The notes below the pieces were generated by a model, which was not told where the DNA came from, did not search any database, and worked only from the letters and a program-made list of their open reading frames with translations. From NCBI GenBank assembly GCA_010909165.1, contig MU008194.1, forward strand, positions 434,001 to 498,000: a DNA stretch of 64,000 bases, in the 5' to 3' direction. The stretch's first letter is position 1. Every line of letters begins with the position of its first letter. This DNA comes from Anthoceros angustus. Taxonomy: Eukaryota; Plantae; Anthocerotophyta. Made by a program: the position numbers and the translations under genes. Of the stretch, positions 1 to 64,000 are shown one piece after another.

Positions 1-3000
1 AAGATTTCGGTACTCACCTGCACGATGCAGTCTACTATGAGGGCACGGATTGCCACGTTCCTGCTGTTTCTCATCAATATCACGAAAGGCTTCAGTATGT
101 CATTCTGGAAGCTGAAATTTGCAAGTTCTGATCGTTCGAGATATTTGATGGCAAGCTGCCTCAATGCATCTATCGAGTACATGGCAATCTGCTCATCCTC
201 GTGGCTCCCGGCGGCAACAAAATGCTGCGCCAGTACACCCCATATCTTTGCCCACACCTGTGCAATACTAAGGCCTTTTAGCAATGTTTCCAGGTAAATT
301 GCCTCGTCCCTCCTGGCAACTGCCAGAAAAACAACCGGCACTCACCATCCTAATGCGGGACATGTTGTAGTAGCTTATTTCGACGAGCTTCTGCAAACTG
401 AAGACACGAGGTGGAATTTGTTGCAATTCGTCGGATGAAGCATAGCAAAGCGCGGTAAAGAACTCCACTATCATGTCACTAGGTAGGCTGGCACTCTTTA
501 CAAATACTTGTTCTGTAGGTCTTCCTGTCAGTTCGACTAAAGATTGCACCAGTGCTGGGTTTCCTCCATGCAAGGGGTTAAATGACGTAGTTGGAGCTGT
601 TGCAAGGTACTCCAACCTCGAGACACATTCTAGAAGGTTGTTCCATGTATCTTGCAAAGCATCAGGCTCATTCTCAATGACCTCCAGCAACGTCTTCAAT
701 GCTTCTACGCTCTTCGCGGACACTTCTTCCGGAGAGTGCATATAGGTGAATCTGCAAGAAGATAGAGCAGAAGATATCAGCCTGGGGTGAAAACTAAACT
801 GTGCAACGTTTTTCAAAGCCCAACAGAAGTGGAATATTGTAAAATTTTCAAGGCCATCCACACCTGAGAAGATAAAATTGCAGACCTTATTAAAGTAGTT
901 AAGATGGCACATCGCATGGCATCCATGGTTAGCACTTTAGTAAGATGTACACCCATTTGAAAACCTTCCATACACAGAGAGATTTGGAAATGGTTGTTGC
1001 TCTTTTCCATTAATGCAGAAAAAGTTGCCAGCAACGGCCAACCAATAGCCTCCAGCATAGGGCGAGCAAGCTCCAGCTGCTTCGCAACATGAAAAACACC
1101 CCTCTTCATCCCTCCTTTCTTCAATAGGTCCTGGGTGTTTTGCACAATACGCTCGCCTTCCACTTTAGTGTCAACAGCTCTCTTTTTGGGTTGTCGAAGT
1201 TTCAGCACACTGACAAGCCTGCTTTTCTCTTCCAGATCCTTTCTCTTCGCCAGATTCTTTACTGTATCACCTTTCAGTTTGATCTCATCCTTGACAATAG
1301 AGTCGTAGATGCCTTCCAGCAGTTCCCTAGGGGCATGTTCTTCCTGGTCACCTGGCTGGCCAGAGTTGATTTTAACGAAGTCAGCCTTGGACATCTTTTC
1401 CTTAACCATAGGATTATGAGCATCTGTGTTGAGCATGATAACAGCGTAGGCCAACACATAGGCAGTGTCAGCGTTCTTGAATAGGCCTGGATTCGTGTTG
1501 CAGAACCTGTCGCACGCTGTGCGTTAGTCTTGCTCTCACCTCGTTATGCTTGCAAAATACCCCAGCTCTCCACATACTTTCCCCATTGTGAACAGTTCGG
1601 CAACCAACTGTTATGTGGGTCTACAAGGGCGTTTCTTGAAACACTGTGCATGAAAGACAAAGAGGGCCAGTCATATTTTCACCGTTCAGCGAATTTCTCC
1701 ATGATACGGTCGATCTTCTGAGCTTCCCCAGGAAGCCTGAATCCGTTTAAGAGCTCCCGTATTGCTTGGTCAAACGCCATGCCAGCAAAATTGAACTGAT
1801 CAATGTAAGCATGCATGACTGACAGCTGAAACGCCTCATGTTGTCCAAGGTAATCACCAATCATAACCTGCAGCAGGAAAACTCAACAAGTCAACCATGA
1901 GAGATTCAGAGGCTGGAAATGCCCCATAGTACGGTATCCTATATGCCAGACGAGTAGGAACTGGACAGCAAGCTTCTACCTTGTCTAACCCTGGAGTAGT
2001 TCGCAGGAATTTAGCAACAGATGTTGGTTCTTTCTCTGCCAGCTTAAATTCAAACAAAGCTTTAACTCCTTTTTCTGGCTTGCGGTTGAACTGCACAGGA
2101 AACAACCTGCACTGACGTTTTACAGTGTCCACTTGAAGCAATTACAGGCTGGAAACGTCCATGTAAAACCTGAGTGTGTGTTTCTTACTAGAAACTAAAA
2201 AACTCATGAGCAAGTGAGCATCACCTCAGCCACAGCAGCCTCCATGGTGGACTTGTGGGCCTTTGCTTTCCCATAGTCAGCTTCACCTCTTGTCGTTCCA
2301 TCCTCCCTGCTTTCCAGCTCAGATGCTTCAACTGCTTCCTTGCCTTTCAATCCCTCCATACCAGTGCTTTCACCCTCAAGTTCCATACTGTCTTGGTGCT
2401 TTATAGTCCACTCCATTAGCGCTCTAAGAACATTCACAAGACACTGCAGATACATCCTAACAACATTTAGCATGCTTGAGTCAAAATGAACCAATGTGTG
2501 AGCAACTCATCCTTTGGAGGAACACGGTGCTATGCCACAATGCACTTCTTGCAATCAAACTACCTCCCTGATCTATCAAATTAGAAAATGTTGCACTGCA
2601 GTCACTCTTTCCTGTAGCTTATCGACCACAACCTTCACTTGAATGCAGTGACAGTCAGCTGAAGGAATTAAAACTATCTCTCTTGCTACAAGTTCACCAC
2701 AGTCATTCCCTGGTGTACCTTATCTAACAAAAAAAACCGTCATCGATTGGCATCATCAGAAGGCTTGAGTACCAAAGAGAAGTCACCTGTAAAGATGAGA
2801 CCTGGTTGACCATCATATGTTCTGCTTCAGGACTATTTGGTTGTGGGAGATCCGAGGTGCCTTGTGCAATCTTTGATAAAGAGTTGACCTGAGGAATTTC
2901 TTGGTTGCTGTGATCCAAGTCACAACTTTACAGCTCCACGCAATGAAAATCAATGAGACCTCACCATGCGTTCAAACAAATTGGTTGCTGCTAAATCGCA

Positions 3001-6000
3001 ATCATAGTTGACAAAGACGTCTGCAAGTAGCTGAGGATCCAAGCACAGGTTCTCAAGCATTCTACAGGAAACAGAATGGAGATATTTCCTCATGGTGGAA
3101 CACCATTTACATGGCACTTGGACTGAGCTCAGAAGCAACAAATCTTATGATCCACTAATGACGGAACAGTATGAAAGGTCATTCAGCTCACAATCGCGCA
3201 AAATATTCCAAGCAACTCCTTACTTCAAAACTGTTGTTTGCTGCTGAAGAGGTGTTTCCAAACTATCTAGTGCTCTCAAAATAACTAAAGGAAAAAAGAC
3301 TGCTACCTCCTCCTGCAAGGAGGTGTTTTTAGGATGAGAATGAAGCTTTATGCACAGGAGAGCTAGCATAGATTACATTTGAAATTAAGACGCCCAGAAA
3401 CGGAACTACCTTCAGGCTTCCTCTACAACGCTGCAGCAATACTGCAAAGATGCTGCAAGAGAGCTGGAAGCAATGTAGTCGTCGATCAGACATGAATATT
3501 CTTAAGGTGCTAACTCAAAAACTGTTCTCCAAGTAACAGACATGAATGTTCTTAAGGTGCTAATTCAAAAAGTGTTCTCCAAGTAACAAAAAAATCAGAT
3601 ACTTGGACAACCTGGAAAATGAGGAAATTTGTCGATACACATGCTCGAAGTAGGGCATAACATAAGTATGCTTTCAAACAATCCAAAAGATGCAGATCAA
3701 GTATGGAACCGAAGTCAACATTCATCAACAGGCTCTGAAATGTGCCATGCAGTATCAGAATGAACGGCTTTCACAGCCACGAACAGCCCTTTTGACGATA
3801 TAACAGACCTGTAAGACCTCAAGAGAAAGGATCCTGGTCTTATCCACAACAATATCGTCACCATCTTTCATGGACATCTGCAAGACAGCCAGTAAATACC
3901 AAACCTCAATATTGTGAACTCGCACAATAATATGAATAGATAAAGAGACATTGTGTGCCCAAAAGGAGTGAAACCTAAGACAGCAAGCAATCTATAGCTC
4001 CCTTCTCCCATGCCCTTACCTCACAGATGGTACGAAAAATTAGCAAAGCATCCTGTTCGTCTATTGTAAAATTGCTTGTGTGCAGCCCACTGGCACAGTA
4101 AACTTGCATCAATTATGACTTGATAATCTGACATCCGGTGACACACAGAACAGTCAGGTCTTCTGAGCTACAAAGGACTTACTTTCCTGTCTTTGCTTGA
4201 CCCTCTGCAAAAACAGCCTGATCCAGTGCAGCCTCAAGACCCTGCCAAGGCCTGAAATTTCTCACATCGGACCATCCGTGAGCAGCAAGAGAGACATTTG
4301 GACGAAACAGCATTTAAACTACAAGGTGTACCACATACCTTAACATTAGAACCTCCAGCAAGGACCTGAAGTTCTTCCAAAGTCAACTTTGAGGTTGGTG
4401 CGGTTTTACCAGAAGTGCTCTTGATGCCCATGCTGACGGCACTAGTTTCTGGCTTATCATCGTCAACAAGAGAAACCCTATTAACGCTGTCTGCCTTTTT
4501 GTGGAAACCTCCACCATCTGGATGACTATTTACTGCCCCCAAAGAACTCTGCACAATTCAAGCTGCACTTTTCTGTAAATAAACAAAGAAGACCCATGGC
4601 TCTCATGCTTCCTGTAGCTTTCAGCAAATGGTCAAGAACATTGACGTATCATGGTCGGGCTGTGCATCAGTTCTTAAGTTAGATTGCTTTTCTCTGTACC
4701 TGTACCTGCACTGGGGACTCAAGCCTCTTGCATTTCACTATGCTCATTTGTGTCAGGGTTGCCTTTGCAGTTGCCTGATTTACAACACTCTTGCTGAAAA
4801 CAATAATGTAGTCATTAATCAGAGTACAGTAACGGAGTACCATTTCAACATGGAATGGTTGTGTGAGGAGTACTGGTATCAGCAAGAGCTTACAAACATC
4901 ATGCTACAAACCTGCTCAATGCAATGTTGTAGCATGTTATCATAGCTGTCAGCAGGCAGCTCCCATGCACTGTGAAAGTGAATACTGAGAGGAGCACTAT
5001 TTCCCCAACGTGGAAGAGAATCAGCCAAGTGCACCAGATAGACCTAGTACCTTCAAATGAGGAAGATGCAACAGCAGTAAGCAGAGCCTTGATCACTTGC
5101 AGCACCATTCTAAGGGACAAACCATAGCCGGAGGTCACCAAACACAGCTACATAAGCCGCAGAGATTTTCTAATAAGTCAAATTGATTATAACTGTTCAA
5201 GAAAAAACTTAATTGCATTCGGAGAATCAAGTGAGTTTGTCTTACGTATCAGATGCATTGTTGTCAGCACAAGCACATATTACATTAAACAACTGAGTTG
5301 TCATGCTTTCGTTTTTCCCGCTGTTCTCAAGACCAGCTACACCTTCCAACAGCCCAAACGCTATAAGTTTCTGTCACAAAACATATGGCAGTATGAAATA
5401 TTATGAAAGTAAAACAAATTATGGAAGGCAGGTGCCAGAACAGCATACTCAAGCACATCAGTCCGACAATTGCAGTAATACTCCTTCACACTCCCAGACT
5501 CTAAAATGGTCAGAACTGCAGCAACCCACTCATCCCGGCAAGATGGGAGTTTAAAATCTCTCCACAGTGGAAGGCACAGACTGCAGACAGTAACGTATAT
5601 TCGTCCCATCAAAGACAAACACCAAGACTTTGAGCACCTACATGAAAACAATCCAAGGCTGTCTCTACGAGCTTGGCTTGCTTGCTTTGGATGGCAAGCC
5701 GCAATGGAAGAACAGCTAGATCAACTTGCAAGTCCTCTGAATTGTTGGCACCTTCAGCCAGCGCCATACCAGCAGCACTTGACGACTTCAAAGGAGGACC
5801 TAACAGCCTTTTGAAAAACGATGGAGTTCCTGCCGCTGAGATGGCCTTCGAGCTATTTGAGGTTCCTGGCCCTTTAGAGTTGATTTCTTCGGACTCGCTA
5901 CAGAGCCAGTCAACAGTCATTCCATGTCAGCAAGAGTGACAGTAATTAGTCTGCACACTGCAATAACACCGACACACTGCAATAACACTCAATCACCAGC

Positions 6001-6267
6001 TGTAGTAGAGATGGTAGATAACCTGTCGTCCTTGGCACCCGTGGTCGAACTCTTCACCGTTTCTACAATCACATCCCCACTCAGATGCAAAATCCATCAT
6101 GAAAATGCTAGAAACAAGCATGCATCGATCCCGCAGGAAAGCGTAGCTGAGTAACAACCTAAGTAAACCTTGATAGCCTCCCGCAAGTCGCCATTTTTCC
6201 TTCCTGTAGCGTCTTTCAGCATTCGCTCGAAGGCCCGAGTGACAAATGACCCCACTGCATCCGCCAT
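1..6267 (-). CDS. BIG5: Sec7-domain ARF guanine-nucleotide exchange factor, BIG5/MIN7-like; multi-exon, 3' end runs off the window
   Basis: ATG at 6267 ([20 protein letters not shown]). Exons encode DCB/HUS motifs ([35 protein letters not shown]) and the Sec7 core ([55 protein letters not shown]). Downstream exons give [17 protein letters not shown] and [25 protein letters not shown] introns. Confidence 0.93.
3489..3588. repeat. 50-bp tandem duplication inside an ARF-GEF intron
   Basis: gacatgaat(a/g)ttcttaaggtgctaa(c/t)tcaaaaa(c/g)tgttctccaagtaaca occurs twice, head to tail. Confidence 0.9.
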
Positions 6268-6639
6268 CTTCGGTAGTTCAAGTCAAGGGATCTTCTCACA
6301 GGAGTGTAACAAACTCCTAGGTCCAGATGCAGTGCAGGCCATTGCTGGTGCGGTGTCTCAAAACCCTAGACTTTCACAAACGTTCTCAGTGCAGTTAAGT
6401 GAGCTCTCAGCTGCTGCTGCTTCCGCGGGTCCTACTCCGGTCCATCGCCCAAAAAACAGTTTTCAGCAGCAGTACCTTTTGCATTTCCCAGCCAGACTCA
6501 TCGAGTAAGCATCCATCACGGTCTCGTGTCTAACAGCATATTGCGAAGGAAAAGGACGGGCTCACAGCAAGTTGCCGCAGCTTCGAGAGCTAATTGTGCT
6601 GAATCATGGCTGCACAGTTTGTTCTGGTCGCGTGAGAGC

Positions 6640-8400
6640 CAGGGCTTGCTATACATGACCCACATCTGGAAGTTCGGGGACAACACGAGCCGCGAGACAG
6701 CGGACACATATGCATGTTTTGCAATTTCGCTTTACACCAGAATTCCGCGAAAGGAAGGAAGAGCACTGGGCACATTGCAATTCACAACATGTTGCATACC
6801 AGGTACTAGGGTCGATTTGCATTCATGTCGAACAGTGCAACTCCGCTCATCTTCCAGTTCACGACATTTTCCATACCCAGATATCAGGGCTTTCCATGTC
6901 ACCGCATACAAGATTCCACGGGCCATACCCAGATATCAGGGCTTTCCATGTCACCGCATACAAGATTCCACGGGGCTTGTGTTTCATTCCGGTGCCTAGG
7001 AATATGCGCAGCTCGGGCATACCGTCTTCCTTTGTGGACGTCCTGTCGTATCACTCTGCGAGCATCCTTCAAGCTCCCACATTTTCCATCGATGCATGGA
7101 AATGTGGGACATTTGTGCACATATGTCCACCGGGCAGTGGCAGACAAACACATCCCCGACAAGCCATATAAGCCAAGAAAGCATACAAAATTATCGATCA
7201 ATTCGGAGTGTGCACCAGTGCTCACACGAGCCTTCGGCAGCCAAGCAAAAATAACACGGTCAGCCGAAATGGCTCCATTGGTCCATACAGAACATGCAGC
7301 AGTGGCCAGGTTCTTGCTCTGCATGCCCACCTTCCATGTCAACACATCCTCTGTGGGTAAGCGGTGAAAAAACCTGCCGTGCATCTCCAAGATCACCACA
7401 TTTGCCACACATGGCCACCAGGCAGCTGCCCAACACTACGTTACCCAGCATTCCTCTTTTGACAACCAGATAGTCCAGCTGCCTGAGGCACTCCATGCCA
7501 CCACATCGTGTGTTCATGTAGTCGAAAACCAGGCATGCATCTTTCAGCTCATCACATTTAGCATACCCAGATATCCGGGCATTCCATGTCCCCACATCGT
7601 ACGTGGCCGTGTTGTTAAAACCATGCGTGCATCATTTCACGACATTTTGCACAGCCAGATACCAGAGCTTTCCATGTCACCACAAGAAAGATTCCAAGGC
7701 GGCTTGTGTTCCAATCTAGTGCCTAGGATATGCGCAGCATGGGCTTCCCGTCATCTGGAATGTTTGAGACTGCTCAATGAATCGGTCAAACAAACATGAC
7801 ACCTGACATGGAAGGAGTGCATTCAGGCTCAGAGCATCTTAGCTTGCAGGAAGATGCCATCAGGAAGCTGTACATAGACCATCAGGAAGCTGCCCAACAA
7901 CTAATGAGTGCAGGTGACTCAGGCATTCCATGCCACCACATTCTCTGTGTGCATCTTCCAGTTCATAACATTCCGCAAACCCACATACCAGAGCATTCCA
8001 TGTCACCACAACCTGTGCAAAACCTGGGCGCATCCTTCAGTTCGCAACATTTTACATACATGCCCACCAGGCAGTTGCCCACCTAGCCTCTACTTTAACG
8101 AGCAATCCTCTTTGGACAATCAGTGGGTTCTGCTGCCTGCGCTTCGGTATGGCACCAGTGCTGTCCACAGGCCTTAAGAAGGAAAGCAATGAACATGGTC
8201 AGCCAAAACGAAGCCCTCCTGCTCCATCTGTCAATACACAACAACCGCTTCATGTTCCAGCCAGTGCTCTCCATGCCCAGCAACCAAGGCAGTCCCTGTA
8301 TCCCACTCGTCCCCACTCGAAAAGCAATCAGGGCAGTCCAGTATCCCACGCAGAGCAATGCCATATGACTCACGATCCTGCACTTCTGTTTTGGCTTATC
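6640..8400 (-). pseudogene. Degenerate PLS-class PPR (RNA-editing factor type) gene with an E-domain-like end
   Basis: Frameshifted fragments: AFLLKACG, GNVVLGSCLVAMCGKCGDLGDARQVF, TWNARISGYAKCDELKDACLVFDYM, GKCGSLKDARRV, VTWKALISGYGKC, and E-like SEIAKHAYVSAVSRL. Many stops and frameshifts, plus a 52-bp internal tandem duplication at 6871-6974. Confidence 0.8.
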
Positions 8401-8799
8401 CCCGAGCTCGACTATCAGGAGAGGCACCGTGACCATCTGCATTTCCAAGAAAACAAAGTGCCCATCAACCCAAGCTAGCTTGAGAGGTAGAGCAAGCTCT
8501 TTAACCACAGGAGAGCATCATGTTTGAACATCATCATCCCGAACCGCGCGACACGCCCACTAACCGAGTGGGTAGAGAGCTGTGCGCGTGGGTGCTGGGT
8601 GTGGATATAGAAAATTTTCCACGGTTGGCAAGCGGAACTGGCATCCCATCTGAAGGCTTATACACCCCATGACCATAGAATCATGACCATGGGTGGGTGA
8701 TGTTTTTGAGATGGATTTGCTACCGAAACACTCAGAAGCTTCGGTTGCACCGACCTTGACAGATTTTTCATACATATGCACACATATGTACTACGTTGT

Positions 8800-11720
8800 G
8801 AAGGCAATGGTCCCATGCCTCCGCCGCCGGCAGGGTATGGGGCTCGTCGTCTTTTATGTACTTATGTCGCACGTGGCGACCACCGACTGCCGTCAGGGTT
8901 CAGGGTTGGAGCCGGCGAGGATGCGGCTTCGCAACTCACATCCATGCATGATGGACCCTTTCGCTTGGTGCATCCTCGCTGGAACGGTTGGCGCTGGGAG
9001 CAAGACGGGCTTCATGTGGTGCCTAGTCCCTGGTCGCGGATGCATACCCATTGGCTATGGGGGCACATGGGCATCTCTTATGTATAACATAGAACCTGGA
9101 GCGCGCAGGTGGAGCCCTTGGAGCGTCTCGCCCGCAAGGGTGCGAGGTCTCGGTTAGACTTCACGAGAGTGGATAGTGTTTGTCCGGACCCTAGAAACGC
9201 GTCTTAAGCGGTTTCTTTCGCTTGACCGCGGGAGTATGCTCGGGTTGCTCGCGCTCTCCGCCCGGAGCCAGTGGGTGACAATCAGCGCCCTTCGTGTCCT
9301 CCATCCGACGTCGGGCGACCCTATTTTAGCGGACATCCAGAACTTCTTCGCTGAGGAGTCTTTTTGCCTGGATAAGGCTATCTTCGGTCGGGTCCTTACC
9401 TCTGCCCCGCGCCTTTCCTCGGGGGGTCTGTCAAGGACGGTCTACGACCATCTCATAGATAATTTTACCCGGAGAATCCTTCTAGCGAGTTCTCGGAGAT
9501 GTTTCTTTTGGCATCTGCGATGGAAAGGGGGGAGACCCCTTCCGGATTGCTCAAGAGTTGGGGGCCAATCGCTTGTTGGCTATGGAGAAGCCCATCCCCA
9601 GGGTCCGCCCTATCGTAGTGCGAGAGGTTTTTTTGCGGTTTGTAAGTTGCAGCATAGCCATCCAGCTTCGGGAGCAATTCCAGGGCTACCTCAGTCCACA
9701 CTCATTCGACATCACTACTCCGAGGGGTGTGAGTATGTGGCTTTTGGAGTTGGGGCGATCCTAGAGTCCCATCCTAATTGGGTCGCATTGCAGGTGCATA
9801 TCGAGAATGCTTTTAACCGGTCTCCGGTGCGGCCATTTTCGACAAGCTCAAGGACGCAGGTGGCAGCTTGCCAGCCTTATCCCTTTTGTCCCCTCCTTCT
9901 ACGGGTCTCCTTCCAATCAATACTTTCAGCATAGGCCCACGGTCGACGGGGTTTTAATGTTGGCTCAACAGGTGGCACCAGGCAAGGAGATCTACTTGGA
10001 GGTGCCCTTTTTGCCATGGCTCATTTACGGGCTCTTTCCATCATTGCCTCCCCGTTTTGGGATTGTTTGTATCCCTCGATGGTGGACCACACCCATATCA
10101 TGGGAGCAGGTGACTAGGTCGAGGGGGCTTTTGAACTCCTCTCTTCGGAGCTCTCCCGCCTCGGTCTGAACATGAAGATTTTGAAGTCTAGGGTCTAGTC
10201 CGCCTCCGGCGTGGTGCCCTGTCTTCAGTATCTTGAGGGGGATATTGCTTCCCCACAGGGTCTTTGTGTTTAGGGGTCCCGGTGGGGCCCCCAGCTTTCA
10301 TACACGAATTCGTAAATGCGGCTTTGCAGAGGACCTAGCATATATTGGCGATCTCTCCCAATTGGGGATCCACATGTGGCGTTTGGTATTTTATCTTCTT
10401 GTTTTGCGCACCGGTCAGGCAATCTCCTCCGCACAGTACCACCCTCCTCGAGGTTCTTGTTCAGCCTGATGAGTTTTGACAGGCACGTTCTGCAGGCGCT
10501 GACCGACATCATCGGCCCGGGCACCTTTGAGTGCGCCGCCGGGGACTTGGCCAGGTGGCAGGCATCCCTCCCCGTCGCGTTTGGGGGCACTGGTCTTTTG
10601 GCCATGGAGCCCTCTACGCCGGCGGCTTCCCTTGGGAGTTAGGCTCTCTCTACCTCCATCCTGGTCTCCCGTTTCTTCATCAGGGACTCTCACATTTTGG
10701 AGTCCATCGTCGCGGGAGTGGAGGAGGGCGTTTTTCCCCGCAGATGTCCCTCCATTTGGCTAGGGGATCCCTACCCATTGAGGCTAGGGCTGCCTTGCCC
10801 TCTTTTGCTACGCTCCCTAAGGTCGGACTTCGCGGGCTTTAAGCGTCCCTCCTAGAGAAGCAATATCGGCAGGCGCAGCTGGCCCTTCTTCGGGACTCGT
10901 CCATCCCAGGGCTGGTCTGCCTGTCTCCGCTCTTGCTCTGGTAAAGAGGCAGGTTCATGGCTTCTTGCTCGGCCTTGCATCCAGGTTTTCCGAATTGCAC
11001 TAGCCTCTTTTTCTGCTGCAATGAGGTTTCGCCTGGGTCCTGGTCCAGCCTTTGGCCTACTCTCTCCCGGCTTGCAGCTGAAGGGCGCCCCTTGATGATT
11101 CGGGGACCCACCTTGCTCGCTGTCCCGCAGGTCGCCAATGCATATAGCTACACACGCTGTTGTTCGTGACGTCATGTTCTCATTGGAAGGGAGGGTGGCT
11201 TCTTTTCTTACAGGGAGCGCCCTTATACTCTACCCAACGGAGTTTCCCTCCGGACGGACCTATTTTTGGCCGGGGGGACCAGGTTTCGGTCGTAGATGTG
11301 GTTGTCACTGACCCTACCTGGGATACCGTCAGTGACCATGTGATCCTCAACCCTCCAGGATGGGCGGCGGAGGGATGCGCCACATCGAAGGCTCGTAAAT
11401 ACTCTCCTATCCAGCATGGGCACGTCTTCATCCCCCTCGCCATCGAGACCCATGGGGCCATGGGCAAGGCCTTTTCTAAGTTCATTAAGGCATGTGCCAG
11501 GGAGTATCACAGCCGTAGGAGTGGGGTTGGCCTCTCTCTTTCCTGTATCGTGGCTTTCTAAGGCAACGGGTGTTCATCGCCCTACATTGGGCGTTGGCCA
11601 ATGTTGTGTACATGACGACGGCAAGCGCGAGGCACGAGGCATCTTCGACACAAGTGGTAGGTAGGCCCTTTCCTATCCCCGATTTTCACATCCTGGGCGC
11701 GGTAGGTAGTTACAAGATTG
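8800..11720 (+). mobile_element. Degenerate non-LTR retrotransposon, CRE clade (RT plus CCHC knuckle plus restriction-like endonuclease)
   Basis: RT motifs across frames: RLLAMEKP..VRPIVVREVFLR, VALQVHIENAFN, LIPFVPSFYG, GTRQGDLLGGALF, LGVPVG, WQASLPVAFGGTGL. C-terminal C-x-C..DDSGTHLARC..H.VVRDV, PDG..VVDVVVTDP, KARKY..FIPLAIETHGAMG. Ends are approximate. Confidence 0.82.
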
Positions 11721-11763
11721 GCGACAATGGGGGTTAGTCCCCCATGGTCTAGTGCCCTTCTAA

Positions 11764-12526
11764 GATCAGCCGTCGCGGCTAGGCCACTGACGGCCTGGCC
11801 GCGCCTGATCGGCCGTCGCGGATAGGCCACTGACGTTGCTCCTTTCCAATCACTACAGTTTCGCCTTCAGCAATTTCCTACGCAAATAGACACTCGACGC
11901 ACGGAAACAACAACAATTTGGCGTATGTGTCCCATCCAACACTTAAGCTGTTTGACGACTCGCTGAATTCCTTGCTCAAGTTTCAGCCATGGCCATTGGT
12001 CACGCCCCGAGCTCTTTCCTTTGGAGTCTAGTCTTTGCTCTCTCCGGCCGCACTTGGTCACCGAGCTAGGTGGCGCCGCACCAACTCCGCACAAAGAATA
12101 AAAAACAAATCACACAAGTTTTCTCCAAATGTGGGTCATGAGAACGGTATTCCATACTCTAACCCGGAAGCACTTTATTTACTTATTTTGATAAATTTAA
12201 ATTTTATATCTTTAGCCCCAACAATATTTTGACTATGGGGTAAGTTCATGCGAATACTAATTTCAAGACTTTCATGTGTGTGCTAGTTTCAAGACTCTTC
12301 ATATTTGCGGTTCGTTCCTATTATTAGAGAAATGTGTGTCATTCTTCGGCACCCGTAGACACCACAATTTGCCTGAAGAACAAATAACCTCAATTGGAAA
12401 ATAATTATCTTCAAAATTGAGTCTATATATAGGTAGTCTACTTCGACAGCAATGTTCTACATGTGAATCAGAGCCTTTATCAAGCGCGGCTAGGCCGTCA
12501 GTGGCCTAGCCGCGACGGCCTTATCA
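11764..12526. repeat. Pair of ~45-bp GC-rich inverted repeats, each containing a hairpin (possible non-autonomous TE termini)
   Basis: 11764-11810 is the approximate reverse complement of 12479-12526. The second copy has a perfect stem cgcggctaggcc-gtcagt-ggcctagccgcg. Confidence 0.6.
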
Positions 12527-14747
12527 TGGCCGACCGATCTAGCTGGAGCTCCTCCTAGCTCCATGCATGAAGCTAAGACGAAGCTAGACCTCCACCTTGG
12601 TGCCCCGAGCCACCTCCGCACAAAACAAAAAACGGTCACTAAGAAGTTCCCCTAAACTTATGGGTGATGAGAACGGTTACCATATTCCATGTTAGAGTGT
12701 ACTACAGGTTTTTAATAGGTACCCAAGTATTTATTCGGGTCGGTTGAAACCGGGTCATCGGACTGGGCGTCGGATTTTGTGCACAGTTTCCGTAAGAAAT
12801 AATGAATCAAGTCTTCATGGAAAATGAACCCATTACCTTCTAGGTTTTTTTAGACTTGGCGGTTGATAGTGCCTAGTTTTCATGTTTCACTCATCATGTG
12901 GTCCAGTAGGTAATATTTGGTAGATTACAGAGCGCAATTCAACCTGCCCCCAGAGAACACCAGTGCCTAAGTCTACCCCAAGTTTCTATAGCATCCGACT
13001 CGAGGAAGAAATCGATGTTCACGGGGGAAGTTGAGCTTCTATTGTGTTTGGATGATTTCTTTTGAAATTGATTCTTTGGTAATCTTTTAAGGCGTATGTT
13101 TTTAGAATCCTGAAGGACTTGGATGTCCAATTGCTCTCCAGGACTTCAGGACTGAGATCCATGGCAAATCTCATGGCCACAACAAAAAGTGCAAGAACAA
13201 AAGCGAAAATGACTTAGAAATGTATAAAAAATAACTTTTCAAGAACTAGGTGCAGTACCAAAGAATAGGTGTAAAGGTAGACATACATTTGATTGAATTG
13301 TGTGAAATCCGAGATTGTAAGAGTCTATTCCTATCACGTAGATTGTTCAAATTCATGTCCAAGGCCGGTGGTTTCTACACATTATTGTGCGACACGATTC
13401 GTCATATGACTTAACCGATATGGCTAAGAGCTGCCTTTAGCCTTAAGAGGAGACAAATTTAGAGAAAGATTTTTTTTTCAGCAATTTTCATGATGAAATA
13501 GTATATTATGGGTACCATCTAAATTAGAGCACCCTTCATATTAAAGGCTTAAATCCCTATTTCTATTCTCAATCTTATCCCTATTCTTTTTAAGAATTAT
13601 AAGATCCATAGAATTGAGGTAAAGAATGAATATGTAAATACATTGTTAGAAAAGAAATGTTAGAATAAATAGTAATGCAATTCAAAACAGCTTTCTAGGA
13701 TGTGCATACTCCATCTAGGCAAATGTTAGTGTAGAATATGTATGTTGCCTAGATCAGTGCCTTAGATGCATTGAGTTGTACAAGCAAATTGAGAACAAAT
13801 ATGCTCTGATATCACGATGAGAATTATACAATTGCCCCAAGTGTTTTATTATAATTACAAAGCATTGTTGATATACAATGGAATGTTTATTGGGGTGGTT
13901 TTAACCTCTTATAACCGATTAACTAATCAATATGTTGGTGCGTAACATACAGTCACCATAGCCTACGAGACATATTGGTGAAAATGTTGCAAAAATATAT
14001 CTTTCTTCAATTATTACTTTGCAAATTTATAAAACAAAAAATAAACCAAGAGTTGCAAAATTTATAAAGACTGATACCATGATCATAGTAGCTGTATCTT
14101 TGATTTTGATACTACTTGTGGCGATGAAGAAACCGCCACAACCTGAGCACGCTGATCGATGCGATTATTCAAGATGACAATTCATCACCGGCGACTCCTG
14201 CTGGCTCCCCGGCTCTCGCTGGCGCCTTCGCGGCCTTTGCTGCCATGGTTGATCATCCTAGCCTTAGCAATCAATTAATAACTTAGGTAAGAAGTACAAA
14301 ATAGGAGTCAAAAGATCAAAAAAAATAAAAAAACCAGATGTTATAGATAAAGAAAAAGAAGAGACCTCTATCTACATAACAAATTTCATTGCTGCTATTC
14401 TTATTACAAAAGCAAATCAAGGAATGTTGATCGGCCTTTGCCGTTTGTTTGTAGCTTTGTTGAGCTCTCAAACTTGATGGTGAATCTTTGAATACCCATG
14501 TGGGGAGACTTTTAAGTATCGTGGGTCACAGTTCCCAGTAGCCAATAGGAAGGAGCAGCGGCAACAAGGTGGCTAGGGGCCATACACCAACCGGCACATG
14601 GTATGAAGTAATTCTTGAGGTGGTTAAACCAGCGAAGGAAAGCCACGGGCTCGTGGAAAGAGGCCGCACGGTCTAGACAAACACACGAAATTCCAAATTT
14701 ATGTGGTACGGAATAGGATCACCTGATCGGGTGGAGGGTCTGTTTCC

Positions 14748-15020
14748 TAGCTGTCTTGTGAGTCGTGAGTTTTTGATGAGTGAAATCGAAATGGTGAAGA
14801 GGTAAGCAAAAATCTTGAGGTCTTTGTTCGATTCCGATACTTTGTCATACTAGGTACACTGATGAAGTTGTTGTCAACAAATATGTAGCTGTCTTGTGGG
14901 TTGTGTGTTTGTGATGAGTGAAAGCGAAATGGTGAAGAGGTAAGCAAACATCTTGAGGTCTTTTTTCAATTTTGGTCCTTCGTCATACTAGGTAGACTAA
15001 TGGAGTTGTTGTGCACATAA
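14748..15020. repeat. Diverged 138-bp tandem duplication
   Basis: Units start at 14748 and 14886 (tagctgtcttgtg...gaaatggtgaagaggtaagcaaa...gtcatactaggta). Confidence 0.85.
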
Positions 15021-16427
15021 CTTCTCATGCACTGCACATAGAGAGGGGGGGGCCGTAATCCACACCTGAAGCACGCTTGATTGATCTCCGTTTCCTAGGC
15101 GAGTGGTTGCAGATGAGACGGAGGTAAACCCGAGGAAGGAATAGAAGGGTGGAGATGGAATATCTAGAAACAAGGAGGTGGCCAAGGGCGCAAATAAAAA
15201 TCCGACAGGCACGGGGACGGAAAAACATACACAAAGCGGCAGAGCGGGAGGCGGGGGGCTCGAAGCCGTCACGATTTATCCACGCCGTGAGGATGGAGAA
15301 AACGACGCGTGGTTGGCGATGCCGGTGCAAGTGCAGCGCAACGTGGAAGATATTCCTGGTGAGAGGCACATCCACATTCCACGGACAGTCTGTATGTACG
15401 AGCGCAGCACAAAAGGACGTACTTGAATCCGGTCCGCGGAGCGAATCCAGGATCCAGTGGCCCCGTGCTCGCTCACAGTGAGAGACCCCGCCACCGGCCC
15501 GACACGATGAGCCGGTTAGCCTGCACGCCGCAGCCGCACTCGGTTCGCACCTACACTAGTGCCCTACCGCGCCCGCGCGACCGCGTAACCGCGTAACCGC
15601 GTTGCCGAGTGACCGGGACAAGCGGCCCCGCGCTCCGCCCGCCGGTGCACTCCACGCAAGGAGTCCGTGGACTGCTGCCCCGCATGCACCGGACCCCGTA
15701 CCGCGACATTCGTACCGCCGGTCAGCGCCTCCCGCCGTGCGGCCGTACGGTCGCAGCCCGGCGCAGAACGGCGAGGATGGGACCGGGCGGCCGGGCCCCC
15801 GGACTCCGGACTCCGGCCAGCGGCCAGTGGCCAGCCCCGGCTCCGGCTCCGGCTCCGAGAGCCCAGGCCCCAGTGTCACGGTGATGTCAGACTCGCTGCG
15901 CCCGGGGCGAGCTCCCATGTCGACCTCCTGCGCTCTGGCCGCCACAGACTTGTGTTGCGGCCGCTGCCGGTACCGCTGCCGCTGCTGTGCCGGCTTCCTT
16001 GCTCGCCACGGCTGTGCGCGCTCACGAACCCGCGCCCGCCTGTCCGGGCTCGGCTGCGGCTCTGCGGAGGCGTGCCGGCGACGGCTCTCGGCGCGGAGGT
16101 GGAGGACGCTGCATTCCTGTGCCCGTAGGCTGCGGAGGCGGGGAGGAGGAATTGCTCGGGGCGGGATGGTGTGCGCGGTCGCTGCGAGCTGGCGTCGTGT
16201 GGCAGCGGCCGCGGGGAGGCTCGGCGCTGGAAGAGTGAGGTGTTTTGCGCCTCCGCACTTCTGTGGTTTCAGGCTGGCGTGAGGTGGAATCCGGGATGCG
16301 GGGGAACTGAGCACGCGCGAATATTGCTCTTGTTGTTGCTCGAAGGATCCGCACTCGGAGGAGCTGCGCCTCCAGCGGTTTAGTTGCATCCCGTGATTCA
16401 TGGTTTTGACCGGGGGCTGTGCGAGCC

Positions 16428-18806
16428 ATGGCGGGGCCGAAGCGGAGGCGTGGAGTATTCCGTGCCGGAGAAGCCCTAACTTTCATGTTCTTACTGCAAG
16501 CGTATGTATGGCTTAGTGTAGGGGAGTGTAAGGCGGTTTTAGTGGGAGGGGACTACCACTGGCGGGCTCCCCCGGAGAATGACACTCACTTCTACCAGGA
16601 GTGGGCCGATTCTGTCTCACCGCTTCACGTTGGGGATGCCATAAGTAAGCTATCTTCAGAGCCTGTCTCTAGGTGATGGTATGGGATAAGTGCTTGTATG
16701 TTGTTTTCGTTCTGTTGGATCTCGGAATGTTGTTGTTTGTTTCCCCTTTGTGTGATTTGAAGCTTCGTGCTGTTCGTCCTGACATCACTGCTGCTCGCAT
16801 TCGTGTGGCAGTCTTCGAACATGGCGCACCTTATTCGGTGTATCTGGTCGATGAGGCAGATTTCAGGAACTGCGACAGCAACCATGCCTCTGAGGTTTCG
16901 CCTGGAGGAAATACGTCTGTGGTGCTCAACACTTCTGGCCTTGCCTATGTTATCGATGGCTTGTTCTGCTCCCAGGGCATGTTATTCAGTTTGCTTGTGA
17001 GTCCACTTCCAAGCGTCGCGGCTGGATCCTTCCAACCCCCCAAGGCGCATAAAATGAATATCCGTGAACCACAATATAAGTCCGAGACTGTGATTGGAGG
17101 TATGGAGGAGTTTGTAGATTGTGCAGCTGAACTTTGCTGCTTCTTTGCGCAATCGTTTGTTTGATTTGTTGCTTCATTCTGCTGAACATGGCCATTTTTT
17201 GGGCAATGCAGTGATCATGGGAGCTTTCGGAGCCACCTTTTTGTGTGCCCTTTTTTGCTTTATCCACCGCACCTTTTACAGAAATCGGGGTGAGCTTCCT
17301 GATTTGTCTGACATGTATAGAATGAGAGAGTCTACTCCCCCTCCGGTTACAGTTAAATCAGCTGCCGTTAGTGCCACACAAACAGACCACAGTTCGGGGG
17401 TGCCAGCCTCACGTAGCATTAGGGCATGTACAGGGATCGAAGGTCCAAGTAATCACTCTCTCTCTTTTTCCATGGGAGGTGCAAAAGTGTTTTCTTTACA
17501 GGAAGTCAAGGAGGCAACCAGAGAATTTGCAAAGGATTTCTGTATAGGGGAAGGGCAATATGGAAAGGTTTACAGGGGTAGATTGTACATGAAGGAGTTA
17601 CATGCCGTGAGAGAGGTTGCTGTGAAGCGGCCAAAATTTAGGAAAGCCTGGAAAGACTTGGATCTAATCAACTTTGAGCTGAGTGTCATGGGGAATGTTA
17701 GTTCTAGATATCTGGTTCAGTTGCTTGGTTATTGCTATGAGCATGAAGGGGCTCCTCCTGTGTTGGTATATGAGCTCGTCTCAAGAGGATCCTTGTCGGA
17801 CCATCTGTTTGGTTACAGACTCGGGAGCTTTGCAAGCAGTACAACTGAGTTGTCCCAGGGGACAAAATTCCTAGGTGTGTGGGGGCTAATCATTTCGTAA
17901 TGCTTTTTTTCTCCTGTAATCAGGTTTCTTGAGGTCGTCCTCCTGAACGGAAAATGCTGATTCAATGTTCCCATCTTTTTTCAGATTGGAACAGAAGACT
18001 GCAGATTGCAATTGGGACCGCTAAAGGCTTGGAGTACTTGCATACGTCTAGTCATCCTGCCCTGCTGATTCACAGGGCTGTGAATCCGGGGAATATCTTA
18101 TTAGATGATGAGTTCCAACCAAAAGTGGCAGATTTTGGATATTCTGGATCGATTCCTGGCCAGCAATCAAGCGATAGAGGCATGTAATTTCAGGCATGGA
18201 GGAGGTAGAAGTGTGAGAGGATCACCGTATTGATGACTAATAATCTGATGCTCTGAATCCTTTGTATGCTGCAGGGTCCAATGGCTTTGTTGACCCCTAC
18301 GTTGAAGGCCCATTTACTGATAGGTCAGATGTTTTTAGTTTTGGAGTTGTTCTGATGGCACTGGTTACGTCCAAGAGGCCATACGAACAACCATGGTGTA
18401 CAAGTGACGGCAACTTTGTGGATCCCTTCTTTACGTTCATCAAGAATGACACGGTGGAGCGCATTTTGGATCCTGAACTCACTCGACGAGAGGGTAATGA
18501 GGGAATCGAGGAGATGAAGACAGTTGCCAAGGTTGGCAGACCAAATTTCTTAATTTGTCTTCGCTTTGTGCAGACCTAGGCGATGGGTGCCGTTTGCAAG
18601 ATTGTGATTGAATTACATCTAAGTTCGTGAACTGAAATCGCTGAACGTGTATGGTGTAGATTGCCGCTTCATGTATGATGAGAAGAACAGAGCATAGACC
18701 TTCAACGAAGGATTTAGTATTTTCGCTGGAACAAATTCAAACTGAACGACAACGGAGAGTGTCCAGCCTTGATCCTACGACTGATGGTAAAATTGACTTA
18801 GTGTGA
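16428..18806 (+). CDS. Receptor-like pseudokinase with a single phytocyanin/ENODL-like ectodomain (gene A)
   Basis: Signal peptide (LTFMFLLQAYVWLSVGEC). Phytocyanin domain VGGDYHW..FYQEWADS..LHVGDAI|IFEH..SVYLVDEADFRNC..LAYVIDGLFCSQGMLFSLLV. TM VIGVIMGAFGATFLCALFCFI. Kinase GEGQYGKVYRG, VAVK, HRAVNPGN, DFG, SDVFSFGVVL. About six exons, stop at 18804-18806. Confidence 0.88.
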
Positions 18807-19406
18807 CCAACGAGCTCCACGTGGAGTACCGCTCTTCAAATCTCTGTTTCAACCAAATATGGACAGAGACACAACACGTTGTGCCTCTGGAAGCAGGTTA
18901 AGCAACTGCGGAGGGCAAGGCAACGTGCGGAGACATGCCTCCAACACGATGAGGAGCACATCATCCAGTTGTACAGTCCTACACTTGGGAGACATACCGC
19001 CCAACACTGTAGAAAGCGGAGTAATTAGGGGTACACCTCTGAGTGCGGGGATCTTCACTCCAAAACTCTGGGGGAAGCAGAGTATCCGAATGTGCAGCTA
19101 CATACTGAGTATCAACTCAGTTGGGGCACATGAGCTTGGTGTCTACGCAAAACCAATTTTGTTTTGTACTTCTTATTGGTGTTGCACACCTTGTAAGGTC
19201 TCTTTGATCGGGCCAATTAGCGCAGGTGAAAAAAGCAGGACAATATTATGTTGCCTGTAAAGACGCTTCCTTCTTTGAGCTTCTGTGTCATTTCGTCAGT
19301 GCCCTCATAAGCATTACCCAAAGCTTTCTCAGTATGCTCACCTGGCCAGAGACTTAGTCAGCGTTTGTTAGTCTAGTCGGTCCGAAAATCATTTGATCGA
19401 ACCACT

Positions 19407-20966
<1,560 letters not shown>

Positions 20967-22501
20967 ATGCAGTGGTGCACTATAGAGTCCGATCCTGGTA
21001 AATGAGAGGAGGTCTCTGCCTTTCTGGTTGTTCCGTTTCATTCTGTGCTGCTGTGTGGCTCACTTTTGCCACCGGAGGATTGCAGGCGTCTTCACGGAGC
21101 TCATCCAGCAGATGGGGGTGAAAGGAGTCCAGGTGAGGCGATGTGATGAGCGCTGGTGCAAGTGTTATGTGTCTGGTCTATCCGGTCTTCAATCACAGAA
21201 GTACCTAGCATTTTTTTCCATGCGCCCAATTGCGCATCAGACTCAGGCCTGAATTACAGGGGTATACTTGGTGCCAGTCTGCTCATGACTTCTTGCCGTG
21301 TGCTAGGTTGATGAGCTCTACAGCCTCGATCTGGACTCGCTTGAAGCGCTGAGGTGAAGAAGAGCTGAGCTGAGCTGAATTCTGTGAATGATAAAGTGTT
21401 GTTGTGAGATGAAATTAACGTTTTGGCTTTCTGGTAAGCAGACCCGTGTACGGGCTTATTTTCCTGTTCAAATGGCGACATGGAGAAACGGATAGCCAAC
21501 CCGTTTTGAAGGAGTATAACCCAAACCTGTTCTTCGCAAGTCAGGTGTGAAATCGGAGTTGATGTGGATGAAGGTGTCCGGACTGACTGGATTGCTGTTA
21601 TCTTGAGGGTGAAGTGCTGTGTGGTCGAGCAGTCTTGCCGGAAGTGTGTCTGGCTTTTTTCGTTTTTGGGCTGCCTCGAGGATCCTTACCCAGTTGTTGC
21701 TCATGCCTTGTGTTCCAGGTCATAAATAATGCTTGTGCAACGCAGGCCATTCTGTCCATTCTTATGAACAGGCCCGAGATTGACATTGGACCTGAGTTGT
21801 CTATGTTGAAGGAGTTTACGAGAGAGTTCCCCCCGGATTTGAAGGGACTCGCCATAAACAACTCGGACGCCATCCGAACGGCTCACAATAGTTTTGCAAG
21901 GCCCGAGCCGTTTGTCCCCGAGGAGCAAAAGGCAGCAGACAAAGACGATGATGTTTATCACTTCATCAGCTACCTCCCCGTGGATGGTGTGTTGTATGAG
22001 CTGGACGGGCTGAAGGAAGGACCTATCAGTTTAGGCTCCTGTGGCGACGATGGACCTGACAGCAAGACGTGGTTGAAAATGGTGCAACCAGTGATTCAGA
22101 AAAGGATAGAGAAGTATGCCAAAAGTGAGATTAGGTTCAACTTGATGGCAGTTATCAAGAACAGGAAGGATGTCTATCTGGCAGAGATTGCAGAGCTGGA
22201 GAGAACAAGGGAGCTGTTGCTGAAGACTCAGCAGGCCAGCAAGGCAAATGAGTCTAAGGATGTGGCTGTCCCGGGTGTGTCATCCATGGTATACGTTACC
22301 CATGCACTGGCAGAGGTGGAGTCCAGAATAGAGCACTTAAATGAGAGGATCATGGTGGAAGACGAGAAGTTCAGGAAGTGGAGGACAGAGAACATCAGGC
22401 GGAAGCATAACTACATTCCGTTTCTGTACAATTTCGTGAAACTTTTGGCAGAAAAGAAGCAACTCAAACCTCTCCTCGAGAAAGCCAGACAGAAGACCTA
22501 A
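20967..22501 (+). CDS. UCH2: Ubiquitin C-terminal hydrolase, UCH37/UCHL5 type (plant UCH1/2); five exons
   Basis: [11 protein letters not shown]|[15 protein letters not shown]|VDELYSLD..|[16 protein letters not shown]|[43 protein letters not shown]. Confidence 0.95.
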
Positions 22502-23282
22502 TTGTTGCCCTAGACTTAAAGGATTCGCAGTGGGGTCCAAGAAGTCAACTGGGTGCGATGCAGGGAGCAGTGTCCCTGAGGCCTACTAGCTATCGTTGAG
22601 AATCGTCCATGTGCAGAATGTTGTCCAAGTGCATAGAATTGTCGTGGACCATGGTTTCTGTGCTTTGTCCTCTTCCTGCTTGCTCCATTCCCTCGGGCAC
22701 GCCCTTATCTTACTATCTAGCTGAATTTACAAGGAACTAGGAAGCTGAGATTTGATAACTCCGTCCACCTTGTGCTCGGAACAAATCCTCGGACTCTAAC
22801 TGGACCTTTTATTTTACTGAGTAAAATTTTACAGGGTTTACTCAGCTGCTTCCTTGGTATTCTCAACGGGAGCTTCGTTAGTACCGCCACGACTCTCGTG
22901 GGTGCTTGCTTACATCCTCCTGTTCCCTGGTTCACAGCTCTTTCCCCACGAGCGTGCCCACGAGCGTGAAATTGGTGCACCAACTCTCCTTCAAAACATC
23001 AGCATTCACGCTTCTAGAGCATTACAGCAGTGAATCCAGGCGACTTCATCACGCGGCTGCTGAAGGCGTCTGAAGAGGTGCTTTCCAACAAAATGAGATG
23101 GGCTGCCGAGACCACAACACAAATCCTTTGATGTCGGTTCCTGTCTTGGCACAAGAGTGGCCCTGACAACTGGCAAAGCAGTCATGGACGACAGGGTAGA
23201 CTCTGCCATAGTATTATGCGAGCAAGTTTTGTGACATCTGTTTGCACATGCTTGACAACCAGGCGCATTGTATTCCACGGAG

Positions 23283-25939
23283 ATGGTGAGTCCGTCATCG
23301 ACAAAATGCGTCGTGCTTCTTTTCAATGTAACCATTTTCGCTGGTACCCTTTTCTCCTCCAATGCGCAAGGCAGCAGCGTTGTGCACGCTGTTGGAGGCC
23401 ACCTTGGATGGACGGTGCTTGCTGGCAGGGGCTTCTACCAGGATTGGGTCGACAGCAGCAGCATCTTCGTAGGTGACATCCTCTGTAAGTAGCTTTAGAG
23501 TCTAAAGCTTCAATGAGATGGAAACTGCCTCTCGCTCAACCATATAGCCTTTACACATCCCAGGCTTGGATGCATATGTTGAGAAATGTGCAGTGAACAG
23601 GGCTGACCCGAGGTGCCAATTCCATGCCACAGATTTCGGGTATAACCCTACTCGCCACAGTGTTCTGCAAGTTGAAGAAAAGAATTACAACTCCTGTACC
23701 ATCTCAGAACCACTCCTGTTCCTGTGGTCCGGGCACGACGGAGTGCGCCTGTGGGATTCTGCGTACTTCTTTGTCAGTGGCACTCCCGGGGACTGTGAGG
23801 CTGGCCTGAAATTCTTCATTCGTCCTCTTTCAAGGAGAGGGCAGCAGGGCAGGGTACGCTCTTCGAGCAGAGGTAAGTATATCTGCCACCTCGAAGGATT
23901 GTTACGACACATGTGACGGCCTTCAGCTATTGCGCTAACCCACTAAAACCTCGGGTGTTGCATGCTTAGCCTCGCTTCGAATTGAAGCCAGGATAGGCAT
24001 GAAAACCCAACTTGCCACGCCTCCTCTGCAGTCAATGAATCCTCCAAAAGGCCCGAGCCCACCTCCAAATCCTGGTAAACATGTATAAGTACATATCTAG
24101 AGGCATCAGCATCCAAGTTCAAGCTCGTGCATGACTTGCCATATCCATGGTTTATGTGCGATTTTAGGGACTCCATCGTTTGCCGTGGTGGTCGTCGTAT
24201 TGATGGTGGCAGGACGTGAGTGTTCGCAGAACTCCTAACTCTTAATCCAGCGATGCAGCCATCAAAGAAAGCAAGAATCTGACTGATGTGCATTGCTTGT
24301 TGAAGTTGGAATTGCAGTGATGGTAGGGGGTGCCGTTGCTATGTTAATCCTGAACGCCCGAACACACAAGATCGTCAGAAGGTTGAAAGCTTCCAGTGCG
24401 GAGACCTCCAGGAACCCAGGCTCCCCGGACGGTCGTCTAAGACGGCACTACAAGCTCACCTCCTGCCGCATGTACACTCTGAAGGAACTGGAGGCGGCAA
24501 CCGACAATTTCTGTAAGACCTTGCTGCTGGGCCAAGGAGGGCATGGAACTGTGTACAAGGGGAAGCTGGAGGGCCAGGATGTGGCAGTGAAGAAGAGCAT
24601 TTGCCCTGTGGTGCACCCTGATACCACGCGCGTGAAGCCGGCAGGTGTGAGTAATCATGCGCATCCCCCGGCTCCCAGTCCCGATACGCTCAACGACTTG
24701 GCCCAAAGTCAGTGCTTGAACGAGATCACTCTCCTCTCCAAGGTCCATCACCGCAACCTGGTGCGTCTGCTGGGATATTGTCTTGCTGGGGCAGACTCTC
24801 TCTTGGTGTACGAGTATGTCCCCAACGGCACACTGAAGGACCATCTCCATGGATCACGACGTAAGGTCGGGATTCCCAGTGTCAAGGCAAGTGTTCCTTT
24901 CCCTCTCCCAAATTACGGATGTACAAAGTTCTGTACCATGGCTGCTCTTCTACTCTTGAGGGACATTGTTGTTGCTGTTGTTCCGTTTCTTCCGCCAAGA
25001 CTCTTGAATCCTTGGGCTACCACAGCTGTGCATGAACTGGGGTGGGGTGGAGTGCGGGGGATGTGCAGAGAGTGTGGCTGGACTGGGAGAAGCGGCTGCA
25101 AATCGCAACCGAGACAGCAGAGGCCCTGCACTACCTCCACTTCTCGGTGGCCCCTCCCGTGTACCACCGGGACGTGAAGTCCTCCAACATTCTCCTGGAC
25201 GCGGACATGAAAGTGAAGCTGTCTGATTTTGGGCTCTCCAAGCTGGGGCAGCTGGAGGCCGGGGAAGGCCGGGTGTCACCGTTCGGGGCCAAGGGCACGC
25301 CAGGGTACATCGACCCTGAGTACTCCAGCGGGAGGCAGGAGGTAAGGCTCCCACTCAGCTCTTGTCGCTCGCGCTTGGATGAATCTACGCACCGGAGACT
25401 GAGAGCGTACGGCGTGTGGGCAATGCAAATGGGCTGGCAGGCTACGGATAAGAGCGATGTGTACAGCTTCGGCGTGGTGCTCCTGGAGCTCATAACGGGC
25501 AAGAAGCCGGTGGACAACGCGCACGCCCCGGCCTTCTACGACCCGAATCTGGCCTCCCGCTCGATCCCCTTCATCGAAAATGAGCACACCAACAAGATCA
25601 TCGACCCGGACCTTGGAGCTGTGAATGACGTTCAGATGATGGCGTCCATCAAGAGGACGGCGAGGGTCGCGCTTGCCTGCTTGGCTGCCGAGGGGCTGAG
25701 CAGGTGAAGTCGTTTGCTGCCAATGAGTCCAGTCTGACTGCGGAGTCTAAGGTGTGGATGCAGAGGTTTAAAATCTGAAGGTGGGCTGTTGCAGGCCTTC
25801 CATGGACGAAGTGCTGGAAGAGCTGCGGGGCATTAAGAGTTCCAACCGTCCACCTCTCAGACGCTTCCAGGTCCTCGGGAGTCAAGTTCAGGACGGTGAT
25901 CGCCAGCCTTCTCCCTTGAGCACGATGAGTAACGCCTAG
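23283..25939 (+). CDS. Receptor-like kinase (RD) with a single phytocyanin/ENODL-like ectodomain and a Pro-rich stalk (gene B)
   Basis: Signal peptide MVSPSSTKCVVLLFNVTIFAGTLFSSNAQG. Domain VGGHLGW..FYQDWVDSSSIFVGDIL|YFGYNPTRHSVLQVEEKNYNSC..YFFVSGTPGDCEAGLKF. Stalk exon PPKGPSPPPNP. TM FAVVVVVLMVAG|LGIAVMVGGAVAMLIL. Kinase GQGGHGTVYKG, VAVKK, HRDVKSSN, DFG, GTPGYIDPE, SDVYSFGV. Confidence 0.9.
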
Positions 25940-26398
25940 CAAAATGTCAGATGTCTCATGGGGCTTGAATCATACATCTTCCCACCACTTTCAGTTCCTA
26001 CTGGTTCGACAATAACTCGTCAAGGTAGTCTAATTAACTTGTCTAGGGAATGTATGTATGTTCAAAGGGCTATATAGTGCGCACCTTGCTAAGCAAGGCG
26101 AAGGCGTGATGACTAAAAGAGCAATTTTTACCTTGTTTGATTTTTTGGAACAAACAAGGTAAAAGTTTTGAGAAACTCTGAATCGGCCTTCCACACCAAT
26201 TCCCCCAAGTATGTCCTTACCGAGCATCCAACTCGGACCTAATCAATGATATGTTACAAGGGCATGTTAATAGATAGTTAACAAGTTTTGAGTATCATAA
26301 AAATTCCTTGCAATTTCCTATCAAGGTGTCGTCATAGGATTATCGTGGTGTGAAGTTCGCATATAAACAGTAGTAACCAGCTAAGCCATGCTTCCAAA

Positions 26399-26678
26399 TC
26401 AGTCATGACCAATGGGTAAGGAGGCCGTGACCAAATCAATCATGACCAATGGATAAGGAGGCCATGACCACATCAGTCATGACCAACGGGTAAGGAGGCC
26501 GTGACCTAATGAGTCATTACCAACGAGTAAGGAGGTCAGTCATGACCAACGGGTAAGGAGGCCGTGACCTAATTAGTCATGACCAACGGGTAAGGAGGCC
26601 GTGACCTAATTAGTCATGACCAACGAGTAAGGAGGTTGTGACTAAATCAGTCATGACCAACAGGTAAGGAGGCCATGA
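26399..26678. repeat. Minisatellite, ~8 copies of a 37-bp unit (one truncated)
   Basis: Consensus tcagtcatgaccaacgggtaaggaggccgtgacc(t/a)aa. No unique spacers. Confidence 0.92.
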
Positions 26679-28049
26679 GGGCAATATAATATATACATGT
26701 TTCAGTAAGCCGTGGTAAGACAAGACTAGGAATGTCCACAGTTAAATGGTAGAATAGATTCAACTCACACCGACGTGAGGGAAAGGAGTTAGCTGGTACT
26801 CTCCCGTTGAGTAGATATTTACAGCCCCTAGCTTTATAGCTTAGAGCCTAAAGGTGATCCGCCCAACTAAATCTTATCCTGTCGGAATATTCTGTTTTGA
26901 GAAAGGCACGAGCTATATCCAGAAAGGCAGAAAGGAGTGGTAAAGATTATATTCTGTTTTGAGAAAAGCAGAGCTGTATCCACAAAGGAGTGGTAAAGAT
27001 CACATGTGTGAGAGCCGTAGCAGGTTAGGTAGTTTAACTTCATCCACCTCTTCCTCCTTGTATTCCCTATTATTGCTGAAAATACGGAGCAAGAAGCCTT
27101 TGCCAGCAGTGTGCCTGTATTATCTTCAGGGATTGTGAAGGCATCATCTTTGGGGATTGGGAAGTTGTGTAGTAAGTCTCTGTTTCACTAAGTGATGGAA
27201 CCTTGGAATGAGCGATGTTGCCCTCGCATGTTGTACATCAATGCAATACACCACCAAGTGAGAACGAGCTAATTTCATGTACCTTATAGTACGTACTTTA
27301 TTTAGTACACATATATCTTTTGAGTTTGTCATAATCTCAAGAACTAATATACATTATTCTAATGCACAAGGTAGCCAGATAGATATACTTAAGTACTACC
27401 TCTATAAATACATAGATAATGAATTATCAAGAATTATGAACCATTCTTATGTACCTGTAAGAAACTTTGTGGCTTTGAGAAACATTGAATTGTGGCATAC
27501 ATAGCCACATGACTTACATCTTGAGATTAATTGTGGAAGAAAGTAATTGGCATAAATAAGAAAAAAAACTAATAATTGCATCCAGCAATTGCAAGCTATG
27601 TATCAAGCTATGCATCAAATGAAGAGAAAACTAATAATTCTAGTTCTCATGTGCAAAGACTAATAATTCTAGTTCTCATGCATGGCAAGCTCTCAAGCTT
27701 TGTTCAATAAATTCAGTAAGCAGTTCCATAAATAGCAATGTGCAGCCATTTTAGGCAGCCATGAGCAATTTGTAAGATTGCAGCATTGAGTATTAAGCAT
27801 ACTTCTTAATGACATGAATAAGAACACTTGTTCTCAACATGTTAGCCTCGAAACTCCATGGACAACGCAAGGACGCAAGCATCGTCTAATTGATGGCTCC
27901 AATTGATCTAATTGATGGCTCTAATTGATGGCTCCAATTGATTGCAATCGACAAACATCTACTCAAATCACTTATCAAATCACATGGTCTCGATCGCCAG
28001 CAAACAGGCTGGACGATTGTTTAGAAATGGGTGGTAAATAAATGTTGAC

Positions 28050-30286
28050 TCAATACTGCTTCTTGAATATAAACTCACATTCCGAAACTCCATCTTCAGG
28101 TAAATCCGTGCAATGAACGCCGTTTTTCACCTGTGCAAGGAAGCAGAGTGAATATTAAGCTGACATATTACTTCCAAGCCAGACATTAAAACTTTTACCT
28201 TGTTTGTTCCAAAATGTGCTCGGAGGGTGTTGGGCCTTAAAGCCTGGGCCAGTTGAGAATCTAGAGGCCCGCAAAATTCACGAAAGCTTTCGACTGGACA
28301 TACAGTCCCGTCCACTTTATCAGTTACCTCCAGCGCAAAACACGGGCCGTATGCCAGCTCGTGTGTCATAGCCTGGATCAAGACAGCTGTTCAAGTCACA
28401 TGTAGAAATTTCCTTGCTAGAGACGCGGGCGGGAGAAGGAATTTCTACGTATGTAGCATTTTGAGGGAGTAGAAATTCGTACATAGTAGTCTGGAAGAAC
28501 TCCTTGGTAAAGGGTATAAAACTTTGCAGTGTTGTGCCGGTTAAGGTTAACGAGTTCCATGGCGGTGATGTTGAACTTCTTCAAAATGGCGTCAATGATG
28601 ACCCCCGACACACCTGGAAGTAGAACAGACCCATGATCCACGAAGGATGTGCTATGTCATAAGTTCAATTGAAATGTAGATAGCAAATTACGTTACGTAA
28701 GCCTACCATCAAGCACTGCGTGAGGTTTAATAATACACAGTGAACAGTTCTTGAGCCTTGCACAAAACCCAAATTTTCTGCACTTGAAGAAAAACCTAAC
28801 TTCCTGCATATGGTCTCGCCTTTAAATTCGCATTCAGTGGTGTTAACTCTCTAGTATCAATAACAAGTGAGATTGTTCATATCTAGAAGGCCACAGCATA
28901 TACCTCTCTGCCAGCTGCGTAAGTATCTGCCCCATGAACGGCATTCCTCGTGCTGTTTGTACCAAACAGTGCACGCAAAGAAGAGGGAGCCTTCAGCTTT
29001 GCAATATCCGTGCTAGTTGGGCCTGTAGAAGGGATTACTTCGTGAGTAACACACTGTTTGATATCTTCGCAACAGCATATCAGTCTAAAGAGATAGCAGC
29101 AAGAGTCTCACCAATGAGCACTTTCCACCTTTGGACAGCATCCTCAGCAACTAACTCCATAGCAACACAAGGACCACTGGCCATCAAAGCTGTAAGTTCC
29201 CTGCCGTAGATAAGCACAATCCCAGTGTCAAGGCTGGAGATGACACTCTCACATTCAGGCTGAAATGGAGGGGATATGCTATCCCGGCTTTTACAGAATC
29301 ACCAACAGGGACCTTACGCATAAAAAGGCTTCTTCCTGTGCGATCTGTAGAACTCTCCTGCATCCTGCTGGGTGATTTGACACATTCGCAACTGCTTTAT
29401 GAGAAAACCATTCTTGTAAACAGCGTCGATGATCTTTCCTATGTGATGGTAGGCATCAGGTTTTATCAGCGCGAAGGTCCTGAATTCACCAGCCAATGAT
29501 GCATAAGTACAGTAACCAAATAAATTGAGTTAAAAAACGCACTCAGACCCTCTCCCAGCAAATCACTCGGCCAGAAAGTTATTAGCTGCAAAAAATACAA
29601 CAGCAGTAAAGCAGCCTACTTCTCACTGTAAGCGCGCCAAATAGTTTACAGCTGTATCTAAATGACGTACGTTTCTTGCTGTGCTGCCAAATGCTTCCGA
29701 GTAAACTCGTCACCATATTCTTCCAGAACCAGAGTCCTTGTGTAAACTAGAACTGTACCACCTAGATATAAATGCTCTTGATTTATGGAGGGGTAGGAAA
29801 CCCTCTTGAGAAAAACTTTCTGGTTCTTAATGTCATACTGCATCATGAGATAACATTTATGATTGTTGATCAATCTTCTGCTAGCATATTTCCTACAAAG
29901 CCCTACAGGGACACTGAGCTGGAAGAGAGGGCGTACAAGCTCAATAGATTTGTCGACAGTGTGATAAAAAAATTGGTACTTCCAATGTATTTCCGTCATA
30001 GGATCAATCCAGCGGACAATGAAGGCATACCGAGCACCTTCATCTGAAGGTAACTTGAATAAATTTGACTATCAATACAAGAGACACAAGCTGTCAGTGA
30101 TGCTGCTGGTACTCCCACATTACAAATTACAACTTCTGCAGCCACAATGACAACAATCTGGTGCAAAAATGATATTTTCCAGCCCTACAAGCCTAACCAA
30201 CAGCAGATGGAAAATCGGACCATTATGTGCTGAGCACTAATGCACTCCACTCAATCACAAGAAATAGCTGCTTCGTCCACATCCAT
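28050..30286 (-). CDS. NME7: Nucleoside diphosphate kinase 7 (DM10 plus two NDK domains), ciliary/basal-body protein; multi-exon
   Basis: DM10: RYAFIVRWIDP..YQFFYH..DKSIEL|YDIKNQKVFLKR..LYLGGTVLVYTRTL. NDK-A: TFALIKPDAY..LRALFGTNSTRNAVHGAD. NDK-B: LCIIKPHAV..FREFCGP..LRPNTLRAHFG..NGVHCTDLPEDG. The start exon MDVDEAAIS is tentative. Confidence 0.9.
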
Positions 30287-31842
30287 TTGTAAACAAGATC
30301 GCATCTCACTGAGCCCACCGTCAGGCATTATCGACAATCGCTTATGATTCCAACAGACAGTCTGCACAAAGAAGACACCACCTCATCAACTAGACACAGA
30401 GCCTGGAAACCTGTTCAAGAAGAGCCCCCACAACCCACCCAGATAGGCACATCAGGGATGCCCTTCCAACTATCTAAATATGCAGCTAAACTAAGGATAT
30501 TCGCTCGATACAGTCTGAAGTATCACGCTTTAGTTCATGAAACCCCCTAATAGATCAGAGATGAACCAGACAAAGCCTGAGGCATCCTTGGAAGCCACTA
30601 CAATGTTTCTTCTGGCAAGCAGTGGCAACAGACTGCCAACTAGAGCCGCATGCTGTAAGAAGAAGGCAGACTCTGAAAAACTTCAGATCTGCTGGCATCA
30701 TTATAGCACAGTTATGACTCGAATCCCTTCTACGTCCGAAAAACAACAGAAGGCGCTCCTAAGGACTGTGCGCGCATACAAACTGACGCGTCACTACCAT
30801 TCAGCCACACTTTCACAGACGGAAGAACCAGGGACAGTGAAAAGAACTGACAGCTAGGAAGCAAAGGTGCAAGTAGCTAGATGAGAAAAGAGGAAGACAC
30901 CATGAGATCAGACTAAAAATCTGGCGTCATAGCCAGAAGTGTCTGCAGCGACGGACACGGCATCTGAAAACCGAGTTACGGCCCATTTATATGAGGCAAA
31001 GTCTAGGCCACTTGATACATCTAAACCAGCAGCCCACGCCTTTTCTTGACCTCTTCCCCAAACTTGCAGGGAAAATGTAGTAGAGCTTGCGAAGGCTAAA
31101 CATTGCCAAAGCTTGGGCAGAAGCCAGGGCACTCTTCCTGACCACGCCCGATTTCAGATAGCAGGGGTCCCTGCAGCATTCCTCCCGCTCAGACCTTTTA
31201 CTAATCACCATCATCTCTTCATGGGTCTCATCCAAGGTCTGACCAAAAACCCAGACAGCACGAAAAGCCAACTCCAGGACACAGCATGATACTAAAGGCA
31301 TGGCTTGAGGTCTTGGTTCCGCCCAAGACACCTTCCAGGTGGATGCCCCACCACTTGATCCATGCCCACAGTCAACATACGCGACCGAGGACCTGCAGCC
31401 TACAGATGGTACCCTGTAACCCTAAGAGCATCATCACAGCTCCTACTGTCCGTGAAACAGGCCGTGTCTCATATCCAGCCCCTGTGAACATGTACACCGC
31501 CCGACTCCGACGAGGGGAAAAGCCCTTCCTTACTTATGCTCTGCGGGGAACGGCAAGACCGCGGATCTCAAAGACCAAACCCTAAGCTCACGCCAAGCTT
31601 CCATTTGCTTCTCCATCTTGGCGCTGTCGATAACGAAAGCACCTACTCCTATCCGACAATGTCTAGAAGGATCTGTGCCAATATTAGCTGGGAGGAGTGC
31701 CGCACCCACCGCAGTGCCACCGACCTCACCGGCTGAACAAACGGGTCCATTGGGGACAAACCCTTAGAGTTTCCCTCGCTAGCGTAGTTCTCGATAAAGA
31801 AAGACCGTTACTGCAACCTCCAGAGCCGGACGACGCTTCCTG

Positions 31843-31857
31843 TTAGGGTTAGGGTTT
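31843..31857 (-). promoter_or_regulatory. Telo-box (AAACCCTAA) upstream of SRP9
   Basis: ttagggttagggttt about 110 bp before the ATG. Telo-boxes are typical of translation-machinery genes. Confidence 0.55.
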
Positions 31858-31963
31858 ATCATTTTGTTCCTCATAACCCTCGTCTCCTCAACTGGCTTCA
31901 CCCGGCAGAGTTGAGTCAACGGGTACTGCCTGCCGCCTGTTCTGGGAAATTCAGAGGCATGCC

Positions 31964-32665
31964 ATGGTGTACATAGATTTATGGGACGACTTCGAGGAGC
32001 GCGCCATCTTGTTGTTCCGTGCCGATCCTAATGCTGTATCCTACGCTGTTTCCAATTCACGTAGAAAAGGGAATTTGTGCCAAGCAGGCGAACCTGTCGT
32101 GTTGAATGTGTGGTTTGGCCATGTCTCAGCTGTCAGAAACCAGGAGATGGTTGAGATCTTAACAAGAAAGCAGACTCGGTACGTTATGAAGTATCGCCAT
32201 TGCGATGGGAAGCTGGTGCTGAAGGTCACTGACGATCGGGTGGTATGGCACTTTCAGCTGCACTTCTCTACTCCTTTTTGCTAGCAGCTGTTAGGTGGGG
32301 TTAGGGTTGAGCTGTGACGAGGGGTTGGTGTACCTCTCTGTAGGAGCTTTAGTGGGTCACAATTTGAATTCTGGGTTGCAGTGTTTGAAGTTCAAGACAG
32401 ATCAGGCTCAAGATGTCAGGAAGATGGAAAAGCTGAACAACATTTTCTTCACAATGATGGCACGTGGGCCTGATGGTAAGTTCGATTCTTCCCTCAGCAG
32501 CCTGAATACCTATTGTACAGCCGGGTGATGTCGTACCGGCCTCAATACCTAGTGAAAGTCGGCTGATGTTGTCGTTGGCATGTTTCAGCTGTTGTGCCGG
32601 AGGAAGTGCCTAAGGAGCAAGTACAACAGCAAGCCTCGAAGAAAGGCCGCGGCAGACGACAATGA
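31964..32665 (+). CDS. SRP9: Signal recognition particle 9 kDa protein; four exons
   Basis: MVYIDLWDDFEERAILLFRADP|TRYVMKYRHCDGKLVLKVTDDRV|CLKFKTDQAQDVRKMEKLNNIFFTMMARGPD|..QQASKKGRGRRQ*. Confidence 0.95.
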
Positions 32666-34259
32666 TTTGTCGAGGGATAGCACTGCCACATTGGCAGCCA
32701 TTTTGGTCTGGCCTGCGACCACCTACAGCTCTGCCCTACGCATGTATGGCCCAAATCTCTCCACTCGGAAATTGACGGTGGTGTGGTACTCCCAACTCAG
32801 ACAGTGAGGAGACCAGCAGATTGTTCTAAGACTTTCTTCCTACCAGGGCACCCGACATCGTGAAGGCGATTTGAATCAAGTTGTAGAGACGCGGCGCAAG
32901 CTGGTCAGCTAGGTAGATGTTGTTTTCATGAAACTTACATCCTAGGGTGGAAGTCCACGCTGGGAAAGAAGTGCTTCGGGAGCGTCCATAGCCGGATCCT
33001 ACAATGTCGAGATCCATTTTTGCAACCATGTTCCACAACGGGTTCCATCCCGCGAACAAGTAGCTCGCAGGTCGATAGTTCTTCTCTTAAATAACTAATT
33101 AGCGTGACAGCACAAGATTCCTGAAAGATTGTTCAATTAAATTGGAATTATCTGTGAAAGCCGTCAGGTCCATCCCAGTCCTACCCCCAAGAATCATTGT
33201 GTATCCCTTCGGAACGATATACATAGGTATACTGAGCGACATCCTCCCTGCGAGGGGCTTGGCTCCCGCAGCTGTTGCCTTTGCTGGAAGTCCGACTCTT
33301 TGCCTGCTTGGGAGGTTTCTAGAAGGTTGCGAGATATAACCCATATTAAAGCCCAAAACTGTGTCGTCTCCGTAGCTGTATTAGAACTGCCGCCTGTGTC
33401 TGGAGGTTGAGTTAGCCGCGCGCTCAGAGCACAACCATTTTCGCTTCTGCTTGCACTGAAGAGAACCTTGCGTGGGACACAATTCACTGCACACTCCACA
33501 TTTCAGGGTGCGCAATCCAGGGCTCCGTAGAATAACATCAAATTGGACGTTTTGTTTACCAACATGCGGAGTGCGGGGTAGAAGGGTGTGCATTGCTATC
33601 TTCTTGATACGTGGTTATAGCAGGTGCTTCAGAAAAACCGCTCTCTGCTGCGTCCTATGGGTGGGAGGTCTGCAGGGTTGCGTGGCCGCCGGGCGCCGGC
33701 ATCTCGCGAGCTCTGCAGAAATCTCCGTGGGTAGAAGGAAGGCACCTGGGGTAATGGAACATTGCATCATGATATTCCCTCGGAACCGCTATCTTGTTCC
33801 GGATGACACCCAGCTGTTGGGTGCCACCTCCTTCTGGTTTTAGACCTGATTCACAAACAGCTCGACGGTGGCCATGAGGTCCAGAGGGACTGACATGATT
33901 CCGTGCCATTGCAGGCTTCCACTTGTGCCAGCGTCCGTCTCCAGAAGGGAGCTTGGAGGGGCCGGGTCCACCTCAATTCATGACGGGGAGTTAATAGGTG
34001 CTATAAAGATCAGTATCTTCGGAATTTTAGTCAGCACCTCATACAGTGTGTGCAGACTCCTCCACTGTAGCTCCCCACAAGCCTCGTCGTAACAACAAAT
34101 GTCTCGAAACTCTTTCTTCAGCCTCAGATGAGGACTCACAATTGGGGGAGCTTGGAAATGCATGAAAATGAATCTCGCTGGAAATGTCTTGTTCTTTGAA
34201 ATCCACCAAGCCTTGGCTTCCTGCGCTGCTCAAGCTGATAGACCCCCTGGTGACAAACG

Positions 34260-37044
34260 TTATCTGGGTCTCATAAGCTCTGTAGCACTTCCCGAACTCG
34301 AGCTGGAAGTTGCCTTGGTTGTTGATGTTGACCCCGACTCTTCCAACAGCATACCGTAGGCTTGCATCTCAAGTGTCCTGTTTTCACTGTCGATGACATC
34401 AGCCTTGCTGTAAAATTCCTCAGCCTTCAGCTTGGATCCCTTGATCCTTTGCAGCATTTCCACGACTTCACTCATCGATGGTCTTGAAGCCCTCGACGCC
34501 ACCAGGCACGCCACCGCAACCTGCCACCACAAACTGTTAGTCTCCATTCTGCTCTGAACTGATCTGAAGGGCTCCTCACACAGCTGTAATCAATGACTGA
34601 CTCACCTGTGCAACTGCCTCAACTGCGTGGAGCTCCTCTCGTGAGAGAGTGGACGACATATGCGAGTCAATGATTTCACGGACCCTCCCACTCTTGATCA
34701 AGGGGATTGAGGACACAGCAAGGTTCTGCTCCGCAGCTGCTTTGGAAAGATCAATCGGCTTCTTGGACGTGATCAACTCCAGGAGCACAACCCCAAAGCT
34801 GTACACGTCTGTTTTATCGGTAAGCTGGAAGTTGTGGAAATATTCCGGATCCAGATAGCCAGGAGTTCCCTTCACAACTGTGGACACATGTGTGGCCTCC
34901 AAATCCACCAGCTTAGAAAGCCCGAAATCCGCAACTTTGCCGTTGAAGTTATCGTCTAATAGGATATTGGCAGACTTCACATCACGATGGAAGATTGGTG
35001 GTGTTGCCTGAACATGCAAGTACTTGAGTGCCTCAGCCGTTTGAAGAGCAACCCTGAACCTTGTGCTCCAATCAAGCCTGGTGTTGAAGCCCTTGTGTGC
35101 TATGGATAGGTGATCCTGCAAAGTGCCATTGGGTATGAACTCATATACCAGAAGCGGAATGTCCAACTCGATGCAGCACCCCAAAAGCTTGACAAGATTC
35201 CTGTTGTTCACTTGCGAGAGGATGGCCACCTCGTTTACAAACGACTCCACATCGCTGGCATGCTTTGCCATTTTAATGGCCACGGTTCTACCGTCATCCA
35301 GAGTCCCTTTATACACAGTGCCAAACCCTCCACTCCCAACCTGGTTGTCTGCAGAGAACCTTTCTGTTGCACGCTCCAGCTCAGCATAGGTGAACATGGT
35401 GCATGCTGCAAGTCGAGCGGCATTCTCCTTCAAAATGCCACTGATGGCAGCCGAGGCTTGACCAGACCTCCCGAACGCACCACTGATCACAACATTTCGT
35501 TCTTGATACTTCCCCCTGGGTTTAGACCCATACTGCCGCCGATAGTACAGAAACCCTATAAGAGCTAGCACAACAATCGAGATGATGACGGCAGGCACCG
35601 CCACCGCTGCAGCCACCACAAGTTGCAAATTGCTGAACTTCAGTTGCCAGCGGTTACAGTACTCCACACAAGAAGAAACCTTGACAGCAAGCAACATCGG
35701 TTTACCTGCCACCGGGAACTTCTTCTTCTCCTCTTGCTTCCCCCCACCGGTGTTCGAGCCGGCTCCCCCTGCAAAGCCCAATCCGCCTTCAGAGAGGGTG
35801 TTCATAACGAAGCAACTGCGGATCGGAAGACCGTTCCAAGCCATGGTCAACAATGCTCCAGGAAACCTACCCACTTGCACACTCAGCTTCATGTTGCCAG
35901 CAGCACAGTTATCCGCAATTCCATCAATGAAATAGTACACCCCATTATCTGGTCCAAGAGGCACGCCATTGCCCGGGATGTTGTTCACACCCAGCGGTCT
36001 GGAGGGCACCGTGCAGCTGTTGAAATCATCTTGGTTTACCCGCACCACGTTGTGTTTGTCCTTAGTGAAGCTGAAGACTTCATGGAATGCAATAAAAAAC
36101 AGTTCACCAACGAGTCAGACAAACAAGCACAAATCTCACAGCACCAGTACCAGCACCAGCACCAGCACCAGCACCAGCACCAGCACCAGCACCAGCACCA
36201 GCACCAGCACCAGCACCAGGAGCAACAAACAACTTGGTGTTGGGCAACAACAAATCCAACCATACACACCAAGCACAGATCCGGCCTGAAAAGGGAATCC
36301 CTTGAACGCATTCGTGTAGAAGTTGGCATCCGTTTGAGGCTCCCAGATAATCTCAATCTGGAAGGCCTGGTTGGGCGTCCCGTCTTGCGTGGGATCGGAA
36401 TCCGGAGCGGGAGCGGGAGCAGGACCAGGATTACTGGTGAACTGTGGAGGGGGAGGAGAAGCCAGACCAGACCCAGGAGAGGGAGCGGTCTGCCCCGGAG
36501 GAGGCGGAGCTGGAGTACTGGAATCCCCAGGTTGGACGGTGACGGAAAACGCCATCCCCTGCTGGCAGTCTGAACTAATGTTGGTAGTGGTGATCCCGGT
36601 GCTGGTGAAGAAGTACGTGCCCGCTTGCACCAAATACAGCAAGGTGGCGCCTCCGGTGAAAAAGGCACCCGGGTCTGCGACCGAGCAGCTCGCCAGGTCA
36701 TCCAGTGACCAAAGCTGCGTCACGTCATGGCTGGTATCGTACACGAACACTGCGGCCATGGCAACAGCTGCTCAGATACGGACAATGAAACGATGCAACA
36801 ATCACGGGCTGCAACCAGAAACCTGAACACATCTCATACATAGAGAGTCGTTGACGTAGAGCGTCAATCCGTCGGCCCACTTCTGGTAGAAGTCCGGGTC
36901 TTGGTGAGGAGACCAATCAAACGTGGAGCCTGGAATATCCCCGACATCGTACTGCAGCTGGGCTTCAGCCACGGGAGCGGCAGCCAGCATGAGACCCAGC
37001 AGCGAGAGTGCGAGTGCGATCCAGGCGATCCTTGAGGAGTCCAT
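34260..37044 (-). CDS. Receptor-like kinase with two tandem phytocyanin/ENODL-like domains, a Pro/Ala-rich linker and a WAK-like RD kinase (gene C)
   Basis: Signal peptide MDSSRIAWIALALSLLGLMLAAAPVAEA. Domain 1: YDVG..DWSP..FYQKWADG..VNDSL|LFVYDTSHDV..C..TYFFTS..DCQQGMAFSVTV. Linker PAPPPPG..PAPAPAP. Domain 2: WEP..FYTNAF..FQAGSVL|VFSFTKDKHNVVRVNQDDFNSC..YYFIDGIADNCAAGNMKLSVQV. TM AAAVAVPAVIISIVVLALIGFLYY. Kinase [44 protein letters not shown]. Confidence 0.92.
36139..36218. repeat. (CAGCAC)n microsatellite in an intron of gene C
   Basis: About 13 hexamer units. It is shorter in the paralogous intron of gene D (~54302-54339). Confidence 0.95.
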
Positions 37045-38539
37045 CTCTCTGGCGACGCCGCGCCTCCCCGAGCTGAAACGTATCACCGATCTGCACCCTC
37101 GAGGCTGCGATTCTGGGCGATGGGCGTCTGAATGCGGTCTCGCAGACGCGGTCGGCAAGGGAGACCAGCATATCGCGTTTCACCATGAGGACGGCAGATG
37201 CGCGTCGGGACACCATGTTTAGGCTGGCAGTCAGGGGTCCTGCAGCGAAACTTCGGCCGGCATGGGGGCCCGGCCGCTAAACCAATTCGGCTCTGCCGAC
37301 CCATACAGAGACGTTCTCCATTCGAGGGGCTTGGGTCCCGCTGTAGACATGGGTCCTGTCGACAGACCAGGCTCTCACAACAGTACATCGCCCCTCAGTT
37401 TGTCGGTTCGGGAGAAGGTGGAAGCAGCATTGGCCACGGGCATTACCAAGAGCTTGAGATTTTGAAGCACGGACAGAAGGATGCTATGCTATGGGCGCAG
37501 CTTGCTGCCTGTTGTGACAAGTCCGAGGATCTGCACATCGGAAGTTTGCACAAGGGCGAAAGATATAACCCATATTTCGCACCAAGACTGTGTCACATCT
37601 GAGGCTGTACCTGAGCTGTGGCCTGCGCATGTGAGAGAATCGGCCGAGTGTTCAGCGCAATGCGAACTATTGTTTCGCCTTTTACTAAAGATTACCGTGC
37701 GCGGGATACAAACCAGCGGCATACTCCCTCGTTTTGGGCTGAGCTCTCCACAGCTCCACGAAGAAAAATACATGGGATAACGTCCACGATCATGGATACC
37801 AGGTTCGGATCTCCGGTTCTCGGCGATGTGGGATCCGTCAGGTGCCTCTGCTGGCGAGAAACCTGTGACAGAGAGGCTGCAGGGACGAGCCACCGGCACT
37901 TCCAGGGCTTGGGGAAATATCCGGGAGGGAGCTCCTGTGGAAGGTCCCTCAACACGTCTCATGATTGGAACACCGTAACATGAGAATCCCCAGGGAATCC
38001 CCAAGCCCGCTGTGCTGTTCCGGATGACACCCACACATTGCCGGAGCCAAAGCTGGAATTGCCTCGGTTTGTTCATCCCGATTGCTCGTCATGACCAGAC
38101 AACTGAAGTGAAGAAACGGATACATGTCTCCGGAGTATTACCTGCCCCCGGAAGGCTTTCCCGGAGAGGAGAAACTCTTTCTACTGCCGTCTTCTAAGCA
38201 TTAAGTCTGACGCATGCACATTCATGCACATTCTGTTACCGTCCGACTCATGACAGGTGTGACCAGACAAAGCCTCTGGAATAGTTTCTTGTTGTTGGGG
38301 AAGGAGATAGGTGCTAAGGTCTCCATATGCTCTGTGACCCTCGACAAACAGCTTCTTGTCTGATCATATCTGTTGTTGGTTGATTTCACTCTATCACAGT
38401 ACACAGCGTTTGGGCACGAAAGATGGGTCTGTCTAGCAAGACTGGAGCGGAAGATCGGTATCAATGAGCAATGAGCAATGAGCAATGAGCAACCCAATGA
38501 CTCTCCGTTGGAGATGATACTAAAAGCAATTAGAATTGC

Positions 38540-38778
38540 TGTTGGATCATGAGCGGTGACCAGAGCCAAGTGCACGGGAGAGACGGGAAGAGCACGAGCG
38601 AACGTGTGTGTACCAAGAACGAGTGCTGTATTGATAAAGCAGAAAGATACTTATACATGTTTGTAGAGAGCGGTTTAATAACCGTCAGTCTAGCTGGAAA
38701 TACTAAACTACCTAATAGCCGTTCATGAGACGGGCTAACTTGAGTAGAATAACGTAAACTGAAAGGCTATTCCCAATA
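38540..38778 (-). repeat. 3' LTR of the Copia element, preceded by a polypurine tract
   Basis: On the minus strand, PPT aagtgggag (38787-38779) is followed by TATTGG...CCAACA inverted termini. Confidence 0.7.
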
Positions 38779-41700
38779 CTCCCACTTAGTTGCAGTATTT
38801 TCAAAGTGGAAATTTAGACTGAAATATCTGTCCCTCACATGCAAGCTGTGACGAGTACAGAATGATGGACTGAAAACACATGCCAAACGAGGTCGCGTTC
38901 TAGCTCACTTCAGTCCGCTTGCAATTACACTCCAGCACGCTCTAAGAACAGCATCTATGGCTACCTTCAGTCCCATAGAAATGCTTCTCTTGATCGCAGT
39001 ATTCATTCTCTGCTTCTTCCGCAGCTGACTGTCCTCTACTCCTCCTCGCAAGTGCGTGCATCCAAGGCTTGAGTGGGCTCCAATGGCAGACTCTATGCAG
39101 GGCTTCAAGTGTCTAAGTTGTGACAGGATTTGGATCCCTGTGCTGAAATTTCGGAGCACCAATCCTGCCTTCACGCTTTGCACTGTCCAGCTTCAAACAT
39201 CGTCTCCTTTTACTCTCCTAGCTCGGCTCCACTTCCGAAAGCAAGAGGAAGAGAGGAGTGACAGGTGTGGCTTTGCAGCCTACACCTGAAGAGATTGAAT
39301 TCAATCTCTTCAGGTTGAATTCAATCTCTTCAGATTGAATTCAATCTCTTCAGGTGAATTATGCTTCGAAGCATAATTCCTCTCCCTGTGGATTCAGATG
39401 ATGAAGCCTACATGGAGAAAGAGTGGGGATACAAGCCTTCTATGGGTTCCAAGAGTGTGATTCCCTTCCACAACAACTCCCGCACGCGGGCTGCGTCACT
39501 CGTCTCCACTTCAGCTGGGCGGGTCAATGAGTTGCCGTGCTTGAGCCATGGACTGTGGAGCCAGCGTCACAGTCCATGGCTCGAGAAACACACTAAGACT
39601 CCTAAGAAAGGAAAGGAGAAACCTGCACCACATGTGACAGGAAGTGGGATACAGGTGCTATACGGATGTAAGTACGTTACTCTTAGAAAGCATGCATGAA
39701 ACCTGACAGAGTTGTGATGCTGATTACTGCTGTGGGTGTTGCAGCCTTGACTGAAAAAATTCGCAAAATCTAACAAGGCAAGGGAAGGCCTGAAGAAAAC
39801 AGTCACAAAACAGGGCAAACTCCCACTGAGTGATTAGAAGCAGTAAACTCTAGTGGGCAGTGCCCTTAGCAGCAACGGCAGGAATTTCACTAATGCCAGC
39901 GGAGGCAGTATGTTTCTCATGGATAGGTTTGGAAAGAGCTTTCGTAAGAAGATCAGAGATGTTGTCCTCAATAGGCACATAAGACACTGTTACCTCTCCA
40001 GACTCAGCAGCTTGCCTGATAAAGTGATGACTTATCTCGATGTGTTTTGATCGTGCATGGAAAACCGAATTCTTGCTAAGTGCGATAGCTGATTGGTTGT
40101 CACACCACAAAGGCGTTGCACCTGGCTGCAGTTGTTGAAGCCCCTTCATAAAACTCCGGATCCATATGACCTCCTTAGCAGCTTGTGTCATGGCAGCATA
40201 TTCTGCCTCAGTAGAGGATAGACATATAGTTGATAGTTTCTTACTACTCCATGAAACAGCAGAGGTCCCCAGAAAGACGCAGTAGGCAGCAACAGATTTC
40301 CTGGTGTCAGGATCCCCCGCCCAATCCGCATCGCAATAAGCAGTGAGATCCAGACCTGTCTTACACCTAGTGAACCTAAGGCCCTTCTTGTCTGTTCCTT
40401 TCAAGTATCTAAAATGCGCTTTGAGATCCAATGAGATGGGCGAGATTCTCCAAGAAGCGCTTCTGACTCCCTGTAATGTCCATACGGGTCGGTAGGAGAG
40501 ATAAATGAGGAGCCGGCTCACTCTACATAAGGAATATTGGCCATGGCTCGTTTGTCCTCCTCGATGTGAAACCTTTGTTCTAAGGAGAGCTTCTCACCTA
40601 AGGACATGGGTGTAGCTACAGGCTTCACATCTTGCATGTTGAAGCGCTGTAGAAGCTGATACACAAAGTGCTCTTGATGTATATCAATGGTGCCATCAGT
40701 CCTGTTGAAATGAAACTGAACACCCAGGGTAAAGGTGAGTTCTCCTAGGTTAGTCATATCGAACTTAGAAAGAAGAATCAGCTTGATACCAGCAGAGTTG
40801 CTGAATAGAAAGTTGTCATTAACATAGACAGTGAGGATCAAGAAATCCGCCCCATCCCACAGGATATAAACACTTGTGTCCGCATCAAGGCTAGTGAAGC
40901 CTAGTTCCATCAAAAGCTTATGGAATACCTCATACCATGCACGAGATGCCTGTTTGAGATCATAAAGTGTCTTGAGCAGCTTGCACACTTTGTCCTTGTC
41001 AATGACAAAACCCTCCGGCTGGCTCATGTAGATATCTTCCTCCGAGGCCATTCGTAGAAATTTGTTTTTGACATCCATTAGTGTACAAGAAGGTTATAAT
41101 GGACAGCTAGGGCTAAGGATCCTTCTGAGGTGGACTTGACGAGGGCAAAGGTTTCGTTGAAGTGAGTCCGAGAATCTGTCATGGCAGCATGCGCCTCGAG
41201 AGGATAGACATATAGTTGATAGTTTCTTACTACTCCATGAAGCAGAGGTCCCCGAGAAAAGACGCAGAGGCAACAGATTTCACGTGTCGATCCCCGCCCA
41301 ATCCGCATCGCAATAAGCGGTGAGATCCAGACTGTCTTACACCCAGTGAACCTAAGGCCCTTCTTATACATTTCGTCTTTCAAGTATCTAAAATGCGCTT
41401 TGAGGCCCAATGAGATGGGCGAGATTCTCAAGAACGCTTTACTCCCACGCCAGTGTAATGTCCATACGGGTCGGTAGGAGAGATAAATGAGGAGCCGGCT
41501 CATAAGGAATATTGGCCATGGCTCGTTTGTCCTCAAGATGGTGGCACCTTTGTTCTAAGGAGAGCTTCTCACCTAAGGACATGGGTGTAGCTTCACATCT
41601 TGCATGTTGAAGCCAGAAGCCCGATACACAAAGTGCTCTTGATGTATATCAATGGTGCCATCACCAAAGCTGAAACCCAACACCTGGGGGTAAAGGTGAG

Positions 41701-42293
41701 TTCTCCTAGGTTAGTCATATCGAACTTAGAAAGAAGAATCACGATACCAGTGAGTTCTTTGAATAGAAAGTTGTCATTAACATGAGTGAGGATCAAGAAA
41801 TCCGCCCCATCCACGGGATATAAACACTTGTGTCCGTGATCAAGGCTAGTGAAGCCTAGTTCCATCAAAAGCTTATGGAATACCTCATACCATGCACGAG
41901 ATGCCTGTTGAGATCATAAAGTGTCTTGAGCAGCTTGCACACTTTGTCCTTGTCAATGACAAAACCCTCCGGCTCATGTAGATATCTCCGTATCATTATT
42001 CGTTTTGACATCCAGTAGTGTACAAGAAGGTTATAATGGACAGCTAGGGCTAAGGATCCTTACAGAGGTGGACTTGTGACTCGGGGCAAAGGTTTCGTTG
42101 AAGTGAGTCCGAGAATCGTCATGGCCCTTGGCAACAAGGTGGGCCTTGTATCTACCATCAGTATTCAATTTTTTCTTAAAGACCCACTTGCATGCAACTG
42201 GTTTTCTACCTGGAGGGAGATCTACAAGCTTCCAAGTCTTGTTCTGAATGAGAGAATTGTATTCAGAGTCTATAGCAGCTTGCCAAAAAGAGG

Positions 42294-44576
42294 AACACGA
42301 TATCTTGTGAAGGGGGTGAATATTCACGAAGGGGGTTTTCCGAAAAATATCTCCTGAAGGGGGTTTGACATGGGTCTTGAACTGGTGGTTTTTGAGGTAT
42401 GAATAAATGTAAGGCAAAAAAGAAGAGTGGAAATTCCTATGAACCAGTGATACAAGGTCCATTTCATGCCAGCGAAGGGTTATGGTGCAAGAGGTAACCC
42501 TATTTGGGGTGCATTTAAGACCCATGACAAGGGCCATTGCTGCCGGTCACTGCGGGTCTTTCTCGCACAACAACCCTAAAGATTCGTAAAAAGCACGGTG
42601 ATCAAAATTGGATGAGAGGCGAACCCGCTGATGGCCGGGGAGCAAAGCATGTCTGAGGAGTAGGGCGCCGGCCGCCTTTCCTTGGCATTGCGATGATGCC
42701 TTGAAAGGCGGAGAGTAGCAGCCCATAGCGGATGTGTGTACAAAAGACTTTGGGGTGTGGGGTGGGTGGGTGGCACGCACACCCTCAATTGTGCCCGCAA
42801 ATATAATCACATGGTTCAGTCCCACAGACTGCAATCGATGAATGAAGAAAAGTGTGGGGCAACTGGTTCCCGCCAACATATCGCACAGAAAAACATGCCC
42901 GCAGGGCTCATCGTGTGTTGCCTGTTAGTATGCCGCAATGCCGAGCGCGCAACTACCACCACACTCCCCACATGTCCTTCCGCATGTAATGGAAAAAGGC
43001 TTGAACATTGGAAGTTATTAAGCATGGGAAGTCTACAACGGCACACAGGACACAACCAAATTCCTATCATGGGCCTAGACTCTTTGAAATATATCTGCGC
43101 TTGGAAATGTGCACTCAAACTACGAATTGAGCTTCACGCATAACCTCACCAATTGCCGTTGAAGATGACCTAACATTCGAGGGTTTCCTACTCTTCGCGG
43201 ACTCACGCCATCATCTTCGTTGGGCACGACATCATGACCATCATCTTCACTATCCTCGGTGGCACTTTGACTCATTGGTTGAATAAAGCCTCGCAATTCA
43301 ATTAAGTTATTCTTGATTGCCTTCTTATCCACAGTACAAATGTTTCCGCCGTCAAGTTGAACTCATTATAGAGGATGACCGTTTGGTGAACAAAACCTCT
43401 ACTTACACGATCTATTTCTCTGACAGTCTCAAAGTAATGCTATGCTTCACGTTTGGTGGGTACTGAACATGCCCATATATTCTTGAGAAGCAAGCACATA
43501 GTACAGTACGAATGAATGAATGAAAATAGGTCCATAGGTGTTTTTGAAAATGTGTGCAACCATGGCATGAGAGGAGTTTCAATATACACATCCATAAAGA
43601 GCGGCCGGCCGCCTTCCCCAACAAACCTTGTACATGGGCCGGGGCCCTAACAAGCCTTGTACATGGCGCCGGCCGCGCCCTTCTAACAAGCCTTGTACAT
43701 GGGCGCCGGCCGGCGCCCTTCCCTAGCAAGCCTTGTACATGGGCTGCCATTGATAAAATAAAAAATTAGTGCTTCTCTTGTGTTTCAGTCTAGGATAGTT
43801 ACTCAAGTGGTTTGGAAATAATGTGTGGGTGAGTAGGACATGGGTTCGAGTCCTGTAGAGGCATGAAAAACTTCTTGTTGATTTTATGGGCGCATGGGCA
43901 CGGCCATTTAAGGGCGCTAGCATGCCCCTCTATTGAGGCTGACTTGAGGTGTGCAGGATATATTCCACAACGGATCCATGGGTATGAGGTTTTGCGGATC
44001 TTGTGAAGAATTGACATTAGAGGCCCACCGGAGGGCTTGCGCAGGCAAAGGAGGTGTGTATCAACGAGAAGGACTCTTTGAAAGCGCGGTGGTTTCTTTG
44101 AATGCTCGTCGGTGAAGACCAAAGCGGGAGGATGAGCAGACTCAAGGGCTTTGGGCGAGCGATAGCTTTGATGAGCAGGCTGGAGGATTGAAATTTGGTC
44201 ATCGTGATGGATTGAGTCCGCTCTAGCACCCGATGAGTCACAAGTTAGTCATAGAGAGTAGGTTTATGGTTCTGTAGGCACCTAGATGTGCTTCTTCTCT
44301 GTGTTCGTAATAACTTTTGGACCCGTTGTAGTGAGGCAATTGATGATCTCATTTTCCCTCTTCCTCAAAAACAAAGCGGCGCCGGCCGGCGCCTTCCTTA
44401 TTGTTGTCTTTGTGTGTTGGAAGCGGGTTTTCATGATAACTACTCGTTGAAAACGGTCGACCTTTCTTGAAAGCGAGGCAAAACGCATATTTCGGGACTG
44501 TGTGGAATGTGCTAAGAGGGTTTCCATGTCACAGAAGGGGGTTCGGATATTCACCCCCTTCGAAAGATATCGTGTT
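42294..44576. mobile_element. Non-autonomous DNA transposon with 30-bp TIRs and a 4-bp TSD (GAGG), inserted in Copia pol
   Basis: Left end aacacgatatcttgtgaagggggtgaatat. Right end is its reverse complement with 2 mismatches. gagg lies at 42290-42293 and 44577-44580. Removing the element restores Copia PEASFWQAAIDSE. Confidence 0.88.
43600..43745. repeat. Four imperfect tandem units containing aagccttgtacatgggc..ccgg inside the TIR element
   Basis: Direct inspection. Confidence 0.8.
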
Positions 44577-47340
44577 GAGGCCTCAGGGCCTTCTAAGGCT
44601 TCTTTGTAAGTAGCTGGTTCACCTAAAGAGGAAGACACACTAAGTACAGCTGCAGTAGACATGTCAGAGGTTACCATGCTTGCCCACCGGTATTGAGGAT
44701 CTTGCCACTCATGCATGGGGCGACGTATGCGGGCAGAACGACGAAGAGGAGGGTTCTCTTCTTCAAGATCAGACTCCTCGACCTGAGTATCTACAGGCTC
44801 AGCCAGATCAGCATCGCCATTGGCAGGTGTACCTGGATTTTCATCATTATGGCCTGGAGATGGTGGGGAAGTAATGTTCTCAGAGTCACTATTGTCATCA
44901 GGAGCTGGAGTAGCCTGCATTGATGGAGGTGCCCCCCCGTGATCCGAAGAAGAGTCATCCTCATCATCAAAGAAACTCGGCTCGTCAGTATCATTAGGAA
45001 GAGAATCCTCAATACCAGTGATGGAAGCAGGCACAGGAGTGGCATCTAGGTGCAAAGCAGCAGCATGTCGGCCAGTAAAAGGCGCCTCATGAAAATCACA
45101 CTGTGACAAAGTGAGTCTTAGGGTAGGGTTGAAAAGTTTGTAGCCCTTCACCTCTTCAGAATAGCCGACAAAAACATGATGAGAGGCCTTGGGATCAAGC
45201 TTGGAGCGCAGAGCTGGTGGAACAAGGGCATAAGCTGGTGACCCAAAGATGCGCAGGTGCCGAACGCAAGGCTTCCTACCAGTCCATCGCTCATAGGGAG
45301 TAATGGAACCAAGTTCCTTGGTGGGTAGGCGATTCTGAACATAGTTGGCTGCCACCAAAGCTTCAGCCCAATACCCACGGGTGAGTCCAGCAAAGATGAG
45401 AGAAGCCAAAGTGGCTTCTTGCAAAGTCCTGTTTTTGTAATCTGAAAAAGCATTCTGCTCTGGAGTATATGGAACTGTAAACTGATGAAGAATACCTTCC
45501 TTCTCGCAGAAAGCAGCGAATGCATGGCTGGTGTACTCACCCCCGTTATCTGTTCGCAGGATGCGCACCTTGCTTGAAGTCTGTATTTGTGCAAACTGAA
45601 CATAGGACTGAAAACAGTCAAGTGCTTCACTCTTGTGCCGAAGTAGATACACCACACAATACCGACTCCACTCGTCGATGAATGTGAGAAAATAATCTAC
45701 CCCTCCAAACGAGCTAGTGGACAAAGGGCCGCAGATATCACTATGAACTGTGTGCAGCAACCCATCAGCACGGCTAAGAGCCTTATCCGAGAAAGGAAGT
45801 GAGTGGCATGGGCTTTACTGAGTTGACAAGCCTCACAGAAGGCATGTTTGTCAAAAGGAAAATCCAAAGGCTCTCGGTAACTCTCACCTTTCACTAGAGT
45901 ACCCAGACGCTGGAAGTTGACATGCCCGAGATGGCAGTGCCACAGCTGTGTAGCAGGAATTTCTGTGGAATGTACAGACTGTGTAGAACCCAAAACCGTC
46001 TTGACATTCAAAAGGTACAAATCATGGAAAGGAGACCCTGAAAAGAGATCTAGACCTGACCTGGTACAGGTGATGGAGCACCCTTGATGATCGAAACACA
46101 CTTTGTAACTGTGTGCCTGTGAGAGTTTCAAGACAGACATAAAATTCTTAGTCATAGATGGGACATAAAGCACGTCTGTAAGAGTGAGGTTGGAAGAATC
46201 AGGTAAAGTGATGACAATTGATCCCGCACCCTTGATCGAAAGCCCACTGTCATCCCCTGGCAACACAAACTGCTTGGAATCAATAGCTGGAGTAAAAGAC
46301 GAAAAAGCACGCCTACAAAAACAAATGTGACTCGTTGCTCCAGAATCTAAAAACCAAGTATCAGGGTGAACTTGTGTGGAAGACAGGCAGACTGCTAGGA
46401 TAGAGGGCTGCTTAGCCTTGCTGATGGTGACGTTGCTTTCAGGAGGATGATCACGTCGAGGTTCTCCTCCCTTCTTCTTGCGACAGTCCCGTTCATGGTG
46501 CCCAGGAATTTTGCACCAATTGCAAACAAACGTCTTGTTGTTGTTGTTGTCAATTGTGCGTGGTGGCTGTGTGTGGGAGCCACGTCCTCTGCCCCTACCA
46601 CGAAAGCCTCCGCGTCCTCTTGAGGTGAATAGTACTCTGGTATTACTGGAAGTAGAACCCTTTTGCTTGCTGAAGCTCCGAGTACGCTCCTCATAAATAA
46701 GGGCCCCAATAACATCCTCAAGAGTAGTTACCTTGGGTGTTTGACCAGAAGCTGTCGCTTGCACAGCAGAGTTGATTGTGGCATTCTGGCTGGCCACAAA
46801 GTACTGATAGCTCTTTGGTAATGAAGCCAAGAGACTGATAGCTGCTTGAACTTCTGACAGCACAGTGCCACAAAAAGCAAGATTAGCCCGTGATGTGCAA
46901 AACTTGTTGATGTAGGCCTCAACAGGCTCATTCTCTCGCATCCTCAGGTTGAAAAAGTCTATGTGCGCATGCACAAGAGAGGCTGAACTCTTATCCTGAG
47001 AGATAGACTGGAAGACTTCCCGAACAGCTGTGGAAGTCTTGGCTCCTATTGTATGAGGCATCATGGTTTTATCTAAAGCAGCAATGAGAATTGAGCGAGC
47101 ACGACGATCCTTCCGCTCCCAAGCTAGGATCTCTTCTGCACTTCTAGCAGGTACTGTGACCTTGGGGTCTGTGCCGTCCACGACAGACATCAGCTCATGC
47201 TCCTCAAATATTTGAGTTAGCCTCATGACCCAGATATTGTAATCTGTTGCCATTGAACCTATCCTTGTCCTTGAATTCAAAGGAGCAGGATTTGTAGCCA
47301 TGTTGACAGGAGCAACAGGCTTCAGGAAACTGTTCAAGAC

Positions 47341-50300
47341 CAACAATCTTCGTATCAAACCCGGGCAGGACAAAAGGATCGGAGACGAGGCCAGATCTGG
47401 ATAAGGTACCAGGCGCCTAGCGAAACAGAAGGAAAGGATTCCAAAGGCCACCTGAGCATCCTCCAGCAAAGGGAGGTCCTCAATATGGGAGAGGTTCTCT
47501 GCAAGGGCCTTGTCTAGGAAGCTCCCAATGAAGTCGGGGAACCAAGGGACCCCAAGAATCCATGAGACCAAGAGTGAGCAATCTCCCAGGAGCTAGTGGC
47601 GGGATCCCCGGCCGGGGACAGATGCACTTGGACATCTTGACCTTCAAGCCCTGGCAGCTCGGAGAATATCTCAAAGGCCTCCTTGACTTTGTCCCGGGCA
47701 GGGATGTGAGAATCGTGCAGCGAAGGGAGACACGGTCAGCGGAGGCGGCCTAGGCAGAGCCCTATAGTGAGCAATAGCGAAGAGCACCGCCTAGCGGGTT
47801 GCCTTGCACAGTACACATGGCCGATTCAAGGCAGGCAGAAACACGAAGAGACGTTCTTGTCTTTGGTAGTAGAGGTTGGAGGACCTCCGTAGAAGCACCG
47901 GACAAAGGGTATAAGACTCCCGGGGCGCCTTGACATCCCTAAGCTCCTCAAAGATGGCGCTCAGGAAATGGTATTGAAGGCGTTCTCGACATCCACTGTA
48001 AGACTACCCAATCCGGGTGGGTATCAAGGCAAGCTTTCACCCCTAGCATCACGGACTTCGGCCAATTCAATGCCAAATTGAAGGGGTTGAAGTCTTCTTT
48101 GGAGAAGGGAGGCGACGCTGCGGGCGATAGTGCGGTGAGTAGCCGCATGAAGGCCTCCCAACCGCGAGTGGGCGACGCCCGAGAAAGGCGCTTGTCCATA
48201 GCGACAAGCCTACTAATGCAAACGGTGAAATCCGGTGAGGCATCTCTCCACGAGCCACCGTGACCCGAGAAAAGAGCTGGAAAGCCGATGGATGGGAAAA
48301 GGCGAGGGTTGTGGAGAGCTAGAGCAAAAGCCGCCGGTCGAGGAGAAGGGATCCTCAGGACATAGTCGGATATGTCGGGGAATGGCATCCTTAGGTGGCG
48401 GATGGAGGGCACGAGGGCGCAATTGTCTCTTGAGCGGGGCCGGAGGGGCGGGTCGAAGAGCCCTAGCGGTGTGAGCATATTCACCACTTTGGCCAAGCAA
48501 CTTGCGGCGTAGGTTTGTTGCATTACCGGTACTGTTCCAAGCTGGCGGCGATTCCGGGACTTGGCGGCCGCCTGACCTCCTCTGAAGAGCCGCCCGATCG
48601 CCCGGCCACGCCAAAGGCGGCTAGCAACTTCACGGTGCCGCCCCCTCCTGGTGCAGAAGACACCATCGGGAGAAGAAGGAGGAGGCACCAAGCTAACTCA
48701 TCCGGGGATCGGCGCAAGGCGATCTAGGGAAGGCGAAATGTCGACGGGCATCATCGTGAAGGTGCCGAGGAAGCTCCCAATGAAGTCGGGGAACCAAGGG
48801 ACCCCAAGAATCCATGAGACCAAGAGTGAGCAATCTCCCAGGAGCTAGTGGCGGGATCCCGGCCGGGGACAGATGCACTTGGACATCTTGACCTTCAAGC
48901 CCTGGCAGCTCGGAGAATATCTCAAAGGCCTCCTTGACTTTGTCCCAGGCAGGGATGTGAGAATCGTGCAGCGAAGGGAGACACGGTCAGCGGAGGCGGC
49001 CTAGGCAGCCTATAGTGAGCAATAGCGAAGAGCACCGCCTAGCGGGTTGCCTTACACAGTACACATGGCCGATTCAAGGCAGGCAGAAACACGAAGAGGC
49101 GTTCTTGTCTTTGGTAGTAGAGGTTGGAGGACCTCCGTAGAAACCCGGACAAAGGGTATAAGACTCCCGGGGCGCCTTGACATCCTAAGCTCCTCAAAGA
49201 TGGCGCTCAAAATGGTATTGAAGGCGTTCTCGACATCCACTGTAAGACTACCCAATCCGGGTGGGTATCAAAAAGCTTTCACCCCTAGCATCACGGACTT
49301 CGGCCAATTCAATGCCAAATTGAAGGGGTTGAAGTCTTCTTTGGAGAAGGGAGGCGACGCTGCGGGCGATAGTGCGGTGAGTAGCCGCATGAAGGCCCGA
49401 GTGGGCGCCGAGCAGGCGAGCTTGTCCATAGCGACAAGCCTACTAATGCAAACGGTGAAATCCGGTGAGGCATCTCTCCACGAGCCACCGTGACCCGAGA
49501 AAAGAGCTGAAGCCGATGGATGGGAAAAGGCGAGGGTTGTGGAGAGGCTAGAGCAAAAGCCGGTCCGAGAGAAGGATCCTCAGGACATAGTCGGATATGT
49601 CGGGGAATGGCATCCTTAGGTGGCGGATGGAGGGCACGGAGGCAGCAATTGTCTCTTGAGCGGGGCCGGAGGGGCGGGTCGAAGAGCCCTAGCGGTGTGA
49701 GCATATTCACCAGCAAGCAACTTGCGGCGTAGGTTTGTTGCATTACCGGTACTGTTCCAAGCTGGCGGCGATTCGCGGGACTTGGCGACGCTGACCTCCT
49801 CTGAAGAGCCCGATCGCCCGGCAAGGCGGCTAGCAACTTCACGGTGCCCAGCCCCCCTAGTGCAGAAGACACCATCGGGGAGAAGGAGGAGGCTAACTCA
49901 TCCGGGGATCGAGGCGCAAGGCGATCTAGGGAAGGCGAAATGTCGACGGGCATCATCGTGAAGGTGAGAAACTGCGGAAGATGCGGACATGGAAGCGGGT
50001 TTCGAACATCCCAAGGATGTGATCCGGTGACTCAACCATTCCCGGAAGAAAGAGGCACCACAAGGAGAAACTCATGCGCGGAGGCGGGCGGGAGGAGGAG
50101 GTCGCGGCGTGCACTTGGGCAGCCTGTAGTCCGGTCGAAATCTTTATGCATGTGCGAGGTGAGTTTTCACCCCTTGGCCTTGATGAGTTGAGCATGATCG
50201 ACAAGGAGTGTCCTTGACTGTCATGGAGGGTGTGGATCGCCCCATTGGATGGGGGCGAAAAGGGCACGCGGTTGAAGGGTGTGGCGAGGAGAGGTGCAGG

Positions 50301-50800
50301 GACCGAGGGCAAAATGAGCCCAGCCTGGACCTGACATACAGAGTTTGAGCTCCGTATGGCGAACCCCAAAAGGCCGGCCAAAGGGCCCCAGCCAAGAGGG
50401 GGTGCAACCCACAGGACCACTGCCAACCACCAAACTAATGCCCACACCAGAATTTCGGCACAAAAGCCGGGGTGGAGATCCCCAGCCGGAAGAAGCCCAG
50501 CAGCGAGATGGCAGCAGCGAGATAAAATGGACTCACGAACATGTAATAGAGCTCACAACAATCACACAATCAACCGAACCATCTCAGGCAACAATCAACC
50601 ACCATCTCAGGCAACAATCAGCCACACCACATAGGGCATAACTTCACAACACAGAAGTCAATGTTTAAACGCAATACGTGGGGCATAACACTCAAACGCA
50701 AACATCTAGGGCCTAGCAACGGCCGCAACACCTAGGGCATAGCACTCAGTCGCAACCTACAGATACTATAGTACAATACGATACTACAGTAGAATACTAC
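47341..50800 (-). mobile_element. CRE-clade non-LTR retrotransposon fragments of a second family, tandemly repeated (47517-48767 and 48768-49964), plus a 5' region
   Basis: RLVAMDK, LGVKACLDTHPDWVVLQ, VDVENAFNTI, PGSLIPFVR, ILGVPWFP, LEDAQVAFGILSFCFARR. These are homologous to motifs in the element at 8800-11720. Confidence 0.8.
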
Positions 50801-51106
50801 AGTACAATACGATTGTTCAGACAATGGGAGACGTGTTTCGCAGACGTCCTGCATCGCGGTGTCTGAAATCTACAAAGCTCCTTGAACTATTTAGTGGTTC
50901 TGAGTCCTGCCATCACAGCAATCTGGAACTTGGAGGGAGGAGATCCTTTCTGCTTCGGGACTTCTACAAATTACGTCCGCCACACGCACATTCCCACTAC
51001 CGTTCGACTCAAAGGTTCAAGCTGGAACCAGCCTCATGAATAGTTTCTTTTTGTCGGGGAAGGAGATATCTGTTGATGACATGATTCATACTTTCATGAT
51101 TTAGCA

Positions 51107-54100
51107 TGGGAAAGAAGTGCATCGGGGGCGTGCATAGCCGGATCCTACAATGTCGAGATCCATTTTTGCAACCATGTTCCACAACGGATTCCATCCCGCG
51201 AACATGGAGCTCGCAGGTCGATAGTTCTTCTCTTAAATAACTCATCAGTGTGAGAGCACAAGATTACTGGAAGGTTGTGCAATTAAATTGCAATTATCTG
51301 TGAAAGCCGTCACTTCCATCCCAGTCCCCCAGAATCATCGTGTATCCCTTCGGGACGATATACATAGGTATACTGAGCGACATCCTCCCCTGCGAGGGGC
51401 TTGGCTCCCGCTGCTGTTGCCTTTGCTGGAAGTCCGACTCTTTGCCTGCTTGGGAGGTTTCTAGAAGGTTGCGAGATATAACCCATATAAAAGCCCAAAA
51501 CTGTTTCGTCTCCGTAGCTGTATTAGACCTGCGGCTTACCACAGGATGTGCGGTAAACACGTGTTCAGCGCGCAGCCATCTTCAATTCTTCTTTTTAAGG
51601 AAAAGAATCTTGTGCGGGACATAAATGCGGCACGCTCCACTTTTCAGGGTGCGCACTCCAGGGCTTCGTAAAATACCATCAAATTGGGCATTTTGTCTAC
51701 CAAAATGCGGAGTGCGTGGTACAAGGATGACCATTGCCATCTTCTTGATACGTTTGTAATAGCAGGTGCTTCAGAAAAACAGCTCTCTGCTGCGTCCAAT
51801 GGGTGGGAGGTCTGCAGGGATGCGTGGCCGCCAGGCTCCGGCATCTCGCGAGCTTTGCAGAAATCTCCGTGGGTAGAAGGAAGGCGCCTGGGGTCGATCC
51901 TCGAAACATCGCATGAATGGAACATTGCATCATGATATTCCCTCGGGACCGCTATCTTGCTCCGGATGACACCCAGCTGTTGGGTGCCACCTCCTTCTTT
52001 TTTTAGACCTGCTTCACAAACAGCTCGACGGTGGCCATGAGGTCCAGACTCCAGAGGGGCTGACATGATTCCGTGCCATTGCAGGCTTCCACTTGTGTCA
52101 GCGTCCGTCTCCAGAAGGGAGCTTGGAGGAGCCGGGTCCACCTCAATTCATGACGGGGAGTTAATAGGTGCTATAAAGATCAGTATCTTCGGAATACTAG
52201 TCAGCACCTCATACAGCGCGTGCAGACTCCTCCACTGTAGCCCCACAGGCCTCGTCGTAACAACAAATGTCTCGAAACTGTTTCTTCAGCCTCAGATGAG
52301 GACTCACAATTGGGAGAGCATGAAAATGGATCTCGCTGGGAATGTCTTGTTCTTTGAAATCCACCAAGCCTTGGCTTCCTCCGCTGCTCAAGCTGATAGA
52401 TCCCCCTGGTGACAAACGTTATCTGGGTCTCATAAGCTCTGTTGCACTTCCCGAACCCGAGCTGGAAGTTCCCTTGGTTGTTGATGTTGACCCCGACTCT
52501 CCCAACAGCATACCGTAGGCTTGCATCTCAAGTATCCTGTTTTCACTGTCGATAACATCAGCCTTGCTGTAAAATTCCTCAGCCTTCAGCTTGGATCCCT
52601 TGATCCTTTGCAGCATTTCCACGACTTCACTCATCGATGGTCTTGAAGCCCTCGACGACACCAGGCACGCCACCGCAACCTGCCACCACAAACTGTTAGT
52701 CTCCATTCTGCTCTGAACTGATCTGAGGGCTCCTCACAGCTGTAATCAATGACTGACTCACCTGTGCAACTGCCTCAACTGCTTGGAGCTCCTGTCGTGA
52801 GAGAGTGGACGACATATGCGAGTCAATGATTTCACGGACCCTCCCACTCTTGATCAAGGGGATTGAGGACACAGCAAGGTTCTGCTCCGCAGCTGCTTTG
52901 GAAAGATCAATCGGCTTCTTGGACGTGATCAACTCCAGGAGCACAACCCCAAAGCTGTACACATCTGTTTTGTCGGTGAGCTGGAAGTTGTGGAAATATT
53001 CCGGATCCAGATAGCCAGGAGTTCCCTTCACAACTGTGAACACATGTGTGGCCTCCAAATCCACCAGCTTAGAAAGCCCGAAGTCCGCAACTTTGCCGTT
53101 GAAGTTATCGTCTAATAGGATATTGGCAGACTTCACATCACGATGGAAGATTGGTGGTGTTGCCTGAACATGCAAGTACTTGAGTGCCTCAGCCGTTTGA
53201 AGAGCAATCCTGAACCTTGTGCTCCAATCAAGCCTGGTGTTGAAGCCCTTGTGTGCTATGGATAGGTGATCCTGCAAAGTGCCATTGGGTATGAACTCAT
53301 ATACCAGAAGCGGACTGTCCAACTCGATGCAGCACCCCAAAAGCTTGACAAGATTCCTGTTGTTCACTTGCGAGAGAATGGCCACCTCGTTTACAAACGA
53401 CTCCACGTCACTGCCATGCTTTGCCATTTTAATGGCCACGGTTCTGCCATCATCCAGAGTCCCTTTATACACAGTGCCAAACCCTCCACTCCCAACCTGG
53501 TTGTCTGCAGAGAACTTTTCTGTTGCACGCTCCAGCTCAGCGTAGGAGAACATGGTGCATGCTGCGAGTCGAGCCGCATTCCCCGTCAAAATGCCACCGA
53601 TGGCAGCCGAGGCTTGACCAGACCTCCCGAACCCACCACTGGTCACAACATTTCGTTCTTGATACCTCCCCCTGGGTTTAGACCCATACTGCCGCCGATA
53701 GTACCGAAACCCTGTAAGAGCTAGCACAACAATCGAGATGATGACGGCAGGCACCGCCACCGCTGCAGCCACCACAAGTTACAAATTGCTGAACTTCAGT
53801 TGCCAGCGCTCACAGTACTCCACACCAGAAGAAACCTTGACAGCAAGCAACATCGGTGTACCTGCCACCGGGAACTTCTTCTCCTCCTCTTGCTTCCCCC
53901 CACCGGTGTTCAAGCCGGCTCCCCCTGCAAAGCCCAATTTAAAATCCGCCTTCAGCGAGGGTGTACATAACCAAGCAACTGCGGATCGGAAGACCGTTCC
54001 AAGCCATGGTCAACAATGCTCCAGGAAACCTACCCACTTGCACACTCAGCTTCATGTTGCCAGCAGCACAGTTATCCGCAATTCCATCAATGAAATAGTA

Positions 54101-55475
54101 CACCCCATTATCTGGTCCAAGAGGCACGCCATTGCCCGGGATGTTGTTCACAACCAGCGGTCTGGAGGGCACCGTGCAGCTGTTGAAATCATCTTGGTTT
54201 ACCCCCACCACGTTGTGTTGGTCCTTAATAAAGCTGAAGACTTCATGGAATGCAATAAAAAACAGTTCACCAACGCGTCAGACAAACAAGCACAAGGCTC
54301 ACAGCACCAGCACCAGCACCGCCACCGCCACCAGCACCAGGAGCAACAGACAACTTGCGCTTGTTGGGCAACAACAAATCCAACCATACATACCAAGCAC
54401 AGATCCGGCCTGAAAAGGGAATCCCTTGAACGCATTCGTGTAGAAGTTGGCATCCGTCTGAGGCTCCCAGTTGATGTCGATCTTGAAGGCCTGGTTGGGC
54501 GTCCCGTCTTGCGTGGGACCGGAATCCGGAGCGGGAGCGGGAGCGAGAACGGGAGGGAGAGCGGGACCAGAACCAAGACCGGTGAACCGGGTTTGGGGAG
54601 GAGAAGCCCCACCAGACTCGGGAGAGGGAGCGCTCTGCCCCGGAGGAGGCGGAGCCGGAGCCGGAGCCGGAGTACTGGAATCCCCAGGCTGGACGGTGAT
54701 GGAAAACGCCATCCCCTGCTGGCAGTCTGAACTAATGTCGGTAGTGGTGATCCCGGTGCTGGTGAAGACGTACGTGCCCGCTTGCACCAAATACAGCAAG
54801 GTGGCGCCTCCGGTGAAAAAGGCACCCGGGTCTGCGACCGAGCAGCTGGCCAGGTCATCCAGTGACCAAAGCTGCGTCACGTCATGGCTGTTGGTATCGT
54901 ACACGAATACTGCGGCCATGGCAACAGCTGCTCAAATACGGACAATGAAACGATGCAACAATCACGGGCTGCAACCAGAAACCTGAACACATCTCATACA
55001 CAGAGAGTCGTTGGCGTAGAGCGTCAATCCGTTGGCCCACGTCTGGTAGAAATCCGGGTTTTGGGAAGGAAACCAATTATTAGACGAGGAGCCTGGAATA
55101 CCCCCGACATCGTACTGCAGCTGGGCTTCACCCACGGGAGCGGCAGCCAGCATGAGACCCAGCAGCGACAGTGCGAGTGCGGTCCAGGCGATCCTTGAGG
55201 ATTCCATCTCTCTGGCGAAGCCGCGCCTCCCCGAGCTGAAACGTATCACCGATCGGCACCCTCGAGGCTGCAATTCTGGGCGATGGGCGTCTGAATGCGG
55301 TCTCGCAGACTCGGTCGGCCAGGGAGACCCGCATCTCGCTTTTCACCACGAGCACGGCAAATGCACGTGGGGACATAATGTTTGTTTAGGCTGTCAGTCA
55401 GGGATCCTATACCGAAACTTCGACGGGCATGGGGCTTGGTCGCTAAACCAATCCGGCTCTGCCGACCCATACAGA
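51107..55475. repeat. Segmental duplication, copy 2 (paralogous to 32961-37310)
   Basis: Continuous similarity to copy 1. Confidence 0.92.
52419..55207 (-). CDS. Double-phytocyanin WAK-like receptor kinase (gene D, recent paralog of gene C)
   Basis: MESSRIAWTALALSLLGLMLAAAPVGEA. Same exon structure as gene C. Intact kinase with HRDVKSAN, DFG and GTPGYLDPEY. Confidence 0.9.
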
Positions 55476-55479
55476 GGAT

Positions 55480-56460
55480 GCTCTTTCAAATAATTTATTA
55501 CAACATATCAAAATATGTTATATGAAGAGTAACGGCACTGGTGAAATAAAGTAGAAAGGTGAAAAGTTGAAAAAAATAAAAAGCTAAGTTAGTAGCTGCC
55601 CTGTTAAGAAATGCATGTGTTGCATGCTTCATGCAATCTCTTGTTAGAGAAGAATTGCTATAGCCACAAATGAAGAGCTGCCTAGAGAGGACTCTTAGTG
55701 ATTAGTGGTCTGTAAGAATCCCTAGATTTAACAGCTGCCTAGTTAAGGTCAGGCTGCGGGATATATAAGGGCTAGAGCAAGGGCTTTGAGGAAGAAGTTA
55801 CAAGTGGGACTCACTCTTTGGGAGAGTAGGCAAGTGTGCGCTGCAAGCCTTGTGTTGAGAGAGCTGTGGAGAGCTAGCTAGTGAGCTTGTCATGGAATCA
55901 AGGCGGTGCGTTGGGCATAGATAGCCAGATTCCATCGTTGTATTCTTGTAATAAAGAGCAGCACCTCGAGGAGGTGGCCTGCGAGTCGTCAATGGACGGT
56001 GGGCTACTTGGAGCCTAGTCCGTGTCGTGAGGTTGAGAGCGTTGAGAATCGTGCAAGTCTCTTGTGGAGTGAATTGGCAAGTCTCTTGTGGAGTGAATTG
56101 GCGAGATCCTAGACCGCTGGGAAGCCAGCACTTGACGCTTCCTTACTGGTTGCGCAGTGAATTGGCGAGATCCTAGAGTGCTGGGAAGCCAGCACTTGAC
56201 GCTTCTTTACTGGTTGCGCAGTGAAGGGTCTTACTTGAAGAGTGTTTTAAGAATAGGTTATAATTTTTAAAGTAATAAATTTATATATTTTCTTAAAATA
56301 ATATATTTAAAAAATCAAAGTGACTACACTTATCTTGAGGATTCAAAGTAAGTGACGAATAGGATTCAAAGTTAAGTGAAGAATAGGATTCAAGGTCAAG
56401 TGACGAATAGTATTCAAGGCTGATGACTATATAAAGCCAAGCCCATCTAAACTGAACCCC
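55480..56460. mobile_element. LTR-like/AT-rich repeat insertion between gene D's upstream region and pseudogene E
   Basis: It breaks the paralogous alignment at ~55478. It contains TGTT starts, a TATA-like atatataagg, and internal direct repeats at 56072-56224. Confidence 0.45.
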
Positions 56461-56489
56461 TCACGGGATGCCAAAACCTTCATCTCCAT

Positions 56490-58510
56490 TATCCTTATCC
56501 TGTGCTCACTGTCAAAAACATCAGCCTTGGTGTAAAACTCCTTCAGCCTTCAGCTTGGAGCCCATGATCCTTTGCAGCCATTTACACGATTTCACTCATC
56601 CACGGCCTTGAGGCTGTTGACGACATCACGCATGCCACCGCAACCTGCCTCCACAAACGGTTAGTCTCGATTCTGCTCTGCACTGATTTGGAGGGCTCCT
56701 CACAGCTGTAATCAATGACTGACTCACCTGTGCGACTGCCTCAACTGCTTGGAGCTCCTCTCGTGAGACCGTGGACGACATATACGAGTCAGTGATTTCA
56801 CGGAGCCTCCCACATATACGAGTCAATGATTTCAAGGACCCTCCCACTCCAGATCAGAGGGGTTGTGCACACAGCAAGGTTCTGCTCCCCAGCCGGATTG
56901 GAAAGGTCAATCGGCTTTCGTGATCAACTCCAGTAGCACAATCCCAAAGCTGTACACATCTGTTTTGTCGGTGAGCTGGAAGTTGTGGAAATATCCCGGA
57001 TCCAGATTGATAGGCAGGAGCTCCCTTCACAACTGTGGACAGATGTATGTGTGGCCTCTAAACCCACCAGCTTAGAAAGCCCCAAGTCCGCAACTTTGCC
57101 GTTGAAGTTATCGTTTAATAGGATATTGGCAGACTTCACATCACGATGAAAGATTGGCGGTGTTGCCTGAACATGCAAGTACGTGAGTGCCTCAGCCGTT
57201 TGAAGAGATTGCAATCCTGAACATTGTGCTCCGAGCAAGCCTGGTGTTGAAGCCCTTATGTGGTATGGATAGGTGATCCTGCAAAGTGCCATTGGGTATG
57301 AACTCCAGGAGCGGAATGTCCAACTCGATGCAGCACCCCAAAAGCTTGACAAGATTCCTGTTGTTCACTTGCGACAGGATGGCCATGCTTTGCCATTTTA
57401 ATGGCCACGGTTCTGCCATCATCCAGAGTCCCTTTATACACAGGGCCAAACCCTTCACTCCCAACCAGGTTGTCTGCAGAGAACCTTTCTGTTACTCGCT
57501 CCAGCTCAGCGTAGGAGAACATGGTGCATGCTGCAAGTCGAGCGGCATTCCCCTTCAAAATGCTACTGATGGCAGCCGAGGCTTGACGAGCCCTCCCGAA
57601 TCTACCACTAGTCACAATATACCGTTCTTGATACCTCCCCTCTGGGTTCAGATCCATACTGCCGCCGATAATACAGAAACCCTACAAGAGCTATCACGAC
57701 GATGGAGATGATGACGGCTGGCACCGCCACCGCTGCAGCCACCAGAACAAATTGCTCAATCTCAGTTGCCGGTACTCAGGGGGGAAAATGTTCCAAGCTG
57801 CGGCTGGCAAAGACATGAGGAGTTTCGTGTAGTAGTATCTGAATGACATTTCCATTCACTCCATCTAATGCTCTGGCCATCCGGGATCGGCGTCCCTTGT
57901 TGCGGAGAACCGCCGGTATCAGCGTGCGGAGAGGGAGCAGCAGCAGGCGGAAGATCACCGGATGAACTGGGGCCAGGAGCGGGATGGAGCGGAGGAGGTG
58001 GAGCTGGAGGACTGGAGTCCCCAGGCTTGACGATGACGTGAAACTGCATTCCCTGCAGGCAGTCTGAACTGCTGTCGTCACTGGGGAGCCCAGTGCTGGT
58101 GAAGTAGCAGATGCCGTTGCCCAGTAAAGTGAGGATCAACCTGTCTTGAAATCAGGGGGAATAGAAAGTCCTGTTCGCGATCAAGCAGTGCCCAAAGTCG
58201 TTGGATGTCCAAAGCTGCGTCACGACATGGGTTTCGGAATCGAACAGGAATATGGCGAGGCAACAGGAAGGGAGGTGCCCATGATCAGATACCATGAAAC
58301 GTTTCAACGAGCATGGGGCCTGCTCATGGTTGTATGAGGCACCTGGACGCTTTTTCAGCGGATGATCGGCGTCCAGGACTCCAGTCCAGCAACAGAGGGC
58401 ACCGCACGGATAGTATGTCTGTATGGTCTGCCACCATGGTGTCACTCGGTCGTCGATTGCCAGTGTGCTGTGCTTGAGGAGAGAAGAAAGGCCATGGCAT
58501 GGCAATGGTA
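56490..58510 (-). pseudogene. Phytocyanin-RLK pseudogene (gene E): one ectodomain, linker, frameshifted kinase
   Basis: LLDWSP.., IFLFDSETHVVTQLWTSNDFGHC, CYFTSTG..SDCLQGMQFHVIVKPGDSSPPAPPPP, AAAVAVP, HRDVKSANILLND..DLG. Deletions and frameshifts relative to C and D. Confidence 0.85.
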
Positions 58511-59870
58511 TGCGTTCGCGAGGCTGTACAATGTGTACAATATGTAGATGGATGGTTTCTACAAGGTTCAGAGATAAACATATAACCCATATTACATCCC
58601 AGAGGTGTGTCGCCTCTGTAGCAGTATTAGACCTCCGGCCTTGACCACCGATGAACAAGAGCCGTGTGTTCAGCGCAAAGCGAACTATTCTTTCGCCTTT
58701 TACTAAAGAATACCGTGCGCGGGACACAAACTAGCGGCATACTTTACTTTTTGGGCCGAGCTCTCCGGAGCTCCACAAAGCAAAACAAAATCGGATCTGG
58801 TCTACATCGTCGCCAGTAAGAAGGGTGTCTGCCGGATGCGCACCGCAAGCCGGTTTCCCGATAGGGTAGGTTAGATATCTGGCGAATATACTGAGAGTGG
58901 CAGCAGTAATCTTTGCGGGCCCTGCTCCGGTAGATGCTGGCGTTTTCTCAACCCTCGCGATCCTTGACGACTCCATCGCTGAAGTTCGCAGGCCTCCTCC
59001 TCCTGAGACGTGTCAGAGTTTTGCGCTCTCGAGGCTGCTCTCGGGGCTCGCCACGTAGTGCGCAAGCCGCCTCGGTGAGCCAATCAACTCGCCAGACTTT
59101 CAGCAGGATGAGGTCAGGGAACAAAATCTCTAGGCGGGTCGCGGATTGGGTGTAGTATCGTCTGGCGTACCACACGAGACCATACCCAATCAGATTTTAC
59201 AACCAATCACACCAAGTCACCCACAGACTTTCATTTTTTGCTTGTTTCCTCCTTATCCGAGTTCACTTCACTTGGCCTTGGCAAGCACGATGACATGTCC
59301 AGGACTCTCACAAGCTTTCCAATGCCTCCCTGTCCAAGTTCACTTCACTTGGCTTTCCCTAAGGTTTTCCACAATGGAGCTAGTAAAAACATTGTTAGGA
59401 GATGAAGAGTTCTCAATTCGAATAAAGCGCTTGGGAAAGACGATCTGCCCATAGCTGCTCATACCAACAAGGATACAACGTTCGAGCCTAGAACAAAAAA
59501 TAATATATGTGAAATGTTGGAAAGCTATGAAATTCGGAGTCGGGACCTCCGGTAGGATTTCTTCCTTTCCCTCTGAGATACCCTTTCTCCTTCTTACACA
59601 GTGTCAGGCCAAACTGACTGCCCCACCGACTGGGTGACAACTTGCCCGTCAGGCATCATAGAGGCCCCGTCTCTCTTGTCACACCAATTGATCTGATTTT
59701 CATACCATGATATCAGATCATAAAACCCTCTCAAACAGGAGTGTAGACCATTCCTGTGGTTTCGGTTGCACAAACGAGACACAATCGCTTGGTTGGATCG
59801 ATCTGCAATGGTATCTTTCGAGTCTTTCACATGTGGTGCAAGGAGAAAAGATTTTTGTACAGGGCTGAGC

Positions 59871-61602
59871 TCAGAACTCTAGAAGAATGACATTCTTAAT
59901 GTCTGGGAACTTGTCCTTGATGGCAGCTTGGATGCCCATACCAATGGGTGCAGGGCCCCGGTACTTGACTCTGCAGTCTCCACTTCCTGTACATACGGAG
60001 ACCACTTCAACTGCCCCACCGTAGTTGAGGATGGCTGGCTTTAGGATATCAAGATGAGAGTTTACAGCCTGCAAGAATGGAGGAGCAGAAGTCAAAAACA
60101 CGTTGTGTGGTGAAACCCGGAATCCTGGAATACGCTAGGGTCTTGAGCAGCAACCGTTTCACATACCGCAATAGTTGCTCCCAGTTCTTGCCGATCAACT
60201 TGAACAACCTCCTTGATTGCATCCCCGAACTTCTCCAGCAGCACTCTTTCGATCCCCATCTTCATTGTGGAGGTAGAGCTGGGGCAGGTCCCGCATGCCC
60301 CTGCACCATTTTAGCTTACAGAGGTCAATGGAGAAACTGCCCCAACCTATGCCACTGCAGCAAACTAGGAGCAACCACAACCCTTCACAACTCTCTAAGG
60401 ATTCAGCTTCAGGCCTGCACAAGTTGCCGACCTTTTATTCAAAGCCACGCATCCCAACAAGACCCAAGCCAGTGCTACCAACCTTGAAGCCGCAGTGACA
60501 CAATGCCATTGCTCACATCCACCACCTCCACATTACCCCCATCCGCTATCAGATACGGCCTGACATCATTCAGCACCAAGTCCACGTTCTCCTTCGTGAA
60601 TTCGTATGTCTGAGCTGAGTACAGGCCACCAGCGACAGCAGAGTTTAAGAATGGACTGACAACCGCTGCGGGCTTTGCCTCCTCCTGTGCTGCATCCTCC
60701 TTGGCATTCTCGGACACAGCCCCTTCATAACTCTCCTTCGTCTGCCCATCAATCACACTGCTCCAGTCATCACCTTCGGTAGCTTGAAGCAGCTTCAGCC
60801 GACGGGTCCTGGAGTCCTCGTCCTCACCTTGCACATCATCGTACAAGTTTTCCCCCATAGCCTTCCTCATCTTTAACTTCTTCTCCTCATACTCTTTCCT
60901 CTCCTGCTCACTCATCAGCCCCAGAGGCACACCCGCACCCGTTCCGTCCCACAGATCTGCATCCACAGAGTTCCCAGCCGGTACACTGTCCAGCACATCC
61001 AGCCACCGCTGCTTCTCCTCCTCTAACCTAGCCCTAGTCACCAGCGAAGCCTGGGTATAGAGCTTCACCTTCACAGAAGCACATTTCACATCCCCAACCC
61101 TACTCCGGTGCCCCTTCAGCGACAGGATGACATTCCTCGAGTACCCAACATACTGCACCAGCCCATCTCCATCGTGCACAGCATACACTCCCGCAAATTT
61201 AAACGCCTCCCTGGCACCCACATACGCCTCAAATCTAACCACGGAGGTCCCATCATCCTCTTCCCCTCTCCCTGTGAACTCCTTTCCCTGCGAGCTGTGG
61301 ACATCCGCCCCGCCCTCCCCATACAGGAACCCGTGCAGCCCCTTGTGCCCCTCAGGAACAGTATCATCTGTCACAATGCCCGACAATGAGCTCAGTTTCT
61401 CCACATCCACCGACGCCCCCGGACTCCCTGTAGCCCTCGGTTCCCCCCGAGCCCAAATACTTCCCCCATGCCTGCGGAGAGCAAACACGCCTTCAGAGAA
61501 AGTCGAGTGACCAAGCCTTGAGCTGCGAGCCGAGGTGGTGGGGAGCAGGCTTGTGGTGCAGCGGCAGGATGCCTGTAGAGCCCGGTGAGTCAAACTCTCC
61601 AT
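59871..61602 (-). CDS. NFU1: Plastid NFU-type Fe-S cluster carrier with an N-terminal GIY-YIG-like domain; exons 61602-60483, 60300-60167, 60068-59871
   Basis: Ser/Arg-rich transit peptide. GVYAVHD..VQYVGYSRNV. NifU-C VRPYLIADGGNVEVV..LRLQGACGTCPSS..MKMGIE. Degenerate second NifU-C LKPAILNYGGAVEV. Confidence 0.88.
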
Positions 61603-62100
61603 CGCGGGCACTTCTGGAACACAAGCCTTCAGGCTGCCATGTTGACCAGCATCAACAAACGACGTTTCCTCGACAGAACCGTCCTATGTGGAGAACTAAA
61701 TCCGCCCCGAGAGGCAAAGCTACAGAGTATCCGGAAGTCGGGAGACTCGAAGTATCTGCCTGGAAATTGGGCCAGCCAGTCACAGCCCATCTTCCCCGAT
61801 TTATCCAGTCGATGCGTCTCGCACAGGCAAAAGAAGGTCGCATCGATGTACAACTAATTCATTGAGATGGAATTTGTTTCAGTATGTTCAATCAGTATGA
61901 TTACATATGGAGCATAGATCAAGTGCTGTCCTGTTCCCCTAAAGATCTGTGCCTAGGAATGTAAAAGGGAACTGTAGGGCTTGTTGGGCTCAATTGTTGT
62001 ACATACACGGTAGCCCGGCGCCCGCATCAAATTTGTCGCCGGCATAAGATGGCATATGCTTGCCTTGATACTTTACAAAAAAGAGCTGATCCAGTAGTTG

Positions 62101-63798
62101 CTATGGAGATGGATCAGCAGGCAACGTAGGACTCTGGGAACAGATGCCCAAGCTGTGCAGCTGTAGTAGTTTCGAGGGGGCATCGCATAGACCTGTTGAG
62201 ACGAGAAGCAATCACAAGGATGTGAATGACTCGATCAGTACGAAGACGGTAAGGATGACGAGGTGACCAAGAGACGAGATCAGATGTACTAGAACCTGCG
62301 CACATGGGGATGTCCCAGACGGCGACAGATGTGGCACGACACTCGGGGTCACACAGTGCTCGGTTATCTTCATACTCAACATTCTTGGCCAGCATCCATA
62401 CACCCATGGTGACATCGTCGCTCTTGAATATCCTGAGACTGGGGACCCATGGTAACGCAGTCAGTCATGTCCGCTGCCTGAAAGAAAGAAAGCTTAGCTT
62501 GCTGCAAGAGTGGCAAGGTGAAGCTCTGTGAATACCTGTCGTTTCTAGCTGATGCCAAGGAAGCTGCAACTGCAGCAGAGAGGGCATAGATAGGACCATA
62601 GGCATGATAGAAGTATTCGGAGCCTAGCATGTACGCGAGGGGCTCATACCTGCATACGCACAAAGCAGGGTTACGCTGGCAATGATAGTGCGGCACGACA
62701 ACAACGAGTGCGCTCTCGACATGGAAGTACCATGTAGCACCTGGCTCCCTCACAACAGGTCCATTTTTCATGCAGCCCAGATAGGTCCGAGGCGAGGTTC
62801 TGTCCTTGGCCAGAAGTGTGGACAACCTGTCTGCACCAGCAATGAACCTGAGTTGCACATCACACATAGGGCAGCCCTTCCCAGACTTTGCGACATGTCA
62901 CAGACGCTGTTGAGAGCATGCCAGGGCAATTCACCGGTACGGACGTAGATGTTGTCATCCGCCTTGACGTAAAAATCAGCATCGAAGAGCTTGTACGCAG
63001 CCTTGAGGAAAGCCAACCTGCAACACCAATATCAAGTCAGCCTCCCTGCAACATCCAACCCAACAACTATCCTACTCCGGATCCACATCACCCATCGCCA
63101 TACTCACTCACGTTTTATACGACTGCATATCGCTCGATTCCTCAACATCAACAACCATGAAGTCATTGAAAGTCTCCACCTCCGCCTGCAACGCGGCCGC
63201 CTTCTCAGCATCCTTCGTCGACCCAATCACGAACCTGATCACCAGCCCAGTAGCCTCCTCCAACCTGGAACCGCCCACCACCCATCACCTCCCTGCATAC
63301 TAAAACGCTCACACCCCACATCCCCACCCGCGCATTCTCGCTCCAGGGAGAGAAGGGATACCTGGCAATACCTTCAGGCGTCCCGGGCACCCAGGTCTCT
63401 CTCAGAGCCTTCCTCCTAGCCAGAGCCTCGAACCCAGTATGAATCCCCACCACCCCCAGCACCTTCCGCCTGACACTACTCACCCCACCCTCCGCCTCCA
63501 GCATCTCCGCAATCACCATAGCATCCACCTCGTCGGTCAGAGCAGCAGCACTCACACTCCTCCCCCCAGCACCCACGCCCCTCGCCCCACCCACCGCGCC
63601 CGACCCCACCTGGCTCCCGCAATCCAGCTCCAGCGGCCCCCAGACTAGCAGCAGAAAGGAGAAGACGGAGAACCCCAGTACCGCCGCAGTGGGCACCCGC
63701 GCCCCGATCCCCCATGGCGGGTGTAGGAGCCCCCTCGCTACCCACCTGCTGCCCTCCAATCCTGCCTGCTTCCGAAACACCAAGACAGCCGGTGGCAT
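62101..63798 (-). CDS. GT31 family beta-1,3-galactosyltransferase; multi-exon
   Basis: [82 protein letters not shown], last exon GLCDAP..*. Confidence 0.92.
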
Positions 63799-64000
63799 CA
63801 CACCGTCCGCTTGCCCAATCCCTCAGTGCTTGCTCTCTTCACACGCAGAGCGTCTGCCATCCACAGCCCAATCCTCCCGCACTCCACATCTCCACACCAG
63901 GCCCTCTGCTTCTGCGAAGCACATCAGAAAGCAACCCGCATCCTCCTTCTCCTTCTCCTTCTCCTTGTCCTTCCCGAAGCGTCGGGCCTGCTTCAAATAA

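Follow-up and report, generated by a model that had tools for sequence, protein, structure and literature searches.

Predicted receptor kinases with copper-less, ENODL-like phytocyanin ectodomains in Anthoceros angustus

Our analysis of a 64,000-nucleotide stretch of Anthoceros angustus DNA (contig MU008194.1; the window) points to four loci, A to D, as predicted single genes for phytocyanin-RLK fusions. We consider it rather probable that they are receptors of the WAK type in which an ENODL-like module has been swapped in to bind an apoplastic ligand.

Database searches were run exon by exon, and the spliced models were assembled and compared locally; C was compared by local analysis, the database matches being obtained with A, B and its paralogue D. 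The models built from the window give stop-free spliced frames of 567, 607, 738 and 751 amino acids for A, B, C and D, with 6, 8, 6 and 6 exons, respectively, and introns of 82 to 203 nt that are all GT-AG except intron 4 of A. The predicted proteins share an N-terminal signal peptide, one transmembrane (TM) helix and a Pelle-type kinase, with one phytocyanin domain each in A and B and two each in C and D. Each protein has a single internal TM peak (Kyte-Doolittle 2.3 to 3.0), and the N-terminal hydrophobic peak, the signal peptides being judged from hydropathy alone (threshold 1.6), stands out in C and D, just reaches the threshold in B (1.61) and stays below it in A. The order of signal peptide, single TM and cytoplasmic Pelle-type kinase is that of RLK/Pelle proteins, with a weak signal peptide in A. 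The preliminary description of this DNA had read A to D as spliceable signal peptide, phytocyanin, TM and kinase frames, and the stop-free models together with the PF02298 (Cu_bind_like) and kinase matches bear this out. Its term "clustered family" holds for the presence of five loci, a degenerate locus E included, but is a loose one: pairwise identity among A, B and C/D is only 26 to 36%, so that the cluster is not a simple tandem array, and the only recent duplicates within it are C, D and E.

Gene A lies on the forward strand. Its exon 1 (16428..16644) encodes a probable signal peptide and the N-terminal part of the phytocyanin domain and is followed by a phase-1 intron placed as is usual in phytocyanins; exon 2 (16812..17099) encodes the remaining domain, lacking the His/Cys/His ligands in the alignment, and a short stalk. 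Exon 3 (17212..17811) carries the TM helix, the juxtamembrane region and the kinase N-lobe; its end is uncertain, at 17811 or 17874, with the donor at 17812 or 17875. The catalytic loop in exon 4 (17985..18179) reads HRA, not HRD, and the following intron needs a GC-AG reading with the donor at 18180, GT donors having been dropped since they give stops or a frame break. Exon 5 (18275..18531) encodes the kinase C-lobe and precedes an intron whose position and phase are common to C, D and Calypogeia, and exon 6 (18660..18806) contains the kinase end and the stop. Lacking the catalytic Asp of HRD, with a degenerate GTxGY region and a long branch in the tree, A is probably a pseudokinase. As for the gene model itself, the weak signal peptide and the need for a GC donor count against it, and the models of both A and B stand without a full-length orthologue of known intron structure.

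Gene B, also on the forward strand, encodes a signal peptide and the N-terminal phytocyanin part in exon 1 (23283..23484) and the remaining domain in exon 2 (23633..23872), which matches mavicyanin (1ws7) at 1e-8; the first His ligand is kept, the Cys, the second His and the Met being lost. A Pro-rich stalk (exon 3, 23970-24074) and the first half of the TM (exon 4, 24168-24215) are followed by exons 5 to 8 (24318-24865, 25069-25341, 25441-25703 and 25795-25939), which encode the TM end and an RD kinase with intact motifs and an insert of ~35 amino acids after the VAVK strand. A Pro-rich stalk had been ascribed to all four proteins, a description that only B fits (20% Pro), the stalk of A having 13% Pro and that of C/D 5%.

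In C and D, the Pro-rich part is the linker between the two phytocyanin domains (30 to 33% Pro, 64 to 67% PAST, 9 to 11 AP/SP/TP motifs). Both genes lie on the reverse strand, C with exons 37044-36840, 36749-36270, 36077-35871, 35768-35706, 35606-34606 and 34520-34260, and D with exons 55207-55000, 54909-54394, 54240-54034, 53924-53862, 53762-52762 and 52679-52419, and they are ~90% identical. The order of parts in C is signal peptide, phytocyanin 1, AGP-like linker, phytocyanin 2, TM and RD kinase.

The assignment of the ectodomains as phytocyanin domains is based on several features. PF02298 matched A exon 2 at 22.6 bits, B exon 2 at 40.8 bits and D exon 3 at 29.3 bits (cut-off, 20.8 bits), D exon 2 remaining under the cut-off at 15.9 bits, and kinase matches were obtained in all genes searched by exon. 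In the same Pfam searches by exon, GUB_WAK_bind, WAK_assoc and EGF were absent, and the ectodomain exons matched PF02298 only. The first domain of the fern orthologue, aligned as a single domain, has an AlphaFold pLDDT of 93.9, and the best Foldseek matches of its model are mavicyanin, umecyanin and stellacyanin (TM-score about 0.8). Of the cupredoxin HMM or fold match that had been asked of the ectodomain, the HMM match comes from the window and the fold match from the fern orthologue model. Moreover, the conserved disulfide pair is kept in the A to D domains, and the ectodomain introns of the models are all in phase 1, the usual phytocyanin feature (PMC4499708). In the alignment, the copper Cys is replaced by Ser or Asp and the second His is lost in six of six domains of A to D, and a type-1 copper site (His, Cys, His, Met/Gln) is intact in none of the six domains of the window. 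Phytocyanin domains without copper ligands are known as ENODL (PMC4499708), and the ectodomains of A to D are, as predicted from sequence, copper-less domains of this kind. A blue-copper electron transfer function was rejected, the ligands being absent. ENODLs and phytocyanin-like AGPs share with A to D the phytocyanin fold, the disulfide, the phase-1 intron, the lack of a copper site and an AGP-like Pro-rich region, whereas ENODLs are secreted or GPI-anchored without the TM and kinase that A to D have in frame.

Residual ligands in phytocyanin domain 2 of C/D-clade proteins could suggest a metal or redox sensor, in which the kinase would be switched by occupancy of a weak, non-blue metal site, a reading that we find quite unlikely. 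In C, D, Adiantum and the two loci of run SRR33208241, the first His and the axial Met of this domain are retained, and Asp stands in place of the copper cysteine; the Asp and Met are also present in Calypogeia and A. In azurin, the engineered C112D change gives rise to a type-2 copper site (PMC11953277), and a survey of RLKs proposes metal as a signal for Cu_bind_like RLKs (bioRxiv 10.1101/2023.12.21.572927). However, no domain in the window retains the second His, the first His is also missing in Calypogeia and A, and the Asp may be structural. We regard as decidedly unlikely a reading in which the C/D clade is an as yet unnamed RLK subfamily that goes back to the ancestors of land plants, persists in bryophytes and ferns and may have disappeared from seed plants, its second domain forming a His/Asp/Met non-blue metal site and A acting as pseudokinase partner; if this were true, the C/D-clade receptor would read apoplastic copper or redox state directly.

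Relatives of C/D were found in other seed-free lineages. C/D align with Adiantum nelumboides MCO5591003.1 (fern; 47% identity end to end, over about 690 columns) and with Calypogeia fissa CAM6096038.1 (liverwort; 40% over 671), two-domain proteins that are like C/D in part order and have a WAK-like kinase; run SRR33208241 contains two loci with the same order of parts. All five introns of C/D coincide in position and phase with those of the annotated Calypogeia gene, so that the C/D gene structure is beyond chance, and the predicted C/D orthogroup is common to liverwort and fern. No close orthologue of A or B was present among the database matches. One-domain moss proteins (Ceratodon purpureus KAG0617494.1 and KAG0572943.1, Physcomitrium patens XP_073395867.1) consist of signal peptide, phytocyanin, TM and WAK-like kinase, and the Ceratodon domains, unlike those of A to D, keep some ligands (Cys, Gln). 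PF02298 plus kinase, the architecture for which a search had been suggested earlier, is present in annotated moss, liverwort and fern proteins (four species) and in 80% of a 65-member ESM Atlas cluster. In Physcomitrium, the fusion is one 517-aa ORF on transcript-like Logan contigs of 2 to 5 kb (265 index blocks). Such full-length fusions in four species, one of them a single ORF in moss contigs, make it highly improbable that each locus consists of two adjacent genes, for a secreted ENODL and then a membrane-anchored cytoplasmic kinase, fused as a modelling artefact. A Met at the start of the TM exon in A and B would fit separate genes, as would the stop met by intron read-through after the ectodomain, preceded in C and D by a hydrophobic run; against them, the ectodomain and kinase parts are only ~90 to 110 nt apart with canonical, in-phase junctions, and intron positions are conserved in liverwort.

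The kinases of B, C and D retain the Gly-loop, the VAIK Lys, the HRD Asp, DFG and GTxGY, the motifs by which an active kinase is predicted. The closest kinases of A to D belong to the WAK/WAKL/LRK10L group, away from the CrRLK1L sequence, of which the tree took in one, with a backbone without resolution. The C/D kinase is placed inside the WAK/WAKL radiation, and A and B at its base without a resolved position. The Adiantum and Calypogeia proteins cluster with C/D (SH-aLRT 100, bootstrap 81). The moss phytocyanin-RLKs are placed apart from them, in a clade whose sister group consists of moss WAK-like kinases, one of which bears an EGF domain (99/97). Four changes are needed for the phytocyanin-bearing kinases on the free tree; for groupings named after the tree had been seen, the AU test gave p=0.03 for the C/D clade with the moss clade, p=0.11 with A and B added and p=0.24 for a clade of A, B and C/D. 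WAK/WAKL kinases (RLK-Pelle WAK, WAK_LRK10L-1) are 45 to 59% identical to that of D, are of the RD type, have the same topology and, like A to E, are encoded by clustered genes with fast turnover, but their ectodomain is GUB_WAK_bind, WAK_assoc or EGF where A to D carry phytocyanin.

This placement also bears on a hard-wired co-receptor, that is, an ENODL14-FERONIA type pairing in one chain acting in gamete or cell-cell recognition, which we regard as unlikely. The interaction of ENODL14/15 with FERONIA is documented (PMC6726743), and the preliminary description had noted that ENODLs act with FERONIA. As in A to D, whose domains are ENODL-like and without copper ligands, an ENODL-type domain stands there beside an RLK at the cell surface; the FERONIA system differs in consisting of two proteins, with a malectin-like ectodomain, another kinase subfamily and a pollen-tube context. 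The malectin ectodomain of FERONIA, to which the ENODL binds, is absent from A to D, and pollen tubes do not occur in seed-free plants. A FERONIA-type kinase was rejected by position in the tree with its one CrRLK1L sequence, and the Rosetta-stone link to ENODL-FERONIA put forward earlier is reduced to an analogy because the kinases are WAK/WAKL-like and not FERONIA-like (CrRLK1L).

We propose a model of WAK-type receptors in which A to D would be type-I plasma-membrane receptor kinases whose phytocyanin domain(s) replace the GUB_WAK/EGF ectodomain of a WAK/WAKL-type kinase, the ectodomain having probably been joined by shuffling of phase-1 exons in early land-plant history. The beta-sandwich would serve as binding surface for an apoplastic partner (a wall glycan or glycoprotein, a peptide or another surface protein), and the Pro/Ala/Ser/Thr linker may be O-glycosylated and tie the receptor into the wall. 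Binding would stimulate B, C and D to dimerise and autophosphorylate, A being a putative non-catalytic partner.

The architecture, which the preliminary description could not confirm to be unreported, is already in databases, and a bulk RLK survey (bioRxiv 10.1101/2023.12.21.572927) lists Cu_bind_like as an RLK ectodomain yet to be characterised. The phytocyanin-RLK is no new mechanism class: Pelle kinases often exchange their ectodomains, and this pairing has been catalogued before. Two RLK overviews (PMC13006823, PMC10834447) make no mention of a phytocyanin ectodomain, and our literature searches found no functional study of the architecture, in line with the earlier view of a little-studied sensing system in a seed-free plant. 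The range of signals open to a plant cell is set by its RLK ectodomains. Conservation of the phytocyanin ectodomain and its introns from liverwort to Anthoceros, together with the presence of the ectodomain in fern, suggests that this sensing route, which is missing from the textbook ectodomain list, goes back several hundred million years. As the fusion wires binding to a kinase read-out, the ligands of copper-less ENODL domains could be sought directly with it, Physcomitrium being a transformable test system for phytocyanin-RLKs.

Finally, the cluster carries traces of recent turnover. A 4.4-kb duplicated segment (32961..37310) carries C and its copy (51107-55476) carries D, the two being 91% identical (self-BLAST). 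The C/D kinase has a dN of 0.013 versus a dS of 0.050, and derived changes in D (L to R at the TM end, S to F in the activation loop) suggest that D may be decaying. Locus E (56496..58510, reverse strand) is a pseudogene, derived from a C/D copy by frameshifts and partial deletion, in agreement with its earlier description as degenerate: it comprises a degenerate first phytocyanin domain and linker and a TM-kinase part that is 85% identical to D at the DNA level, with 10 coding indels, 9 of them frame-shifting, and the second-domain exons of D had no match in E by DNA comparison at the locus. Such duplication and decay of C, D and E would fit the birth-and-death turnover of receptors for wall surveillance and defence. 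Seven codons matching the N-terminus of D (58956..58976, reverse strand) are separated from the rest of E by a repeated element (58554-58785), and E may originally have begun at 58976.

Phytocyanin receptor-like kinases (RLKs) are real; they represent a known kind of receptor in a variant that is old and unstudied. Six-frame translation with local splicing gave stop-free proteins for the four genes A (16428-18806, + strand; 567 aa), B (23283-25939, +; 607 aa), C (34260-37044, -; 738 aa) and D (52419-55207, -; 751 aa), so that the signal peptide, phytocyanin, transmembrane (TM) and kinase parts announced in the preliminary description do follow in spliceable frames, with the reservation that intron 4 of A, the sole exception among GT-AG introns, must be spliced from a GC donor (18180). 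Two donors are usable at the end of A exon 3. By hydropathy, each protein carries one internal TM helix, and the signal peptide of A is the weakest of the four. The proposed pairing of Cu_bind_like (PF02298) with a kinase was recovered in exon-by-exon Pfam searches above cut-off in the second exon of A and of B and the third exon of D, and weakly in the second exon of D, with kinase domains downstream of the phytocyanin exons. A local profile, which includes the window's own domains and thus maps domains without being independent proof, located both halves of every phytocyanin domain in A to D, traces in E, and none in the rest of the window. The Pro-rich stalk applies to B only, the Pro-rich region of C and D lying between their two phytocyanin domains. 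E (56496-58510, -) is indeed a degenerate copy: its TM-kinase exons share 85% identity with those of D and contain 10 coding indels, 9 of them frameshifting, and it has nothing that matches the second-domain exons.

The ectodomain has a cupredoxin-type fold: an alignment profile matched strongly to solved phytocyanins only, and the AlphaFold model of the first domain of the fern (Adiantum) orthologue (pLDDT 93.9) had mavicyanin, umecyanin and stellacyanin as top structural matches. Blue-copper phytocyanins use His-Cys-His-Met/Gln ligands (PMC4499708); the corresponding positions are Tyr/Asp/none/Met in A, His/Ser/Asp/Leu in B, His/Ser/Asp/Met in the first domains of C and D, and His/Asp/Asn/Met in their second domains. 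This site being absent, the window domains, judged by their residues, are ENODL-like and not blue-copper proteins; the alignment retains the disulfide cysteines in every one. The second-domain Asp at the Cys position also occurs in fern, liverwort (Calypogeia) and both loci of run SRR33208241. Since azurin with the engineered change C112D can still bind copper in a type-2 site (PMC11953277), the second domain of C and D may hold a weak metal site, a precedent that would also suit a metal or redox sensor; the second His is lost, however, and we regard such a sensor as improbable.

The case for ectodomain and kinase of C and D forming one gene is strong, if indirect, as read from related sequences. 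Searches with the D TM-kinase ORF returned Calypogeia and Ceratodon (moss) proteins with phytocyanin domains, and D exon 2 as query found an Adiantum protein of 706 aa that has both PF02298 and a kinase; C and D align end to end with the Adiantum (47%) and Calypogeia (40%) proteins, and share all five introns with Calypogeia in position and phase. Two SRR33208241 contigs carry the parts in C/D order, and a relative in the moss Physcomitrium is a single unbroken ORF on Logan contigs of 2.7 kb, listed in 265 index blocks, which is what a spliced mRNA would give. For A and B, the argument for a single gene is that the junctions are canonical and in phase, that the gaps measure ~100 nt and that the last intron of A is common to C/D and Calypogeia. 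Two separate genes at each locus would be very hard to credit. At the Calypogeia locus (19743-27280), the C/D orthologue is followed directly downstream by a second phytocyanin-kinase gene in tandem, making the liverwort locus a cluster as well.

All catalytic motifs are intact in B, C and D. In A, Ala replaces the HRD aspartate and the branch is long, which makes it a probable pseudokinase. In B, the VAVK strand and helix C are separated by a Pro-rich insert of ~35 aa (24600-24720, +), which could conceal a very short intron. The closest kinase matches are WAK/WAKL kinases. In trees of selected top matches (68 and 36 domains, LG+G4), the group of C and D also takes in the SRR33208241, Calypogeia and Adiantum proteins; the moss fusions, which have a single phytocyanin domain, are the sister group of WAK-like kinases from mosses, one of which bears EGF repeats; and A and B find no placement. 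AU tests tend to disfavour a union of the moss clade with the C/D clade (p=0.03), and reject neither a single origin including A and B (p=0.11) nor A+B+C/D together (p=0.24). The only CrRLK1L sequence falls outside; a hard-wired co-receptor of the ENODL-FERONIA type, acting in reproduction, seems unlikely, marginally less so than the metal sensor. Beyond the gene structure, domains and motifs observed here, we infer ligand, glycosylation, localisation and pathway in a model that we moderately favour: phase-1 exon shuffling would have replaced a WAK-type ectodomain by a copper-less phytocyanin module binding an apoplastic partner, the linker would be glycosylated, and the receptor would signal through dimerisation and autophosphorylation, with A as a non-catalytic partner.

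The pairing is already catalogued: a survey of 528 species (10.1101/2023.12.21.572927) lists Cu_bind_like with the uncharacterised RLK ectodomains, GenBank and RefSeq contain examples from moss, liverwort and fern, and a 65-member ESM Atlas cluster has the pairing too. It is unmentioned in two RLK overviews (PMC13006823, PMC10834447), and we found no functional study in the open literature.

The clustered family is partly recent. C and D lie within a 4.4-kb duplication (91% identical), with kinase dN/dS of ~0.27 and higher ectodomain values from small counts; in the TM-kinase exon, D has 6 derived changes and C has 4; among those of D, Arg replaces Leu at the TM end and Phe replaces Ser in the activation loop. 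A, B and C/D share only 26-36% identity and have unrelated genes between them, so the cluster is made up of old lineages plus C/D/E, which expanded recently. Read-through of intron 2 (C 36269-36136, D 54393-54299; -) gives a Cys-rich stretch, a Leu/Val run formed by a hexamer microsatellite, then a stop; if used, it would yield a membrane-tethered isoform without kinase. Both SRR33208241 relatives lack this tail, which may therefore be chance.

Compact plant nuclear DNA makes up the window (GC 39-58%, introns ~100 nt), which includes housekeeping genes; intron size, base composition and closest relatives point to a seed-free land plant, probably a hornwort. Between A and B, DIM1-like rRNA adenine dimethylase (19407-20612, -) and UCH37-like UCH-family deubiquitinase (20970-22501, +) genes stand head to head. 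Between C and D lies a degenerate Copia-type retrotransposon (39850-47571, -) with gag, integrase and RNase H-like remains and a 1-kb tandem duplication (40186-42125); unidentified element-like sequence at 47516-49966 forms a 1.25-kb tandem duplication (93% identical). Copies of a ~200-nt repeat (58554-58785, 37559-37768, 33314-33395, 51456-51665; 69-77% identical) lie close to C and to D and, within E, in its 5' part. Other genes are SRP9 (31964-32284, +), a NifU-domain protein whose N-terminal region is long (60475-61611, -) and, by eye, a multi-exon Sec7/BIG-like ARF-GEF (1-6000, -) and a galactosyltransferase-like gene (62114-63801, -).
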